Positions 1-63,862 of a stretch of 63,862 nt of DNA are shown one piece after another (position 1 is the first letter of the stretch; the number at the start of each line of letters is the position of its first letter). The notes beneath the pieces are model-generated. The model was not told the DNA's origin, searched no databases, and was given only the letters and a program-made list of their open reading frames with translations. Source of the DNA: Chrysemys picta bellii (Eukaryota); assembly GCF_011386835.1 (NCBI RefSeq), contig NC_088807.1, forward strand, positions 19,406,139 through 19,470,000. Reading direction: 5' to 3'. The position numbers and the translations under genes are program-made.

Positions 1-420
1 ATGGATGGGTGGGTAGGTAGCTGGGTTAGTCGGTGGGTGGATGGGTAGCTGGGTGGGTGGATAGGTCGGTGGATGGATGGATGGGTGGGTAGGTAGGTCA
101 GTGGGTGGGTGGATGGGTGGGTAGGTGGGTAGGTAGGTGGACGGATGGATGGATGGGTTGGTAGGTAGGTAGGTGGGTGGATGGGTAGCTGGGTGGGTGG
201 GTGGATGGGAGGTAGGTCAGTGGGTGGATGGGTGGGTGGGTAGGTAGCTGGGTCGGTGGGTGGATGGGTAGATGGGTCGGTGGGTAGGTCGGTGGGTGGA
301 TGGGTGGGTAGGTAGATTAGTGGGTGTACGGATGGATGGGTGGGTAGGTAGCTGGGTCGGTCGGTCGGTGGGTGGATGGGTAGCTGGGTGGGTGGATAGG
401 TCGGTGGATGGACGGACAGA
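1..420. repeat. Degenerate (GGTG/GGAT/GGTA)n simple repeat, intronic
   Basis: Continuous ggtg/ggat/gtag units from the window start; ORF 272..460 is a by-product. Confidence 0.95.
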
Positions 421-597
421 TGGAAGTTATGTGGAGGGGGCAGCAGGTACCTGGCTGTAGGGAAGAGGCTGGGGGTGGATAGGAAGAGGTGGGGAGCACA
501 GGGCTGGGTAGTTGGGGAGCGTGGGGGGCTGTGGCTGGGGCGTACCACTCCCTGGCCCTTGGGCTCACCCCACTTCCCCCCCCCACGCTGCCCGCAG

Positions 598-925
598 CAT
601 GGCCTGGCTCTCGTTCACGCTCTGCATGTCGGCCGCGGTGCTGACCCTCAACACCTACACCAAGACCCTGCTGGAGTTCCAGCACCGCCGGCGGATCTGC
701 GAGCAGCAGAGCCAGCGCGGGCCGCGCTCCCCCAGCCTGGCGCCCGAATTCCAGCGCTTCCTGTGGGACAAGTACGTCTTCAGCGTCAGTGACTCGCTGG
801 ACTTCTCCCCTGGCCGCTCCCGCCCCACCGCTGGGGGGCGCAAGGGCCGCGGGGGGGGCTACGCCGGCCTGGCCGGGGGGCGCTGCGGGGATGCCGGCGA
901 CCCAGACGATGGCGAACCCTGCTAG
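598..925 (+). CDS. Last coding exon of a GSG1-family (claudin/PMP22-like, germ cell-specific gene 1-like) tetraspan protein; 5' exons lie upstream of the window
   Basis: Pyrimidine-rich acceptor cccgcag|C at 597/598 (phase 2). It translates MAWLSFTLCMSAAVLTLNTYTKTLLEFQHRRRICEQ...FSVSDSLDF...DDGEPC*. This matches my recall of the TM4 region of GSG1 ([21 protein letters not shown]...SVSEGVDF...EEQC) and GSG1L ([31 protein letters not shown]). AATAAA at 2656-2661. Confidence 0.8.
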
Positions 926-1059
926 GGGGTGGGGGGAATCGACCCACACAATTCCCCTCCCCCATTCATGCCCCCTTCCTCCTCCCCAATCCATGTCCCT
1001 TTCCCTCCTCCCACAATCCCCTCCCCAATGGGGAAACTGGGCAGGTGGTGCAGGGCAAG

Positions 1060-1470
1060 GCAGCCCCAGGGTCAGAGACCCTTAGTGGGGATGGCGGGTG
1101 GCGAAGGCCGGGGAAGCCTGAGGGTCAGAGACCTCTAGTGGGGACAGGGCGGTGCAGGCTGGGGAAGCCCCAGGGTCACAGGCCGGGGCAGCCCCAGGGT
1201 CAGAGACCCCTAGTGGCGGTGGGGACGCCGGGCGGCGCAGACCAGGGAAGCCCCAGGGTCAGAGACCCCTAGTGGGGACGCTGGGCGGCGCAGACCAGGG
1301 AAGCCCCAGGGTCAGAGACCCCTAGTGGGGACGCCGGGCGGCTAGGCCGGGGCAGCCCCAGGGTTCAGAGAACCCTAGTGGGGACGCCGGGCGGCACAGG
1401 GCAAGGCAGCCCTAGGGTCAGAGACCCCTAGTGGGGACGCCGGGTGGTGCAGACCGGGGAAGCCCCAGGG
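1060..1470. repeat. ~53-bp GC-rich minisatellite (~8 copies)
   Basis: Unit CAGGGTCAGAGACCCCTAGTGGGGACGCCGGGCGGCGCAGACCAGGGAAGCCC repeated with variants. Confidence 0.9.
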
Positions 1471-2938
1471 TACCTTTGGTCCCAGCAGCCTCAGTCCAGA
1501 ACCGGGAGTGATCCTGGTTCCAGCCTCGGGCCCCACAGCAGGAACCGAGCGGGGGAGACTCAGCCTGGTGGTGGCAGCGAGGGGCTCACACGGGGGCGGG
1601 GGGATGTAATGACCGGAAGCTGGAGTTGGGGAGCGAGGCATCTCCGGGCCGCCCAGGGGCCATCACTGGGGGGGGGGGCAACAAGGGGGAGAAATGGCCC
1701 CCTGGGTCCTGCTGGTGTCACCCCCCCCCGGGAATTCCTGTGGGGTCACCGTGACATCGAGTGGCTATGTGGGGAGCAGGCATAGCTGTGCCGGTGCCCC
1801 TCACTCCCGACCCGCAGCTCCCTGCTAGCCCAGCCCTGGGCTTCCCCCCCACCAGCTCTGCCAGTGCCCCTCACTCCCAACCTGCAGCCCCTGTTAGCCC
1901 AGCCTTGGTGCCCCTCAAGCCCCAAACACCCCCCACCCCCAGGTCTCCTGATGCATGTGGGAAGGGTGTATAATTGCTGCTTGGTTCTGATACAGCAGCT
2001 CCCATCTGGGGAGATCAGAGGTCGTAACACTCCGTGTGATTAAAGAAATTAAGAATTAATCAGCACCAGCTTGGTTCTTCCGGCGAGAGCGGAGGGGGGA
2101 AGCGGGCGCTGTGCCAGCCTGGAGTCGGGAGCTACGCGGCAAAGGCGGCCACCAGGGCCTTTTCCAGCAGCCTGGCAGCCTCTTGGGGGCAACACCTCAG
2201 CCCCTCGCTCCCTGCTGCTCCTGGGTGCATTGTCCTGCCCCACTCTGGAGACCGATGGGGCCAAACGCTGCAGGAGCAAAGGGACTTCTCGCCTCACCTT
2301 GGGTGTGCTGGGGGGCTCAGGTTTCAGTTCTGGGGTGGTTGAGTGGCAGGCTCCAGCCGTGGGGCTCCGGGCACCGACCCACCGCTCTGGGCTCCGTCCA
2401 CGCTCTCTGGCCCCTGTCTGTGTAGCGGTGGGACTCACCCCCCCCATCACCCCTGGCCCCTACTGCCTCCCCCTCCGACCACCCCCATCCACGGCTTCAT
2501 TTGTCCTGGGGCTTGCTGAGAAAAGTGATATTAACAAAGATACAAAGATCACTTTTTGCAGCATTATTTTTATTATTGAGTCTGCAAAAAGCAAAACAAC
2601 CCAATCCCCCCCCCCCACACCCAACAAAACAACCCTCCCACCCCCACCCTACATAAATAAAGGACAATGATTTGGACGGGTACATGTGCATATTGGTTTG
2701 TGTTTCCTAAAGTTCACTATTTTAGGGGAAAGAGTCAGTGCGGCCCCCAGTGAGAGAACCCAGGAGTCCTGGCTCCCAGCCCCCACCCCGAGGTAACCAC
2801 TAGACCCCACTTCCCTCCCAGAGCCAGGGAGAGAACCCAGGAGTCCGAGCGCTGGGGCGGGAGGGCGGGAGCTCCGGGAGGAGGAGCGAGGGGTGGGGAA
2901 AGCGGAAACCGCTTCCTCATTCAAAAGTCCCCTCGGCC

Positions 2939-3438
2939 NNNNNNNNNNNNNNNNNNNNNNNNNNNNNNNNNNNNNNNNNNNNNNNNNNNNNNNNNNNNNN
3001 NNNNNNNNNNNNNNNNNNNNNNNNNNNNNNNNNNNNNNNNNNNNNNNNNNNNNNNNNNNNNNNNNNNNNNNNNNNNNNNNNNNNNNNNNNNNNNNNNNNN
3101 NNNNNNNNNNNNNNNNNNNNNNNNNNNNNNNNNNNNNNNNNNNNNNNNNNNNNNNNNNNNNNNNNNNNNNNNNNNNNNNNNNNNNNNNNNNNNNNNNNNN
3201 NNNNNNNNNNNNNNNNNNNNNNNNNNNNNNNNNNNNNNNNNNNNNNNNNNNNNNNNNNNNNNNNNNNNNNNNNNNNNNNNNNNNNNNNNNNNNNNNNNNN
3301 NNNNNNNNNNNNNNNNNNNNNNNNNNNNNNNNNNNNNNNNNNNNNNNNNNNNNNNNNNNNNNNNNNNNNNNNNNNNNNNNNNNNNNNNNNNNNNNNNNNN
3401 NNNNNNNNNNNNNNNNNNNNNNNNNNNNNNNNNNNNNN
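2939..3438. other. Assembly gap (500 N)
   Basis: Run of N. Confidence 1.
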
Positions 3439-3484
3439 TGCGGGCCGCTCTGGGCTCACAGAGGTACTTGCTTCTCACATGCAG

Positions 3485-6400
3485 GCTTCGTGCCGCTTCC
3501 CTTCTTCCTCCGGCATGACTCCCCAATGTCCTGGGACCTCTGCGCCCCTATCCCGGCTGCCGAGAGCCTGGACTCGTGGGAGAGCAGCTTGCTGTGGGAT
3601 GGAGGGTCTCTGGTCATCGCCAATTCTTCCCAGGGGCAGCCGGGGACACCAGGGGGAGGTAAGGAGGGATTGAACTTGGGATCTTTGGCACCAAGAGCAC
3701 AGGGCTTTGCCACTGGAGCTAAAGGAGGAGGTCTAGCGGCCGCTAGCAGTAGGAGGCTGTTATCCTGGCAGCAAAGGGGCATGTGATGCATTTGGCCACA
3801 GACAGCACCGTCCACACCAATTACCAAGCTCAACCAGTTTTGAGCTTTAATATGCACACGTTAGGACAATATGTTACTACTTTAATTAAGCATAAAAAGG
3901 AAATAAGGCCGATAGAGCAGGGCAGCGTGACGATAAATTATTCAGCCTTAGGGCACAGGTAGCTGGTGCTGTTGGTGTTAGATTGAAGCCGGTCCAATCT
4001 GGTGTAAGTCTTATGTTGATTTATTCCCCTTTGGTCAAACCCACCGTTTTTATCCCCCGTGTCTTGTGACATGAGGCAGGCGCAGATCACTGAAACGGCT
4101 GTCTCCACCAACATATCTTAAATATAATTCCATACATGCCAGCGTAAAATTCTTTGAACGGCTGCGTTTTTTCCCTTAGTTGGCTAAACCGTTGCTTGGT
4201 ACCTTTTTTATTTATTTTCACTATTACGATTCGTCTTAATGAACGCTGGGTTTTCATTGCGTTCATGTGTCTTCCTGCGTCTTACGACAGGTTGTGTTGG
4301 CTTTTCCTCTTGGCGTCGCTGCGTGTCCAGCGTGTTTCGTGCTCCCTCGTCTGTTTTACCAGGGAGGTGGAGGTCTGGCTAGTGAATCCCCCATTTGGCT
4401 TTTGCCCTGTTATCTCTGCAGGCCAAGGTGACACAAACCAACTTTCTGATTTGTATTTTTGTTACAAGTTTTGAAAGCTGAAAAATTCCCTTTGGTGTTT
4501 TCTTAGAACACTGTTAAATAGAGAAGAGTTACATTTTCCACATTATTTAATAGAGTTAATTACACGTCTCTTTCCCCCCCTCTCTTTCTCCTTTTCCCTT
4601 TTTTTTTGTCTCTGGTTTTTCTCCTCTTTTTCCCCCCCCTCCTTTCTCTAACCTTCCCTCTTTTCGCTTCCCAGCTGGCTCCATCTCCCCACAGCCACCT
4701 CTGGATCTCTCCGGGTTTCCTTTGGCCGAGCCCTGGGACGTCCTCTCGCCGGATGCCCCCGCTGACGCAGCCCCCGATTTCGTTCACCCCCTGGTGACGG
4801 CTGCTCACCTGGATCCTGGTGCGCCGTGGTTGATGTCAAGGATAAATCCAGGTGACGTCTGGGGTGGGGGGTCGCTGCTTTTGCCTGCCCTGGGGAATTG
4901 TGGGTAGCTGGGATCCTGGTGTTGTGTGTCTCTGGGTCTCGGCCTGGGCTGGATCAGACACAGAGGCTAAGCTCCCACCGCTCCTCTGTAGGGAGGCAGA
5001 TGGTGTCCCAGTGCATGCTCTGAAATTCTGGCCAACTGCATGTTAGCCTTGTCCGTACCCTACTGCCTAGCCATGTCTGCCCCCGTGCATGCTGGGAAAA
5101 CCTGGCCAATGGCCTGTCCATATCCTACCACCCAGCCATCTCTGCCCCAGGGCATGCAGGGAAAATGTGGCCAATGGCCTGTCCATATCCTACCACCCAG
5201 CCACCTCTGCCCCAGGGCATGCAGGGAAAATGTGGCCAATGGCCTGTCCATATCCTACCACCCAGCCATCTCTGCCCCAGGGCATGCAGGGAAAATGTGG
5301 CCAACGGCCTGTCCAAACTCTACCACCCAGCCATCACTGCCATGGAAGATTTGGACAGAAACGACTGTTTTTGGTTTTTTTTCTCTTGGGTAAAAGTGAC
5401 TCGTTCTCATTTTTTACAAAAATGACTTTTTTTTTCTGTTTTGTTGCCAAAATGACTCTTTCTTTTACCTTTGAGTTTTCTATTTTTTCTTGTTGTTGCT
5501 TTTCTCTTTTATCTCCTTCCTTTCTTCTGTTTCTTTCCTTTTTTTTTACCACCTTCCCCCCCTCTTCTCTTTCCAGCTGGATCTACCCCCACTCCACCAC
5601 TTCTGGATCCCGCTGGTTTTCCTTTGCCCGAGCTCTGGACCGGGCCCCACATGGACGCCCCTCCTGACGCAGCTTCCGATTCCGCTCTGCCCCCCGTGGC
5701 TGCTGCCTGCCTGGACGTACCCGCAGATGTACCCCCGACATCAATGACAAATCCAGGTGAGGCCCCAGGGGAAGGTAGGCGCTGCCCACCCTGGAGGACT
5801 CTGTGTAGTTAGGATCCTGCATGTTATGAGTTGCTGATTCTCGGTCCGGTTAGAACAGGCTGAGCAGAGAGGCCGAGGGCTGGACCGGATCCAGAGGCTG
5901 CTCCCTCCATGCCCCTCCCTAAGGAGGCAGGCGCTGCCCCAGTGCACCCCGGGAAAACCGGGCCAACGGCCTGTCCATGTCCTACCGCCCAGCCGTCTCT
6001 GCCCCAGTGCATGCTGGGAAAACCTGGCCAATGGCCTGTCTGTATCCTGCTGCCCAGTATCTCTCATGGCGTCTCTGTCTTGCCAGACGTCACAGACCCC
6101 CTGCCGCTACTCTGCAGCACCCTGGGCTACTTCCCCAATGGTCTGCGGGTCTTCAGCCTGCAGAAGGCCATGTGGCTGAGGCACGGGGTGAACCTGGAGG
6201 CATTCAGCCAGCAACAGGGATATCTGAGCACCCTGGACTATCTGACCAGGCTGCGTGGGATCAGGCTACAGGGCTGGAGAGAGGGGAAAAGTGTCTCGTT
6301 AAGCTTCTAAAAGATGAGGCGAGAGGGATGGGGCTCCATGCGTCAGGGCTGAACTGGTCTTGATTAACGACGAGGACCAATGGGTATCTTGCACCTTCCT

Positions 6401-9400
6401 CTGAGGCTCATTAGAGTGTATTGTCTTGGGCTGACCCAGGACACTTTCTGGGCTTAACCGAGGTGTCCTGGGTGAATTGCTACCACCTGGTGGCAGGATG
6501 AGGGACTCTTGTCTGTGATGTAGTTAGGTCGACACGGTGTCAGTGTAGACGCCGGGTTGCTCAAGTCATGTTACCGGCTTTCAGGTAGGGTGACCAGATG
6601 TCCCGATTTTATAGGGACAGTCCTGATATTTAGGAATTTTTCTTATATCGGTACCTATTACCCCCCACCCCCGTCCCGATTTTTCACACTTTCTATCTGG
6701 TCACCCTACTTTCAGGAGCCGTCCCACTATGCCCCACGCCGACAGTACAATGGATGCAAGCTTTCCTGACCGGGACGCGCACTGCTGACACAGCTGTGTG
6801 CTGACAGAATTACGTCATGTAGACGTGGCCTTAGAGGCATCTAGAGTCAAACCAAATTGAAGTTTATTTAACGGCGCTTGAGACCGATTCAAAGAAGGGT
6901 TGGCCAACATAAGGTTGCAGGGGAAAGTAAAACAGAACACGCCATCTTCAGCTTCTAGTTTATTAACAAGTTCCTTCCCTCTCTCCTGAGGTATTTCTCA
7001 CCCAAAGGTCGGTCCATATAACGCTTGTCCGGCTCGGAGAGCTGGGATTTCATGAGGCACTCATGCTGGCAAAATATCTCCTCTGGAACGATACCATCTT
7101 GTGCCCATTTCTTTTTCTCTTGTAGGATGGGGTGTGTCTACGTTTGAAACTCTACAATGCTTCAGGGAGGTGTCCTCACACCCCTGAGCTATGCAGTTAA
7201 GCGGACAGTTTTCTTGCCCTACAGTCTCATTCATTATCTTTTCATTTCATTATCTTCAGCTCAGCCCAGAGGGTCTCCTATTCAGAGTCTTTTCTTGGGG
7301 GTTCTTTTCTTTGTAAACGCTTAGGTGCGTACCTGCTCCAGCCTGTAAACCCAGCAGGGCTGGGTGGAAAGATACTTGATTGTTCTCATTCTCAACTGAG
7401 TTAGCCGAGACCCGCCCTGCCTCGGGGGACATGCTTCATCTCCAGCAGTTTCAGAACATAATATCCTACGTTTTAGGTATCACTTAAACTCCTTCCTGTA
7501 CAAACACCTCACGCTAGCCACAAGGATCGGCCAGCCCTTAGCTTTCAGCCCCCTTCGGTGACGTCTCAGGAGGGTGGCCAGAAGCAGGTGTAATATACCT
7601 GTCTGGGCACGTCCGCGTCACGCTCCCCAGCGACGTGGCATCTCCCACAGTGCAGCCTCCTATCCCCAAGAGCGGGGACCCTGGTGCACTGTGGGAGATG
7701 CAGTCCAATCAGGGAGGCTCTGCTGTAGGGTAGAATCGGGGGGGCATAACGCACCCCGGCGACTTTTCTGAATGGAAACATTTTGTTTTTTTAATGAAAA
7801 CTTGAAATTTTCCGTGGAAGATTTGGACAGAAACGACTGGCTTTGGTCTTTTTCTCTTGGGTAAAAGTGACTTGTTCTCATTTTTTACAAAAATGATTTT
7901 TTTTCCTGTTGTTATGTTGCCAAAATGACTCTTTTTACCCTCGAGTTTTCTCTTTTGTTGTTGTTGTTTCTCTTCTCTTTTATTTCCTTCCTTCCTTCTG
8001 TTTCTTTCTTTCTTTTTTTACCACCTTCCCCCCTCTTCTCTTCCCAGCTGGATCTACGCCCACTCCACCACCTCTGGATTCTGTTGGTTTTCCTTCGCCC
8101 GAGCTCTGGACCGGGCCCCACATGGACGCCCCTCCTGATGCAGCCCCCGATCCCACTCTGCCCCCCGTGGCTACTGCCTGCCTGGATCCCGCAGACGTAC
8201 CCCCGACATCAATGACAAATCCAGGTGAGGCCCCAGGGGAAGGTAGGCGCTGCCCACCCTGGAGGACTCTGGGTAGTTAGGATCCTGCATGTTATGAGTT
8301 GCTGATTCTCGGTCCAGTTAGAACAGGTTCAGCAGAGAGGCCGAGGGCTGGACCGGATCCAAAGGCTGCTCCCTCCATGCCCCTCCCTAAGGAGGCAGGC
8401 GCTGCCCCAGGGCATGCTGGGAAAATGTGGCCAATGGCCTGTCCATACCCTACCACCCAGCCGTCACTGCCATGGTGCATGCTGGGAAAACCTGGCCAAT
8501 GTCCACACATTGTCTCTCTGGGTGGTGCTCTCCAAGGGCATAGGTTTGGGGTCTTGTGGGCGGGAGGGGCTCCCCTTCCCGTTGCTCAGCACCGCCGTCT
8601 CCCTCCCTCCGTGCAGACTTGGGTGAAGTCTTGACCCACGTCTCTCACACTCTGAGATGCCACCCCAAGGGTATGAGGGTGAAGCCGCTGACGAAGAGGC
8701 TGCGGAAGGAGCATGGGGTGGACCTGTTGGCATTCAGCCAGGACGGGGGGTACCAGGGAGTCGTGTCCTTCCTGCAGGAGATGCCGGGTATCGAACTCTG
8801 GAACCCCGAGAAGGGAGAGAAGTGTCGTGTCCTGAGCTGTACCTTTAAGAAGAGTGAGTGGGGAGATGGTTTCTTGTAGGGCTGCCCCAGCCCGGCCCCC
8901 TTCCTGAATGTGGAGAGAGCCCCTGGCCAATGGCACACTGGCCTCTCCGCACCCAGCTGTGTCTCCCCCAGTGCATGCTGGGGAAACATGGCCAATGGCC
9001 TGTCTGTATCCTGCTGCCCAGTATCTCTCATGGTGTCTCTGTCTTGCCAGACGTCACAGACCCCCTGCCGCTGCTCTGCAGCACCCTGGGCTCCTTCCCC
9101 AATGGCCTGCGGGTCTTCAGTCTGAGGAAGGCCATGTGGCAGAGGCACGGGGTGAACTTGGAGGAATTCAGCCAGCAACAGGGATATCTGAGCACCCTGG
9201 ACTATCTGACCAGGCTGCGTGGGATCAGGCTGCAGGGGCTGGAGAGAGGGGAAAAGTGTCTTGTCCAGCTTCAGAAGGGTGAGGAGAGAGGGATACGGTC
9301 CAGGCGTCAGGGCTGAACTGGTCTTAGGTAGGATGAGGGCAGGTTATCCCACTGCTCACACCAATGGACATCCCGCATCTTCCTCTGAGGCCAAATGGAC

Positions 9401-12400
9401 TAGATGGCCCTTTGGGCTTCCTCCCCCATGAGATTTCATCTCCCACAATGCACTGTCCTACTGCCATCATGCACCACCTCCCGCCACCAAGAATAGAGGC
9501 TATGGTGCATTGTGGGAGATGTAGTCCGACCAGGGAGCCTGGGCTGTAGAGGAGAATGGCAGTCACAAGGCATCTGAACCACAACTCCCATGAAGCACCG
9601 CAGTGACTTTTCTAAATTGAAACAGCTCACTGAAAACTTGAAATTTTCTATGGAAAATCTGGAGCACAGTGAGTCCTTTTTGCCTCATGTTTTCTTGACA
9701 AGCGTGACCTCCCCCCCTCCACTTTTTTTTTTTTTTTTTTTTTGAGAAAAGCGACTTTTTTCCCTCACTCTTTTTTGACATCAGCCATTTTTTCTCTGAT
9801 TTTTGACAAAAGCGAGGTTTTTCCCTCCATATTTTTTTTTGACAAAAGTGACATTTTTCCATCTGTTTTCTTGACAAAAGTCACTTTTTTACTTCACATT
9901 GTTTGGCAAAAGCGACCTTTCCCCCCCTCTGTTTTTTTTTTTTTTTTTGAGAAAAGCCGCTCCTTTTTTCTCACATTGTCTTGACCAAAATTACTTTTTT
10001 TCCCCCTTCACGTTTTTTGACACGTGCAATGGTTTTCTCTCGGATTATTAACAAAAGCAATGTTTTCCCACAGCATTTTTTGACAAGAGTCGCTCCTTTC
10101 TTCCTCAGCTTTCTTCACAAACGGCGACTTTCAGTTTCCTCGGGCCTGGTCTACCCGTAAAACGTCGGTCGACGGAGCTGCGGCGTTCAGGGGTGTGAAC
10201 CAACCGCGCTTCTGAGCCCCGCAGCCTCGCTGCCCTGGCCCCGGAGTAGACTTGACTAGGCGGAGGATGAATGTGTCCGTCAATGTGGTTCCCGTTATGC
10301 GGGGAGCGAAGTTCCCCCAGCAAACCCCCGTTCCGGTGCTATAATCGGTGCGGCGGGGTTACAGCCCCGCAGACACGGCCCCATGGCTGCGCTGCTCTGA
10401 CGTCCGTAGTGTAGACGTGGCCTCAGGGTTTTTCGGACAAACTCGAGTTGGTTTTTTTTTCACTCCGATGTTTGACAAAAGCCTCCGTTCCCCACAGTTT
10501 TCTTCACCAAAGGGACTCTGTTAGCGCTTTCTGGGGGGACAGAAATATCTCCCCCCCCCCCCCTTTCTTCTGTTTGTTTTGCAAACGTGATGCTTTTCTC
10601 CTCAGTCTTTTGACCAAAAAATATGGTAGGAAAGGTGGAAGCGGCAGCCGGGCCTGTGCCCATTATGAGGGATAGCCGTGCCCGGTGGTGGGAGCTGGGG
10701 GGGGACGGGACATGCCCAGTGGTGGAAGCTGTGGGGGGAGGGGAACGTGCCCGGTGGCAGGAGCTGGGGGGCAGAGGCGTGCCCGGTGAGGACAGCTGGG
10801 GGGGTGAGGGACGTGTGGGGGCCGGGTGTACTTGTCTTTTCACTCCCACTGTGGTGCTCTTGTTTCTTCTCCCTTCCTTTAGGTGACGCTGTGAAGCCCC
10901 CTGCTCCGCAGCCCCCCCCAGACCCCGCTCCCCCATCGGCCCAGCCCAGCAGCAGCCCCCCGCCCGATGCCCCTGCCGACGGGGGGCCGACGGGAGCCCC
11001 GGGGGAGACGCCCGGTGAGCAGCTCTGCCGGCTTCTCAGTGAGGCCGCCGCGTGTGGGGCGTGAGCCTGGGCGGGGAGGCCGCAGCCCAAGCCAGGCCCC
11101 CCAACGCCACCTCCCATTGTCCCATAGCCTGAGCTCCCGTCTGCCCCCGTGGGGAAGGGCTCTGTGGGGCTCGGCGGCTGGTCTCTTTCCCTCACCCATC
11201 TCTGGGGGGGCTATGGGGCAGGGCACGTTGGAGGGAGATGGCTGGGGGTGTTGGGGGGGGAGTCTGTGGGTCTGTGTCGACGGGGGCTAGGTGTGTGGCA
11301 CCATTGCCATTTGTGGGGGACATCTTCGGGGCTGTTGGGTTCATGTTGGTGGGGGGGCTGGGGTTAGAGGGAGCGGGGTAGGGGGATGTCGGGGAGGCTG
11401 GGGATGCAGGGAGCAGTTTGGTGGGGTAGGTGGTTGTGGGGGGGCTGGGGATGGGGGAGCAGGTTGGTGAGGTGAGGGGTGGGGGGGATGGGGATGGGGG
11501 AGCAGGTTGGGAGCTGTGGGGGGGGCTGGGGATGGAGGGAGCAGGTTGGTGGGGTGTGGGGACTGGGGATGGGGGAGCAGGTTGGTGGGGTGGGGTTCTG
11601 TGAGGGGATGGGGGTGGAGGGAGCAGGCTGTGCGGGCTGTGTGTGTGTGGGGGTGCTGTGGGGATGCCTGTGGCCGGGATACAGGGGGTGGCTGGGGGGA
11701 CACACTGGCAGCGGACTGTGAAGAGTGGGGGGCAGCATGTGGGGTGCTCTCCTGGGCCCTGCCCCCGCTCTGGGGACGCCCGAGGACTCGGGCCCGGGGG
11801 CTGCCGAACAACCCCTCGCCCCCAGGGCCGGGTGCACACGCACAGGGTGCCCCATGACGGGGGGGCTCTCAGCTGGCGCAGGCTCTCACAGCCCCCCCAT
11901 CCCCCCGTCTCGTGGCAGGCTTGGCCGAGGTCTCGGCCTGGGTGCGGGACGTGCTGGGCCGTTTCCCGCTGGGGCTGAAGGTGGGCAAGCTGAAGGAGGC
12001 GCTGCGGAGCGAGCGTGGGCTGGACCTGGAGGAGCTGAGCCGTCTGCGGGGCTGCGGGGACGCCCTGCACCTGCTCCGGGCTCTGCCCCACCTCTGGCTG
12101 CGGGACCCGGGCCAGGGCGACGCCTGCCTGGCCCGGCTGGACGTGGGTAGGTGGGCAAGCGGCTGGGAGGGTGCCGAGCAGCTGGGCGGGAGCTGGGGTG
12201 AGATGCAGCTGGGGCCGTGGAAGGTGTGGGGAGGACGTGGCTTTTTACAGATCCAGACTAACAGGGCTACCCCTCTGACACTTGAGTACTTGTCGCACCT
12301 TAGAGACTAACAAATTTATTTGTGCATAAGCTTTCGTGGGCTAAACCCCACTTCATCGGCTGTATGTAGTGGAAAGTACAGTAAGAAGATATATATCATC

Positions 12401-15400
12401 TGTGGTGCATCCTTCTGGGTGTTGTCTTAATGCTGCCACATTTATTTTCAAAGAAGGTGTTTTCAAAAGAAGGTGCTCGCTTCTAACTCCCAAGGCCCTC
12501 AGTATGTCGGATCTTCTTTAATGAGCCCACTTGACAAGTTTTATTGTTCTTGGGTCTGGCTTCCATCCCCTCTCCAACTGTTGCAGCTGTCTGGAGGTGC
12601 TGCCTTCCAGGCCTTACCCATTCACACCTCGTTCATTCAACAGGGCAATTGATTAAAAGGGGGCAGATATTATTCTACTAGCGAAAAGACAGTTTTCTTC
12701 TACCTTAACTATCCTTAGGGGCTATAACATTATACCAAGGCTCAATACAAAGGGTACGTCCAGACTACCCGCCGTATCGGCGGGTAGCGATCGATTTATC
12801 AAGGATCGATATATTGCGTCTCGTTAACACGCGATATATCGATCCCCGAACGCGCTCACCGTCGACTCCGGAACTTCACCAGAACGAGCGGCGGTAACAG
12901 AGTCGACGGGGGAGCCGCGGCCATCAATCCCGCGCCGTGTGGACCCAAGGTAAATCTATCTAGATACTTCGACTTCACTACGCTATTCACGTAGCTGAAG
13001 TTGCGTATCTTAGATCGATTTCCCCCCACCCCAGTGTAGACCAGCCCAAAGTTTCTATATAAGGATTTGGTACAAAGTTCCCATATCAAAGGACTTGATA
13101 TAAAGTTGTATGAAAATGGAGGTTATATGTGGAAAGACTTGATACACCTCTACCCCGATATAACGCTGTCCTCAGGAGCCAAAAAAATCTTACCACGTTA
13201 TAGGTGAAACCGCGTTATATCCAACTTCCTTTGATTCACCGGAGTGCGCAGCCCACTCTCCCCCCCCCCCCCCCCCCCCCGGAGCGCTGCTTTACCATGT
13301 TATATCCAAATTCGTGTTCTACTGGGTCGTGTTCTAGCGGGGTAGAGGTGTACAAGGTTGTATGAAGAGGCATAATACAAAAGTCATATGAAAATGATGA
13401 AAACGATACGCAGTTACGCAAAGATGCTTAATGCGGAGATTTATCTACAGGGGCAGGGTACGGCCGGGCATGTGCCCAGGAGTGGGGGTTCCTGCTGTGT
13501 GTGTAGGGGGGAATTGGGGCACAACAGAGATTATGGGGTGTGGGGAGGCTGTTCCTCGTGGTGGGCAGCATGTGGGGTGCTCTCCTGGGCCCTGTCCCTG
13601 CTCTGGGGACGCCCGAGGACTCAGGCCCGGGGGCTGCCGAACGGCCCCTCGTCCCCAGCGCTGGGTGCATACGCACAGAGTGCCCCATGGCGGGGGGGCT
13701 CTCAGCGTGCGCAGGCTCTCACAGCCCCCCTATCCCCCCCGTCTCGTGGCAGGCTTGGCCGAGGTCTCGGCCTGGGTGCGGGACGTGCTCGGCCGTTTCC
13801 CGCTGGGGCTGAAGGTGGGCAAGCTGAAGAAGGCGCTGTGGAGCGAGCGCGGGCTGGACCTGGAGGAGCTGAGCCGTCAGCGGGGCTGCGGGGACGCCCT
13901 GCACCTGCTCCGGGCTCTGCCCCACGTCTGGCTGCAGGACCTGGGCCAGGGCGACGCCTGCCTGGCCCAGCTGGACGCGGGTAGGTGGGCAAGCGGCTGG
14001 GGGGGACAGCTAGGGCCGTGGAAGCTGGGGGAGTACGTGGCTGGGAGGGGGGCTCTGGTCCATGTGGGAGGGGGTAGGGTACGGCTGGGCATGTTCTCGG
14101 GGGGTGGGGAGGGGGGAGGCATGGCTGGGCATGTGCCCAGGGAGTGGGGGTTCCTGGTGGTGGGGGGTTAGCAGGGCACAACGGAGATTATGGGGTGTGG
14201 GGAGGCTGTTCCTGGTGGTGGGAGGCATAGGTGGGCCTGTTGCAGGGCAGGGGGCTGTGCCCGGGGGTGGGGAGCTAGGGGAGGGGAGGGGAGAGGGGGA
14301 CATGCCCAGTGGCAGGAGCTGGGGGAGGGGAGGGGGACGTGCCCGCTGGTGGGAGGGGGATGTGTGGGGGCCGGGTGTACATGTCTTTTCACTCCCACTG
14401 AGGTGCTCTTGTATCTTCTCCCCTCCTTTAGGTGAGGCTGTGACGCCCCCTGCCCCACAGCCCCCCCCAGACCCCACTCCCCCATCGGCCCGGCCCAGCA
14501 GCAGCCCCCCGCCCGATGCCCCTGCCGACGGGGGGCCAACGGGAGCCCCGGGGGAGACGCCCGGTGAGCAGCTCAGCCGGCTTCTCAGTGTGGCCGCCGC
14601 GTGTGGGGCGTGAGCCTGGGCGGGGAGGACTCAGCCCAAGCCAGGCCCCCCCAATGCCACCCCCCCATCGCCCCATAGCCTGAGCTCCCATTTGCCCCCC
14701 TGGGGAATGGTTCTGTGGGGCTCGGCGGCTGGTCTCTTTCCCTCGCCCATCTCTGGGTGGGCTATGGGGCAGGGCATGTTGGAGGGAGATGGGTGGGGGG
14801 CGTTGGGGGGTGTGTCTGTAGGGCTGTTTTGGCGGGGGCCAGGTATGTGGCACCATTGCCATTTGTGGGGAAAATCTTTGGGAGGCTGTCTGGTTTATGT
14901 TGATGCGGGGGCCTGAGAGGGGGCTGGGGTTGGAGGGAGCCTGTGGCCGGGGTACAGGGGCTGGCTGGGGGGGGGGATACTGGCAGCGGACTGTGAGTAG
15001 TGGGGGGCAGCATGTGGGGTGCTCTCCTGGGCCCTGCCCCCGCTCTGGGGACGCCCGAGGACTCAGGCCCGTGGGGGCTGCCGAACGGCCCCTCGTCCCC
15101 AGCGCTGGGTGCACATGCACAGAGTGCCCCATGACGGGGGGGCTCTCAGCGTGCGCAGGCTCTCACAGCCCCCCCATCCCCCCGTCTCGTGGCAGGCTTG
15201 GCCGAGGTCTCGGCCTGGGTGCGGGACGTGCTGGGCCGTTTCCCGCTGGGGCTGAAGGTGGGCAAGCTGAAGGAGGCGCTGCGGAGCGAGCGCGGGCTGG
15301 ACCTGGAGGAGCTGAGCCGTCAGCGGGGCTGCGGGGACGCCCTGCACCTGCTCCGGGCTCTGCCCCACATCTGGCTGCAGGACCCGGGCAAGGGCGACGC

Positions 15401-18400
15401 CTGCCTGGCCCGGCTGGACGCGGGTAGGTGGGCAAGCGGCCGGGGGGGTGCCGGGCAGCTGGGCCTATGGCGGGAGATGCAGCTGGGGCCCTGCCCGGTG
15501 TGAAAGGTCGGGGAGGACACAGCTGCGAGGGGCTGTGCTCGGGGGGGATAGAGGGGCACGGCTGGGCATGTGCCTATGGGGGGGCAGGGTACAGCTGGGC
15601 ATGTGCCCGGGGGGGTAAGGGTTCCTGGGGGCGGGGTTGCAGGGCACAGCTGGGGTTAGGGGCTGTGAGGAGGCCATGCTGGGCAGGGGGATGCATGGGT
15701 GGGCCTGCCCCGGGGCGGGGGGCCCTGTGCCTGCTGGCCGGAGGTGGACCCGTGGGGGCCTCGCGTCCCCCCCATTGAGGGGCTGTTTTGTGTCTTTTCC
15801 CCTCCTCTTCAGATGCTGCTGTTAATGCCCCTGCGCTCCCCGCCCCCTCCCATCCTGCCAAAGCGGGGGGGCCGGGTGCCGCGGGCCCAGCGAAGCGGAC
15901 GCAGAGCCAGCGTCGGGTGGCAAAGCCCGGCGCGATGGAGGCGTTGATCCGGGGCGCCCTGGCCCCCTACCCCTTTGGCATGCGGGTGAAGAACCTGCGG
16001 AAGCTGCTGGTGGGGAAACATGGAGCCGAGCTGGAGGCCTTCAGCCAGGCCAGAGGCTACGGGGACGTGGTCTCCTTCCTGCGGGATGTCCCCGGACTCA
16101 CGCTCCGGGGCCCAGAGAAGGGCAACAACTGCATCGTGTGGCTCCAGAGAGGTAGGGAGTGTGGCCCAGAGCGAAGCTCAGAACCCAGGAGTCCTGGCTC
16201 CCAGCCCCCCTGCTGTAACCACTAGCCCCCACTCCTCTCTCAGAGCCGGGGATAGAACCCAGGAGTCCTGGCTCCCAGCCCCCCTGCTGTAACCACTAGC
16301 CCCCACTCCTCTCTCAGAGCCGGGGATAGAACCCAGGAGTCCTGGCTCCCAGCCCCCCTGCTGTAACCACTAGCCCCCACTCCTCTCTGAGTCGGGGATA
16401 GAACCCAGGAGTCCTGGCTCCCAGCCTCCCCTGCTCTAACCACGAGGAATCTGCCATTACCAGCCCTGTGGGGTTAAAGGCCAAAGGGCAGAAAAATGTG
16501 ACACCAACCTGGGACCCTGACTCGCTCCACTCTGCCCTGTCACCCCTTTCCCCGTCCCACAAACGACCCCTGGCAGGCCGAGGGGGGAGGCGGGCTGTCA
16601 TTTCGGGGTGGGCAGTGAAGGCCCCATTCTGCCCTCTCCAGGGTCCCCGCATCCCCACGCAGCTTCCTGTCCCGGGAAAACAGCTGCCGGCATCCCCCAG
16701 GAGCCAGGGGTGGCCGACAGCTGGGACGCCGCTGACTGGGACCCAGAGTCTGCTGCTGCGCCGGAGAGAAGTAGGGTGACCAGATAGCAAATGTGAAAAA
16801 TCAGGAAACTTTTGGAGAGGGGAGGGTAAAACCCCTAATATTGGGATGTCTGGGCACCCTAGAGAGAAGTGAGGGGGCTGTGCTGAGCGGGGGGGAGTAA
16901 CCCATAGGGCTGCGTTGCCTTTGTTATATTCACCTGTAACCTACAGGCCCGTATCCCGTAGAGAAACGGCCCCACACTTGCCTCTAAGCTGCCGTGGCAG
17001 GAACAGGGAAGTGGTAACCGCAAAACCCGTTGGAGCCAGGGGTGACTGGTGCGGTGATGAATTAAAATGCCATCAGCCCGGTCCCTCCCCTCCCCTCCCC
17101 TCTCCTCCCATAGCCAGATTTCACGGGGCAGGTCTGATTTCACGGTCCATGACACGTTTTTCACGGCTGTGAATATGGCAGGGCCCCACCTATCGGATAA
17201 GTGCACCCGAGGAGAAGGGTGAGGAAGTTAGATTTGGGCACGGAAGGCCGAGCACTTGAATGAATCCTAGAACTGGCAGGGACCTCGAGAGATCATCTAG
17301 TCCAGTCCCCTGCACTCATGGCAGGACTAAGTATTATCTGACCATCCCTGACAGGTGTTTGTCTAACCTGCTATCAAGGTCAATTCCCCACTCTGGCACT
17401 TCAGGTGCAGAAAGTGGGGGCCGGCAAGGATTCAAACAATTAACACTGGCCACTCCAGACTTGTATTAAACTCCCAAGGTTCCAGCTTCTCTCTGACTTT
17501 GGCTGGGTAGATGCTGCCACCACCCAAATGCAAACCCCTTGAAACCCAGGAAGGTGCATTTGAGAATTCCTTCTCATGGGGTACCCTCAAGTCCTTTCAC
17601 CTCCCCCCCCCCCCCCCGGGGAAGAGCTGAGAAAGGAAATCAGCTGTTGCCACCAGCTAATTAAATAACATGCGCACAAACCTCTTAGGACACCAAAAAT
17701 CCAATCCTGTTCTTAAAAAGGGTAAATTTTATTAAAAACAAAAAGAAAGAAAATACATCTGGGAACTCAGGCTTTTGCCAGATTTAAATAACCCACTTAC
17801 AAAATTTAAACACCAAGAATAGCCTTCTTGAGGTGCAGCTTAAAGGTCACAAGCAAAACAAAACACATTTGGGTTTAGCACAGAGGAGTCCACAAGCCAA
17901 TAAGAAATAACCCTAATCGCGTCTTCCTAGACATTCCCTAATTTACTTACATTTCTGGGGTTTCAGGTAAGCAATCTTTAGGTATGATCTGATGGTTTTT
18001 CATACCTGGTTTAAAGCTTCTCACAGCATAACTGCTTCCTGTTCCCCTCTTTCCCGGAGAAACACAACAGGGACAAAGGGAAGTCTTTTCCCAATTTTAA
18101 AACGTTCTAGCCTCCCATTGGCTCCTTTTACCTGCGGGCTTGTTAACCCTTTACAGGAAAAGTAGGTAGAGAACAACCACGAAGAGGGATTCCACAGCCA
18201 ACTGGCTGGCTGGGTGTCTACAAAAGGGAACTACCTCCTCCTCCCTCATTTATCACACCTGCTCTGAAAAACTTCCAATGATGCTGATTCCACAACCTCC
18301 CTGGGCAATTTATTCCAGTGCTTAACCACCCTGACAGGAAGTTTTTCCTAATGTCCAACCTAAACCGCCCTTGCTGTAATTTAAGCCCATTGCTTCTCAG

Positions 18401-21400
18401 GGGTTAATGCGAATTTTCTCCCTCCTCTTTGTAACAGCCTTTTATGGACTTGAAAACTTATCACCTCCTCTCTGTTTTCTTTTCTCCAGACTAAACAAAC
18501 CCGTGGTTTTTTCAATCTTCCCTCATAGCTCATGTTTTCTAGACCTGAATCATTTTTGTCGCTCCTCTTTGGACTTTCTCCAGTTTGTCCACAACTTTCC
18601 TGAAATGTGGCACCCAGAACTGGACCCAATACTCCAGTTGAGGCCTAATCATTGCAGAGTAGAGCGGAAGAATTATTTCTCGTGTCTTGCTTACGACACT
18701 CCTGCTAATACAGCCAAGAATGATGTTTGGTTTTTTTGCAACAGCGTGACACTGTTGACTGGTATTTAGCTTGTGATCCACCATGACCCCCAGATCCCTT
18801 TCTGCAGTACTCCTTCCTAGGCCATCATTTCCCAGTTTGTATGTGTGCAACTGATTGGTCCTTCCTAAGTGGAGCGCTTTGCAGGGTCCTTATTGAATTT
18901 CATCCTATTGACTTCAGACCATTTCTCCCGTTTGTCCAGATCATTTTGAATTTTAGTCCTGTCCCCCAAAGCGCTCACAACCCCTCGAAGGGTTATTCAT
19001 GATAGCATTCGGGCCCTGTAATAGGGCCAACCACCGTGTGGAGGGGGCTAGCTGGCCGTCACTTGAGCCACCTTCTCTATTGTTATCTGCTGTCCCTCTT
19101 GAGCGTTGAGGAACCTGGACCATCAGACCTTTGTCTCTGCCCACCAGGCCCTCGAGGAAGGGTGTGAGCATGCAGATTTAGTAGGTACTCCAGATATCTC
19201 CAATACTGTATTGTTCCTCTCTCGTTATGAGCTTTTCTGGCTTTATTGCTGATCTTAATCAAAATCGCCACGGCTTTGCTTTGCCTCCGGTGCGCGTGTC
19301 CTTGCCAGACACCCCGAGGTTCCCACCAAGATTTCGAACTCCTTGGTATTAGCCTGATTCTGGGACAAGAACCTTATTCCCACTGGATCAGTTGGCCATC
19401 AGTACAAGTATTGTTAACGATGAATAGGATCGGGCGACGCTCCCTGCCCGGGTGTGTATGACGGGCCAAACCGATCACCCCGGATCCCGGAGTTGGGGGG
19501 GTGCGGATCCGAATGGGCCAGAATCCAGGGAATAGCTAGAGGCCAGTGAGAGGATGTGTAGGGGCTGCCCCCTAGTGGAGGGTGGGGGAATTGTAGCCTG
19601 TGTGCTGGAAGAAGTGGGGTGTAGCTGTTTTTTCCCGCCCCCCCACACCTAGGACATAGGAAACTCAGATTCATCCCTTCCCCTGGAGCCAGCCATTCCC
19701 TGCCCTGGGGCCAGGTGGGAGCTGGTGCCCCCAGAGGGGAAAAGGCCCCATTCCCCACCCCTGACCTTGGCGATCTTCCTTCCCTCGGCCTCTGTGCAGG
19801 TGCGACTGAGGTCCTGACGCTGCTCAAGTGCTTGCTACGCCCATACAAGTCTGGCCTGCAGCTGCAGAAGCTGCAGGAGTTGCTGCTGGAGAGACACGGG
19901 CTGGATCTGAAGCGGTTTGTCAGCTCCCAGGGCGAGGAGGACGTGCTCGGATTCCTGCAGAGGCGCCTGCCCGCGCTGGAGTACAGGCAGCCGGAGAAGG
20001 GAGCGAAGTGTATCGTCTGGCTGGGGACAGGTACGATGGGGTGTGTGTGGGGGGGAGAACGGGACAATAAATCCCACTCAGAGCTGGGAACAGAACCCAA
20101 GAGTCCTGGCTCATAGCCCCCTGCTCAAACCACTAGGCCCCACTCCCCTCCCAGAACAGGGGAGAGAACCCAGGAGTCCTGACTCCTCCTGGACTGGCTG
20201 TCAGAACTCCATTCCACAGGCCAGAGCCCTGCCCCCAGCTCTCCATGGGGCCATTGCGGGTAGCTGAGACCTGGATTCCTTATTGTCTGACTCTCCGGCT
20301 GTGGGGCAGGCCGCGGGGTTCCCCCCCCAACTCACCCATGGCATAAACCCGCCTTTGCTCCCGTGCATCGTGGGAAAAGTCCAGGCGGGTCCAGAGCGGG
20401 ATACAGGCAGAGCGGTAGCTGCCGTGCATGCTGGGGGATGCCACGTGCCTGTTACCCACCCTGACGGCAGTTTTCCCCCCCCTCCCCCCAGGGCAGAAGA
20501 AAGGCTCTGGATCTTTGCCCCCTGGCAGTGCCCGCCCCTTGCCTGGCTCCAAGAGGTGCCTCCTCCCAACGAATGCCGCGGAGCGCCCGCCCCAACCCGC
20601 CACCGCCTGCCTCAACCCCCGGCTGCCCAGTGCTACCACCAACCGGCCTCTGCTTCCCAGCCTGCCTTCGGCCCGGGAGCCCTTCCGGGCCCCTGCCGCC
20701 CAGGGAAAGCTGGGAAAGTCCCCAGGGGCCAACCCCCGCCTCCCAGCCTGGTTACGGAGCCCACCCCGGCCCACCGGCACCTGCTCAGGCCTACGAACAG
20801 AGGAGGGGACCCACGAGTCCAGGACCAGGCCTGCCAGCGCCCCCTTGGTTCTGCGAGCAGAGGAGGGGACTCAGGAGTTCGGGGCCAGGCCTGCCAGCGC
20901 TCCCTTGGCCCTGCGAGCAGAGGAGGGGATCCAGGAGTCCGGGGCCAGGCAGGCCAGCGCCCCCTTGGTTCTGCAAGCAGAGGAGGGGACCCAGGAGTCC
21001 AGGGCCCAGCCCCCTGAGGACCTGAGGGAGCTGAAGCGGAAGGTGGGGGCCATCCTGGCCGGGCACCCCGGGGGCATGTCCCTCTTCCAGTTCCGTGCCG
21101 CGTACAGCGCCGCCCACCAGCACCCGCTGCCCCTGGGCTGCACGGCCTCCACCAAGCAGCGGCTGGCGCAGATGCCTGACGTGGTGAGGATGCAGGGCTG
21201 CGGGGTGCAGATGCTGCTGCTGCCAGTGGACCCCGACGGACCCCCCAGGGCAGAGCCTGGTACGTAACGGGGGGTTGGGGGGACAGCTGCCTTGCAAGGT
21301 GTGGGGGAGATATTAAGGGGCTGGGCTGGGTCCCCCCCAAGGGATGTGTGATTGGGGGGGGGAGGTCAGGCTGGGTCCCCTAAAGGGGTTGATGGGGCTT

Positions 21401-23197
21401 CCCCCACCCAGATGTTAAGGCCCCGAACCATCGGCCACTCTGTTGTGGGCGTAGGAACAGGGCCAGCCCAGCGCTACGGGCCAGAGGGTCCCGTTGTGAC
21501 TGGCTCGGCTGGTCCTCCTCCTTCCCAGCTCTCCCTGTGGCGGGACGTCTCCCACAATGCCCTGCTGGGACTGCTTGCTGTGTGGCCCAGACCTTCCCAG
21601 AATGCACTGGGGCATAATGCACAGCGGGGCGGGACGTTTCCCAGTATGCATCGCTGGTGCCACGCTGCATCCCATTGGCCCAGGCACGCTGGGCATTTCC
21701 CAGAATGCACTGGGGCAGGTGACGCATCGAGGGTGGGGGCAGGACTCTGTCGCCCCCTGCTGGTTGGTCCGGCTCAGAGGATAAAACCCTCCAGCCGCTG
21801 CCGGCTGAGGGAGCTCCCCCACCAGCCCAAGCAGCGTCTAGTGCTGAGCTTGGCAGGCCCAAACCTCGCGGGCAGGGGCAGGGGCGTGGCTCAGCTGTGG
21901 GGGTGGCACCGGGCTCTGTCAGTGGGATTTAACTGGGTTTGTTTTTCAAGGTCTCGCCCTGTGGATCCCACAAGAAGCTGCTGCCCTGGCTGGGGACACC
22001 GACGACCCATCTGAGCCCCTTCCCACCCTGGCCGAGATCCCTCCCGTCCCAGCAGCTCCCGACCTGACTGGGGACCCCGACACCCCAGCTGAGTCCCCTC
22101 CCACCCTGCCCGACATCCCTCCAGTCCTCACAGCTCCCGACCTGACTGGGGACCCCGACACTCCATCTGAGCCCCCTTCCTTCCCGGTAGCTCCCGACTT
22201 GACTGGGGACCCCGACTCCGCAGCTGAGCTCCCTCCCACCCTGCCCGAGATCCCTCCAGTCCTCACAGCTCCCGACCTGACTGGGGACCCCGACACTCCA
22301 TCTGAGCCCCCTTCCTTCCCGGCAGCTCCCGACTTGACTGGGGACCCCGACTCCGCAGCTGAGCTCCCTCCCACCCTGCCCGAGATCCCTCCAGTCCTCA
22401 CAGCTCCCGACCCGGCTGGGGACCCCAAAGTCCCAGTCAAGCCCCCTCCCACCTTCGTGGCTCCGAGATGGGGGCCGAGCCTCCAGGCCATGCAGCGCCC
22501 AGAGGCTGCCCGACCTGAAGCCAGCTGGGAGTTACCTGACTTGGTGCCCAGCGCCCCCGTGGTTCTCCCAGCATCGGGGCCGTGCAGCAGGTCGTGGCTC
22601 TGGCTTGGGGCAGAGTCCCCCCTCGCCCCGGCTGATCCCGGTGCTGCTGCTCGCCCGGTCGTGTACCCTCCCACCCGGGAGGTCCCCCCGGCCCCCGCTG
22701 CAGCCCCAGAGTCGCCCTCCCTGTGCCCAGCGGCACCGGGGCCACCCCAGGCCCGGCTCAAGCGGGTCCAGTTGGTGCCTCCCTTCCAAGACCACCCTTT
22801 GGCTGGGGATGCCTCTCGGGCACAGCCGGTCCCTAAAGCCGTGGGTCAGAACCAGGGCACATCAGCGGCTGTGGGATCCCCTGTGGGCCCGATCCCTGCA
22901 GATCCATCCACGGGCCAGGCCGTCTCCCCTATTAAGCAGCTCTCAGGGGTGGCCCCGGATCCCCTCCCTCCTCCAGAGGCCAGTGTCTCAGCGACCCCCG
23001 AGCAGGGCTGGCCAGACACCGGGCGCCCTGGTTCAGGTGGAGATATCGGCTCTCCTGTTGACCCCTTGCTGCGCTGCCATCCGGCCCAGCCGGTCCCCTC
23101 TGCAGGGACGACCCCGCCGGGCCCGTGGGCCGGGATCCCCTCGGCCCCACCGGCCCACTCGCCGCCACACCACACCGACACCTGCATTCTCCTATAG
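3485..23197 (+). CDS. Gene A: uncharacterised multi-LOTUS (OST-HTH) protein, 8 intact LOTUS exons plus Pro-rich linkers and C-terminal CaaX (CILL); ~1,600 aa if all exons are joined; start exon not found
   Basis: AG/GT-bounded exons: 3485-3658, 4675-4851, 5577-5756, 8048-8224, 8617-8853*, 9051-9278*, 10883-11014, 11919-12146*, 13753-13980*, 14432-14563, 15196-15423*, 15813-16151*, 16642-16770, 19800-20030*, 20492-21259* and terminal 21951-23197 (*=LOTUS). Every internal exon is phase 1-1, a multiple of 3 and stop-free. AATAAA at 23295-23300. Confidence 0.72.
5085..5340. repeat. 63-bp minisatellite (~4 tandem copies; further single copies near 5940-6050, 8410-8500, 8920-9000)
   Basis: Unit CATGCAGGGAAAATGTGGCCAATGGCCTGTCCATATCCTACCACCCAGCCATCTCTGCCCCAGGG. 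Confidence 0.9.
6087..6313 (+). pseudogene. Decayed LOTUS exon (duplicate of 9051-9278)
   Basis: Near-identical to 9051-9278 but 1 nt shorter (ctacagggctgg vs ctgcaggggctgg), which shifts the frame. The donor is mutated from G|GTGAGG to G|ATGAGG at 6314. Confidence 0.75.
6586..6708. mobile_element. hAT-family MITE
   Basis: TIRs TAGGGTGACCAGAT / ATCTGGTCACCCTA with an 8-bp TSD CTTTCAGG (6578-6585, 6709-6716). Confidence 0.9.
8617..8853 (+). CDS. LOTUS/OST-HTH exon, gene A (79 codons)
   Basis: gtgcag|...|gtgagt. VSHTLRCHPKGMRVKPLTKRLRKEHGVDLLAFSQDGGYQGVVSFLQEMPGIEL fits the LOTUS pattern (L..hP.G..l..L......G.dL.....GY..l..fL..mP.v.l). Confidence 0.82.
9051..9278 (+). CDS. LOTUS/OST-HTH exon, gene A (76 codons)
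   Basis: ttgccag|...|gtgagg. LCSTLGSFPNGLRVFSLRKAMWQRHGVNLEEFSQQQGYLSTLDYLTRLRGIRL. Confidence 0.78.
11919..12146 (+). CDS. LOTUS/OST-HTH exon, gene A (triplicated, copy 1)
   Basis: gtggcag|...|gtaggt. VRDVLGRFPLGLKVGKLKEALRSERGLDLEELSRLRGCGDALHLLRALPHLWL. Confidence 0.8.
12252..12380 (-). mobile_element. Penelope-like retroelement terminal fragment with a degenerate minimal hammerhead ribozyme motif
   Basis: gagtacttgtcgcaccttagagactaacaaatttatt... is the end sequence I recall for turtle PLEs. The minus strand 12321-12364 reads CCGATGAA-GTGGGGTTTAGCCCAC-GAAA-GCTTATGC-AC. Confidence 0.65.
12752..13047. mobile_element. PIF/Harbinger-like non-autonomous element
   Basis: Imperfect TIRs GGGTACGTCCAGACT / AGTGTAGACCAGCCC, a 3-bp AAA flank on both sides and a CpG-rich, partly palindromic interior. 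Confidence 0.6.
13145..13350. mobile_element. Tc1/mariner (Tigger-like) MITE
   Basis: TIRs CACCTCTACCCCG / CGGGGTAGAGGTG flanked by TA on both sides. Confidence 0.8.
13753..13980 (+). CDS. LOTUS/OST-HTH exon, gene A (triplicated, copy 2)
   Basis: Same splice sites and length as 11919-12146; 10 substitutions by eye and no stop. Confidence 0.78.
15196..15423 (+). CDS. LOTUS/OST-HTH exon, gene A (triplicated, copy 3)
   Basis: Same splice sites and length as 11919-12146; intact frame. Confidence 0.78.
15813..16151 (+). CDS. Linker + LOTUS/OST-HTH exon, gene A (113 codons)
   Basis: ctcttcag|...|gtaggg. LIRGALAPYPFGMRVKNLRKLLVGKHGAELEAFSQARGYGDVVSFLRDVPGLTL. Confidence 0.83.
16772..16861. mobile_element. 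hAT-family MITE inserted at a splice donor of gene A
   Basis: TIRs TAGGGTGACCAGA / TCTGGGCACCCTA; 8-bp TSD GAGAGAAG (16764-16771, 16862-16869). Confidence 0.88.
17258..18960 (-). mobile_element. 5'-truncated CR1 LINE, interrupted by a solo LTR
   Basis: ORF 18539..18850 (DLGVMVDHKLNTSQQCHAVAKKPNIILGCISRSVVSKTREIILPLYSAMIRPQLEYWVQFW) is the CR1 ORF2 C-terminus. The 3' end lies near 17258. Confidence 0.9.
17372..18257 (-). mobile_element. Solo LTR (Gypsy-type) inside CR1
   Basis: TA(TG)TC...ATCACA ends with a 5-bp TSD CCTGC (17367-17371, 18258-18262). Related to the 42742-44798 LTR in the opposite orientation. Confidence 0.8.
19800..20030 (+). CDS. LOTUS/OST-HTH exon, gene A (77 codons)
   Basis: ctgtgcag|...|gtacga. 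LLKCLLRPYKSGLQLQKLQELLLERHGLDLKRFVSSQGEEDVLGFLQRRLPALEY. Confidence 0.8.
20492..21259 (+). CDS. Pro-rich + 20-aa repeat + LOTUS exon, gene A (256 codons)
   Basis: ccccag|...|gtacgt. Three to four copies of RAEEGTQESGARPASAPLVL, then LKRKVGAILAGHPGGMSLFQFRAAYSAAHQHPLPLGCTASTKQRLAQMPDVVRMQG. Confidence 0.82.
21951..23197 (+). CDS. Terminal coding exon of gene A: acidic/Pro-rich repeats ending in CaaX (DTCILL*)
   Basis: Acceptor tttttcaag| at 21950; the phase-1 frame is continuous with ORF 22199..23197. Stop TAG 23195-23197; AATAAA 23295. Confidence 0.78.
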
Positions 23198-26100
23198 CCA
23201 CCGCTGGCAACTCGGGCTGGTGGCTCTGGGGTGGAGCAGGTCGGCCTGCGGCCAACTCAGCACAACGCCCGGAGCTCTGCAGGAGAGGTCGGGAAATAAA
23301 CCCCTGTGATTTCTCGAGCAGGGGGCACTGGGGCATTTCAGCCCCCCCACCCCAGTCTCCTGGGCACTGGGGCTTTTCTCCCCCCAGGACTGATCTCTTT
23401 ATCTAGTGGACTTGAAAACGTTGGCTTACAACTCTAAAGAAGCGGCCACTGACTATTTTCAGTGGGAGATGGCTTAATTTGAGGACTCCCAACTCCAGAC
23501 CCGCCCTGAGACCCCCCCTCCATCGAATCACGAGTGCTCGTTGGTTCTGGAAACCAGTCGTGGCTTTTCAACCGACTGTTGCCCCAAACCGGTGGCCACT
23601 TGCCGAAATCGGTGGCCAGCCACCAACGTCTCAGGGAAAGCGGCCTGCGCTCCGTGTGCAGCATTGACATTTTAGCGATTAAATTTTCTAACAAGCGCCA
23701 GCCAAAGCTCCCGTGTGGTTTGGTTTCGCCGGCGTCTCTCGAAGTCGCGGGCGCCTGTAACTCTTCGCTTGCCGCGGCTTCGCTTGGCCTCTGCCTTTGT
23801 TCCGGCGACCGAATTACTTCTGCAGCGCCAGCAGGTGACCGCGGGGGCGTCGCTTTGCCGCTCCGTGCCTCGGTTTCCCCAAGCTGCAGGATGGGATTAA
23901 TGATCGTGACCTGCCGGGTAAAATGTACTGATTGTTTTGACATGTACTGATGAAAAGCCCTTCCCAAGCTGGAGGGAGGGAGGGGGAGAGAGAGAGAGAG
24001 AGTGTGTGTGTGTGTGTGTCTTTGCAAAATCTCCCACAATGCACTGGAGGGGCAGTGTGAAGGGGAATCAATTGTCCATCCCCCTCACCCCCTAGGGGCC
24101 ATGCCCGAGACAGAGCGCCCGCCCCTCTGCCCACTGAGCCCAAAGACAGCGTCTGCCCTCCAAGACAGATCATCCCCCAACACAGGAATTTTGGTGCTTA
24201 CTGCCCCCCCCATCCCTGGAGTATCTGTCCCATGCCCCCCCTCCCAGAGCATCTTCACATCCTTCCCCCAAATCTCCCCCCATGGGGCTCAGCTTGATTT
24301 AGCCACAGGCTATTCCAGGCCCTACTCATTGCATGTGTAGGGGGGGAGCCAAACTGGGAGGGGGGCTTGAGGTGCCCCCTAGCCTCCCCCATGGGAGTTT
24401 GAGGTGGACAGGCCGTGGTGGGGGATCTATCTCATCTAGCTCCCCCGCCCCCCAAAGAGTCAGAGCTGGGGGGGGGGTGTTTTCCCACCAACCATCTCTG
24501 TTAAGCGGGGCAGCTCTGGCCTGGGGGTGTGTGTGTGAAGATCGGGGGGGGCAGAGGGAAGGAGAGGCAGTGCCCCTCCCCTGTGGTCATGGGGCAGGTT
24601 CAGGAGCTGGGAGTCTGAGGGGGGCAGTAGGGCTGTGGGGGGTGTGTGGATGAGGTGTTTGGGAGGGGCAGATGGGGAGGAAGCTGGGGCGGGGCTCTTT
24701 CCCCTGTAGCCATTGTCCCCCCCCCCCCCCCAACAGTCGGCCATCTTTGCTGTGGGCAGCATGGCCTCAGATTTCCACCGTCCCCCTTTTAGGCACTGGG
24801 TTCTAGAGAGACCCCTCCGTCGCCCCTTCTTGGCCCGGGCCGTTAGGTGCCAGGCGGGGCCCTGTGGGTTGTTTCACTGGGGAACAGAAACAGATGGTCT
24901 GAATCTTGTGTTTCCCCCCTGGTGCTGTCCCGTTTGCTTGCGAGGAAGGTGTGCCGAATCCCATTTCCAGCGGGACCAACCAACCACAGGCAGATGTCTC
25001 CTTCCTCACAATGTCGAGTCCACCTTCCCCGTGGGTTCTGGGCCCACCAGAAGCTCACTCTTCGCTGGCTTTCTGCTCTCTTTCGTGCCGCTTGTTAAAC
25101 CAGCCCATGGTCCCTGGGTTAGTTATTGCTGCCTTGGGCAGTGACTTCTTCTGTTTACAGTATCACTGGCATTTAATTGCTCCTTCTTTATAGGTCAAAG
25201 CCTGGCTTCATTGAATCTAAGCCCAGATGGGACCATTGGGATCACCTAGCCCGACACAGGTCATAGGGTTGCCCTGAAATAACTCCTGTGCGAACTAGAG
25301 CAGATCTTTTAGGGAAAGGGCCCATCTTGATTTAAAAATGGCCACTGATGGGGAATCCATTGGTCATTCGGGTGGTTAATTCCCCTCCCTAGGAACAATT
25401 CACACCTTCTTCCCAGTCGGGATGGGTTTGGCTTCAATGTCCAGCCGTGGGGTGGTGTCAGACTAGACTGAATCAACGATTATCCCATTTCCCTTCCCCG
25501 TGGGGTCCTATACCCTTGGGCCCCTCTAATCCCTCCATCTCTCTGCGTGGCCAGGAGGCTGGACCCAGGCATGTGGAGCAGAGAATCTCTCGGGGGGCAA
25601 GCCCCTTGGGAGCACAACCACCCCGGCCCCAAACACTCCTGCTAATGGCTGCACCCCAAGATTGAACCCCCAACCCTGTGAGAGCAACTGCCCCTGAGCT
25701 GGGCATGTTGGGCTCCATGCGGAGCAGCCACTGGAAGGAGCTGGGGTATCGGGGGAGGGGGGCCGAGGGTGAGTTTAGGGAGAAGGTTCGGGGGAGGGGG
25801 CCTGAGGGTGAGTGTGGGGGGGCAGGTTTGGGGGCAGGGGCCCGGGCAGGCTCAGAGGAGGGGGGCTGGGCTGCACAGGGGGCAGGCTCGGGGGAGGGGG
25901 CCCGAAGGTGAGTTTGGGGGGGCAGGCTCGGGGGTTGCAGGATCCCATGGCAGCCCAACCAGTCCGGCAGGTTCGTGTTATCTTGGCGCTGGGGCCTGGG
26001 GATTCTGGTAACAACCATCCGGCTGCCAGGCCCTGCACCTGGCTCCCGCCCAGATCCGGGATGCTGCCGGCGGCGGCTCGGTGCCAGGGGCTGCCAGGCA

Positions 26101-28184
26101 GGTGCTGCCCCCCACCCCAGTGGGATGGGGGGTGACGGACCGGTTAGCCCCAGAGCAAACCTCCAGATCTCGCAGTCCGGCCCTGAACACCCCCTGCACC
26201 ATGGAGGGGTTTGGCCAGGGCTAGGCCCTGCCTCCCCAGCTCTGGGAGTGGAGTGTGGGCTAGTGGTTAGAGCAGGGGGCTGGGAGCCAGGACTCCTGGG
26301 TTCTCTCCCTGGCTCTGGGAGGGGAGTGGGGGCTAGTGGTTAGAGCCGGGGGAGGGTTGGGAGCCAGGAGGCCTGGGTTCCCTTTTGACTCTTTCCTGGC
26401 CTCCTTTGCACAGCCCTGGAGGACCCCCGCTGCCAACTCAGGGGTGATTATTTGGTGCCACCCCAAGGTGAAGTGCCTCCGGCCCCATTCGTCACCTGCC
26501 GCCCAGGTGCCATCCCCGCGCCCGCCCTGTTTGCTCAGCGGGCAGGGTGAGGGCCCAGCTGCTTTCCCCTTTAACTTCCAAGGAAGTTCTGGGCCCAGCT
26601 CCAAGGCCTGCCTGGGGGGCCGGGGGGCGGGGCTGGCAGAGCCCAGGGGGAGGAGCGCAGCCTGGGGAATCATTAACAGGGACAGGACAAAGCGCCGGGC
26701 GGAGGATATGAACCCGGATCCCTGGGGCAGGTAGGTGTGGGTTGCAGTGGTTAGAGCAGGGGGGCTGGGAGCCAGGACTCCTGGGTTCTCTCCCCGGGTC
26801 TAGGAGGGGAGTGGGGGCTGGTGGTTAGAGCAGGGGGACTGGGAGCCAGGACTTGGTTCTTGGCGGGGAATGGGGGCCTGGGCCCCATTATGGCTCTTTC
26901 TTGCTGGTCTTCCCCATTCCTCGATTTTACGAGATTAATCCCTGGCAGGGCTGGTTCTGTTTGTTTGCAGGAAACTATGCCCTGGTGATGAGGTTTTTCC
27001 TTGTTGGGAGTCTGGGGGGGCGGGAAGGGGAGCGTCTATGGTCTATGAGAGAACCCCAGCCACCCGGCTCAAACCACTGGACCCCCACTCCCCTCCCAGA
27101 GCCAGGGATAGAACCCAGGCGTCCTGTTTCCCAGCTCCCTCCTTCTCTAACCACTAGCCCCCACTCCCCTCCCAGAGCCAGGGAGAGAACCCAGGCGTCC
27201 TGGCTCCTAGCCCCCTCCCCCCCGCTCTAACCATTGCACCTCATGCCCTGTCCAGCCCATAGCCCTATAACTCACAGAAATGGAGGTGGGAAACCAAAAA
27301 CACACCCTTTGAATCTAATCTTATCGCGCCTTCCGCTGCAGCGCCCGGCCGTGACCAGGGCGGTGGGGTGTGTCTCTCTTCCCCAAAGCTGGGATCTTGC
27401 CCTGAAGCCTTGTCTCCCTCCCTCTAGGGCCTTCGACCGGCGGAGCCCCCCAGGGCAGGAACCCGATTGCCGAGGGCTGGGTCCCGGGGGCACTCATAGG
27501 TGCAAATTGGCCCAGGGGAGGTCTGTGCCAGCATGACAGAGGCACCCGTCTGTTTTAGATACTCCTCACTGTGGTATCTGGGGAAACTGAGGCACGGAGA
27601 GACCAGGGCCATAGCGCAGCAGGACCTTGAACCCAGGTCTCCCCAGTCTGAGGCTGTCCTTCTGACCCCTAGCCCAGCCTAACGTCTGCCCCCCAGGCCA
27701 GACAGGGGCGGGGTCCAGCTGTGAGGTGCCCCAGGACAGAGACACCCCTTGGTGTGGGGGTGTTTCCCTACAGATGTCGCTACCTCCTAGGACTGCACCG
27801 CTGGAGGTGCAGGGTGCTGCACGTTGGGGCTTGCGGCGAACCGAACGTGGATTAGGCGCCATGCTTTGGACAGGGGACGGGAAGGACTGACGACTGTCAA
27901 CTCTGTCTGGGCAGTGCCCGGCCCGACGGGGCCCCGATCTCGGTGACTCCGTGTCTGGGCAGCGCCCGGCCCGATGGGGCCCCGATCTCGGTGACTCTGT
28001 CTGGGCAGCGCCTGGTGCAGAGAGAGAGGACTGATCATCTGACCTGGTTGCCAGGTTGGTTGGCAGAGAGCAGGGTGTGTTGGGGAGGTGTCTGTGTGTG
28101 TATTTATTTTGTCTGTCTCTCTGATTGTGTGTGTGTGTGTTGGGGGGGTGCCCCCCAACCCCAGCCCCACTCACCACGGGGCCC

Positions 28185-34550
<6,366 letters not shown>

Positions 34551-37249
34551 ACGGGCACCTACCAGTATCAGCCGGCCGAGGGGGGGGAAATGAGACACCC
34601 CCCCCCCCCCCATCTCCCCAGGCTGCTCCCAACTGGGGCAGGCCAGTAGGTTACACCGGACCCAGCGTGTGAGCAGGAGGGAGTTATATTGGTGTTACTG
34701 GGAGGAAGCAGAGCCGGCGTATGGGCTATACGGGAACGCCCTGAATGCTCCGGGCCTTGTTTTCAGCCCGGGGTTTAACTGGGGTTGGAAAGTCATTGGA
34801 ATCAACCCAGCCCTGGGAGCCACGGTACTGGTGTTACGGGGAGGAACTGGGGGGCGTGGTGGAGGCCAGGGCTCGGTGCTTTGCAGCCCTGCGAGTGGGC
34901 GAGTACGGATTATACTGGGACACGAAACTGGGAGGTGGAGGATGATTTTGGGCAGCTCTGCACCACGCGGGGCCCAGGGCTGGCAGGCAACAGGAATGCC
35001 CCCCCCCCCCATGGCACTGCTGGAGCTAATGTGTGGGTGTGGGGGGGCTGATTAAACTGGCATGAGCTGGGAGCGCATATTTCCTCCCACACCTCAGGGG
35101 TGAACTGGACTGGAACCGGGCAGCTACGGGGGTGCTGGAGCGTTACTGGGAGCAGCTGGGACAATGGGACTGGTTTGGGGAGAGGGGGCTAGGGGAAGCC
35201 CCTGGAGCATTTCCAGGCAGGGCTGGTGGCTATACTGGGATGAACTGGGATTCCAGTGCCACACCAGAGGGCTGGGGAGCAGCGCTGTGAAGGAGCCGGA
35301 GCCCAAGCAACTGGGACAAGAACTGGGTTTTAATAGGGTCTAGGGGTTAGAGCAGGAATGGGCTAGCAGCCAGGACTCCTGGGTTCTAGCCCCCTGCTCA
35401 GAGATGGGGGGTCCAGTGGTTAGAGCAGGGGGGGTGGTTTGGAAACCTGGGTTCTATTGCCAGGTTGCATGCTGATGAGGGATGATAATTATGTACAAAA
35501 CACCAGAACAAATTGTCTTTTCCCGTTGAAAGAGCGAGTTTTGTTTCCTTGCGGCATTTACCCTCCACCTGCTGGTTTGGGACCCTGGAGCAAGGGCCCC
35601 ATCAGGGACTAGAGGCCCAGCTCCCGGAGTCACAAGACCATTGTTGGGTCTCCACTGTCAATTAACAAGGCACCTCCTGGCCTCTGAGCCTTGGGAGAAA
35701 GATTGAGGGGTGGGACAGGGAGAAACGGGACTGACCCCTTGCTGGGGTCTGAGGGAGCTTGAGCCAACTGCTCCCCCCTGGGGGGCTTGCTATGGGGTGG
35801 GGCCTTCTCTCCCAGCCCCACTGCTCTGGGCCTCTATGGGGCAGAAGGGAAAGATGCCTTCACATTCTCTTCCCCCCCCCCCCCCCATCAGAGAAACCGC
35901 AGGGCTGCCAATGGGAGGTGGCAGGAGCCCCCCTGCAGTGGTATCCCCTAGGCCCCTCCCCCCACACCAAGTGGCCCTGGCCCCACGAGGAGAGAGACAG
36001 GGTGGGAGCTCAGGGACCCTCGCCTTTGCATCAGACTTGCTCTGTCCGGCCTCTCGGCTCCCTCCCGCACTCCCAGCTTGGGGGCAGCACTCCCCCCACA
36101 GGAAGGTCAGCAGGAGTTGGGGTCCACGGGGCTGCAGAGAAGAAAAACGGGGAGGTGGGCTCAGGGGGACCCCAAAAATGGGACCACAGGCACCTCCAAC
36201 ATCCTCCTTCTGCCCACTAAGCGCTTCCGGGCTCTTGCCACCTTAGAAGTATCAGACTCACAGGTCATGCCCACTCTTGGCCCTGTGTGGTCTGTGTGTG
36301 GGGGTGCCTCAGTGCGACAGCCCTCCTTGGGGGTCCACTCTCTCTGGACCCCTGGGGCCTCCACCCCCCCAAAGGGGTTGATGCCACCCTGTTCTCTTGA
36401 CTGGAGCAACTCTGAGAGCATAAAACAGGAGGCACCAGAGCGAATGTCTACTTTCCACAGGGTAACAACCTATTACTGATGCCGGCAGCAGACACACGTT
36501 TCAGAGCTGTTTGGGTCTTGCGCAGGGCTTGTTGAGAGAAGTGTAGGGGCACATTTGCTGAGGCTCCACCCCCACCCATTTCACTCCAATTACAGGCAAG
36601 TTGTGGGGGGCCCAAAGCCCTGGTACAACTGTCCCCACTTTCATAAGCCCTGGACATCCCCCCACCCCCTTGGGGCATGAGCAGGGATCGAACACACAAC
36701 TAGAGCCAGAGGAGGTGGGTTTTCCATATTACAGGAAATGCCATGGCTTTGAAGTTTCAGCTGTTCTGAAACATTTTTCACAATTTCCTCCAAAACTATA
36801 GTTTTTTAAATACACAAAAGGGTTTTTTATTTTTTGAAAAAAGAGGGAGTCAAAACTTGGCCCTCCTGCGTTTGGATTTTTATCATAACCAAGTGTTTTG
36901 ATCGACCAGGCCCTGGTCTTTGGAGGAAAAACATTTGGAGGAAAAATGGCAACCGTTGAGTGCCTCGTTTGACCTCTCATAAAAAAAGCTGATAGCAAAC
37001 AATGAATTTTTTTTTGGGGGGGGGGGGGGAGAAAGGGGAAGAAAAATCAAAAGATTCTCCTCCCAAAGCACCAAGTTCCCCCCCCCCCAAATGAAATTTC
37101 ATCCAAGTCAGACACATGCGTTTTCCTAAGCGTTTTTGTTTTCAGGGAGCGGGGGATCAAAATCCCTTTTGATGAAAACCCAGCCGGCTTCACACCCCAC
37201 CTCCAGGGAAGGAGGAACCAGGTTGCCAGGCCAGATGGGCCCATGGTGA

Positions 37250-40200
37250 TCATCTGGTCTGACCTCCTGCGTAACACACGCCGTGACAAACTCCTCGGAA
37301 ACACGAGACGGGCGCAGCCGACACCTGCCTGAGTTTGCTGGGAGCCTGAACTGGAGGGGCCGACAGCGGGTGGGTGGATCTAGAGGGCCACAGACTTTGT
37401 GTAGAAGGGAGAGGGGCAAAAATCTCCTGCCCCCACCCACCTGCGTGGAGGTGCACGGTGAATGGGCTGCCTCTCGATGACTTCTGTAGCCAGATCCCGG
37501 GCACCTGCCCCAGCAGCCCCAGCACGTCTTCATACCCTGCTTCCCGGCTCAGCGCCACCAGGTCCAGGTCGTGGTCCCGCCGCACGGCCTCCAGCAGCTT
37601 GGGCAGCCCCAGGCCCAGGGGGAAGGGGCGCAGGGTATTCCCCAGAAAGGGGGCGAGGGTGGCAGCCACACCTGGGGACAGACACACCAAGAGATCAGAA
37701 GCAGAGACACATGCAACCCTGGAGATTGCAGCCAGCTCAAACCCTAGAACCAGGAGTCCTGGTCTAACCACTAGACCCCACTCCCCTTCCCGTGGGAGGG
37801 CTAGAACCCAGGAGTCCTGGCTCCCACCCCCCCTGCTCTAACCACAAGCCCCCACTCCCCTCCCAGCACCAGGGCTAGAACCCAGGTGTCCTGGCTCCCA
37901 GCCACTCTTCCCCTGCTCTAACCACTGGACCCCACTCCCCTCCCAGCACCAGGGCTAGAACCCAGGAGCCCTGGCTCCCAACTCTGCACTTGAACCACCT
38001 CTGTCTCCCATGGATTTCCGTTTCTTCGACCGAGCAGGCTTCTTCGGCTGCTGGCGCGCCAGGTCCCCTCCTCCAGGGCGGCAGGAGGCAGAGGACCCGG
38101 GATCCGAGCGCGGGGCTGGCTGTGACTGGCTGTTGCATGGGGCTGGACTGGGGGGGCTCCCTGGGGCTGGTGCGGATTCATCTGCCAACACTAGAAAGGG
38201 GAGAAAAGTAGCAAAATTTACAGCCAAAATCGAAATCTCTGACACTGACCAGAGATAAAGCAGCAACAGGGCCACAGGATGGGTCAGACACCCCCTGGGG
38301 AAGATCAAGGCGAGATACAGCCCGTGTGCACCCACCCACTGCCCCCGCCTGCCCGCCAAACGTCCTCCTCAGCGTGCAGAATCTCAGCACTCCTCCAAAC
38401 GAAAAATGACATGTCTCACCATTTGGGCCGCAACAAACTGCTCAAAAACATGAAACAGGCACAGCCGATGCCTGCCTGAGTTTGCTGGGAGCCTGAACTG
38501 GAGGGGCCGACAGCGGGTGGGTGGATCCAGAGGGCCACAGACTTGGTGTAGAAGGGAGAGGGGCAAAAATCTCCTGCCCCCACCCACCTGCGTGGAGGTG
38601 CACGGTGTATGGGCTGCCTCTCGATGACTTGTGTAGCCAGATCCCGGGCACCTGCCCCAGCAGCCCCAGGACGTCTTCATACCCTGCTTCCCGGCTCAGC
38701 GCCACCAGGTCCAGGTCATGGTCCCGCCGCATGGCCTTCAGCAGCTTGGGCAGCCCCAGGCCCAGGGGGAAGGGGTGCAGGACATGCCCCAGAAAGGGGG
38801 CGAGGGTGGCAGCCACACCTGGGGAGAGACACCAAGCGATCAGAAGCAGAGGCACATGGGACCTACGAGATTGCAGCCAGCTCAAACCCTAGAACCTAGG
38901 AGTCCTGCTCTAACCACTAGACCCCACTCCCCTCCCAGAGCCAAGGAAAGAACCCAGGAGTCCTGGCTCCCAGCCCCTCTTCCCCATGCTTTAACCACTA
39001 GGCCCCACTCCCCTCCCAGTGCCAGGGCTAGAACCCAGGAGTCCTGGCTCCCAGGCCCCCTGCTCTAACCACTAGACCCCACTCCCCTCCCAGAGTCAGG
39101 GATAGAAGCCAGGAGTCCTGGCTCCCAGCCCCCTCTTCCTCTGCTCTAACCACTGGGCCCCACTCCTCTCCTGGTGCCAGGGATTGTACCCAGGAGTCCT
39201 GGCTCCCAACTCTGCACTTTAACCACCTCTGTCTCCCATGGATTTCCGTCTCTTTGACCGAGCAGGCTTCTTCGGCCGCTGGCGCGCCAGGTCCCCTCCT
39301 CCGGGGTGGTAGGAAGCAGAGGACCTGGGATCCGAGCACAGGACTGGCTGTGACTGGCTGCTGCATGGGGCTGGACTGGGTGGGCCCCCTGGGGCTGGTG
39401 CGGATTCATCTGCCAATGCTAGAAAGGGGAGAAAAGTAACAACCTACAGCAAAAAAAAAAAAAAAATCCCTGACGCTGACCAGAGATAAAGCAGCAACAG
39501 GGCCGCACGGTGGGTCAGTCAGAGACCCCCCGGGGGAGGAGATCAAGGCTGAGATACAGCCGGTGTGCACCCACCCACTGCCCCCGCCTGCCCGCCAAAT
39601 GTCATCCTCAGTGTGCAAAATCTCAGGACAACTCGAAATGAAAAATGAAGTGTCTCACGTTCGGGCCACGACGAACTGCTCAAAACCAGGAAAGAGGCGC
39701 AGCCGACGCCTGCCTGAGTTTGCCGGGAGCCTGAGCCCATCGCTCCAAGAGGGAGGAGGAGCCGAGTGTAAGCAGCTCAGCGTCGGTTAAACTCGGAGCA
39801 GCTCCCCCCTCCCACAACAACGAGCTCTGGCTGTGGGCAGACTCAGGCAGGCAGTTCTGAGCACGCTGTATAAGACACACACCTGCCCATGTGTAGAGGT
39901 GGAGCGCCCTCTGCTGGGCCATGAGAGCACAGCGCCGGCTATGAGGCAGGCAGCTCCTGGCCAGGGGAACACTTCCCAGCAGGAGGGGCGGTAATATTGG
40001 GATCGCTGCCATGTTTGGGGGAGGCAGGGCGGGCTGCAGGTCTGACGGGAGGGGGAAATTCACACGCCCACCAGCCCCTACCTCTCTCGAGCTGGATAAG
40101 GCACTGGGGGCCTCTCTCGGGGGTGCGCACCCGCAGCCCAGGCACCTGGGCCAGCAGCCCCAGGACGTCCGCAGTGCTCGCAGCCTGGCACAGCGTCTCC

Positions 40201-42013
40201 ACGGCGACCCCGTGCTGGTTCCTCATGAGCTCCAGCAGCTTCGCCAGCCTCAGGCCCGAGGCGAAGGCCGACAGGATGCCCTGCACCAGGGGGACAATGG
40301 CCGCAAGGCCTGGGGTGGACAGAGAGAGCACAGAGCTTGGGGTTAGGAGATTGCAGCCAGCTCAAACCCTAGAACCTACGAGTCCTGCTCTAACCACTAG
40401 ACCCCCCTCCCGTCCCAGAGCCAGGGATAGAAACCAGGAGTCCTGGCTCCCAGCCCCCTCTGCTCTAACCACTAGACCCTCCTCCCCTCCCAGAGCCAGG
40501 GAGAGAACCCAGGAGTCCTGGCTCCCAGTACCCGCCTGCTCTAACCACTAGACCCAACTCCCCTCCCAGCACCAGGAATGGAACCAAAGTCCTGGCTCCC
40601 AGCCCCCCGCTCTACCCCACTCTCCTCCCTGACCTGGGGATAGAACCCAGGAGTCCTGGCTCCTATCTCTCCGCTTTAACCACCTCTGTTTCCCATGGAT
40701 TTCCAACTCTTCGACCGAGTGGGCTTCTTCGGCTGCTGACGTGCCAGATCGCCTATTCCAGGGCAGGAGGCAGAGGACCCGGGATCCGAGCGCGCGCCTG
40801 GCTGTGACTGGCTGCTGTGTGGGGCTGGCCTGGGGGGCCCTCCTGAGGCTGGTGCGGACTCATCTGCCAACTCTACAATGGGGGCGGTGAAGGAAGAGAA
40901 TCGACAGCAAAATAAAACTCACTGACACGGAGCAGAGATAAAGCAGCAACAGGGCCACAGAGTGGATCAGAGACACTTGGGGGGAGATCAAGGCTGAGAT
41001 ATACCTGGTGTGAACCCACCCAGCACCTGAGCTGGTCCACCAAGCCTGCCAAATCTCAGCGCTCCTCAGAATGAAAAACAAAGTCACTCCCCTCCCAGAG
41101 CTGGGGAGAGAACCCAGGAGTCCTGGCTCCCAGCCCCCGCTGCTCTCACCACTAGACCCCGCTCCCCTCCCATAGCTGGGGAGAGAACCCAGGAGTCCTG
41201 CCCCCTCCCCCCACCTACTCACTTCTTGGCCCAACCGGTTCCTTGGGCCACTCGTGAGCTGGGTCCCAGTGGTCGGTGGCCCAGTGGCCGGGGGAAACGG
41301 AGCATGGGGACCCAGAAGTGGAGCACGGCCAGCTGGGAGTACCCCATGGGAGGGGATCCCGACCTGAAGTGGGGAGAGAATAAAACCCCCATTGGGGCAC
41401 AAAACCAACTGGGGGGCAGATGGGAAGAGCCTGGGGGCAGGGGATAGAGGGCTGGGGATCCTGCCCATGCATTCCCCATGAACCCCAACCCCATGGGAAT
41501 GACAGAGAACAGGTCCTGGGGGGAGGGGCAGTGCAGCCACCCCAGGACAGACAGATGGACGGGCAGAGGGTCTGTGACACCTGGGACAGAAACAGAGATC
41601 AAAGCCACGGATGCACCAGGCCCCATAGCTCCCCCAACCCCTAACGCTCCCCCCAGGCCTACAAAAACCCTCCACTCCCCCTCTTTGCCCCCAGCCCACT
41701 CCATCCCAACCCCCCAATGCTACCCTAAACCCTCCTCACCCCCTCCCCTACTCCTTCTTGCCCCATCACCCCCCCCACACACAGACCCTTCTCCCACACC
41801 ACCCTCCCAACCCAAGCAGGGCAAAGGGGTGCTCCCCCCCACCATACCAGCTGGCTCCAGGGACTCCCACTCCATGGGGGTCTCTGTCTGGGGTGGGGAG
41901 CGGCGAGGTCTCTTCCTAGCAGGGGAGTACCCCTCCCTGGCCAACGTGTCCCTGTCCGAGCCCAGCTCCGGGGAACCGGCAGCCACCACCACCACCTCGA
42001 GCCAGGGCTCCAT
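37250..42013 (-). CDS. Gene B: uncharacterised protein with three LOTUS (OST-HTH) domains alternating with basic/Pro-rich linker exons; ~540 aa
   Basis: Kozak GGCACC-ATG-G at 42013. Exons 42013-41848, 41408-41223, 40872-40684, 40309-40082*, 39418-39227, 38818-38588*, 38190-37999, 37671-37441*; all internal exons are phase 1-1 and stop-free (*=LOTUS). The last exon 37266-37250 (GGQTR*) is tentative. AATAAA (minus) at 36826-36831. Confidence 0.7.
37441..37671 (-). CDS. LOTUS/OST-HTH exon, gene B (77 codons)
   Basis: tccccag|...|gtgggt. FLGNTLRPFPLGLGLPKLLEAVRRDHDLDLVALSREAGYEDVLGLLGQVPGIWL. Confidence 0.82.
38588..38818 (-). CDS. LOTUS/OST-HTH exon, gene B (77 codons; duplicate of 37441-37671)
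   Basis: Same splice sites; 7 aa differences from 37441-37671. Confidence 0.82.
40082..40309 (-). CDS. LOTUS/OST-HTH exon, gene B (76 codons)
   Basis: accccag|...|gtaggg. LVQGILSAFASGLRLAKLLELMRNQHGVAVETLCQAASTADVLGLLAQVPGLRV. Confidence 0.78.
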
Positions 42014-42334
42014 GGTGCCCAGCCGGGACCTCAGGCAGCCCTGGGTGCAGCCCACCTGTGAGGGGAGAGCTAGTGAGCCAGAGACAGAACCCAGGAGTCC
42101 TGGCTCCCAGCCCCTCCCCTGCTCTAACCCACTAGACCCCACTCCCCTCCCAGAGCCAGGAAAGAACCCAGGAGTCCTGGCTCTCAGCCCCTCCCCTGCT
42201 CTAACCCACTAGACCCCACTCCCCTCCCAGAGCCAGGAAAGAACCCAGGAGTGCTGGCTTCCTTTGGACAGACCCAAATAAATGAGCTCCCAGGACAGAC
42301 ACCAAAACCAGAAGCCCCTCACCTAGGGGTCCCC

Positions 42335-42378
42335 TTTATACCTTAATCCCTTATGGGGCGGGACCCAAGGGAGCCAAT
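42335..42378 (-). promoter_or_regulatory. Candidate core promoter of gene B (CCAAT, GC box, TATAAA)
   Basis: On the minus strand: ATTGG (42374-42378), CCCGCCCC (42355-42362), TATAAA (42335-42340), ~320 nt upstream of the Kozak ATG. Confidence 0.45.
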
Positions 42379-43019
42379 CAGGAGACACCCTCTGGTCACT
42401 GAAGCCGGGACCTGAGGAGCAGGCCTTGCCATTGGCTGGTGCTCAGAGCCAATCCCTTGTGCCTTCTGGGAGTTCCAGACCCACCCCATTTTCTAGGCCT
42501 GGGGCGAGGGAGGGGAGCATTGCTGGGGGGGGAGAGGGAGACACTTGTTGGTCAGTTAAGATGTGAGGAGGCATTTTTTTGGGGGGGTCACTGAGGGGGA
42601 GGTTTACAGGCCTCCTGTGTGGGGGAGGGGTCCCTCAGTGGGGATACTTTATGGGGTATCAGGTATTTGGAGGTCAGGGAGTATGTGAATGGCTCCCCTG
42701 AGAGAGGGCATGGGGGGGCCAAAGAGAACAGTGTCAGTCTCTGTCATAACTATAAAGGGAAGGGTAACAGCCCTCCTGTGTACCATACTATAATCCCTCC
42801 TGGCCAGAGACTCCAAAATCCTGTTACCTGTAAAGGGTTAAGAAGCTCAGGTAACCTGGCTGACACCTGACCCAAAGGACCAATAAGGGGACAAGATACT
42901 TTCAAATCTTGGTGAGGGGAAGGCTTTTGTTTGTGCTCTTTGCTTGGGAAGTTGTTCGCTCTTGGGACTAAGAGGGACCAGACATCAATCCAGGCTCTCC
43001 AAATCTTTCTGAACAAGTC

Positions 43020-43592
43020 TGTGGCCCGCCCTAAAGGGCTGGAGGGGACAACAATGGTCCGTCGCCCGGTGTGCTTGGCACCAATAAAGACACCGAGGGG
43101 AGAAAGCCAAGTTTATTTCCGAGCTCTGAAATGGCACTAGGAGACCAGCATGTCTCAAATCCAGTGCAGCAAATACAAACAACTTTTACCTTTTATACTC
43201 CAAACTGTTTGCGTACATCTCTTTGTCTGGCTGTTCCCCCTTCCCCCTCCCTTCCAGACAATTGGTACAATAAGCTCTACATAAGCTTGTGAGAAAACTT
43301 TCTCAGTCTTTGCGACCTTGAGTTAGACATCTGCAGACTAACTACCCCGCTTCTTATCTCTATTATTTCTGCTAGTGTGAGTGAACCTGCAGCCATCTGC
43401 TAAAAACGCTGACCAATACATTTCTGCTTCAGCCTACTTCAGAGCATGTAAACAGTGAGCAGAGAAGTAGGTGAGAGTTCCCAAGATGGAGTTTGGGGGT
43501 TCAGACAGGCCCAGAGCAAAAGAGCTTCATCGGCACTTGTGGCCTTCCACTCTCCCGAGTTACCTGGTAGCTATGCCTAGTGGACCCCAACA
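43020..43592 (-). mobile_element. Solo ERV LTR nested in the Gypsy LTR
   Basis: TG...CA ends (minus strand TGTTGGGGTCCAC...) with a 4-bp TSD AGTC (43016-43019, 43593-43596). TATAAAA and AATAAA on the minus strand. Confidence 0.8.
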
Positions 43593-43607
43593 AGTCTCTC
43601 CTATTTC

Positions 43608-43720
43608 AAAAAGAAGAACAGGAGTACTTGTGGCACCTTAGAGACTGGTGCCACAAGTACTCCTGTTCTTCTTTTTGCGGATACAGACTAACACGGCTGT
43701 TACTCTGAAACCTGTCATAT
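43608..43720. mobile_element. Penelope-like terminal remnant with a perfect 30-bp inverted repeat
   Basis: AAAAAGAAGAACAGGAGTACTTGTGGCACC (43608-43637) / exact reverse complement 43647-43676, 9-nt loop. Confidence 0.7.
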
Positions 43721-44178
43721 TTCAAACTTGTAAGTACAGCCAGGCAAGGCGTGGTAGTTTTATCTTTGTTTTCTCAACTTGTAAATGTACCTTTTACTAG
43801 GGTGTTTACCTCTGTTTGCTGTAACTTTGAACCTAAGGCTAGAGGGGGTTCCTCTGGGCTCTTTAAGTTGGATTACCCTGTAAAATTATTTTCCATCCTG
43901 ATTTTACAGAGATGATTTTTACTTTTTTCTTTAATTAAAAGCCTTCTTTTTAAGAACCTGATTGATTTTTCTTGTTTTAGATCCAAGGGGGTTGGATCTG
44001 TATTCACCAGGAGTTGGTGGGAGGAAGGAGGGGAATGGTTAATTTCTCCTTGTTTTAAGATCCAAGGGGTTTGGATCTGTATTCACCAGGGAATTGGTGA
44101 AAGGTTTCTCAAGGCTTCCCAGGGAAGGGAATTAGCATTTTGGGAGTGGTGGCAGCAGACCAGATCTAAGCTGGTAGA

Positions 44179-44729
44179 TAGGGTTACCACACGTCCGGAT
44201 TTTCCCGGACATGTCTGGCTTTTTGGGCTCCAAATCCCCGTCCGGGGGGAAATCCCAAAAAGCCGGACCTGTCCGGGAAAATCGGGACATGCGGTGCCGG
44301 GCTGGGGGCTCGGGGGCCCGGCCAGTGGTGCTGGGCCGGGCCGGGGGCTCAGGGGCCGGGCCGGGGGCTCGGGGGCCGGGCCGGCGGTGCCGGGCCGGGG
44401 GCTCGGGGGCCGGGCCGGCGGTGCCGGGCCGGGGGCTCGGGGGCTCGGCCGGCGGTGCCGGGCCGGGCCGGGGGCTCGGGGGACGGGCCAGCGGTGCCGG
44501 GGGCCAGGCTGGGGACCGGCGGTGCGGTGCCGGGGGTGGGGCGCGCCTCCTCCCCCCACGCCCCCCCTTACCTGCTTCAGGCTTCCCGCGACTCAAATGT
44601 TCGCAGGAAGCAGGGGAGGGGGCGGAGACTTTGGGGAGGGGGCGGAGTTGGGGCGTGGGCAGGGCTGGGGGCGGGGCCGGGGCCCCGTGGAGTGTCCTCC
44701 TTTCGGAGGCACTAAATATGGTAACCCTA
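44179..44729. mobile_element. hAT-like non-autonomous element with an internal GC-rich minisatellite
   Basis: TIRs TAGGGTTACCA / TGGTAACCCTA; internal GGGCCGGGGGCTCGGGGGCC repeats. No clean 8-bp TSD. Confidence 0.7.
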
Positions 44730-45518
44730 GCTTAGAAGTTTTCATGCAGGCCCCCACATTTGTACCCTAAAGTTCAGAGTGGGGAAGGAGCCTTGACAGT
44801 CTCCTTGGCAGGGGTCCTTTGAGGGGGATCTTGGGGGGGGACACTGAGGGGACATATGGGGGTGTCGGGGCCATTGGGGGCCCTGTGCTCCCAGAGTAGC
44901 AGCTATGAAGGGAGATGACAGGCATAGGGAGCTGGGGGATGTCGCAGCAGGCCGTGGTCCTGGCAGTGCCAGGGTAAAGGACGACTGTAGGCTGGGAAGT
45001 ACGGGCAGAGTTAAGGCCTTAAAGGATGCCTTGCTCCAGGGGGATCCAGGCCAATCGTACAATCTGGGCTCAGAGATTGGTCTGCACAACTTGGAAAGGG
45101 GGGGCAGGGGAGGGGTCACAGAACAAGCCAATTCTGCTGGGGGAGAGGGGCACAGCTATGCCCCCCGCTGAGGCGATGTGGGTCCTGGGCCTGTTTGGGG
45201 CTCTGCTGGACGGGAGCAGATCAAGTGGAGGGGGTGGCCTGGATTTTAACTCTCTGTGCCCCAGGACCCAGAGGCTGCAGTTTAGGGAGCCATGTCTGCA
45301 AGGCACCCTTGACTCGGTGTGAACCAAGTTGGTGGGGGGAACGGGGACTAGTCATGAGATGCTGAATGGGCCAGAGATGGTCACTGTACCCCTCAGCTCT
45401 GATCCTGCACTTTTCCATAGTGAATCTCCCATTTTTCCAGATGGGGAAACTGAGGCACAGGAGAGGGAATGGGGAAGCAACCTGTCCAGGGTCCCCCAGC
45501 AGGCCCAAACCAGGAAGA

Positions 45519-45561
<43 letters not shown>

Positions 45562-47051
45562 CGCTCTAACCACTAGGCCATACCACCCCCTGCGGAACAG
45601 CAGCTCCTCTTTGAGCCACGAGGACAACACAATAGGAAAGGTGTCAAATTGAAAACTGGGCACAGGAAAGTCTCACACCTACACACTCTCTCTCTCTCTC
45701 TCTGCCTGTGGAACTACCCGCCACAAGGAACAAGCTGGGCCGAAGTCAGAAATGCGGCTTTATTTATTTTCGGGGTGGGGGCATTGTCCTGTTTCAAACG
45801 AAAAGGAGAAAATCCTACATTCCTGGCGGTCGTGGTGGCTCCCTGGACCTGACCCAGCACAGCCCAGATTTGCAGCAGCAGGCGGCGGCAAGGTTCCCTG
45901 CCCAGCCTCACAGCCGCCCTGAATTCATTCCTGGTTGAAGCAGAGCCGATCTTTTCGCCAGACCAGCCCGTCTTGATTTGCAAATGGCCAGCCACCGAGA
46001 ATCCACCCCAGCTCCGGCTATACTGATCCACCAGTTCATTCCCCTCCCTGTTAAAAATGATTGTGATGGGGGTGGTGAAAGGGACCAGGGAAGTGTTATT
46101 TACCTCTCACATCACACACCACCCAGGGGCCAGCCGATGAAATGGACAGGCAGCAGGTTTAAAAATGAACCTAAGGAAGAGATTCTTCATCCAACTCCCA
46201 GTTAACCTCAGGGTGCCGGAACAGGGGGTGACAGGGGGCCACGGGCCTCCCAGTTTTTGAGGGTGAGCGACAGGGGGAGGGGGCAGAGAGGAGCAAATGG
46301 GGGGTGGAGTCTTGGGGGGAAGAGGTGGCACAGGGGCAGGGCCTCAGGGGAAGGGGCAGGGCCTTGGGGAGAAGGGGTGGTGTGGTGTGGAGGTTGAGGC
46401 ACAGTTCTGGCACTGAGGCCCCTGCCTTTTTTAGGGCACTCTCCCCCTGCTCCTAGTTAACCTGTGGAACTCACTGCCAGAGGATGCTGTGAAGGCCAAT
46501 AGGACAACTGAGTTCAAAAAAAGAATTTGAACAGTTCATAGAAGATTTGTCTGGCTTCAGCCTCTACCTTGTTGGACCTTTGTCTGCTAAATCTTGTGAA
46601 ACGGCCAGGCCCTGCGTAGGCACTTACAGCTGGAGACTCTCACCAGCTGGCAGATTTTTATTTCCCCTCGATTTCACTACACCCTGCTCAGTTCACTTTC
46701 AGCCAGCCCGTTCCAAAGGAACCAGAGACTACCAGGAGTCCGGCAGTCACTGAAAGCTGGGACAGATGGTTACGCCTTCCTACCGGGTGTATTTCGCCCC
46801 CCTCCCCAACTCCCGCTGCCACAGCTACACCCAACCCAGCTAAGATGCTGCCTGTACCGGCTCAGATGATCCCAGAGTGCCAACGTGGTTGGGTTTTCCC
46901 CCTTGCATTAAAGATGGAGAACGGCATTCAGGCCACATACACAACAGACTGTCCAGGCCCCTGGGTGTTAAAGAGCGGTCGGACAGTCATTGATAGGTCC
47001 AAAAATCTGAACATCCCATGGACTGCACCACCCCAACGAACAGATCTAAGG

Positions 47052-47238
47052 GGGAAGGGATAGCTCAGTGGTTTGAGCATTGGCCTGCTAAACCCAGGGT
47101 TGTGAGCTCAATCCTTGAGGGGGGCCATTTAGGGATCTGGGGCAAAAAGCTGTTTGGGGATTGGTCCTGCTTTGAGCAGGGGGTTGGACTAGATGATCTC
47201 CTGAGGTCTCTTCCAACCCTGATATTGTATGATTCTAT
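47052..47238 (+). mobile_element. Tortoise PolIII/Cry-type tRNA-derived SINE
   Basis: tRNA-like head with A box (TAGCTCAGTGG) and B box (GAGCTCAATCC), then a CR1-like 3' tail ending TGATTCTAT. Confidence 0.88.
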
Positions 47239-49146
47239 ACAAAACCTTCCCCATCTGAACCTCACACTAATTTCTGATTAGATCTGGGACAACGATCGGG
47301 GGAGAGTTAGTTCCCTGGTAGCTCAGAAAATTGTAGTTTAGGCCAAGTGACTTTGCCCTGCTAGGTTCCAGAGCAGGGATTTTGAGCTTTTTAAATTTGC
47401 AGACCCCTAAGAAGATGTCAAATAGAGAAGCTGACCCCTTGGGAAATCTTAGGCAGAGTCTGGGAACCACCAGGGGGCTGCGGATTGGAGGTTACAAACC
47501 ACTTGTCTCAATCCCCTAAGCCTGGGGCGGCTGCTCTAAAGAGCAGGGTTTTCCATCACGTCATGCATTCCCTGCCCCACTCCACGATGAGAGAAAAAAT
47601 GGCTGCACCAGCAAACAAAAACAAACCCAGGCTGTGAGACTTGCAGCTGCTTGCTGTGTAGACGTCACCTTAGAGCCAGGCTGAGAACGAGCTTGATGGA
47701 TGAGGATCCCACTTCTCACACCATTTGGCACTCAACTATCTCTGAAGCAGCCGGCGTCTCCCTTAGTTGGAGAAGTTGCTCGAGGGAACTCGGTACTGAG
47801 TCAACCCAGTCATCTCCCTGCAGCACACGCTGCCCCAGCGGGCTACGTGAAGGAGCCTGCAGTGATGACTTAGCCTTGCTGGGTTCTAGGTTCTGCAAGC
47901 CAAGGGTCACTCTGCTCTAGCACCTTTAAGAGGCGATTTCCCCACCAGCTCATGGATTTTCCCCTCTGTGATGGGAAAAATGCTGCAGAAAGGAGCAGAT
48001 CATTCAGGAAGCAAATTTTATTGAGAGAACAGCTGGAGATTCATTAAATAAAATATGAGAGGATTCCCCCAGAGGGGTGCGAAAATAAATATTTAAATAA
48101 CATTTTTTCTTTGCTCAGGGCAATGATATGGCTCCGGAGTGGCCACAGACCCTCTCCCGCCAGCCCCCCATAACACTGGGCATGTGCATGCCCCCACCAA
48201 AACAGGGTGGGGGCTAGATCCCCAGAGAATGGAGGGGGTTCTAGATTCCCCAGCCCACAACAAAATGGAGCACACTCTAGATTCTCCACCAGAATCAGTG
48301 CTACATTCCTCAGGCCTCCACATAACTGAGGGGGTTCTAGATTCATCAAAGTGGGACAGGTTCTAGATCCCACCATGTCCTGACCAAATGGAGTGTGTTC
48401 CAGATGCCCCACACCACAATCTAGCCGGTTCTAGATTCCCAGCCCTCCCTCACCACGTGGAATGGGTTCTAGACCCTCCTTTCCCAAACCAAGCGAGTTC
48501 TAGATTCAACAGATTCCCCCAACTGGTGGAGAAGGTTCCAGTTTTCCCACCATGCTGGGGTGGGTTCTAGATCTGCCCCAGCCCCTACTAAAAAAGAGGG
48601 TGGGTTCTGGATCCATCCCAGATGGCTGAATCCCAGAAAGACCCCAGCTTTAAGGGAAGGAGTAAATGTTTCTATGTACTTTCTGCTAGTGAATCCACCT
48701 CTCAGTCAGACCAGTGCTACTGGGAGGGAACTGGCTGCCTCACTTGGAGACAGCTGCCTTCCACCTCTAGGGGGCACTGGAGCCAATCCAGCCCCACACT
48801 GGGGTGCTGCAAGGATATGGGCCATCCACCTACATTCAAACTGGCCCGCTGACATCATGAAGACTCCACCCAACCCCACATCAACCCCTGGGCCCCTTCT
48901 CCTCACCATTTCCCCTTCCCCGCCTGCTCCAGATCCGCTCTCAGCTGGCGATGCGGAAGCCGGGGCAGAATCCGGCTCCCTCTCCCCTAGCAGGAGAGAT
49001 GCTTTTCTAACACGTGGGTGCTTGTCCTACAATCTCCCTCCTATCCAGCCTGACCTAGCCTATTGTGTTGTCCCCACCCATGTCAATTTCACACACACCC
49101 CTCCACGCCAATTTCACACAGACATGGTCAACTCACAATGCCCACC

Positions 49147-52100
49147 TCACAGGAGGACACACTGGTCAGGTTTGTGCTTGGGTGGCTTCCTCTTACTCCC
49201 CATAGGTGGGGGGTGGGGTGGGGAGATACGGGGCAGACGAGGCTCTGGCTTGATGGCCGCCCATGGTGCCCCCCCGTCCTCTCGATGTTTGTAGGGGGAT
49301 GCCAAGCTGGGCTCACCCAGAGGCAGGGGCCTGAAGGGTGGTCTCTCCCTGGGGAAATCTGCGGCACCAGGGATGTCTTGGATGGGGGACCAGGCTGGCT
49401 CAGGGGAGAGCACGGCCATCAGAGGATGGACACCAGACATGGGTCCTGGCAAAGCTGGGGAAAAGGACGGCTCTGGGCTGGGACAGCTTGCAGAGGTGGG
49501 GGCAGAGTTAAGGCCGTAGAGGACAGCATCCGTGGCAACCACATGGTCCAGGCTCAGCGGTGGGGTGGGACCACAGGGGGAACCTGCAGGGGACAGGGAT
49601 ACAGAAGATGCCAGAGGAGAGCTCGGCAGGGAGAGCTCGGCCCCCAGGTCATATGGCACAGTGCCAGCAGCTGGTGTAGCTGTGGCGATGCCCTCCATGA
49701 TGTCTGTCTCTTCAGTGATGGGCCCCATGGATTCATGCTCCCATCTCATCTCTGGTGACCAGGGGGCTGCTGAGACAGCGGGGGATACGGGGAGCTCAGC
49801 TGGGGACCCCGGTGCCATCCTGTGCCCTGGAGGAGGGCTGCAAAGAACAGGGGGCTGCTCTGGGTCTGCAGGAGCCAGGGTGGCCTCTGGGGAGCTGGCA
49901 GAGATGGGAGGAGATGGACAGATCACAGCTGGGGCGGCCAGCGCCACATCGGGGCTGGCAGGAGCGACGACTGCCTCTGGCAGAGATGGGGAGAGACCTA
50001 AACAGACAGGAGAGAAGGGAATTCACTCAGTGACTGGGAAGCTTAGAGAGGGAGAAAGCGCCCCCCACTGAGCCCCCAACCCCATGCTGAGCCCCCGCCC
50101 CGCTCCCTGCAGCACAGCGCCCCCTGCTGAGCCCCCATCCCCTGCTGAGCCCCGCCCCACTCCCCGGAACCCAGCGCCCCTGGCAGTGACCCAGCCTGGC
50201 CCTGCTTAGCTCGATCCCACTCAGGCCCAGCCTGACCCACGGTCTCACAGCTCAAGCCGCAGAGGCCCTCGCTCCCCAGGTTCGATCCCTGGGACGGTCT
50301 TTCACCCCCCACTCACCCCTGACGCCCAGCACGTACCAGTCTCCTCGCTGGGGAGCTCCTGGGGGCAGACCGGGAAGAGCATCGTCTGCACCCCCCAGCC
50401 CTCCACCCTGACCGCCCCCGGCATGGCTGCCAGCTGCTCCTTCACCGAGGCCGAGCTGTCCAGGGGGAAGGGGTGACTGTAGGCGGCGCCGTAGGCCTGG
50501 CGGAAGCGGAAGAGGGAGATGCCCCCGGGGTGGCCCCGCAGGACCCTCGCCACATTCTGCTCCAGCTCGGCCCGCTCGGCCACGGGGGGGTCCAGCAGGG
50601 GGCTGGCCGGGCGGGCGGGACGGGGCAGCCGGCTGGGGGCCAGCGCGGGGCTATTCAGGGCAGCCCCCCGGTACGCATCCAGGCCCAGTGGCTGGTTGGC
50701 GAAGGTCAGCAGGGGCGGCTGCCGGGGGGCGGCCACAGGAAGGCGGGAGCTGGGGAAGTGGCTCAGCGAGACAGCTCGGGGCAGCCAGGCGTTGGCTTGG
50801 TGCCCGGGGGCAGATCCGGCCGGCGGGTGGCCCAGGGGGGCAGCCAGGTGGTGGCAGGAGTTCCAAGGCCTGGGAGCTGGAGGGAGAGGAGAGAAGAGAT
50901 TCCCGGTGAGACGCCGCCCGTCGCCATCCCCGGTAGGATGCACGAGCCCCTCTAGGGGGCGCCGGTCGCATGGAGCCGGACCCCGCTGGGCGATCAGCGG
51001 TTGGGCTTCGGGGGCTGCCACATTGTCATGGGTTTTGCAATGCACTGGCTCTGCCCGGGAGCTGTCGTAAGCCAGCGCAGATTTTGCACTGAGCCGGGGC
51101 TCCCCCTAGGGGCAGCTGGGCCCCATAGCACAAGCCTGGGTCTTTCAGCTCCATCGCTAGAGACTTGGGCAAAGAATCAGGGGTGGGGGGAGGGGGTGTC
51201 CAGGTTCGCTTCCCCAGGCACAGTCACTCCCTGGGACCTGGCGTCCGCATTTAAGGCGGGGGGTTTCCTGCACCCCCTTTGCTGCCTCCTCTGTCCCAGC
51301 CCTGTTTACATGAGGCCCGTTGGTCATTCAGGGTACCCCCGGGCTCCCCATCATTGATTTCACCTGCCCCAAAGCAGAGGCAGGACCATATAGCTTGCCT
51401 TGTTACAGCAAGCTGACGCGCTCCACCCCAGAGGCAGCTGCATTCGCAGGGCTGGACTGTGCCCCCCTGCCAGAAGGCATCAAAGGGAGAGCTGTGGTTA
51501 AGTTTCGCAATCTGTAGGCAAGAGTTATTCTGCTATTTTCAAGGGGGAGAGGGAGAGAATTTGCCAGAGGTAGATGGCAGAACTGGGACCAGAGCCCTGT
51601 TCTGACCACTAGACCCCCACCCCCCTCCTAGAGCTGGGGATGGAACCCAGGAGTCCTGCCCTCTCCCCTCCCCCGCTCTAACCATTAGACACCCACACCC
51701 TTCCCTGAGCCAGGGAGAGGACCCAGGAGTCCTGACATAGACCTGTCCTGAAAATCACTGTTGCGCCTGGTAGTGTAGACAACACCTGTAGCGCTCGCTA
51801 CCCCAATAAAGGGAAGGGTTAGGGACACACAGCCACCACATGCAATTCCCATTTCCCCCAGTAGGGGGCAGCCCCCTACACCCCATGACTATACCTGATT
51901 TAGGAGCCTCTGCCTGCTGCCGTTTGGGTGGCGCCTCCTTGTGGATCTGGGGGTGACGGATGCGTCTCTTGGGGGGCTTGGCCTCCGGCAGCAGGTCGCA
52001 GACTGGGCGCCGGCACCGGACCCACGGTTCCTTGCCCTCCTCGTCCAGGACCACCAGCTCCTTCATGTCACCCAGCAGGTGGTGCAGTGAGCGGTAGCCG

Positions 52101-52904
52101 TGCCGGGGCAGATCCAGGTGCCGGCCATGGTGCTGGTGGAAGAGCCTCCCGAAATCCCACAGGGGGACACCCCCTGGGTGGCTCAACAGTAGCCCCAGCA
52201 CGGCCCCCTGGAGGGTCAGCTGCGAGCCGGGATCCAGTCCCCCCCCCGCAACAGCTGGAAGGAGAAACAGCTCTTGGGGGGCTCAAAGGGCACCAGGTGG
52301 GAGACTTTACCCTTCACTGGCCACCAGGGGGACTCGCCCACAGAACAGCAGAGGGGTGGGCCTGGGCACAGCCAGGGTACCAGGGTAGATGGGCCCCTGC
52401 TCCAAAGTGGGAGAGAAATTCCCTGCACACAGTGGGACTGCAGGTCAGGACTAAGGGTCTCATCAGCAGTGGACAACTGGGGGGGGGGCAGCCCCCCTCC
52501 CCAGAGCCACTGGGCCCCACTCCCCTCCCAGAGCTGGGCATGGAACCCAGGCATCCTGGCTCCCAGCCCCCCCCCCCGCTCTAACCACTAGACCCCACTC
52601 CCCTCCCAGAGCCGGGGATAGAACCCAGGAGTCCTGCTGGCTCCCAGCCCCCGCCCCCCGCTCTAACCACTAGACCCCACTCCCCTCCCAGAGCCAGGGA
52701 TAGAACCCAGGAGTCCTGCTGGCTCCCAGCCCCCGCCCCCCGCTCTAACCACTAGACCCCACTCCCCTCCCAGAGCCAGGGATAGAACCCAGGAGTCCTG
52801 CTGGCTCCCAGCCCCGCCCCCCCACTCTAACCACTAGACCCCACTCCCCTCCCAGAGCCGGGGATAGAACCCAGGCGTCCTGGCTCCCCGGTTTCACCTG
52901 CCAT
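49147..52904 (-). CDS. Gene C: uncharacterised protein with two LOTUS (OST-HTH) domains, a Pro/Ser-rich tail and polybasic CaaX (KRKPPKHKPDQCVLL*); 585 aa, complete
   Basis: Exons 52904-52898 (GAGGCT-ATG-GCA-G|gtgaaa), 52254-51895*, 50876-50337*, 49997-49147 total 1758 nt, in frame; all introns are phase 1. LOTUS1 AVLGLLLSHPGGVPLWDFGRLFHQHHGRHLDLPRHGYRSLHHLLGDMKELVVL. LOTUS2 LEQNVARVLRGHPGGISLFRFRQAYGAAYSHPFPLDSSASVKEQLAAMPGAVRVEG. Confidence 0.82.
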
Positions 52905-52973
52905 AGCCTCCGGCTGGAAGTCCTCCGAGAGCCCGCAGTTTACGGGAAGCAGGTGAGCGCTCCCGTGGGGCCC

Positions 52974-53002
52974 TTTATAGCCTAGGTTCATCGCCCCGCC
53001 CC
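52974..53002 (-). promoter_or_regulatory. Core promoter of gene C (GC box + TATAAA)
   Basis: Minus strand GGGGCGGGG (52994-53002) and TATAAA (52974-52979), 70 nt upstream of a strong-Kozak ATG followed by a GT donor. Confidence 0.6.
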
Positions 53003-54199
53003 CTCCCGGCTCAGGCTGGGCTGCTGTTAACCCTTTGGACGCTGTCACAAAACTGCAAAGTAGGGGCTGGGAGCCAGGACTTCAGGGTTCTGTCCCCGGC
53101 TCTGGGAGGGGAGTGGGGTCTAGTGGTTACAGCGGTCGGGGGGTGAGGGGCTGGGAGTCAGGACACCTGGATTATATCCGCAGCTCTAGGAGGGGAGTGA
53201 GGGCTAGTGGTTTTGGAGGTGGGGGGGGGCTGGGAGCCAGGACTCCGGGGTTTTATTCTCTGCCAATGTTTTGGGCAAGTCATGTTACCTCTCTGCTCAG
53301 CCCGCCTAGATTTAGGTCCCTCTAGTGAGCCACCCACCCTGGTCCGTACTGCACGGTGCCTTGGCTGTCTATTTCCCCTCATGGGGGGGGGGGGGCAGGA
53401 CCATCCCCTCCAGTTAATTCCCCATCCTCAGGTAACCCAAGATACCCCCCACCCTTCGGCACCTAGATTGGTCCATCTGTATCACAATCTTTACAGGGGC
53501 AAAGGTAGAGGGGTAGGAAACGAACCCAGGTGGCCGGGCATGGCATCCCCCCGTGGCAGCCAGTGCCCCCTTGCTCCTCATCCAGCCTGTCCTTTCCTGT
53601 CCAGTTCAGGCACGGTGCGCCCCCCACCCATGCTCCCTCCCTCCCGCCAATAGCTCCCTGTCCAGCCCCCTGCAACCCCCAGCCCATGCACACCTTGTGC
53701 CCAGATTGCTGGGTCACACCCACCCACGCTGCCCCTCCCTGATACCAGTCAGAATTGGCAAGCGCCCGGGTGCAAAGGTGCCCTGGGAGGTTGGGAACTA
53801 GCTGCTGAGAGGAAAAGGGGGGGTGGGGTGCCCAGCCTTCAAAATAGAACCCAGGAGTCCTGGCTTCCAGCATCCCACTTGCTGTAACCACTAGACCCCA
53901 CTCCCCTCCCAGGGATAGAACCCAGGAGTCCTGGCTCCTAGCCCCCCCTGTTCTAACCACTAAACCCCACTCCCTTCCCAGAGCCAGGGATAGAACCCAG
54001 GAGTCCTGGATCCTAGCCCACCTGTTCTAACCCATTAGGGCCCACTACTGCACTAGGGGGTGCTATGCTGTAGGGAGCAGGAGGAGGGGCTCAATAGAGG
54101 GGTGCTCTCCCCAGACAGTCAGCGCTGGCCCTGATACCCCAGTGCACTGCTAGGGGGCGCTGTGCTGCAGGGAGTGGGGCAGAGGTCACTAGGGGGCGC

Positions 54200-57100
54200 T
54201 GTCACGGAGTATTGGGGGACTCAGGGCCCTGCACCCCCGGCTTCCTGCGATTCACCATGACTCTCAGCCAGCCAGTAAAGCAGAAGGTTTATTTGGATGA
54301 CAGGAATACAGTCCAAGACAGGTCTTGCAGGCACAGACAACAGGGACCCCCTCAGTTAGGTCCATCTTGGGGTCCCCGGCCATCCCAGCCCAGCCCCCCT
54401 TGGGAGGTCAGAGCCATCTCTGCCTCCCAGCCATCTCTCCAGCCTGCTTCCCCCACCCTCCTTCAGCGACCCCTCCCACCGCCTTTGTTCAGTTTCCCCG
54501 GGCCCCGGAGTCACCTGGCCTCCAACCCCTTCCTGGGTTCTCATGTTACAAGCTCAGGTATGTTCCCTGGGGCAGACTCCCATCCCCCGATGCAGACCAT
54601 CCTAGCCACACTCCCATCAGCATTCACAGACCACAGTGAGAACAGGCCCAGTTCGTCACATCTCCCCCCTTCGAGACCGAACTGAGCGGGGTCACTTTAG
54701 CCAGTGACCTGGGGAAGTTCGAACCTACCCCCGTTCCCATGGATGCCCCCGCATCCCTCCCATTCCTTGGTGAGAATTACACCAGGCCCCTCCAGTTTCA
54801 CGCCCCCCCTTAGGTCGGGGTGCTTGATGGCACTCGCAGTTCGCATGTGGGAAGGTTTATGTGGCCTGTGCCCTTTTCCCACCCCCACACCTCTGGGGCT
54901 CCAACTGGGCTGTGGTCTTCTCCCAGCGCTCCAGTCTGGAGGTCTGTGCTTTGGGCTCTCTTGGTTCAGAGCCGCCCTTTTAACCTTGGCCACCCTCCGG
55001 AAAGGATCCTCTATGCTGGGCAAGGGTCCTAAAGCTGTTTTCCCCTTGTCCCGGGCCTTCCTCCCCCTCTGACAGGGGTCACAGGATCTGCAGTACTGTC
55101 GGACAGTAACAAAGACCCCAGGCCAGTAAAAGCTCCGTAGCAGCCTCTGCTGGGTACGCCAGATTCCCTGGTGCCCTGAGAGGGGAATATCATGGGCCCG
55201 GCACAGCAGCTGGCGGCGATACTTCTGGGGTACCACCAGCTGCCTCCTGATCCCCCCTGACTCCATTTTCCCTGGGGGAGCCCATTCTCGGTACAGGAAC
55301 CCCTTCTCCCACAGGAACCTTTTCCGGCCACCTCGTCCCATGGTCTGTACCGCATTGAGGTCGGCCAGGTCCCTTATCTTCCGCAAGGAGGGATCTCTCT
55401 GCAACTCGGCCTGGAACTCAGCCGCTGGGACAGGGATGGCCATCTGCTCTTTCTCGCCCGCTGGGTCTGAAGCTGCAGCCTCCCTGAGCCGTGTCCCTGG
55501 GCGTTCCCTCCCCACCAGGTTAGGGTCCTGCGCCTCAGGCAAGGCACCCCCCCAAGGCCAGGGCGCAGTGCCCCTCGCCGGCTCTGACTGCGGGTCACAA
55601 CCAGTGCCTTTTGGGGGTTGCTTGGCCAGTTCTCCAGGTCCCCCCCCCATCAATACCTCAGTGGGCAAATACGGGTGTACCCCCACATCCTTGGGGCCCT
55701 CCTTGGCCCCCCACTTCAGGTGTACCCTTGCCACGGGCACTTTGACTGGTGTTCCGCCCACCCCCGTCAGGGTCAGGTAGGTGTTGGGCACCACCTGATC
55801 TGGGGCCACCACCTCGGGCCGGGCCAGCGTCACCTCTGCGCCCGTATCCCAGTATCCATTGACCTTCCTCCCATCCACCTCCAGGGGAACAAGGTACTCT
55901 CTCCGGAGGGACAGCCCCGCGCCCACCGTATAAACCAAAAACCCTGAGTCTGGGGCATCCAGCCCCCTAGAGGAGCTGGCCTGGAGCTCTCCTCCCTCCT
56001 TAGCAGGTGGTACTCTGCCAGCCCCCCTTCCCTGGGAATGCTGCCTTTCGCCGGGCTGGGTCTCTACCCAGTCAACCCTCTGTGGGTTCGGTCTGCTCAG
56101 TCTGTCCCTGAGCCTAGGGCACTGGGCCCGTATGTGGCCCTTTTGGCCACAGTGGTAGCAGCCCATGTCCCATGGGTCCCCCCGGGTGGGTCGGATGGTC
56201 CTGACGCCGGATGTTCCCCTCTGATGGGGTTTTTCTGTATTTTCCCACGGGGAGGTCCCATGGTGACTCCCTCTCTGCGTTGTGGTGGGACTGTTCCTTT
56301 GGGACTCCTCCCTTCTATCTCCTGACCGGCTCTTTACAAACTCATCGGCCAGCCGGCCTGCATGTCGCAGGTTCTCTGGCTTTCTGTCCACCAACCACAG
56401 CCTCAGGTCGGATGGGCACCGCTCATACAGTTGCTCCAGTACCAGCAGTTTAATCAGGTCCTCCTTCGTCTGGGCCCCACCAGCCCACTTGCTGGCGTAT
56501 CTTTCCATGCGGACGGCTAGTTGCAGATATGAGATCTCAGGGGTTTTATCTTGACTCCGGAACCTTTCCCGGTACATTTCAGGAGTCAGCCCAAACTCAC
56601 GTAGCAGGGCCTTTTTGAATAGTTCGTAGTCCCCTTTCTCTGCCTCTCCCAGTTGGCGGTACAATGCCACGGATTTGGGGTCCAGTAAGGGGGTAAGGAC
56701 CCGGAGTCTGTCCGCGGGATCAACCCGGTGCAGCTCGCAGGCCGTCTCAAAGGCCTCCAGGAAGTCATCCATGTCCTCCCCCTCCTTGCGTGGGGCCAGG
56801 ATGCACTTCTCAAAGCTCCGTGCAGTCCTGGGTCCCCCCTCACTCACCGCAGCCGGGGGTTCGCTGCCCTTCAATCTTGCCAGTTCCAGTTCATGCTGAC
56901 GCTGTCTCTCATTCTCCTGTCTCTGTCTCTCTTTCTCCTCCCGTTCATGCTGTCTCTGTTGTTCACGATCCTCCAGCTCTCTCAGTTTTAGCTCTTTCTC
57001 CCATTCCAGCCAATTCCGCTCCACGGATGCCGAACGTCGCCGGGAGGATCCTCTGCTGGCCGGCGAGCTTCGCCGGGAGGGTCCCCTGCTGGCTGGGGGG

Positions 57101-58189
57101 GTCACGGCGCCTTCGGTATTTGCTGGGCTCCTCCCCACCCTTCCCCTAGGCATAGGAAGGAGGGGTCTCGGGAAGCCCTCAGCAGCCGGCTGACCACTCC
57201 CAGCTGGGACAGACACTGGTGCCTGCGCTGCATTTGCCCGGCTGCTTCCCTGAGGCACAGGGATCAGTTCATTCGCGCGATCTTCCGCCTCCAGCCGGGC
57301 AATGAGCTGTTCTTTGGTGAGCCTCCCAATGCACAGCCCCCTCTGCTTGCACAGCTCCACCAGGTCGCTCTTAAGCCGCTTGGCATACATCTTCCTGCTG
57401 GCCACTCACCGGCCTGTGTGCTCACAGCTCCCCACAGTTCCCAGGGGGCCCCCTAGTGTGCCAGCCCTTCTCGAGGTCACCACCTCTCTGCCAGGGTCGA
57501 GCTGCAGACTCCTCCGCCCCTGGGACCACTCGCTGCGATCCCCCCGGGGGACCCTGTTACTGCAAAAGTCCTTCTCGCTGGTCACACACTCCCAGGGGTA
57601 ATAACCGTCTCTCTCTCACTCTCAGCACGCCTGGTCCCCGTCAATCCCCCTTCGTTTTACTGCTCCCCAGTCACTTACTGCAGGAAGCGCCGTCCACGGG
57701 GTGCAGTAGATCCCACCGCTGCCACCAGTTGTCACGGAGTATTGGGGGACTCAGGGCCCTGCACCCCCGGCTTCCTGCGATTCACCATGACTCTCACCCA
57801 GCCAGTAAAGCAGAAGGTTTATTTGGATGACAGGAATACAGTCCAAGACAGGTCTTGCAGGCACAGACAACAGGGACCCCCTCAGTTAGGTCCATCTTGG
57901 GGTCCCCGGCCATCCCAGCCCAGCCCCCCTTGGGAGGTCAGAGCCATCTCTGCCTCCCAGCCATCTCTCCAGCCTGCTTCCCCCATCCTCCTTCAGCGAC
58001 CCCTCCCACCGCCTTTGTTCAGTTTCCCGGGCCCCGGAGTCACCTGGCCTCCAACCCCTTCCTGGGTTCTCATGTTACACGCTCAGGTATGTTCCCTCGG
58101 GCAGACTCCCATCCCCCGATGCAGACCATCCTAGCCACACTCCCATCAGCATTCACACACCACAGTAAGAACAGGCCCAGTTCGTCACA
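54200..58189 (-). mobile_element. Gmr1-like (Ty3/Gypsy) LTR retrotransposon, internally deleted (non-autonomous)
   Basis: LTRs 57730-58189 and 54200-54660 (TG...CA, ~7 differences by eye); TSD GGCGC (54195-54199, 58190-58194). PBS TGGTGGCAGCGGTGGGAT (57710-57727) is complementary to the tRNA-Leu 3' end. PPT AAGGGGGAGA at 54661-54670. Confidence 0.95.
54697..57390 (-). CDS. Gag-protease-truncated integrase ORF of the Gmr1-like element (897 aa from ATG)
   Basis: N-terminal SAP/HeH-like motif, coiled coil, SCAN-like capsid region (TPEMYRERFR...LLVLEQL...KPENLRHAGRLADEF), CCHC knuckle (CYHCGQKGHIRAQC), protease DTGAEVT and integrase Zn domain (HDIPLSGH...YCRSCDPC). No DDE core, RT or RNase H. 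Confidence 0.9.
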   Translation of the reverse strand: MYAKRLKSDLVELCKQRGLCIGRLTKEQLIARLEAEDRANELIPVPQGSSRANAAQAPVSVPAGSGQPAAEGFPRPLLPMPRGRVGRSPANTEGAVTPPASRGPSRRSSPASRGSSRRRSASVERNWLEWEKELKLRELEDREQQRQHEREEKERQRQENERQRQHELELARLKGSEPPAAVSEGGPRTARSFEKCILAPRKEGEDMDDFLEAFETACELHRVDPADRLRVLTPLLDPKSVALYRQLGEAEKGDYELFKKALLREFGLTPEMYRERFRSQDKTPEISYLQLAVRMERYASKWAGGAQTKEDLIKLLVLEQLYERCPSDLRLWLVDRKPENLRHAGRLADEFVKSRSGDRREESQRNSPTTTQRGSHHGTSPWENTEKPHQRGTSGVRTIRPTRGDPWDMGCYHCGQKGHIRAQCPRLRDRLSRPNPQRVDWVETQPGERQHSQGRGAGRVPPAKEGGELQASSSRGLDAPDSGFLVYTVGAGLSLRREYLVPLEVDGRKVNGYWDTGAEVTLARPEVVAPDQVVPNTYLTLTGVGGTPVKVPVARVHLKWGAKEGPKDVGVHPYLPTEVLMGGGPGELAKQPPKGTGCDPQSEPARGTAPWPWGGALPEAQDPNLVGRERPGTRLREAAASDPAGEKEQMAIPVPAAEFQAELQRDPSLRKIRDLADLNAVQTMGRGGRKRFLWEKGFLYREWAPPGKMESGGIRRQLVVPQKYRRQLLCRAHDIPLSGHQGIWRTQQRLLRSFYWPGVFVTVRQYCRSCDPCQRGRKARDKGKTALGPLPSIEDPFRRVAKVKRAALNQESPKHRPPDWSAGRRPQPSWSPRGVGVGKGHRPHKPSHMRTASAIKHPDLRGGVKLEGPGVILTKEWEGCGGIHGNGGRFELPQVTG

Positions 58190-59442
58190 GGCGCTCTCCC
58201 CTGGCCATCAGTGCTGGCCCCAGTCCTAAGCAAAGTTCCAATTACTCCTGCGGAGAGAAATCCTACAAAAACCTGTGCGACAATTACAGCCGTGGCCATC
58301 TTCACATCCCCACCGGTGTTCTCGGCTCCGATGGACCTCTCAATAGACAAGCATCGCTAGTGGGATGGTTCCTGCTGGGGTTTCCCTTGGGTCTGCCCTC
58401 TTTGATACTGTAGTTCTGACCACACCTAACACATACAAATGGCCAGCCTGGGTCAGACCAAAGGTCCATCTAGCCCAGTATCCTGTCGTCCTCCCAGCAA
58501 ACAGAGGCTGCGCCCCACCCCCTTACCCTCTGGCCAGGGTCTTTGCAGGGCTCTGTCTGTGTCCTGTTCCCATGGCCCCGCCCCACATGGCCCACGGGGG
58601 TCCCACTGCCAGCCTGGCACAATGGGGCCCTGTGTGAATCTGGGTCACTGCTGAGGGGGCTTCGGGGGGATCCCTTTCCCCTGTCCCTCCCCCAGGGCAG
58701 CCCCAGTCGGAGCCGGCCCCCCGGCTGGGCAGTGATGTGGGTGGGGGGTTCCTGCAGGGGGGGCTGCCCCACTAGGGCAGCTGAGTACAGCAGTGAGTAC
58801 AGCTGGTTCCTCCCCTGGGAACCCGCGTGCATGTGTCCATCCAGCCTTGCCCCCTGGTGGTGTGTGTGTGTGTGTGTCCTGCCCCCTGCTGGTGTGTGTG
58901 TGTGTGTGTGTGTGTCCTGCCCCCTGCTGGCTGCCCCCTGCCCAGGGCAGCATGACACACTCCCCAGCGCTCAGGTGATGGGAAGGAGGCCGGGCCCTGG
59001 TACTTCGCAGCTGGTCCCGTCCCAGGTGAGCTCCCTGCGTGCTCCCGGCACCGACCCGACTGGAAAGCGGTGGGTGCCCCCAGCCGGGGCTGTTCTGACG
59101 CACGGGCCAGCCGGGCATGTCCAGCCCCTCGGCGCTCGGCAGCACTTGACTTCTTGCTTAATAATCCCCACAGGTCACAGCAGGGTTTATTTTCAGGCAT
59201 TTCCCCTGTTGCGCTGCTGGAGAGGTGCTGAGAGGGGCCAGGGCCGGGGTTCCAGACCCCCTACGAGAGATTTGCGTTGAGTGAAAGGGCCAGAGTGGCA
59301 CAAAATGATGTGTTTTAAGCATTTTTCTCTATTTTTATCCATTGAAATATTGAGAGATGTGCAAAATTACAGGGGGTGGTGCCAGGCCATGGAGAGGTCG
59401 GATGATAATTATGACATGACAGCAGATGGGGAGATGCAGGAA

Positions 59443-60290
59443 GTTAAGAACATAAGAATGGCCAGACTGGGTCAGAACAAAAGTCCATCCAGCCCAGTAA
59501 CCTGTCTCCCGACAATGGGCAATGCCAGGTGCCCCAGAGGGAATGAACAGAACAGGGAATCATCAAGTGATCCATCTCCTGTCGCCCATTCCCAGCTTCT
59601 GGCAAACAGAGGCTACGGACACCATCCCTGTCCATCTTGGCTAATAGCCATTGATGGACCTATCCCTCCATGAACTTATCTAGTTTTTTTTTTGAACGCT
59701 GTTATAATATTGGCCTTCACAACATCCTCTGGCAAGGAGTTCCACAGGTTAACTGTGCGTTAGGTGAAGAAATGCATCCTGTTGTTTGTTTGAAACCTGC
59801 TGCCTATTCATTTCATTGGGTGATCCCTAGTTCTTGTGTTATGAGAAGGAGTAAACAACACTTCCTGATTTAGTTTCTCCACACCAGTCATGATTTTATA
59901 GACCTTTATTGTATCCCCCCTTAGTCATCTCTTTTCCAAGCTGTTTGAAAGTCAACAGAGGTGCTGCACTTATTTAGGGAAGAAAAACCAAATGCACAAG
60001 CACAGGATGGGGGCTCACTGGCTTGGCAGCAGCACTCCTGAGACGGAGCGGGGAGTTGTCGTGGATCATCACACCCTCAACATGAGTCAGCAATGCGATG
60101 CCGTTGCAAAACAAAAGCAAATGCAATGTTCGGCTGCATTAACAGAGGTGCAGCGTGCAAGTCACGGACGCTGAGAGTACCGCTCTGCTCGGCGCTGGGC
60201 AGGCCGGGAGTGCTGTGTCCAGTTCTGTCACCGCGGTGTAGAAAGGATGTGGAGAAACTGGAAAAGGATCCAGAGGTGAGCGACAAAGGG
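59443..60290. mobile_element. Two CR1 LINE fragments (59443-59945 minus 3' end; 59950-60290 plus ORF2 C-terminus)
   Basis: AAGAACATAAGAATGGCC... is the reverse complement of a CR1 3' end. The plus-strand fragment encodes ANAMFGCINRG...KDVEKLE (CR1 ORF2). Confidence 0.8.
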
Positions 60291-60300
60291 GTCACCTCAC

Positions 60301-63300
60301 CTAGGGCACCCCCCTCGGGCGGCTGGAATAGGCCTCAGCCAGGATCAGCCCCAGGACGAGCAGGACCACGGCGCTCAGTGCCAGGTGGGTGATGTTGGCG
60401 TAGGTGAAATCCGGGCGCCCCGGGGGGGCTGCTGTGGGGGGAAGGGAAGAGTCACTCGGTGGCTTGGATAGGGAGATCAGCAGCTGGTGCTGCCCCGGGA
60501 GCGGAGCCCCCAACCCCCCCGTCCGTCAGGTCTGGTCCTGGGGCCTCAGCTTCCCCAACAAAGCAGTTGCCCAGGTGGACGAACTGCCCCTGTCCCGAGG
60601 CCCCACCCCCCACTCACTCCATCCCCCTCCCTCCATCGCTTGGTCTCCCCCATCCTCACTCACTCGCTCATTTTCACTGGGCTGGGGCAGGGGCTTGGGG
60701 TGCACCAGGATCCCTTTGCAATCTGATGTTCCTGTCAAAAACCAGACACCTGGCAACCCTAGTCCCAGGCCCCGCCCAGGCACCCAGCTGGGCCCAACCC
60801 CATAGCCAGGCCCCCCGGATCCTGTCCCTCTCCTGGGATCCCCCAGTAGCTTCCAGGCAAGAACCTACAGGGCAGGAGGTGCCGGAGGAGCTGGGGGTCT
60901 GGTGGTGAGGGATGGGCAGGGGCTGCCCCTCCCCCTGGTGTCTGGGCTCATGCACCAAGAGTCACTGCCCCCATCCCGCCCGACCAGCCCCAACCCCGGC
61001 TGCAGCTCCTTGGGCAGCACGAGCCTTCCAGGGCTGGTTGGATGGTGATTCCCCCCTGGCCCTGGTACCTGTCCCCGCACTGCCTGGGCGGGTGGGAGCC
61101 GTCGCTGGTCCAGGCTGGGTCGGGTCAGTTCCCCCTGCGGGAATAGATCCAGCATCTGTCGGGGTGTGGGGAGGGGCTGAAACACTGACTCAGCAATTGC
61201 CCCCCCTGGGGGAAAGGGTGTTTGTGTGGCTGGGGCCAGTACCATAGGGAGCCACTGGGTCCTGACCCCTCTGTGCAACCCCAGAGCAGGGACAGCCATC
61301 TGGGGGCTGGGATCCCCCCTCAGCACCAAATCTCCAGCAGTTTCTGCTCCTCCCTGGCTTGGGGAACCCCCCAGTGACTCCCCGGCCGGGCGGCCGCTCT
61401 GCTGGGCCCAGGGCTCAGGGCAGAGCCTGGCTCTGAGCGTCTCATCAGGGCAGAGCCCCCAAGGGTCCAGCTGGGTGTGGGGCTAGGAGCGGGGACGTGG
61501 AGCTGGGCCCCTCACCTGCTACCACCAGCTGCACGGTGTTGCTGGGCTGCGAGGAGACGAAGGGCTCTGATGGGTGCCGGTAGCTGCAGCTGTAGCTCCC
61601 TCCGTGCTGCCGGCCCACGGTGGGGATGCGGAACTCGGCCCTGGCCCCAGCAGGGTCCACGTGTCGCTGCGGGTTCCGGTCTCCAGCCTTGTGCAGGAAG
61701 AACCTCACGTACCGGTGCTGCCCCTGACACCGGATGGTGACGTCTGCCCCTGGGACGGTGACCCCGGTGGGTCTCAGAGATATGGAGGGTCTGGGTAAGC
61801 TGGGATCTGTGCACAGGAGACAGGTTGTAAGAGCCAGACCCGGGCACCCACCCAGCCCCGGCCACCTGAGCCGGCCCCAACCACCACAGATCCAGGGGCC
61901 CCTGGGCAGAGATTCTCTCCCAGATCCCAGAGCTCTCCCCACCCAGAATCCCGGCCCTGCGAGCTGGGCTCCCAGCCCCACAGACACTGAGCCGCGGCTC
62001 CCTAGTGCTTGGGATCCTCATATGCCGTGTGTGACCCCCGCCTCATTCACTGCGTCCGGCCTGCCCCGGACAGAGCGACTCATGGGCTGGTCTCTGGCGC
62101 CCGGCACCGCAGGGCCCAGGGTTGCTGGTGTCCAGTTTTCAGCTGGAAAGTGGGTTGAAAAGGGAACCTGGCAGTGCCGCTGACCGGACACTGTCTCATT
62201 CCCTGCAGTACCCAGACTCTGCCACCAGGGGGCAGGAAGAGCAGCTGAGCTACTCTGCCCCACTCACCCCCACCCCCACTGTGCAGCTCTCCCCCCCCAT
62301 CCTGTCCCACTCACCCCTACCCCCACCCCTGGAGCACGGCTCACCTGGCAGGGGGGCAGAGGGAGGGTGGTGGAGAGAGCAGCGAGTGACGGTGGGGAAG
62401 GGGGGGAAGAGGAGCAGGGGATAGGGCCTCAGTGAAGAGGCGGAGCAGGGGGCGGGGGAGGTTCCGATGCTCAATATCTGGTTTTCACTAGCAGGGCCTG
62501 AGCCCCCCACAGGAAGGGAGTCACCCCCAGGGAGGCGGGGAGGGGTCATTACCCCCATTTTACATGGGGGAAACTGAGGCACAAACAGATTCACTTTCCT
62601 CAGTGAGCTCCCAGGGGCAGGGACTGTCTCTTCACTCTGTGTTTATGCAGTGCCTGGCACAACAGGGCCCTGATCATGGCGGGGGCCCTACGTCCTCCCC
62701 CAACACAAGGGATCCAGCGCTATTGAGGCCAGCGTTTGGAGAGGTCTCCACTAACTGTGGGGGTCTCGGGTTGTGGGCGCTTGGCCTGAGATCCCCCAAG
62801 ATTGAAGCCCCCCTCCAATGAAGGACACTTTTGAAAACCGCGACATGCTCCCATCACGCAGAGTCTGTGGCCGCGCCAGGAGCTGGGCCGGATCTTCTGG
62901 GTCCCAGCCCAGCGCCGTGTCCACCAAGACACCGCTCCTCACGCAGCCCCTGCCTCATTGAGCCCAGCCAGGGCACTGCCTGGGGCAGGGCCTGGAGAAC
63001 GGGGGGGATGGGATCACAGGATTAAATAGCGACTCACGGTTCCTACGCACAAGGGGCAGCTTTCAAGTAGCCTCCCTGCCCCGAGTCTCCAGGGGCTGCT
63101 GCTCCCCCCTAGCTGGGGAACCCCCCAGTGACTCCATCCCCGCTCCCCGGCCGGGCGTCCCCTCTGCTGGGCCAAGTGTCTGTCTAGGTGTGGAGCTGAG
63201 AGCTGGGACCCCGAGCCTGGTCTGGATCCGAGTCGGGGGGATGATAGCAGGTGTTGCTGCCTCCGTCTGCCCGGCTCGCTTTGGGGATGGGAAATTTGAC

Positions 63301-63862
63301 CCCAGCCGAGTCCCCGCCCGGCGCTGCTGCGTTCCTGGCCCCAGCCTTGTCCAGAACAAACTCCAGACCCCGGCGCTGACCCTGACACTGGACGGTCACA
63401 GCTCCTCCCAGGGTGACCCCCCGCTGGGCTGAGGGAGATGGAGGGTTTGGGGGAGCTGAGCTCTGCACTGGGAGGAGACGGGACGTGAGACAGACCCCGG
63501 CACAGTCACTGTGCCCCGTCCCCAGCATGGAGCATCAGCGACGGGGCAGAGACAGGGTCAGGGTCTCCCCTGGGATCCAGGGCACCAAAGCACCACGGGG
63601 CCAAGATATCCCCCCTCCACCCAACCTTCAGTGCTTGGGCTGGACGTCCCATCTGCTGGGATCCGTCTGGGTGTGAGGATGGGAGCCAAGGTGCTGGCTG
63701 GGCCCCTCACCTGCTACAATGATCTGTACAGGGTCGCTGGGCTCCGAGAAGGCAACTGGTCCTGCTCTGTAGGTATAACGACAGGTGTAGCTGCCACCGT
63801 GTTCCCGTCTGGCGCTGGTGATGGGGAATTCAGCCTCAGAGCCAGCAGGGTCTGTGTGAGTC
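60301..63862 (-). CDS. 3' part of a leukocyte-receptor-complex-type Ig receptor (LILR/OSCAR/CHIR-like), short-tailed activating type
   Basis: Ig exons 63862-63711 (partial; HGGSYTCRY...FSEPSDPVQIIVA) and 61806-61516 (PRPSISLRP...VTIRC...HGGSYSCSY...SQPSNTVQLVVA), stalk exon 61155-61069 and TM exon 60431-60301 (DFTYANITHLALSAVVLLVLGLILAEAY...*). All are phase 1. Confidence 0.85.
63184..63462 (-). pseudogene. Degenerate Ig exon within the LRC-type gene
   Basis: ELSSPKPSISLSP shifts frame to GVTLGGAVTVQCQGQRRGLEFVLDKAG...GGSNTCY. No intact donor; stop at 63184-63186. Confidence 0.7.

What the first reader, a model, noticed from the sequence alone, without database searches (positions are those of the whole stretch)
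3485..52904. Cluster of three undescribed LOTUS-only genes (13 intact LOTUS/OST-HTH domains) flanking FAM83E
Seen: 13 intact exons in three genes (A 8, B 3, C 2) translate to the same ~75-aa pattern: helix, [HFY]P.G[LMV].l..L, G.dL, GY..l..lL..[MV]P, beta-hairpin. They are separated only by Pro/Ser-rich low-complexity exons. Established: this is the LOTUS/OST-HTH signature (compare TDRD7 LRAVLQSHKNGVAL...GFPTLEAYLRSVP, from memory). The vertebrate LOTUS proteins I know (TDRD5, TDRD7, MARF1) all carry Tudor or NYN/RRM domains. LOTUS+IDR-only proteins are known from C. elegans (MIP-1/MIP-2), where they nucleate germ granules. LOTUS domains bind Vasa/DDX4-type helicases or G-rich/G4 RNA. Inference: a lineage-specific vertebrate family of multivalent germ-granule, piRNA or RNA-regulation scaffolds.
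Basis: partly seen in the sequence, partly recalled or inferred. Interest (0 to 1): 0.95.

Follow-up and report, generated by a model that had tools for sequence, protein, structure and literature searches.

The report
Uncharacterised LOTUS-only gene cluster, painted turtle
Three real, spliced turtle genes beside FAM83E encode proteins made only of LOTUS domains and disordered linkers; they belong to an unstudied family found in lungfish, amphibians and non-avian reptiles, and no bird or mammal member turned up.

Summary
The window is Chrysemys picta. It contains 14 LOTUS-like exons: 13 intact (gene A 8, gene B 3, gene C 2) and one decayed pseudo-exon at 6083-6307.

- **The exons.** Eleven are one repeat type (own HMM, E 1e-29 to 1e-35; next best hit E 1.5). 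All have AG/GT borders, and the borders checked by hand are phase 1-1. Two are a second, more conserved type. One is a canonical Pfam OST-HTH.
- **The fold.** AlphaFold models of both repeat types match solved LOTUS domains best (Tejas, TDRD7, TDRD5, Oskar, MARF1; TM 0.8-0.85). The type II profile hits the TDRD5 LOTUS by sequence (E 5e-7).
- **The genes.** Gene A is the NCBI model LOC101932420, named "uncharacterized protein". Gene C is confirmed by spliced RNA contigs in four runs from three studies and gives an intact 614-aa reading frame. Gene B matches turtle models and small squamate single-LOTUS proteins that also sit next to FAM83E in Anolis.
- **The family.** Full-length relatives carry only OST-HTH and DUF7515 hits, with no Tudor, NYN or RRM domain. 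I found no paper on the family.
- **Function.** No domain has the conserved C-terminal extension that eLOTUS domains need to bind Vasa. A multivalent minimal-LOTUS RNA or RNP scaffold is therefore more likely than a Vasa recruiter. Tissue and function remain untested.

The parts
3483..23197 (+). Gene A = Chrysemys picta bellii LOC101932420 ('uncharacterized protein', NCBI models of 1287-1323 aa). It has N-terminal and Pro-rich exons (3483-3659, 4289-4426, 4674-4850, 5576-5755, 8044-8223), seven type I LOTUS exons, one type II LOTUS exon and a long Pro-rich C-terminal exon. The first about 58 aa of the model lie outside the alignable window, at or beyond the N gap 2939-3438.
   Evidence: tblastn of P0147-P0152 gives 100% identity over 257 aa at 20491-21261 and 89-100% on the other exons.
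6083..6307 (+). Decayed 14th LOTUS copy (pseudo-exon). It ends in an in-frame TAA and its donor GT has become AT. It belongs to a partial duplicate (5340-6361) of the unit 7812-9325.
   Evidence: HMM E 2.9e-31; flanks read; self-BLAST; not used by the NCBI models.
8610..8852 (+). Gene A, type I LOTUS exon 1
   Evidence: HMM E 3.9e-34; AG/GTGAGT borders; in NCBI isoform X3; Pfam DUF7515 22.5 bits and OST-HTH 12 bits, both below cut-off.
9047..9292 (+). Gene A, type I LOTUS exon 2
   Evidence: HMM E 1.3e-35; splice sites; NCBI models.
11912..12160 (+). Gene A, type I LOTUS exon 3, the first of three recent tandem copies (93-96% DNA identity)
13746..13994 (+). Gene A, type I LOTUS exon 4 (tandem copy)
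15189..15437 (+). Gene A, type I LOTUS exon 5 (tandem copy)
   Evidence: Pfam OST-HTH 14 bits, below cut-off.
15917..16165 (+). Gene A, type I LOTUS exon 6 (the copy that was modelled)
   Evidence: AlphaFold2 pLDDT 83.8. Foldseek top PDB hits are the Tejas, Oskar, TDRD7 and TDRD5 LOTUS domains, TM up to 0.83, probability 1.00. The Swiss-Prot AlphaFold DB top hits are the TDRD5/TDRD7 N-terminal LOTUS domains.
19793..20044 (+). Gene A, type I LOTUS exon 7 (divergent copy)
   Evidence: HMM E 2.2e-31; splice sites; 100% identity to the NCBI model.
20491..21261 (+). Gene A exon with a Pro/Arg-rich repeat followed by the type II LOTUS domain (about 21007-21240). This is the most conserved part of the family.
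   Evidence: Type II HMM E 3.8e-38. Identity to relatives: 66% alligator, 57-67% squamates, 45% salamanders, 36% lungfish. Profile hit to TDRD5 LOTUS 3s93, E 4.9e-7. AlphaFold2 pLDDT 79. Foldseek TDRD7 3rco, TM 0.84, rmsd 1.2 A.
21950..23197 (+). Gene A C-terminal Pro/Asp/Thr-rich low-complexity exon
   Evidence: tblastn: 95% to Malaclemys, 67% to Caretta, 44% to Carettochelys.
28125..33265 (+). FAM83-family gene (SACK1/DUF1669 domain split over at least two exons), with a uPAR/Ly6 (SPACA4-like) gene nested at 30958-31527
   Evidence: Pfam SACK1 192 bits and 44 bits; UPAR_LY6 27.9 bits. The assignment to paralogue E rests on the SPACA4 neighbour as recalled from human 19q13.33 and was not tested.
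37250..42013 (-). Gene B. Exon 1 is 42013-41843 (MEPWLEVVVV...KRPRRSPP...PMEWE) and exon 2 about 41376-41221. Three units follow, each a Ser/Pro-rich linker ending in a basic cluster (40873-40682, 39419-39225, 38191-37997) plus a type I LOTUS exon (40316-40068, 38819-38574, 37672-37427). In this window the last exon reads on to a stop at 37250.
   Evidence: tblastn of turtle models P0012, P0036 and P0016; translations; splice sites. The N-terminal motifs are shared with squamate single-LOTUS proteins. The convergent arrangement with FAM83 is the same in Anolis.
48015..52991 (-). Gene C. Tentative exon 1 is about 52991 (ATG) to 52898. Exon 2 is 52254-51895 (canonical OST-HTH LOTUS), exon 3 is 50876-50335 (Pro-rich stretch plus type II LOTUS), and exon 4 is 49995-49147 (Pro/Ser/Ala-rich tail and stop), with a 3' UTR to about 48015. 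The reading frame is an intact 614 aa (585 aa from the second Met).
   Evidence: Spliced contigs carry GT..AG introns: 49995|50335 in 4 runs, 3 studies and 2 organisms; 50876|51895 in 2 runs; 52254|52898 in 2 runs with short sides only. Frame. Pfam OST-HTH 34 bits. Type II HMM E 2.8e-33.

Best explanation
**Shown.** The window carries three real protein-coding genes of one uncharacterised vertebrate family. Their products consist only of LOTUS (OST-HTH winged-helix) domains strung on Pro/Ser-rich, partly basic, disordered linkers.

- Gene A has 8 domains and grew by tandem duplication of exons that each encode a whole domain.
- Gene B has 3 domains, built as linker-LOTUS units.
- Gene C has 2 domains and a long disordered tail.

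**Shown for distribution.** The family is found from lungfish through amphibians to squamates, turtles and crocodilians. It did not appear in birds, mammals or ray-finned fish in the searches run.

**Inferred for mechanism.** None of the domains has the conserved C-terminal extension of Vasa-binding eLOTUS domains, so they are minimal LOTUS domains like those of MARF1. I infer that the proteins act as multivalent RNA-binding or RNP-scaffolding proteins, with many weak LOTUS contacts (G-rich or G-quadruplex RNA being the precedent) plus disordered linkers that favour condensates. I do not think they are DDX4/Vasa activators. Expression appears restricted to some tissues or conditions; which ones is unknown.
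For: - **Repeat reality:** HMM E 1e-29 to 1e-35 for the 11 type I copies; the type II profile finds its three further copies at E 3.8e-38, 2.8e-33 and 2.3e-6.
- **Exon structure:** every copy has an AG acceptor and, apart from the pseudo-exon, a GT donor; the borders checked by hand are phase 1-1. Tandem duplications show in self-BLAST.
- **LOTUS fold:** AlphaFold2 pLDDT 83.8 and 79.3. The top PDB matches are all LOTUS domains, TM 0.80-0.85.
- **Sequence-level LOTUS membership:** Pfam OST-HTH 34 bits for the gene C exon and 38-134 bits for full-length relatives. The type II profile hits TDRD5 (E 4.9e-7) and TDRD7 (E 3.2e-5). The type I profile reaches a crab TDRD5 and a bacterial NYN-LOTUS protein. 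Type I against type II by hhalign gives 85% probability.
- **LOTUS-only:** no other domain appears in five full-length relatives or in the gene C reading frame.
- **Real genes:** NCBI models match gene A at 100% identity. Spliced contigs cover gene C in 4 runs from 3 studies.
- **Tissue or condition restriction:** study P1 runs hold 36-47% of gene C words and 26-28% of gene B words, while other runs of the same species hold about none.
- **Conservation:** LOTUS parts are better conserved than linkers. Against Caretta, the type II domain is 94% identical and the C-terminal exon 67%.
- **Conserved neighbourhood:** the gene B orthologue is convergent with a FAM83 gene in Anolis.
- **mLOTUS class:** each domain ends at or just after the beta-hairpin, at the exon border. 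The alignment columns after the hairpin are unconserved and Pro-rich, and no helix is predicted there. The criterion and the MARF1 precedent come from PMC5458760. G-quadruplex RNA binding by mLOTUS domains is as summarised in PMC8331183, citing Ding et al. 2020 (PMC7498356).
Against: - No binding, localisation or tissue data exist. The RNA status of the runs is a guess by the tool, and their tissues are hidden.
- The eLOTUS extension is disordered in the free Oskar domain (PMC5458760), so its absence from an AlphaFold model is weak evidence. The stronger argument is the lack of conservation.
- Basic NLS-like clusters in genes B and C could mean a nuclear role.
- Absence from birds, mammals and teleosts rests on protein databases and a type I profile. 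No genome search was run.
- dN/dS between the young paralogous exons is uninformative, with only 6-10 differences.
Confidence: 0.55

Rival explanations
1. One reading: the proteins are germ-granule or nuage nucleators that recruit and activate DDX4/Vasa through their LOTUS domains, as Oskar, TDRD5/7 and C. elegans MIP-1/2 do.
For: The best structural matches are the Vasa-binding LOTUS domains of Tejas, TDRD7, TDRD5 and Oskar. The type II profile is closest to the TDRD5 N-terminal LOTUS. The LOTUS-plus-disordered-region architecture matches MIP-1/2 (PMC8331183). Expression seems restricted to some samples.
Against: There is no conserved C-terminal extension or alpha-5 helix, and the extension is essential for Vasa binding (PMC5458760). 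The PDB is dominated by eLOTUS structures, so top hits to them say little about subclass; the MARF1 mLOTUS also matches at TM 0.80. No germline expression has been shown. The family's distribution (frogs and salamanders, turtles and lizards) does not track germ-plasm versus inductive germline specification (my own knowledge).
Confidence: 0.2
2. The proteins are nuclear nucleic-acid-binding winged-helix proteins, for example chromatin or transcript regulators. The basic KKPARSKRRKS-type clusters would act as nuclear localisation signals.
For: Each gene B linker ends in a basic cluster. Exon 1 of gene B has KRPRRSPP, and the related motif YKRxRxxSP is conserved in squamates. Gene C has PPKRRIRHP and a C-terminal SKRKPPKHKP. 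LOTUS is a winged-helix fold, and lower-ranked structural hits are DNA-binding winged-helix proteins.
Against: All high-ranking structural and profile matches are LOTUS domains, not DNA-binding winged-helix families. Known LOTUS proteins are cytoplasmic RNP components. Basic clusters could equally assist RNA binding. No NLS prediction or localisation test was run.
Confidence: 0.15
3. The arrays are evolutionary debris: recently amplified exon arrays or pseudogenes that are transcribed but make no functional protein.
For: One copy is already decayed (6083-6307). The three gene A tandem copies and two gene B copies are very young (93-97% identical), with dN/dS of 1.5-2.3 on very few changes. Copy number differs between turtle species.
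Against: Thirteen of 14 exons keep open frames and canonical splice sites. Gene C has an intact 614-aa frame in spliced RNA. The type II domain is conserved from lungfish to turtles. LOTUS parts are more conserved than linkers. The neighbourhood is conserved between turtle and Anolis.
Confidence: 0.07

Closest known systems
[quoted passage not shown]
   Same: Both have a long tandem array of LOTUS domains without the eLOTUS extension. Gene A has 8 domains, as mouse MARF1 does. The MARF1 LOTUS structure 5yad matches the type II model at TM 0.80.
   Different: There is no NYN nuclease or RRM domain. The domains here are separated by long Pro/Ser-rich linkers. The type I profile did not retrieve any MARF1 among the hits I examined, so this is not an orthologue.
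TDRD5 / TDRD7 (Tejas / Tapas)
   Same: These are the closest solved LOTUS domains by sequence profile (TDRD5 3s93, E 4.9e-7; TDRD7 2ly1, E 3.2e-5) and by fold (3rco, TM 0.84).
   Different: There are no Tudor domains and no conserved C-terminal extension on any domain. Domain number and gene structure also differ.
C. elegans MIP-1/MIP-2 (EGGD-1/2) and LOTR-1
   Same: The architecture is the same: LOTUS domains plus Ser/Pro-rich disordered regions and nothing else, for MIP-1/2 (PMC8331183). This is the best analogue for a multivalent scaffold.
   Different: The MIP LOTUS domains are classed as eLOTUS and bind the Vasa homologue GLH-1 (PMC8331183), whereas the domains here look minimal. No sequence relationship was found; this is analogy, not membership. 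LOTR-1 also has a Tudor domain (PMC9200344).
Pfam DUF7515 (PF24359)
   Same: The type I repeat is what this Pfam model detects: 37-119 bits on full-length relatives against a cut-off of 27, and 22.5 bits on a single exon.
   Different: Pfam calls it a domain of unknown function. The fold and profile evidence here places it within the LOTUS/OST-HTH winged-helix group.

Membership tests
LOTUS / OST-HTH domain (Pfam PF12872) | Sequence match to the family model above its gathering score | tested here: met
   The gene C exon 51755-52201 scores 34 bits against a cut-off of 23.8. Full-length relatives score 38-134 bits. Single type I exons reach only 12-14 bits, and type II exons get no Pfam hit.
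LOTUS / OST-HTH domain (Pfam PF12872) | Winged-helix fold (helical bundle plus beta-hairpin wing) that superposes on solved LOTUS domains | tested here: met
   Type I model: pLDDT 83.8; Tejas 8wxs TM 0.83, TDRD7 2lh9 TM 0.79. Type II model: pLDDT 79.3; TDRD7 3rco TM 0.84 at rmsd 1.2 A, TDRD5 TM 0.78, MARF1 TM 0.80.
LOTUS / OST-HTH domain (Pfam PF12872) | Profile-level homology to recognised LOTUS proteins | tested here: met
   The type II profile hits TDRD5 at E 4.9e-7 and TDRD7 at E 3.2e-5. The type I profile has no PDB hit, but it reaches a Tudor+OST-HTH crab TDRD5 (E 2.3e-5) and a bacterial NYN+OST-HTH protein (E 6e-8). hhalign of type I against type II gives 85% probability.
eLOTUS subclass (Vasa/DDX4-binding; Oskar, TDRD5/7 N-terminal domains, MIP-1/2) | Conserved C-terminal extension after the beta-hairpin that forms helix alpha-5 on Vasa | tested here: not met
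   Type I domains end at the exon border 3-6 residues after the hairpin, and the next exon is a Pro-rich linker or another LOTUS domain. Type II columns after the hairpin are unconserved and Pro-rich across 21 sequences. No helix is predicted there. Caveat: the extension is disordered in free Oskar (PMC5458760).
eLOTUS subclass (Vasa/DDX4-binding; Oskar, TDRD5/7 N-terminal domains, MIP-1/2) | Direct binding to and ATPase stimulation of the Vasa/DDX4 C-terminal RecA domain | not testable with these tools
   This needs pull-down and ATPase assays.
TDRD5 / TDRD7 | Tudor domain(s) C-terminal to the LOTUS domains | tested here: not met
   There is no Tudor hit in five full-length relatives of 1402-2056 aa. 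The gene C reading frame is complete without one.
MARF1 | NYN nuclease and RRM domains preceding the LOTUS array | tested here: not met
   There is no NYN or RRM hit in the full-length relatives. The N-terminal exons of genes A and B are low-complexity.
Pfam DUF7515 (PF24359) | Match above the gathering score of 27 bits | tested here: met
   Relatives score 37.7-118.9 bits for the whole protein, and the family is precomputed for most relatives. Single window exons score 12.6-22.5 bits, below the cut-off.

The most novel reading that the evidence does not exclude
A family dating at least to the common ancestor of lungfish and tetrapods, made only of LOTUS domains and disordered linkers, acts as a valency-tunable organiser of RNA granules (germline or early embryo) in lungfish, amphibians and non-avian reptiles. 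Exon duplication sets the valency, from 1 domain in squamate gene B orthologues to 9 in some turtles. The family was lost independently in birds and mammals. This would add a fourth class of vertebrate LOTUS proteins beside TDRD5, TDRD7 and MARF1, and it would assign Pfam DUF7515 to the LOTUS fold.
Probability: 0.3. Interest if true: 0.8.

Novelty: new variant of a known kind. Interest (0 to 1): 0.6.

Why it matters
Vertebrate LOTUS biology is currently written around three proteins: TDRD5, TDRD7 and MARF1. Each couples LOTUS domains to Tudor or nuclease/RRM modules.

This family shows a fourth architecture in vertebrates, with 1 to 9 LOTUS domains plus disordered linkers. Until now that architecture was known only from C. 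elegans MIP-1/2. The family is conserved across most non-mammalian, non-avian sarcopterygians and is transcribed and spliced.

- It offers a natural series of domain numbers for testing how LOTUS multivalency drives RNA binding or condensation.
- Its apparent absence from the model amniotes (mouse, chicken) would explain why it has been overlooked.
- It attaches a fold and a likely activity to Pfam DUF7515.

The functional reading is inference only. Without tissue data the germline link is open.

Tried and rejected
- **PDB sequence search with the type I profile:** no hit even at E 10. The fold search was needed instead.
- **Pfam on single exons:** mostly below threshold. Whole relatives were needed.
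- **dN/dS between young paralogous exons:** only 6-10 differences per pair, so the values of 1.5-2.3 are uninformative. The A1/A3 pair was misregistered by an indel and is discarded.
- **Weak tail of the big-library search (E 1e-8 to 1e-3):** mostly ankyrin- and TPR-repeat false positives, so not evidence of wider relatives.
- **Idea that genes C and B are one gene** (suggested by Chelonia mydas model EMP41027.1 = P0013): rejected. Gene C contigs run from the last coding exon into a 3' UTR down to about 48.0 kb, and other turtle models start gene B at 42013.
- **Idea that the small unlabelled ~200-aa hits were mammalian or avian:** rejected; they are squamate.
- **Literature searches** for DUF7515/PF24359 and four LOC identifiers: nothing found. 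A broader term search was swamped by herpetology papers.
- **The look-up of encoding contigs:** P0053 is not on record. The Anolis gene A orthologue has no called neighbour within 10 kb.
- **Complex prediction with DDX4:** not attempted.


Full report
**Source of the window**

The window is from the painted turtle. NCBI isoforms of Chrysemys picta bellii LOC101932420 match 20491-21261 at 100% identity over 257 aa and match the other exons at 89-100%. The small differences suggest another assembly or individual.

**The observation**

- It returns 11 copies with E 1.3e-35 to 1.7e-29. The next hit has E 1.5. Eight copies lie on the + strand between 6.0 and 20.1 kb, and three on the - strand between 37.4 and 40.3 kb.
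- A second, distinct repeat ("type II", HPGGxSLFxFRxAY...MPDVV...GVQ) occurs once on each strand, at 20419-21264 (+) and 50305-51105 (-).
- A third kind at 51758-52282 (-) passes Pfam OST-HTH by itself (34 bits against 23.8). No further copies exist.

Every type I copy has a polypyrimidine/AG acceptor and, apart from the pseudo-exon below, a GT donor. The borders I worked through by hand are phase 1-1, so each exon encodes one whole domain.

The copy at 6083-6307 is the exception. It ends in an in-frame TAA and its donor is mutated. It lies in a partial duplicate of the 7.8-9.3 kb unit, and the NCBI models skip it.

Self-BLAST shows the arrays grew by recent tandem duplication, with 90-96% DNA identity.

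**Are the domains LOTUS?**

Single type I exons give only sub-threshold Pfam hits (DUF7515 up to 22.5 bits, OST-HTH 12-14 bits). The type I profile finds nothing in PDB sequences. The evidence comes from structure and from wider searches.

- The AlphaFold2 model of 15917-16165, built with the 11-copy alignment, is confident (pLDDT 83.8).
- Its best PDB matches are exclusively LOTUS domains: Tejas 8wxs (TM 0.83), Oskar, TDRD7 and TDRD5, all at probability 1.00. In the Swiss-Prot AlphaFold DB the best matches are the N-terminal LOTUS domains of TDRD5 and TDRD7.
- In the 1.84-billion-protein library, the type I profile reaches a crab Tudor+OST-HTH TDRD5 and a bacterial NYN+OST-HTH protein. The rest of the weak tail is ankyrin and TPR noise.
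- For type II, a 21-sequence profile hits the TDRD5 LOTUS 3s93 at E 4.9e-7 and TDRD7 at E 3.2e-5.
- The type II model (pLDDT 79.3) superposes on TDRD7 3rco at TM 0.84 and rmsd 1.2 A, and on the MARF1 LOTUS 5yad at TM 0.80.
- Types I and II align at 85% hhalign probability.

All three kinds are therefore LOTUS domains. The type I repeat is what Pfam files as DUF7515.

**Are they genes, and are they LOTUS-only?**

*Gene A* is NCBI's LOC101932420, with isoforms of 1287-1323 aa. Its order is N-terminal and Pro-rich exons, seven type I LOTUS exons, the type II exon, then a 415-aa Pro-rich C-terminal exon ending at 23197.

*Gene C* I laid on four run assemblies.
- One 1741-nt contig joins 49104-49995 | 50335-50876 | 51895-52201 with GT..AG introns on the - strand.
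- The 49995|50335 junction recurs in all four runs (three studies, two organisms). The 50876|51895 junction recurs in two runs.
- A further junction, 52254|52898, is seen in two runs but only with short sides, so it is tentative.
- Contigs continue into a 3' UTR down to about 48.0 kb, so gene C is not joined to gene B.
- The spliced frame is intact and 614 aa long: canonical LOTUS, Pro-rich spacer, type II LOTUS, then a 280-aa Pro/Ser/Ala tail.

*Gene B* maps exon by exon onto turtle models (Natator CAM5123324 and others).
- It reads MEPWLEVVVV...KRPRRSPP...PMEWE, then three units of a Ser/Pro-rich linker ending in a basic cluster (KKPARSKRRKS) plus a LOTUS exon.
Runs of study P1 hold 26-28% of its words.

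*Relatives.* Pfam finds only OST-HTH (up to 134 bits) and DUF7515 (up to 119 bits) in five full-length relatives of 1402-2056 aa. The few other listed families fall below their own cut-offs or are short low-complexity matches. There is no Tudor, NYN or RRM domain.

**Distribution**

The type I profile finds 82 clusters at E <= 1e-10. Those I could name are:

| Group | Genera |
|---|---|
| Turtles | 14 genera |
| Crocodilians | Alligator, Crocodylus |
| Squamates | Podarcis, Lacerta, Tiliqua, Hemicordylus, Eublepharis, Anolis, Phrynosoma, Candoia, Varanus, Crotalus, geckos |
| Caecilians | Geotrypetes, Rhinatrema |
| Salamanders | Ambystoma, Lissotriton |
| Frogs | Hyperolius, Discoglossus, Pelobates, Pyxicephalus, Rana, Mantella, Lithobates |
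| Lungfish | Protopterus |

- Every unnamed cluster has its best BLAST match among these, although some of those matches are only 22-42% identical.
- No bird, mammal or ray-finned fish appeared. This rests on protein databases; no genome search was run.
- All names are "uncharacterized protein", composition-driven misnomers such as "proline-rich protein 36-like" and "mucin-5AC-like", or UniProt's automatic "HTH OST-type domain-containing protein".
- The type II domain is the conserved core: 66% identical in alligator, 57-67% in squamates, 45% in salamanders and 36% in lungfish. Linkers diverge much faster; the C-terminal exon is 67% identical to Caretta against 94% for the type II domain.
- Gene B's N-terminal motifs identify it with a squamate subfamily of ~200-aa proteins carrying a single LOTUS domain.
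- In Anolis that gene lies 3.4 kb from a SACK1/FAM83 gene, convergent with it, and next to an Ig-domain gene. This is the arrangement seen in the window.
- In Alligator sinensis a second OST-HTH gene follows the gene A orthologue by 7 kb.

**Mechanism**

Jeske et al. (PMC5458760) showed that Vasa binding needs a C-terminal extension (alpha-5). That extension separates eLOTUS domains (Oskar, TDRD5/7) from minimal LOTUS domains (MARF1).

Here the type I domains stop at the exon border a few residues after the hairpin. They are followed by a Pro-rich linker or directly by the next LOTUS domain. In the 21-sequence type II alignment the columns after the hairpin are unconserved and proline-rich. 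No helix is predicted there.

I therefore class them as minimal LOTUS domains. The precedents for that class are RNA binding, including G-quadruplex RNA (Ding et al. 2020, PMC7498356, as summarised in PMC8331183), and CCR4-NOT recruitment by Drosophila MARF1 (PMC6168497).

Up to eight such domains on disordered linkers make a multivalent RNA or RNP scaffold the most likely reading, about 0.4-0.5. A nuclear role suggested by the basic clusters stands at about 0.15.

Study P1 runs hold both genes B and C, while other runs of the same species hold almost none of their words. This suggests tissue- or condition-restricted expression. The tissues are hidden, so the germline link is untested.

**Novelty and score**

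I found no paper on these genes. They are present in databases as predicted proteins, and the domain family is known. What is new is the architecture in vertebrates, its phylogenetic range, the apparent absence from birds and mammals, and the assignment of DUF7515 to the LOTUS fold.

I rate it a new variant of a known kind, with interest 0.6.

**Relation to other notes of this scan**

Two other first-reader notes cover the same stretch.
- s1-320958 says the exons are symmetric phase 1-1. This agrees with the LOTUS exon borders I worked through.
- s1-321074 says gene B is (basic linker-LOTUS) x 3. This agrees.

Noticed in passing
window 54200-58189: An LTR retrotransposon with two 460-bp LTRs that are 98.5% identical (54200-54660 and 57730-58189). 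It carries a 902-aa gag/protease-type ORF on the - strand (54697-57405). The high LTR identity suggests a fairly recent insertion. I only observed it.
   Followed up: no
window 61445-63528 (-): Ig-domain exons (Pfam ig, Ig_3, Ig_2), like a leukocyte-receptor-type gene. In Anolis an Ig-domain gene (Ig_C19orf38 and Ig_2 hits) also flanks the gene B orthologue (L003:1-2106), so the neighbourhood may be conserved.
   Followed up: partly
window 30958-31527 (+): A uPAR/Ly6 three-finger gene (SPACA4-like, Pfam UPAR_LY6 27.9 bits) nested in an intron of the FAM83 gene.
   Followed up: partly
window 52500-52900, also 28630-28985, 38900-39210, 40380-40680, 16165-16445: Many copies of a tRNA-derived SINE, which translates as ...[10 protein letters not shown]...LTTRPHSPP.... 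They include a head-to-tail run just upstream of gene C exon 2. They attract very high contig depth in the RNA assemblies (up to about 6800) and many spurious joints, which makes the first exon of gene C hard to fix.
   Followed up: partly
window 4289-4426 (+): An exon in the NCBI gene A models encodes a short hydrophobic stretch (RLCWLFLLASLRVQRVSCSLVCF). It is not matched by the Caretta or Carettochelys proteins. It may be species-specific, an alternative exon or a model artefact.
   Followed up: no
P0013 (Chelonia mydas EMP41027.1) against window 50335-50583 and 37439-40349: An old automatic Chelonia gene model fuses the type II LOTUS exon of gene C with the gene B LOTUS exons. The RNA contigs here argue that the two are separate genes.
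   Followed up: yes
L001:29615-32256 (Alligator sinensis KE696246.1): A second gene with an OST-HTH hit lies 7 kb downstream of the alligator gene A orthologue on the same strand. The LOTUS genes are therefore clustered in crocodilians too.
   Followed up: partly
window 1-1500 and 2939-3438: A GC-rich (67%) tandemly repeated stretch at the start of the window (self-matches offset by about 75-150 bp at 78-80% identity), and a 500-bp N gap directly upstream of the first alignable gene A exon. The first about 58 aa of the NCBI model are not found in the window.
   Followed up: partly
window 22039-22426 (+): An internal tandem repeat (period about 135 bp, 95% identity) inside the gene A C-terminal exon encodes repeated PDLTGDPD...PPxLPEIPPVLTA units. 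The isoforms and orthologues differ in length here.
   Followed up: no

Follow-up and report, generated by a model that had tools for sequence, protein, structure and literature searches.

How can a gene that is built from repeated modules gain, lose or skip them and still be read in frame? This question is raised by a stretch of 63,862 nt from Chrysemys picta bellii (the window, meaning the whole stretch that was analysed), in which a sequence-only reading had proposed that every internal exon of three neighbouring genes, here genes A, B and C, is symmetric, with phase-1 introns on both sides, so that the number of LOTUS domains can change freely. The NCBI C. picta isoforms X3-X8 (P0117-P0122) and turtle orthologues were mapped onto the window and the junctions were then solved. 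In our judgement it is likely that gene A is the turtle member of an unnamed vertebrate multi-LOTUS family whose modules sit on phase 1-1 exons, making their gain, loss and skipping frame-neutral.

Exon map and intron phases of gene A

Gene A (NCBI LOC101932420, plus strand, about 3.5/4.7-23.2 kb) has 15 successive internal coding exons between 3485 and 21259, all with AG...GT sites, free of internal stops and flanked on both sides by phase-1 introns; their lengths are multiples of 3 and reproduce exactly the proposed range of 129-768 nt. The series opens with exon N2 (3485-3658, 174 nt), which encodes GFVPLPFF...PGG and is left out of Malaclemys X2 and Caretta X2, and continues with the Pro-rich exons P1 (4675-4851, 177 nt), P2 (5577-5756, 180 nt) and P3 (8048-8224, 177 nt), P2 being an emydid-specific duplicate of P3. 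Two LOTUS exons follow, L1 (8617-8853, 237 nt; skipped in C. picta X8) and L2 (9051-9278, 228 nt; skipped in C. picta X7 and Malaclemys X3), and after the linker exon K1 (10883-11014, 132 nt) there are three further LOTUS exons of 228 nt each, L3 (11919-12146), L4 (13753-13980) and L5 (15196-15423). Between L4 and L5 lies a second linker exon, K2 (14432-14563, 132 nt), which has remained intact and shares its splice sites with K1. The remaining internal exons are L6 (15813-16151, 339 nt), which carries a linker and a LOTUS module, the small cassette exon S (16642-16770, 129 nt; skipped in C. picta X3), the LOTUS exon L7 (19800-20030, 231 nt) and exon B of gene A (20492-21259, 768 nt), which contains a disordered repeat region and a C-type LOTUS domain. 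Entry into the terminal exon (21951-23197) is again in phase 1; the exon ends in DTCILL followed by a stop, and the reading frame continues into a conserved C-terminal CaaX box.

The splice sites and the skipping are based on the NCBI models together with homology at the protein level and consensus signals, the exons having been treated singly and individual junction codons translated. All 15 constitutive junctions (15/15) and seven skip junctions match the residues in annotated turtle isoforms; for example, FKK-N-VTDP becomes FKK-S-DAVK when L2 is skipped, and skipping of S gives LQR-G-ATEV (junction residue between hyphens). A row of 15 internal exons with only phase-1 introns is far beyond chance, the 15 being non-independent, with about six families related by duplication. 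The window agrees with C. picta proteins in exon B (255/255), L2 (75/75) and L3 (75/75), and exon B matches Malaclemys at 245/255 residues, so a species other than C. picta was rejected as the source. The module set of the window is that of the NCBI C. picta models, with the use of K2 as the one difference.

The proposal that all internal exons are symmetric holds for these 15 exons, as well as for seven in gene B and two in gene C, and fails for an annotated exon of 137 nt (4291-4427, plus strand), which lies just beyond the span of the proposal, is present in NCBI C. picta X3-X8 and is neither a multiple of 3 nor symmetric. As it adds stop codons to the conserved frame, it is a candidate poison exon or 5′-UTR exon. 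The first coding exon of gene A (MDPERPGSAP...) was sought in the window upstream of 3485 and not found; its probable place is the N gap at 2939-3438. L0 (6087-6290, plus strand) is a copy of LOTUS exon L2 that has decayed. It has lost 1 bp near 6271, contains a TAA in frame and has AT in place of GT at its donor, and was rejected as a functional exon. A weak cryptic donor at 6290 is the only one left, and L0 is missing from the annotated C. picta isoforms.

Neighbouring genes and the identity of the modules

Genes B and C are the neighbours of gene A. Gene B (37441-42013, minus strand) starts with an exon that has an ATG near 42013 and a phase-1 donor at 41848, and continues with seven phase 1-1 exons at 41363-41223 (141 nt), 40872-40684 (189 nt), 40309-40082 (228 nt), 39418-39227 (192 nt), 38818-38588 (231 nt), 38190-37999 (192 nt) and 37671-37441 (231 nt), which make up three units of linker plus LOTUS. 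Gene C (49147-52254, minus strand) has phase-1 introns throughout and consists of two phase 1-1 exons, encoding an N-type LOTUS domain (52254-51895, 360 nt) and a C-type LOTUS domain (50876-50337, 540 nt), and a terminal exon (49997-49147) that ends in QCVLL and a stop. For this tail, the frame used in Mauremys reevesii was rejected, as it meets a stop at 49925 in the window; the phase-1 frame is open for 282 codons up to QCVLL.

Most proteins of the family end in a CaaX box. The modules of gene A comprise Pro-rich segments, linkers, approximately seven minimal winged-helix LOTUS-like domains of the DUF7515 type and one C-type LOTUS domain. In an AlphaFold2 model of the L1 exon (pLDDT 86.7), the module is predicted to form a winged helix that can be superposed on LOTUS domains of known structure: the best PDB matches in Foldseek were LOTUS domains of Oskar (5CD7, 5CD8, 5A49, 5NT7), Tejas (8WXS) and TDRD7 (2LH9, 3RCO), with TM scores of 0.63-0.71, probabilities of 0.99-1.0 and an E-value of only 0.026. 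Its neighbours in the ESM Atlas are OST-HTH clusters, and a profile search of PDB sequences gave no match. At the level of Pfam profiles, the mid-type modules fall below the gathering score of OST-HTH (PF12872; 12-13.5 bits versus 23.8, E-values 0.07-0.23), whereas the N-type domain of gene C orthologues and of a lizard protein exceeds it with 43-46 bits. Whole orthologues reach 63.9 (P0110), 71.1 (P0002) and 69 bits (P0006) for DUF7515 (PF24359) against a cut-off of 27, and single exons from the window are sub-threshold (13.7-22.5 bits). No literature was found on DUF7515 or on the LOC identifiers of this family; elsewhere, LOTUS domains bind Vasa/DDX4 or G-rich/G-quadruplex RNA (PMC7498356).

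Turnover and splicing of modules

With one exon per module and phase-1 introns throughout, any internal exon can be duplicated, deleted or skipped in frame. All three events that had been predicted to be frame-neutral have left traces at this locus, in the form of exon copies, the decayed L0 and whole-cassette isoforms. Self-BLAST of the window confirmed each of the three tandem duplications proposed from the sequence: 5340-6036 matches 7812-8504 (90.6% identity) and 5988-6361 matches 8952-9325 (92.3%); 10733-11385 matches 14288-14936 (87%), 11661-12228 matches 14935-15502 (92.5%) and 11725-12171 matches 13558-14005 (94%); and the triplet of gene B at 37.3-41 kb has pairwise identities of 90%, 87% and 77%. 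The introns contain an abundance of short repeats, including a 65-bp minisatellite (5004-5341, with more copies at 5935-6064, 8403-8504 and 8966-9028) that brackets the segment carrying L1, and clusters of a 75-bp repeat in genes A, B and C. Copy number would shift via unequal recombination between exon-plus-intron units of 1-1.5 kb, and the short intronic repeats may help such recombination.

The suggestion that exon counts be compared between species could be followed up with protein models, and the number of mid-type LOTUS modules per model is not invariant: it ranges from 5 to 8 among turtles and from 1 to 8 across the family, these being gene models on assemblies of uneven quality, in which collapsed repeats would lower the counts. 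In a tree of the modules there are five orthologous classes, and which of them is amplified depends on the lineage; copies of the L3-5 class number from one to three, and in Carettochelys L1/L2 were amplified instead. Family members occur from sharks to crocodilians, and neither bird nor mammal members were among the family sequences retrieved. Intron phases in other species were deduced from the cassette-junction residues of isoform pairs, which discriminate phase 1 from phase 2 in two caecilians only (G/T to A, a change that phase 1 allows and phase 2 does not); in squamates the residues are in most cases unchanged or compatible with both phases. The phase 1-1 layout was probably inherited from the ancestor of the family rather than being a turtle novelty; the caecilian residues fit phase 1 only.

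Whether such changes in module number matter to the protein is a separate issue. The sequence-only reading had suggested that domain number would tune the phase behaviour of a multivalent condensate scaffold, and effects on binding valency or membrane scaffolding are likewise conceivable. The architecture may be real while module number merely drifts as unequal crossing-over and gene conversion act on a region rich in GC and in repeats, with no functional tuning, and we regard this as a serious possibility, at slightly under an even chance. It is favoured by the plentiful intronic repeats, by the decay of L0 and by the pattern of divergence within the triplet, where L3, L4 and L5 are 95.6-97.4% identical in their exons versus 91-96% in the upstream intron flank and differ at 19 codons non-synonymously and at four synonymously (8:2, 5:1 and 6:1 per pair). 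From these sequences, the differences bear no sign of purifying selection since duplication and fit near-neutral turnover. Module copies within a species are also often identical, for example in Mauremys and Gopherus, which fits concerted evolution or very recent duplication. Against drift as the whole account, orthologous modules are strongly conserved among emydids (identity of the window to Malaclemys is 100% for L2, L6 and L7), the five module classes are kept in all turtles, and multiple LOTUS modules have been retained from lungfish to crocodilians.

As regards splicing, the six annotated C. picta isoforms (X3-X8) differ solely by whole in-frame cassettes, of which one is a Pro-rich exon (59 aa), others are LOTUS exons (79 aa and 76 aa) and a further one encodes 43 aa; in X6 the L3-L5 triplet is one exon short. 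Malaclemys X2 includes K2, which C. picta X3-X8 leave out. Isoform pairs that differ by in-frame LOTUS cassettes are annotated in Malaclemys, Caretta, Pogona, Podarcis, Sphaerodactylus, Eublepharis, Geotrypetes, Rhinatrema, Protopterus and Pyxicephalus, giving, with C. picta, 11 species altogether (turtles, lizards, caecilians, a frog and a lungfish). Module number is probably plastic at the transcript level in this family.

All of these isoforms are Gnomon or other automated models, and the skipping, along with some of the differences between species, could have been produced by multi-mapped spliced reads or collapsed assemblies, the mRNA itself being invariant. Inside the near-identical triplet (L3, L4 and L5 are 96-97% identical), apparent skipping could indeed reflect ambiguous read mapping by the annotation pipeline. 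The N-terminus of C. picta X3-X8 is an implausible reading in an alternative frame, and the chimeric models P0013 and P0161 fuse exons of gene C with exons of gene B; because all exons are mutually frame-compatible, models in this region are easily mis-joined, which should serve as a warning to annotators. As a general explanation, however, annotation error is unlikely, since unique, non-repeated exons (L1, L2, the 129-nt S and N2) are skipped as well, similar cassette differences recur independently in the eleven separately annotated species, and the phases and lengths in the genome are independent of any isoform model. That much of the repeat region of gene A is a pseudogenising tandem array, translated only in part, is improbable: the dead L0, the disuse of K2 in C. 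picta X3-X8 and the relaxed look of duplicate divergence are outweighed by the open frames and canonical splice sites of the other 15 internal exons, by the use of K2 in Malaclemys X2 and by a frame that reaches the CaaX box.

Known modular systems and the meaning of domain number

The symmetric-exon mechanism is long established, and genes A, B and C are a clear new example of exon shuffling. It is described by Patthy's rule for class 1-1 modules, and symmetric exons have been linked to disorder and alternative splicing (PMC3632108). Class 1-1 modular genes resemble gene A in giving each module an exon of its own between phase-1 introns, and in having series of homologous symmetric exons that arose by tandem duplication, alternative cassettes and, in many cases, disordered linkers. 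Classic 1-1 modules are mostly extracellular domains; in contrast, gene A combines winged helices of the LOTUS type with Pro-rich linkers and a CaaX end.

Among LOTUS proteins, MARF1 has several tandem LOTUS domains and TDRD5 and TDRD7 have three (PMC6168497, PMC7498356), which likens them to gene A, whose product also contains several tandem domains of the minimal LOTUS type. In its predicted fold, the turtle module agrees with the LOTUS structures of TDRD7 and Oskar. Unlike MARF1 and the TDRD proteins, gene A is without NYN, RRM and Tudor domains, has a CaaX box and varies in module number among close species, and its mid-type modules belong to the DUF7515 subtype, below the OST-HTH threshold. 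The germ-granule scaffolds MIP-1 and MIP-2 (EGGD) of Caenorhabditis elegans and Oskar (PMC8331183, PMC12803171) likewise combine LOTUS domains with long disordered regions, which is the basis of the analogy to a multivalent scaffold, but their LOTUS domains are extended and bind Vasa, whereas the turtle modules are about 75 aa long and without an obvious C-terminal extension. In the variation of its domain number, gene A is reminiscent of arrays in which the number differs between species or individuals. The kringle IV-2 repeats of LPA, the Olduvai domains of NBPF and the super-repeats of nebulin and titin are such copy-number-variable exon arrays, with in-frame units amplified by unequal recombination. 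In contrast to them, no within-species variation was found in gene A when the window was compared with the NCBI C. picta models, the use of K2 apart.

A far-reaching reading would be that cells, through combinatorial cassette splicing, and lineages, through exon gain and loss, set the number of RNA- or helicase-binding modules in a lipid-anchored multi-LOTUS scaffold, and that this valency tunes the assembly of a membrane RNA-protein compartment. We hold this to be a long shot; if true, it would be a regulated valency of LOTUS proteins of a kind not described before. The frame-neutral architecture, which we favour irrespective of any tuning, provides a clean and checkable gene model for an uncharacterised family of vertebrate proteins. 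With each module on a phase 1-1 cassette, domain number is plastic over evolution, and the members of this family form a natural series in which to ask what having more or fewer LOTUS domains does to function.

Identity of the genes and of their repeated domain

The window consists of GC-rich vertebrate DNA, with a 500-N gap at 2939-3438. A six-frame jackhmmer search of it, seeded with one open frame, recovers eight copies of a domain of about 75 aa on the plus strand (6.0-20.1 kb) and three further copies on the minus strand (37.4-40.3 kb). By the retrieved proteins, the plus-strand gene (gene A) is LOC101932420 of Chrysemys picta bellii: its exon B (768 nt, C-type LOTUS) is identical to the C. 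picta proteins at 255 of 255 positions, compared with 245 of 255 for Malaclemys, and the LOTUS exons L2, L3 and L7 and the linker exon K1 are likewise identical. The few mismatches in other gene A exons are compatible with another individual or assembly.

Family scans had not settled what the protein is, and the decisive test was how many domains each species has; a profile search over 1.84 billion representatives, run for these two reasons, yielded 102 relatives with 1-9 matched stretches each. Single window exons remain below threshold in Pfam (DUF7515, E = 1e-4; OST-HTH, E = 0.07-0.2), and a profile search of PDB sequences with the module returned no match. Full-length orthologues reach 64-71 bits against DUF7515, exceeding its Pfam cut-off of 27 bits, and the ESM Atlas neighbours of the module are OST-HTH clusters. 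An AlphaFold2 model of exon L1, computed from an 11-copy alignment (pLDDT 86.7), finds its best PDB matches in the LOTUS domains of Oskar, Tejas and TDRD7 (TM 0.63-0.71, probability 0.99-1.0, E-value 0.026). On the grounds of these structure matches, Atlas neighbours and orthologue scores, the repeated module is accepted here as a predicted LOTUS-like winged helix of the DUF7515 subtype. Bona fide OST-HTH domains (43-46 bits) are found at the N-terminus of the orthologue of gene C (see below) and of a lizard homologue.

Exon phases in the three genes

With the Caretta orthologue as query, a word search collected turtle orthologues and NCBI's six isoforms of the C. picta gene; proteins were then mapped onto the window, and those AG/GT pairs chosen that give back the protein sequence. 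Gene A has 15 consecutive internal exons between 3485 and 21259, of 174, 177, 180, 177, 237, 228, 132, 228, 228, 132, 228, 339, 129, 231 and 768 nt in order, all of which are divisible by 3, carry canonical splice sites and lack internal stops, and all introns are in phase 1. The terminal exon (21951-23197, plus strand) is also entered in phase 1 and ends in DTCILL followed by a stop. When single junction codons are translated, the split codons at 15 of 15 junctions encode the residue found in annotated turtle isoforms, as do all seven codons created by skipping (e.g. A+GT yields S in FKK-S-DAVK upon skipping of L2, and G+GT yields G in LQR-G-ATEV upon skipping of the 129-nt exon). A search upstream in the window for the first coding exon, which reads MDPERPGSAP... 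in relatives, did not find it; the N gap is its probable location.

Gene B (37-42 kb, minus strand) contains seven phase 1-1 exons of 141, 189, 228, 192, 231, 192 and 231 nt, as defined by the orthologues P0035 and P0012 together with splice signals, making up three linker+LOTUS units. Its last LOTUS exon is only possibly internal; the orthologue model continues through its donor. For gene C (49-52 kb), Mauremys orthologues from a second word search delimit minus-strand exons at 52254-51895 (360 nt) and 50876-50337 (540 nt), and a terminal exon at 49997-49147 (minus strand), whose phase-1 frame is open for 282 codons and ends in KPDQCVLL before the stop.

The sequence-only reading, that every internal exon is phase 1-1 and a multiple of 3, therefore stands for all 15 gene A exons and for genes B and C, but not for an annotated 137-nt exon (4291-4427, plus strand) just upstream of where that claim began. 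This exon is part of the NCBI C. picta isoforms X3-X8, its length is not divisible by 3, and it introduces two stop codons into the turtle-conserved frame. In the same isoforms, the annotated N-terminus comes from exon 3485-3658 translated out of that frame and seems spurious; the 137-nt exon is probably a poison or untranslated (5′-UTR) exon. A further exception that the sequence-only reading missed is the first duplicated LOTUS exon, L0 (6087-6290, plus strand; decayed stretch 6087-6314): it is a decayed duplicate of L2 which is dead (1-bp deletion, in-frame TAA, donor GT changed to AT, acceptor intact) and is used by none of the annotated isoforms.

Tandem duplications and associated repeats

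All three tandem duplications proposed from the sequence alone proved real in a self-BLAST of the window. The unit at 5340-6361 matches 7812-8504 and 8952-9325 at 91-92% identity, and its second copy has an extra 447-bp segment carrying exon L1. A 65-bp intronic minisatellite occurs at 5004-5341, 5935-6064, 8403-8504 and 8966-9028, just upstream of L0, L1 and L2; its copies flank the L1 segment on both sides, and in the first unit those copies adjoin each other. This arrangement looks like exon gain or loss via recombination between repeats, for which the minisatellite is a possible substrate. A linker+LOTUS unit (10733-12228) is repeated at 14288-15502 (87-92.5%), with a LOTUS-only copy at 13558-14005 (94%), and the gene B triplet shows pairwise identities of 90%, 87% and 77%.

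Other repeats were noted as well. Short tandem clusters of an interspersed repeat, about 75 bp long and a candidate SINE or satellite, occur on both strands, many of them in introns adjoining exons of genes A, B and C (among others 16180-16446, 20092-20186, 37758-37980, 38904-39208, 40384-40683, 41109-41212, 42086-42262, 51595-51716 and 52489-52888). The 3-kb intron between the 129-nt exon S and L7 holds a fragment similar to the C-terminus of CR1-type reverse transcriptases (18539-18850, minus strand), recognized by eye in an ORF translation. Outside the three LOTUS genes, 54200-54660 and 57730-58189 form a direct duplication of 461 bp with 98.5% identity.

Cassette use, module number and their evolution

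Statements at the transcript level are based on automated annotation, which is error-prone in this LOTUS region, as P0013 (Chelonia mydas UY3_01738) and P0161 (Mauremys mutica KIL84_002162) join a gene C LOTUS exon in frame to gene B LOTUS exons (50583-50335, then 40349-37439 on the window). Such models reflect either faulty joining or read-through transcription; in-frame joins of this kind are possible only because all exons involved share phase 1-1. At the level of annotation, in-frame skipping, as anticipated from the exon phases, is supported by whole-cassette isoforms in C. picta and ten further species. The six C. picta isoforms differ by whole cassettes only. The variable units are one or the other of two Pro-rich exons (59 aa each), the LOTUS exons L1 (79 aa) and L2 (76 aa), a single member of the L3-L5 triplet (76 aa) and S (43 aa). 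Annotated isoform pairs of Malaclemys, Caretta, Pogona, Podarcis raffonei, Sphaerodactylus (by one and three 73-aa exons) and Eublepharis show in-frame LOTUS cassette differences, as do annotated isoforms of the caecilians Geotrypetes and Rhinatrema, the lungfish Protopterus and the frog Pyxicephalus. In both caecilians the skip leaves a residue (G and T replaced by A) that is possible only with phase-1 introns; by this indirect evidence the phase 1-1 layout looks ancestral to tetrapods.

Module number also differs between species, the count of mid-type modules (the repeated LOTUS-like unit) in protein models being 5-8 in turtles and 1-8 overall, where collapsed repeats in other assemblies may lower individual values. 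Five are present in Chelonoidis and Dermochelys, six in Gopherus, Pangshura, Eretmochelys and Lepidochelys, seven in Caretta, Natator, Malaclemys, Mauremys and C. picta, and eight in Carettochelys; Alligator has 6, squamates 2-8, the amphibians examined 3-6 and a shark 1. In turtles, a module tree separates five orthologous classes. Copies of the L3-5 class number 1-3 and cluster by lineage: the triplets of Mauremys are identical, as are the pairs of Gopherus, and the copies in the window and in Malaclemys are orthologous position by position; in Carettochelys, the L1/L2 pair is amplified instead. In the lungfish Protopterus annectens, P0068 and P0160 (2807 and 2879 aa) repeat N-type and C-type LOTUS domains several times, rather than the mid-type; in tblastn against the gene C exons, three segments match N-type and five match C-type.

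Among exons L3, L4 and L5 (11919-12146, 13753-13980 and 15196-15423), the three pairwise comparisons add up to 19 non-synonymous and 4 synonymous codon differences (8:2, 5:1 and 6:1), a pattern indicative of relaxed or diversifying post-duplication evolution, with changes too few to decide. Recently duplicated LOTUS exons are just slightly more similar than their own upstream intron flanks, which fits near-neutral divergence, in contrast to the highly conserved orthologous modules of emydids.

It is established that symmetric phase 1-1 exons exist, arise through tandem duplication within a gene, are linked to disordered modules and serve as alternative cassettes (PMC3632108). Proteins with LOTUS domains in tandem (MARF1, TDRD5/7) and germ-granule scaffolds with LOTUS domains have also been described (PMC6168497, PMC7498356, PMC8331183). 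A literature search for the protein family of LOC101932420 or for DUF7515 found no paper; the genes described here therefore illustrate a known principle with a new example of unusual completeness, from an undescribed family whose novelty lies in the CaaX tail and the three-gene cluster. We read the frame-neutral architecture as genuine and ancient, and its copy number as drifting through unequal recombination; the role of module number in tuning condensates, suggested earlier, is hypothetical.

What the first reader, a model, noticed from the sequence alone, without database searches (positions are those of the whole stretch)
23174..23197. Gene A ends in a CaaL geranylgeranylation motif (DTCILL*)
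Seen: ...CAC ACC GAC ACC TGC ATT CTC CTA TAG. Established: Cys-aliphatic-aliphatic-Leu at the C-terminus is the GGTase-I signal (RhoG ends CILL). I know of no LOTUS protein that is prenylated. Known membrane-tethered piRNA factors (PLD6, TDRKH, GASZ) use transmembrane anchors. Together with the matching motif in gene C, this suggests a lipid-anchored RNA-granule scaffold.
Basis: partly seen in the sequence, partly recalled or inferred. Interest (0 to 1): 0.88.

Follow-up and report, generated by a model that had tools for sequence, protein, structure and literature searches.

The report
Conserved prenylation box on LOTUS protein
A turtle gene for a protein with many LOTUS (RNA/helicase-binding) domains really ends in a Cys-Ile-Leu-Leu lipid-attachment signal, and the same signal closes an uncharacterised protein family from sharks to crocodilians, pointing to a lipid-anchored LOTUS protein of a kind not described before.

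Summary
Window 23171-23197 reads HTDTCILL-stop. Spliced RNA-type contigs from four studies put these codons in frame in the last exon of gene A (21951 to beyond 23549). Gene A runs from about 3.5 kb to 23.2 kb on the plus strand and encodes about eight LOTUS-like domains and a 414-residue Pro-rich tail. The LOTUS assignment is confirmed by profile hits to TDRD7 and TDRD5 and by a fold search whose top hits are all LOTUS domains. The ending is not chance. A paralogue on the minus strand (gene C) ends SKRKPPKHKPDQCVLL. Thirteen turtle species keep C-[IV]-[ILF]-[LI] in gene A. In a family found from sharks to alligators, 41 of 61 representatives with a full tail end in C-x-[ILV]-L, although the tails otherwise diverge to background identity. 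The pattern fits a geranylgeranyl-transferase-I box and not a PDZ ligand. No transmembrane-like segment exists. Every family member seen is unnamed or auto-named, none is from a mammal, bird or teleost, and no paper found describes a prenylated LOTUS protein. Lipid attachment, membrane localisation and any RNA-granule role remain untested. The LOTUS domains examined look like the minimal, MARF1-like type, not the Vasa-binding type.

The parts
23183..23194 (+). CaaL box of gene A: Cys-Ile-Leu-Leu (TGC ATT CTC CTA)
   Evidence: Identical in transcripts of four runs. Orthologues carry CILL, CVLL, CIIL, CIFL or CVII.
23195..23197 (+). Stop codon TAG of gene A
21951..23197 (+). Coding part of gene A's terminal exon: a 414-residue tail with 25% Pro, containing 78-nt and 135-nt tandem repeats at 21985-22426
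   Evidence: Acceptor AG at 21949-21950 and joint 21259/21951 in four runs. Tandem repeats. Composition. 95% identical to Malaclemys residues 1116-1530.
23198..23700 (+). 3' UTR of gene A (end approximate), with AATAAA at 23295 and ATTAAA at 23678
   Evidence: Contigs run 100-150 nt past 23549 (table 8). Signals located.
20492..21259 (+). Penultimate exon of gene A: 60-nt repeats at 20794-21006, then the last LOTUS domain at about 21010-21250
   Evidence: Joints. Profile hit of 119.5 bits. AF2 model pLDDT 82.7 with only LOTUS structures as top fold matches.
19798..20030 (+). Gene A exon with a LOTUS-like domain (…LQLQKLQELLLERHGLDLKRF…CIVWL)
   Evidence: Contig pieces begin at 19798 and splice at 20030. 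The upstream exon ends at 16149.
3481..16149 (+). Upstream exons of gene A. Approximate positions: 3481-3630, 4674-4850, 8056-8223, 8592-8855, 9050-9280, 11921-12148, 13755-13982, 15198-15425, 15791-16149. Most encode one LOTUS-like (DUF7515/OST-HTH) domain each.
   Evidence: tblastn with Caretta P0009 and Malaclemys P0140. Weak Pfam hits on single exons. The full-length orthologue scores 57.6 bits for DUF7515. Exon borders are not confirmed by reads.
49150..49998 (-). Terminal coding exon of paralogue gene C, ending SKRKPPKHKPDQCVLL. The CVLL codons are at 49150-49161 and the stop at 49147-49149.
   Evidence: Canonical acceptor. Orthologues in Gopherus, Emydura and a Logan transcript keep the basic stretch and CVLL.
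50335..50877 (-). Gene C exon with the last-type LOTUS domain, 51% identical to gene A's
   Evidence: Profile hit of 104.4 bits. Canonical donor.
51893..52252 (-). Gene C exon with a LOTUS domain that passes Pfam's OST-HTH cut-off
   Evidence: 34.6 bits against a cut-off of 23.8, E 1.7e-8. tblastn with Emydura P0011.

Best explanation
Gene A encodes a large cytosolic protein with about eight LOTUS (winged-helix) domains and a long disordered Pro-rich tail. Its last four residues, Cys-Ile-Leu-Leu, form a functional CaaL box. The inferred mechanism is the standard CaaX pathway. Geranylgeranyl-transferase I attaches a C20 isoprenoid to the cysteine. The three residues after the cysteine are then cleaved off and the new C-terminus is methylated. 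The lipid holds the protein on the cytosolic face of membranes, and the flexible tail lets the LOTUS array reach out to bind RNA or RNA-protein partners. Paralogue gene C adds a basic stretch (SKRKPPKHK) before CVLL. In Ras and Rho proteins that combination directs a protein to the plasma membrane. Gene A has no second signal, which in Ras and Rho proteins means endomembranes or a need for a chaperone. Shown here: the exon is terminal and in frame, the domains are LOTUS, the box is conserved with the substrate pattern, and no transmembrane segment exists. Inferred: lipid attachment, membrane localisation and the nature of the cargo.
For: The exon is terminal and in frame in transcripts of four studies. 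The two paralogous tails in the window are only about 25-29% identical, yet both end in CaaL. Gene A orthologues in 13 turtle species keep the box with conservative changes, and crocodilians and lizards keep CIIL, CILL or CVIL. The family spans sharks, coelacanth, lungfish, salamanders, frogs, squamates, crocodilians and turtles. Of 61 representatives with a tail of at least 100 residues, 41 end in CaaL. None of the 28 shorter, truncated models does. Among those 41, position -1 is Leu in 41, -2 is I/L/V in 41, and -3 varies (C, V, I, R, S, L, N, A, G). This is the GGTase-I rule from established CaaX biochemistry. Tail identity falls to 44% in Carettochelys, 33% in alligator and about 25% in lizards while the box persists. 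Second signals known from Ras and Rho recur: basic stretches in gene C and in lungfish (KKKKNSCVLL), and CCIL in 11 representatives, those looked up being frogs. No 19-residue window looks transmembrane-like; the maximum Kyte-Doolittle score is 1.69, in Ala/Pro-rich stretches. The tails are 22-25% Pro. LOTUS identity rests.
Against: No biochemical evidence exists, and a matching motif is not proof of modification. The Mauremys reevesii assembly is 13 nt shorter just upstream, so its annotated protein misses the box. This may be an assembly error, because M. mutica is in frame. Macrochelys ends CVII, which is a weaker GGTase-I match. Twenty representatives with long tails lack the box. Some of these are outgroups (TDRD5, bacterial proteins) and some are family paralogues, for example in salamanders and a second alligator gene. 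The runs used are only presumed to be RNA, and their tissue is unknown. The upstream gene model rests on homology alone.
Confidence: 0.72

Rival explanations
1. The conserved C-terminus is a recognition motif of another kind, such as a PDZ ligand, a C-terminal degron or a sorting signal, and is not lipidated.
For: The ending is hydrophobic, and residues just upstream are partly conserved within clades: D at -6, PPP[KR] in sauropsids, WQT in the CCIL-type (frog) members. That could indicate a longer peptide motif.
Against: PDZ ligands are read at positions 0 and -2. Here the residue at PDZ position -2 (CaaX a1) is the variable one, including R, S, N, G and C. The Cys at PDZ position -3 and the aliphatic residue at PDZ position -1 do not vary. 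The exact distance of the Cys from the end is kept in every member.
Confidence: 0.1
2. The box is prenylated but mainly farnesylated, or the lipid serves protein-protein binding or chaperone handling (as with RhoGDI or PDE6-delta) rather than stable membrane tethering of an RNA-binding scaffold.
For: Some CaaX proteins are prenylated by either enzyme. Gene A has no second membrane signal, and a single isoprenoid alone gives weak, reversible binding (established knowledge). Macrochelys ends in Ile.
Against: X is Leu in 41 of 41 CaaL representatives, which is the strongest known determinant for GGTase I. Gene C and the lungfish protein carry the basic second signal typical of stable membrane binding.
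Confidence: 0.12
3. The ending is there by chance, or comes from a gene model or pseudogene artefact, and has no function.
For: Four such endings occur by chance in the window's six frames. One species' assembly has a frameshift before it. Some Chrysemys models end inside the tandem repeat instead.
Against: Spliced transcripts carry it in frame. It is conserved from sharks to turtles in otherwise unalignable tails. The Chrysemys ending is simply frame 0 of the 135-nt repeat.
Confidence: 0.03

Closest known systems
[quoted passage not shown]
   Same: Both are large proteins with a tandem array of about eight LOTUS domains. The array appears to be of the minimal type, without the Vasa-binding extension.
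   Different: No NYN nuclease or RRM domain was found in full-length orthologues. This family has a long Pro-rich tail and a C-terminal CaaL box. By my own knowledge, MARF1 is not lipid-anchored.
TDRD5 and TDRD7 (Tejas and Tapas in flies)
   Same: They are the nearest relatives by sequence. The family profile hits TDRD7 at E 5e-8 and TDRD5 at E 4e-7. TDRD5 proteins are the weakest hits of the family search. The MPDVV motif is shared (alignment).
   Different: No Tudor domains were found. The N-terminal LOTUS lacks the conserved helix that follows the hairpin in TDRD5. The CaaL box is absent from TDRD5 hit P0093, and P0091 ends ...NFGHC.
Rho and Ras family C-termini (RhoG CILL, Cdc42 CVLL, PDE6-beta CCIL, K-Ras4B basic stretch plus CaaX)
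   Same: The box sequences are identical, and the same logic of a second signal (basic stretch, or an adjacent Cys) appears in different family members. The named examples come from my own knowledge.
   Different: Here the box is attached to a non-enzymatic multi-LOTUS protein of 1300-1700 residues, not to a small GTPase.
Membrane-tethered germline RNA factors (TDRKH, PLD6/MitoPLD, GASZ)
   Same: The concept is the same: an RNA-pathway scaffold held on a membrane surface.
   Different: By my own knowledge, those proteins use transmembrane or tail-anchor segments. This family has no transmembrane-like segment and would rely on a lipid. No link between this family and the piRNA pathway has been shown.

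Membership tests
CaaX prenylation substrates, GGTase-I class (CaaL) | Cys exactly four residues from the translated C-terminus | tested here: met
   TGC at 23183-23185 and stop at 23195-23197. The frame is confirmed through two spliced introns.
CaaX prenylation substrates, GGTase-I class (CaaL) | Aliphatic residue at a2 and Leu (or Phe) at X | tested here: met
   The window has CILL. Across 41 representatives, a2 is I/L/V in 41 and X is Leu in 41.
CaaX prenylation substrates, GGTase-I class (CaaL) | Flexible, accessible segment upstream of the box | tested here: inconclusive
   The tail is 25% Pro, has low complexity and evolves fast. No disorder predictor or PrePS-type scoring was available.
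CaaX prenylation substrates, GGTase-I class (CaaL) | Covalent geranylgeranyl thioether, followed by cleavage of the last three residues and methylation | not testable with these tools
   Needs metabolic labelling or mass spectrometry.
LOTUS / OST-HTH domain proteins | Sequence match to the family model | tested here: met
   Gene A's single exons are sub-threshold on Pfam OST-HTH (E 0.06-0.12). Gene C's exon passes at 34.6 bits. Orthologues pass OST-HTH and/or DUF7515. The family profile hits TDRD7 and TDRD5 chains at E 5e-8 and 4e-7.
LOTUS / OST-HTH domain proteins | Winged-helix LOTUS fold | tested here: met
   AF2 model with pLDDT 82.7. The top 28 PDB matches are all LOTUS domains, with TM by target 0.60-0.86. 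In Swiss-Prot models, ranks 1-26 are all TDRD7, MARF1 or TDRD5.
Extended (Vasa-binding) eLOTUS subclass | C-terminal alpha-5 extension after the beta-hairpin (Jeske et al. 2017, PMC5458760) | tested here: not met
   The last LOTUS model ends in a disordered Pro-rich stretch. The family's N-terminal LOTUS lacks the conserved helix seen in the TDRD5 rows. Internal copies were not examined, and the helix can form only on binding, so this is a weak negative.
TDRD5 / TDRD7 | Tudor domains C-terminal to the LOTUS domains | tested here: not met
   No Tudor family among the Pfam hits of six full-length members.
MARF1 | NYN nuclease and RRM domains beside the LOTUS array | tested here: not met
   Neither was found by Pfam in six full-length members.

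The most novel reading that the evidence does not exclude
Jawed vertebrates have a fourth, ancient LOTUS-protein family beside TDRD5, TDRD7 and MARF1. No member from a mammal, bird or teleost was seen. Its members are held on membranes by a geranylgeranyl lipid rather than a transmembrane segment. Paralogues are sent to different membranes by Ras/Rho-style second signals: none in gene A, a basic stretch in gene C, and a double Cys in frogs. On those membranes the LOTUS array would gather RNA or RNA-protein complexes. That would be a lipid-anchored RNA-organising scaffold, a mode of tethering not described for any LOTUS or germ-granule protein.
Probability: 0.4. Interest if true: 0.8.

Novelty: new variant of a known kind. 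Interest (0 to 1): 0.66.

Why it matters
LOTUS proteins (Oskar, TDRD5, TDRD7, MARF1, the worm MIP/EGGD proteins) organise germline RNA granules or control maternal mRNAs. How such assemblies are positioned next to membranes is an open question. A LOTUS family with a deeply conserved geranylgeranylation box would be the first with a covalent lipid anchor. The family is present in laboratory animals (Xenopus laevis, axolotl, Anolis), so the idea can be tested directly. Geranylgeranyl transferase I is also known to matter for germ-cell guidance in flies (review PMC12005264). A prenylated LOTUS protein would add a new candidate class of substrates in vertebrates.

Tried and rejected
1. Pfam on gene A's single exons gave nothing at E 0.01 and only weak OST-HTH/DUF7515 hits at E up to 10. 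LOTUS identity had to come from a family profile and a fold model.
2. The search of earlier findings returned nothing by place or by words.
3. A PDZ-ligand reading was considered and rejected on the position-specific pattern.
4. The Chrysemys isoforms ending ...PDLTWGPRLRS were checked as a possible alternative 3' end. The ending is frame 0 of the 135-nt tandem repeat, so it reflects a frameshift in that model and not a separate exon.
5. The Mauremys reevesii model that misses the box was traced to a net 13-nt shortening in that assembly. Its last codons still read HTDTCVLL-stop, and M. mutica is in frame.
6. P0008, which joins gene C's LOTUS exon to the 40.3, 38.8 and 37.6 kb exons, is an ab initio model from the 2013 Chelonia draft and not transcript evidence.
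7. The 'PRR36-like', 'Titin', 'mucin-2-like' and 'RpfA-like' names were treated as composition-driven. No reviewed protein other than TDRD5, TDRD7 and MARF1 shares the fold.
8. No complex prediction was run. The reference option covers only bacterial, archaeal and phage proteins, so the prenyltransferase could not be supplied, and no specific partner is claimed.
9. Searches for the orthologues' locus IDs in papers found nothing.
Full report
**1. Observation**

Window 23171-23197 reads CAC ACC GAC ACC TGC ATT CTC CTA TAG, which translates to HTDTCILL-stop. The window is GC-rich vertebrate DNA with one N run at 2939-3438, which I left untouched.

In the six frames, only 4 of 3207 stops follow C-aliphatic-aliphatic-[LF]. 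One is this site. Another, on the minus strand at 49150-49161, closes an ORF ending ...SKRKPPKHKPDQCVLL.

**2. Is the exon terminal and in this frame?**

I laid contigs of four RNA-type runs on 17550-23549. The runs come from four studies and two organism labels, and their RNA nature is presumed from size and splicing. All four show the same two GT..AG joints, 20030 to 20492 and 21259 to 21951. They also show contigs running unbroken from 22397 through the stop to beyond 23549.

- The donor and acceptor sequences are canonical.
- The spliced frame is open from 19798 to 23197, which is 748 codons ending CILL.
- A loose end places the next upstream exon end at 16149.
- No run differs from the window at the CILL codons.
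- Contigs end near 23650-23700, beside an ATTAAA at 23678. The AATAAA at 23295 is not kept in Mauremys. The 3' UTR is therefore about 500 nt.

**3. What gene is it?**

The closest proteins come from turtles. The terminal exon is 95% identical to Malaclemys terrapin, so the source is an emydid turtle.

Mapping the Caretta (1435 aa) and Malaclemys (1530 aa) models puts gene A at about 3481-23197 on the plus strand, with about 12 exons. Most exons encode one LOTUS-like domain. Three of them, near 11.9, 13.7 and 15.2 kb, are recent duplicates at 80-95% identity.

Gene C lies on the minus strand at 52252-51893, 50877-50335 and 49998-49150, with canonical splice sites. Only these two genes carry the 'last-type' LOTUS domain. 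In both, one intron and a Pro-rich exon ending in CaaL follow it.

**4. Are the domains LOTUS?**

Single exons of gene A are sub-threshold on Pfam. The other evidence supports LOTUS:

| Evidence | Result |
|---|---|
| Gene C first exon, Pfam OST-HTH | 34.6 bits against a cut-off of 23.8 |
| Full-length orthologues, Pfam | pass OST-HTH and/or DUF7515 |
| 29-sequence profile of the last domain, against PDB sequences | TDRD7 E 5e-8, TDRD5 E 4e-7 |
| AF2 model of gene A's last domain | pLDDT 82.7 |
| Foldseek against PDB | top 28 matches are all LOTUS domains (TDRD7, Tejas, TDRD5, Oskar, MARF1) |
| Foldseek against reviewed proteins | ranks 1-26 are all TDRD7, MARF1 or TDRD5 |

No Tudor, NYN or RRM domain was found.

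The modelled domain ends in a disordered stretch. The family's N-terminal LOTUS lacks the helix that follows the hairpin in TDRD5. According to Jeske et al. 2017 (PMC5458760), that C-terminal extension is what Vasa binding requires. The two positions examined therefore look like minimal, MARF1-type LOTUS domains. This is a weak negative, because internal copies were not examined and the helix can form only on binding.

**5. Is the box conserved?**

*Gene A orthologues*:

| Ending | Species |
|---|---|
| CILL | Malaclemys |
| CVLL | Gopherus, Chelonoidis, Mauremys mutica, Pangshura |
| CIIL | Chelonia, Caretta, Natator, Eretmochelys, Lepidochelys |
| CIFL | Dermochelys |
| CVIL | Carettochelys |
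| CVII | Macrochelys |
| CRLL | a Logan transcript of unknown species |

*Gene C orthologues* keep both the basic stretch and CVLL. This holds in Gopherus, in the side-necked turtle Emydura, and in a 54%-identical Logan transcript. The A/C duplication therefore predates crown turtles, and both copies have kept the box since.

*The wider family.* A profile search of 1.84 billion representatives gave 89 hits. The 30 representative clusters looked up, plus the named hits of a search seeded with the alligator protein, come from these groups:

- sharks
- gar
- coelacanth
- lungfish
- salamanders
- frogs, including Xenopus laevis
- snakes and lizards
- crocodilians
- turtles

The weakest hits are TDRD5 proteins and a few bacterial or metagenome-derived entries. 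Every family member seen is 'uncharacterized' or carries a composition-driven automatic name. None is from a mammal, a bird or a teleost.

Of 61 representatives with at least 100 residues after the last LOTUS, 41 end in CaaL. None of the 28 with shorter tails does; they appear to be truncated models.

Across those 41, the last four positions behave as follows:

| Position | Residues |
|---|---|
| -4 | Cys (this was the selection criterion) |
| -3 | variable: C, V, I, R, S, L, N, A, G |
| -2 | I/L/V in 41 |
| -1 | Leu in 41 |

This is the GGTase-I rule from established CaaX biochemistry. It is the opposite of what a PDZ ligand would show.

The rest of the tail decays quickly. Identity to the window is 44% in Carettochelys, 33% in alligator, about 25% in lizards, and nothing alignable in snake, lungfish or coelacanth.

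**6. Exceptions**

- The Mauremys reevesii model misses the box. Its DNA still ends ...HTDTCVLL-stop, but the 120 nt before it are a net 13 nt shorter, which shifts the frame. Its congener M. mutica is in frame. An assembly error or a recent lineage-specific change are both possible.
- Some Chrysemys isoform models end in frame 0 of the 135-nt tandem repeat.
- Some paralogues have long tails without the box: two salamander proteins and a second alligator gene.

**7. Mechanism**

No 19-residue window in genes A or C, or in their orthologues, looks like a transmembrane helix, and the tails are 22-25% Pro. The CaaL box is therefore the only evident membrane anchor.

From established knowledge of CaaX processing, I infer three steps: geranylgeranylation by GGTase I, removal of the last three residues, and carboxyl-methylation.

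Second signals known from Ras and Rho proteins recur in the family:

- a basic stretch in gene C and in lungfish (KKKKNSCVLL)
- CCIL, as in PDE6-beta and similar to brain Cdc42, in 11 representatives, of which those looked up are frogs
- none in gene A

This suggests that paralogues go to different membranes. What the LOTUS array binds is unknown. RNA binding is the more likely guess, given the minimal-type domains.

**8. Novelty**

No paper in the searchable library combines LOTUS domains with prenylation, CaaX, farnesyl or geranylgeranyl, apart from two incidental co-occurrences. No paper mentions the orthologues' locus IDs.

The parts are known: LOTUS arrays and CaaL boxes. The combination, and the family itself, are undescribed. 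I therefore rate it a new variant of a known kind.

**9. Verdict**

| Claim | Confidence |
|---|---|
| The box is real and under selection | about 0.9 |
| It is actually geranylgeranylated and acts as a membrane anchor | about 0.72 |
| It tethers an RNA or RNP scaffold | about 0.4 |

Noticed in passing
window 54700-57405 (-): An open 902-residue ORF derived from a retroelement. It has a SCAN-like gag domain, a CCHC zinc knuckle and an integrase zinc-binding domain (Pfam). No reverse-transcriptase hit was listed. It lies just upstream of gene C on the same strand.
   Followed up: partly
window 40349-40080, 38828-38586, 37690-37439 (-): Three further LOTUS-like exons ('gene B'); the last two are near-duplicates. 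No last-type LOTUS or CaaL tail belongs to them in this window. An ab initio Chelonia model joins them to gene C's LOTUS exon. Whether they form a separate gene, alternative 3' exons of gene C, or a decaying copy is open.
   Followed up: partly
window 11.7-15.6 kb and 5.5-6.3 / 8.0-9.3 kb (+): Recent internal duplications in gene A. LOTUS exons near 11921-12148, 13755-13982 and 15198-15425 are 80-95% identical. The copy at 6086-6321 of the 9050-9280 exon changes frame near its end, so it may be a pseudo-exon.
   Followed up: partly
window 20794-21006 and 21985-22426 (+): Coding tandem repeats: 60 nt x 3.5, 78 nt x 2.5 and 135 nt x 2.9. Transcript contigs break there, and other species' gene models go astray there.
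   Followed up: yes
L001 5222-5328 (Mauremys reevesii) against window 23080-23199: The M. reevesii assembly is a net 13 nt shorter just before the conserved ...HTDTCVLL-stop. Its annotated protein therefore runs into another frame and a downstream exon matching window 23767-23928.
   Followed up: partly
window 18150-18950 and 20120-20350 (+): Intronic stretches with contig depth in the thousands and many unrelated loose ends. These are interspersed repeats that are abundant in transcriptomes. The peptide-like signature ...[10 protein letters not shown].../...GSQDSWVLS... recurs across the window on both strands.
   Followed up: no
window 23295 and 23678 (+): The AATAAA 98 nt after the stop is not conserved in Mauremys, and transcripts read through it. 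An ATTAAA at 23678 fits the contig ends near 23650-23700.
   Followed up: partly
P0022 (Alligator mississippiensis KYO23532.1): An alligator model fuses a family member with 'germ cell-specific 1-like protein 2'. This suggests that GSG1L2 is a neighbour of the locus in crocodilians, which could help a synteny test for loss in mammals and birds.
   Followed up: no

What the first reader, a model, noticed from the sequence alone, without database searches (positions are those of the whole stretch)
49147..49200. Gene C independently ends in polybasic + CVLL*
GSKRKPPKHKPDQCVLL* is a Lys/Arg cluster plus CaaL, the two-signal membrane anchor typical of Rho/Cdc42 proteins (Cdc42 ends CVLL). The terminal exons of A and C are otherwise hard to align, so keeping C-a-a-L-stop in both points to purifying selection. 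Gene C is the cleanest test case: a complete 585-aa model with TATA, Kozak ATG and four exons.
Basis: partly seen in the sequence, partly recalled or inferred. Interest (0 to 1): 0.85.

Follow-up and report, generated by a model that had tools for sequence, protein, structure and literature searches.

The report
Conserved prenylation box on LOTUS-domain protein
A transcribed painted-turtle gene for a protein with two LOTUS domains (a fold typical of germ-cell RNA-granule proteins) ends in a lipid-attachment signal, CVLL, and relatives from sharks to turtles keep this signal, so the family is probably lipid-anchored, which has not been described for LOTUS proteins.

Summary
On the minus strand, 49147-49200 encodes GSKRKPPKHKPDQCVLL-stop. 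It closes a four-exon, 585-aa gene. All three introns are confirmed exactly by spliced transcript contigs from four public runs. NCBI predicts the same protein in Chrysemys picta bellii under the automatic name 'proline-rich protein 36-like'.

The protein is not a GTPase. It has two LOTUS/OST-HTH domains and a roughly 290-residue tail predicted to be disordered.

- All 10 turtle orthologues end in a polybasic stretch plus CVLL.
- At least 12 turtle species' orthologues of 'gene A' end TD[TS]-C-[VI]-[ILF]-[LI].
- Most full-length relatives in squamates, alligators, frogs, lungfish, coelacanth and sharks end C-x-[IL]-L.

The variation pattern matches geranylgeranyltransferase-I rules: a1 is free, a2 is I or L, and X is L. 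CVLL, CVIL and CIIL are fully geranylgeranylated in a published reporter assay.

Two corrections apply. The two ends are homologous, not independent. The polybasic patch is specific to the gene C lineage.

Prenylation itself, membrane targeting and the expressing tissue remain untested. I found no literature on this family and saw no mammalian member.

The parts
49150..49161 (-). CVLL codons (TGT GTC CTC CTG), the CaaX box. Cys582 is the predicted geranylgeranyl acceptor.
   Evidence: Invariant as protein in 10 turtles. Only one synonymous difference (CTC/CTT) in six species and in a run X2 allele.
49147..49149 (-). Stop codon TGA directly after CVLL.
   Evidence: Invariant in six turtles.
49162..49200 (-). 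Polybasic stretch GSKRKPPKHKPDQ directly before the Cys (5 K/R plus 1 H in 13 residues).
   Evidence: Enrichment P = 7.5e-5 against the rest of the tail. 4-6 K/R are kept in all 10 turtle orthologues.
49147..49997 (-). Exon 4 of gene C: a Pro/Ala/Ser-rich tail (283 aa including the split first codon) ending in the CaaX box and stop.
   Evidence: Splice acceptor ...tttag|GT. Junction 49997|50337 seen in four runs. AF2 pLDDT is mostly below 50. Composition P 22%, A 13%, S 12%.
50337..50876 (-). Exon 3: linker plus the second LOTUS domain (about 50338-50607).
   Evidence: Profile A1 hits TDRD7/TDRD5/MARF1/Oskar LOTUS chains. 21 of 27 members match PF12872. AF2 pLDDT is 80 and the top Foldseek hits are TDRD7, Tejas and Oskar LOTUS. 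Junction 50876->51895 seen in two runs.
51895..52254 (-). Exon 2: the first LOTUS/OST-HTH domain.
   Evidence: Pfam PF12872, E = 2.7e-8. pLDDT 85-94. Junction 52254->52898 seen in two runs.
52898..52938 (-). Exon 1: 5'UTR plus the conserved ATG (52904-52902) and 7 coding nucleotides. The upstream limit is not mapped.
   Evidence: Contigs reach at least 41 nt past the junction. The MA[AV]VAG start is conserved in orthologues.
52974..52979 (-). TATAAA about 70 nt upstream of the conserved ATG. It lies downstream of the ATG used by NCBI (52991-52989).
   Evidence: Direct reading. The N-terminus of P0083 is shown. Promoter use was not tested.
48017..48022 (-). First AATAAA downstream of the stop (1.1 kb), a candidate poly(A) signal.
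   Evidence: Contigs continue at least to 49000. Poly(A) use was not tested.
21951..23197 (+). Terminal exon of the paralogue 'gene A' (LOC101932420). It holds a repeat-rich disordered tail ending ...HHTDTCILL-stop (CILL codons 23183-23194).
   Evidence: Orthologues in at least 12 turtle species end C-[VIR]-[ILF]-[LI]. The exon is held at 0.84-0.94 of sampled words in small, probably RNA, runs of several studies.
20492..21259 (+). Gene A exon homologous to gene C exon 3 (linker plus the LOTUS domain nearest the tail), with the same phase-1 introns.

Best explanation
The last four residues of gene C, Cys-Val-Leu-Leu, are a functional CaaX box. I infer that protein geranylgeranyltransferase type I attaches a C20 isoprenoid to Cys582. 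By analogy with other CaaX proteins, the -VLL tripeptide would then be clipped and the new C-terminus methylated. The lipid, helped in the gene C lineage by the adjacent KRK..K.K basic patch, would hold the end of a roughly 290-residue disordered tail on the cytosolic face of a membrane. That would place the two N-terminal LOTUS domains (winged-helix modules that bind RNA or DEAD-box helicases in other proteins) at a membrane surface.

Shown here: the motif, the transcript, the LOTUS folds, the predicted disorder of the tail, and deep conservation of C-x-[IL]-L at the extreme C-terminus of the family.

Inferred: the lipid transfer itself, which membrane is targeted, and what the LOTUS domains bind.
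For: 1. Motif and model are real and expressed.
2. CVLL is invariant in 10 turtle orthologues. At nucleotide level it is a conservation island with only a synonymous change, flanked by variable codons and a variable 3'UTR (the run X2 allele).
3. The paralogue gene A keeps C-[VI]-[ILF]-[LI] across the turtle species found, with CRLL in Pelodiscus.
4. In an exhaustive HMMER search the family is only 47 clusters, and 26 of them end C-x-[IL]-L. The others are mostly fragments or short models. The binomial P is about 1e-57 at the window's background rate.
5. Among 46 distinct family tails ending C-x-x-x, X = L in 43, a2 = I/L in 43, and a1 is free (V, I, L, C, R, S, G, N, F). This is the GGTase-I recognition pattern (CaaL/I/M). 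CVLL, CVIL and CIIL were completely geranylgeranylated by human GGTase-I in a reporter (PMC11152559).
6. The box sits at the end of a tail predicted to be disordered (pLDDT below 50), as prenyltransferase substrates need.
7. A bird locus has an unannotated open frame ending ...KPPKGPERCTLL-stop just downstream of the truncated gene model. It is the only such frame in 20.9 kb.
Against: - No biochemical evidence of lipidation or membrane binding exists for any member.
- Salamander (3 species), gar, arowana, manta and Bombina models lack the box. No CaaL frame lies within 10 kb downstream in gar. The signal is therefore either dispensable in some lineages or those models are incomplete.
- Most members, including gene A, have little or no basic patch, so the 'two-signal' logic does not hold for the whole family.
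- A conserved Asp two residues before the Cys (32 of 46 tails) has no known role in prenylation. It may point to an additional or different reader of the C-terminus.
- A Mauremys model (P0091) joins gene C exons 1-3 to a downstream LOTUS exon, so isoforms without the box may exist.
Confidence: 0.75

Rival explanations
1. The box is prenylated, but the KRKPPKHK patch acts mainly as a nuclear localisation signal, as in lamins (NLS plus CaaX). The protein would then be tethered at the nuclear envelope or perinuclear face rather than at the plasma membrane. Alternatively, the prenyl group serves as a protein-protein contact, as in Spindly or PEX19, rather than as a membrane anchor.
For: K-R-K-x-x-K-x-K fits a monopartite NLS pattern (direct reading). 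Two-LOTUS plus IDR proteins of C. elegans promote perinuclear granules (PMC8616582 and PMC8331183, listed). Prenyl-dependent protein binding is documented for Spindly and PEX19 (abstracts). Most family members lack the basic patch that plasma-membrane targeting usually needs.
Against: Nothing here discriminates between destinations. The basic patch directly abuts the CaaX box, as in Rho/Ras hypervariable regions.
Confidence: 0.12
2. The conserved C-terminus is read by something other than a prenyltransferase. Candidates are a class II PDZ-type ligand, a C-terminal degron, or a Cys used only for palmitoylation or redox or metal contacts.
For: The hydrophobic C-terminus (-V-L-L, -I-I-L) superficially fits PDZ class II. 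The conserved Asp at -2 from the Cys (32 of 46 tails) is not explained by prenylation rules.
Against: PDZ class II needs a hydrophobic residue at position -2 and tolerates variation at -1. Here position -2 (a1) is the free one (V, I, L, C, R, S, G, N) and position -1 (a2) is fixed as I/L. The Cys at -3 is invariant, and its fixed distance of exactly four residues from the end is kept in 44 of the 46 distinct tails. These are the CaaX rules, not PDZ or degron rules.
Confidence: 0.08
3. The ending is a neutral accident of a fast-evolving, low-complexity tail, and the similarity between genes A and C only reflects recent duplication.
For: Turtle genomes evolve slowly. Across turtle orthologues the last 17 residues are not more conserved than the tail average (0.80 against 0.75).
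Against: The motif persists where the tails no longer align: sharks, coelacanth, lungfish, frogs, squamates and alligators. The background rate of such ends is about 0.1%. The substitution inside the box is synonymous only, while the neighbouring codons and the 3'UTR vary.
Confidence: 0.02

Closest known systems
Rho/Cdc42/Rap-type hypervariable tails (polybasic region plus CaaL; Cdc42 ends CVLL)
   Same: The CaaX tetrapeptide is identical (CVLL). X = Leu directs GGTase-I. A Lys/Arg cluster sits directly upstream in the gene C lineage. The box lies at the end of a flexible segment.
   Different: There is no GTPase domain (Pfam finds only OST-HTH). The anchor sits on a roughly 290-residue disordered tail of a LOTUS protein. 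The paralogue and most relatives lack the basic patch. A conserved Asp lies two residues before the Cys.
TDRD5 / TDRD7 (Tejas / Tapas) LOTUS domains
   Same: These are the best sequence-profile and fold matches of the exon 3 domain (2ly1, 3s93, 3rco, 8wxs). Their architecture also has several LOTUS domains followed by long linkers.
   Different: There are no Tudor domains. The predicted LOTUS domains show no C-terminal alpha5 extension, the feature that defines Vasa-binding eLOTUS (PMC5458760; models). TDRD5 and TDRD7 are not reported to carry a CaaX box (my own knowledge, not tested here).
MARF1 (tandem minimal LOTUS domains)
   Same: The long relatives, including gene A, carry many tandem LOTUS-like modules (OST-HTH and DUF7515). 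The predicted domains are of the minimal type.
   Different: Pfam detects no NYN nuclease or RRM. The tail-proximal LOTUS domain is distinctive: a single-sequence HMMER search retrieves only 47 clusters. The CaaX end is also absent from MARF1.
C. elegans MIP-1/EGGD-1 and MIP-2/EGGD-2 (two LOTUS domains plus disordered regions)
   Same: Same parts list as gene C: two LOTUS domains separated and followed by disordered regions. Those proteins position germ granules at the nuclear periphery (PMC8331183, PMC8616582).
   Different: No detectable sequence relationship was found here. The worm proteins are not reported to be lipid-anchored. Germline expression of the turtle gene is not shown.

Membership tests
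CaaX prenylation substrates (GGTase-I class) | Cys exactly four residues from the C-terminus | tested here: met
   CVLL-stop. The transcript contig reads through it.
CaaX prenylation substrates (GGTase-I class) | a2 aliphatic and X = Leu (or I/M/F) for GGTase-I | tested here: met
   In gene C, a2 = L and X = L. Family-wide, a2 = I/L in 43 of 46 tails and X = L in 43 of 46. CVLL, CVIL and CIIL are fully geranylgeranylated in a reporter (PMC11152559).
CaaX prenylation substrates (GGTase-I class) | Flexible, accessible segment upstream of the box | tested here: met
   AF2 pLDDT is below 50 over nearly all of the last 290 residues. The tail is Pro/Ala/Ser-rich.
CaaX prenylation substrates (GGTase-I class) | Covalent isoprenoid on the Cys | not testable with these tools
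   Needs metabolic labelling, an in vitro GGTase-I assay or mass spectrometry.
Polybasic-prenyl two-signal membrane anchors | Cluster of Lys/Arg within about 15 residues upstream of the CaaX box | tested here: met
   Gene C has 5 K/R in the 13 residues before the Cys, and 4-6 are kept in 10 turtles. The feature is not met in gene A or in most other family members (0-2 K/R).
Rho/Cdc42 small GTPases | Ras-superfamily G domain | tested here: not met
   Pfam scans of the exons and of full-length orthologues return only OST-HTH and DUF7515.
LOTUS/OST-HTH domain proteins | Winged-helix LOTUS fold with a match to PF12872 | tested here: met
   Exon 2: PF12872, E = 2.7e-8. Exon 3 domain: profile hits to TDRD7 and TDRD5 LOTUS chains, 21 of 27 relatives match PF12872, and Foldseek gives TDRD7, Tejas and Oskar at TM 0.7-0.87.
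eLOTUS subclass (Vasa-binding) | C-terminal alpha5 helix extension after the LOTUS core | tested here: inconclusive
   No helix is predicted after the last strand of either domain, and pLDDT drops there. This is a prediction only, from shallow alignments.
TDRD5/TDRD7 and MARF1 | Tudor domains (TDRD) or NYN plus RRM (MARF1) | tested here: not met
   None detected by Pfam in gene C exons or in six full-length relatives.

The most novel reading that the evidence does not exclude
An old gnathostome family of LOTUS-domain scaffold proteins is geranylgeranylated at its C-terminus. It is present from sharks to turtles and at least one bird, was not seen in mammals, and carries 2 to more than 10 LOTUS modules. 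It would tether RNA or RNA-helicase assemblies (germ-granule or nuage-like condensates) to a membrane surface. That would make it the first lipid-anchored LOTUS protein and a direct physical link between a 'membraneless' RNP compartment and a membrane.
Probability: 0.3. Interest if true: 0.78.

Novelty: new variant of a known kind. Interest (0 to 1): 0.62.

Why it matters
LOTUS-domain proteins (Oskar, TDRD5/7, MARF1, worm MIP/EGGD) organise germline RNA granules. As far as I could find, none is known to be lipid-modified.

A family-wide, deeply conserved CaaL box would mean that some vertebrates fix a multi-LOTUS scaffold to a membrane. This suggests how RNP granules could be positioned on organelle or cell membranes.

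The family is annotated only as 'uncharacterized' or by composition-driven misnomers such as 'proline-rich protein 36-like', 'RpfA-like' and 'mucin-7-like'. It was not seen in mammals in an exhaustive profile-free search, which may explain why it has escaped study.

The claim can be tested directly with a Cys-to-Ser mutant and a prenyl probe. The comparative result also flags many truncated gene models whose true 3' ends can be found by looking for the box.

Tried and rejected
- **Literature.** No paper holds 'LOTUS domain' together with 'prenylation'. Among the 15 top-ranked papers holding two of OST-HTH/LOTUS/CAAX/geranylgeranylation/farnesylation, none concerns a LOTUS-domain protein. Six LOC identifiers of family members gave no hit. 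'Proline-rich protein 36-like' plus 'turtle' gave no hit.
- **Search for Xenopus or other anuran relatives.** A search with Pelobates P0035 found only Pelobates fuscus and Ascaphus, both with the box. Presence in Xenopus stays open.
- **Looking for missed terminal exons.** Gar: no CaaL frame on the gene's strand within 10 kb. Two turtle look-ups were not on record.
- **Protein-level conservation of the last 17 residues within turtles.** It does not stand out from the tail average (0.80 against 0.75; rank 54 of 267 windows). Turtles are too similar for this test. The nucleotide-level contrast and the deep comparison carry the argument instead.
- **A third CaaL exon for the minus-strand LOTUS exons at 37.4-40.3 kb ('gene B').** None is in the window.
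Full report
**1. The observation**

The reverse complement of window 49147-49200 reads GSKRKPPKHKPDQCVLL followed by TGA. The exons are:
- 52898-52904 (ATGGCAG)
- 51895-52254
- 50337-50876
- 49147-49997

Every intron is GT..AG, all are in phase 1, and the product is 585 aa. The ending is not a chance one. Among 2070 open frames of at least 15 codons in the window, four end C-x-[ILVFM]-[LIMF]. Two are the long terminal exons of the two LOTUS genes (291 and 449 codons). The other two are 28- and 34-codon scraps. The 13 residues before the Cys hold 5 K/R, against 3.8% K/R in the rest of the tail (P = 7.5e-5).

**2. The gene is real and is expressed with this 3' end**

Logan contigs of four runs, from two organism labels and three studies, were laid on 49000-53100. 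They give exactly the three predicted junctions:
- 49997|50337, in all four runs
- 50876->51895, in two runs
- 52254->52898, in two runs

Each junction shows CT..AC on the + strand, so the transcript is on the minus strand. One 1741-nt contig joins exon 2, exon 3 and exon 4 and runs through the stop into the 3'UTR. A variant contig in run X2 carries 49153 G>A. Read, this is a synonymous Leu change (CTC to CTT) inside CVLL, next to nonsynonymous changes at the codons for Gln (-5) and a Pro.

NCBI's Chrysemys picta bellii protein P0083 ('proline-rich protein 36-like', 614 aa) is 100% identical to the model over all 585 residues. This identifies the genome.

**3. What the protein is**

- Exon 2 matches Pfam OST-HTH/LOTUS (E = 2.7e-8).
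- Exon 3 had no Pfam hit on its own. A 27-sequence profile of its conserved part (A1) hits the LOTUS domains of TDRD7 (E = 2e-8), TDRD5, Tejas, MARF1 and Oskar among solved structures. 21 of the 27 relatives match PF12872.
- The AlphaFold model of that part (pLDDT 80) has as its best Foldseek matches TDRD7, Tejas and Oskar LOTUS structures (TM up to 0.87).
- A full-length model shows two confident LOTUS folds. Everything else, including the last roughly 290 residues, is below pLDDT 50. That tail is 22% Pro.
- Neither domain shows the C-terminal helix that defines Vasa-binding eLOTUS domains (PMC5458760). This rests on prediction only.
- There is no GTPase, Tudor, NYN or RRM domain.

**4. Surroundings**

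The window holds many more LOTUS-type exons. Its last three exons (19800-20030, 20492-21259, 21951-23197) have the same phase-1 introns as gene C and end ...HHTDTCILL-stop.

Between the two genes lie a FAM83-type (SACK1) gene with a nested Ly6/SPACA4-like frame.

**5. The refutation test: orthologue C-termini**

An exhaustive HMMER search with exon 3 found only 47 clusters among 1.84 billion representatives. 26 of them end C-x-[IL]-L, and most of the rest are fragments or short models.

Named members come from the following groups:
- turtles, alligators, many squamates and a bird
- frogs and salamanders
- lungfish and coelacanth
- sharks and a ray
- gar and arowana

The 15 clusters I could not look up are all closest to reptile members (14) or a teleost member (1). 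No mammal appeared.

Results for the two genes:
- Gene C orthologues in 10 turtles, including the side-necked Emydura, all end SK[RKG]K.xK.K.[DN]xCVLL.
- Gene A orthologues in at least 12 turtle species end SPP[RH]xTD[TS]C[VI][ILF][LI], with CRLL in Pelodiscus.
- Two more frogs end CCIL and CSIL.

Over 46 distinct family tails ending C-x-x-x:
- X is Leu in 43.
- a2 is Ile or Leu in 43.
- a1 is free (V, I, L, C, R, S, G, N, F).
- Asp lies two residues before the Cys in 32 of 46.
- A K/R/H and a Pro run lie further upstream.

The two ends in the window are therefore homologous, not independent.

In six turtles, 14 of the 15 nucleotides of CVLL-stop are invariant and the only change is synonymous. 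The three or four codons before are variable, and only 18% of columns are invariant in the first 50 nt of the 3'UTR.

In the sparrow Ammospiza, the annotated 291-aa model lacks the box. An open frame ending ...KPPKGPERCTLL-stop lies 580 nt downstream on the same strand. It is the only such frame in 20.9 kb.

**6. Mechanism**

Free a1, aliphatic a2 and Leu at X is the recognition pattern of geranylgeranyltransferase I. It is not that of a class II PDZ ligand, where position -2 must be hydrophobic and -1 is free. In a humanised-yeast reporter, CIIL, CTIL, CVIL and CVLL were completely geranylgeranylated by human GGTase-I (PMC11152559). Three of these (CVLL, CVIL, CIIL) are the dominant variants in this family.

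I therefore take Cys582 to be geranylgeranylated. The neighbouring basic patch would add electrostatic membrane affinity in the gene C lineage. The two LOTUS domains would be held at a membrane on a long flexible tether.

The lipid transfer, the target membrane and the LOTUS ligands are inferences. The basic patch could equally be an NLS, in a lamin-like arrangement. The prenyl group could also serve protein binding rather than membrane insertion.

**7. Limits**

- Salamander, gar, arowana, manta and Bombina models lack the box. Gar has no candidate within 10 kb.
- Most members, gene A included, have 0-2 basic residues near the box.
- A Mauremys model (P0091) links gene C exons 1-3 to a downstream LOTUS exon, so box-less isoforms are possible.
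- The tissue of expression is unknown because run labels are coded. Gene A's terminal exon is held at 0.84-0.94 by a largely different set of small runs than gene C, which hints at different expression.

**8. Novelty**

CaaX prenylation and LOTUS proteins are each well known. I found no report of the combination, and the family carries only automatic names. I rate it a new variant of a known kind. It has a clear, cheap experimental test.

Noticed in passing
window 37250-40331 (minus strand): Three further LOTUS-type exons ('gene B') lie downstream of gene C on the same strand. The window holds no tail-proximal LOTUS exon or CaaL terminal exon for them. A Mauremys mutica model (P0091) splices gene C exons 1-3 onto the homologue of the 39939-40331 exon, so C and B may be joined in some transcripts, or the model is chimeric.
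   Followed up: partly
window 21990-22420 (+), and proteins P0118-P0123: The gene A terminal exon carries tandem Pro/Asp-rich repeats (PDLTGDPD...). Older NCBI Chrysemys isoforms of LOC101932420 stop inside these repeats (...APDLTWGPRLRS). The window reads through to CILL and is 96% identical to Malaclemys. This is probably a frameshifted model or an older assembly error.
   Followed up: partly
Orthologues start at the downstream ATG (52904).
   Followed up: partly
window 54697-57405 (minus strand): A 902-aa open frame with SCAN, CCHC zinc knuckle and integrase H2C2 zinc-binding domains but no reverse transcriptase hit. It is a gag-pol-derived retroelement remnant or a domesticated gene just upstream of gene C.
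   Followed up: no
window 28125-33265 (+) and 30958-31527 (+): A FAM83-type gene (SACK1 domain split over two exons) with a Ly6/uPAR (SPACA4-like) open frame between its exons. An Ig-domain frame lies at 61448-61987 (-). In the sparrow the LOTUS gene lies next to NDUFA3. From my own knowledge, the human FAM83E/SPACA4 and NDUFA3 genes lie on 19q13, so the region may be syntenic with it (not tested here).
   Followed up: partly
L001 about 11270-11455 (+), Ammospiza caudacuta: An unannotated 61-codon frame ending ...KPPKGPERCTLL-stop lies 580 nt after the end of the 291-aa 'proline-rich protein 36-like' model. It is the likely true 3' end of the bird gene.
   Followed up: partly
window 51600-51740 and 52540-52890: SINE-like repeats (ggactcctgggttc...ggtctagtggttagagc) sit in introns 1 and 2 of gene C. 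Three near-identical copies lie in tandem in intron 1. They attract very high contig depth from unrelated transcripts in all four runs.
   Followed up: no
runs X1-X4 compared with X22, X25-X35: Runs that hold spliced gene C transcripts are largely different from those that hold gene A's terminal exon. Run X22, for example, holds 0.01 of the gene C words and 0.89 of the gene A words. The two paralogues seem to be expressed in different samples.
   Followed up: no
family tails (proteins P0010-P0126): An Asp two residues before the prenyl Cys is kept in 32 of 46 distinct tails, within a PPP-[KRH]-x-x-D-x-C motif. CaaX rules do not explain it.
   Followed up: no
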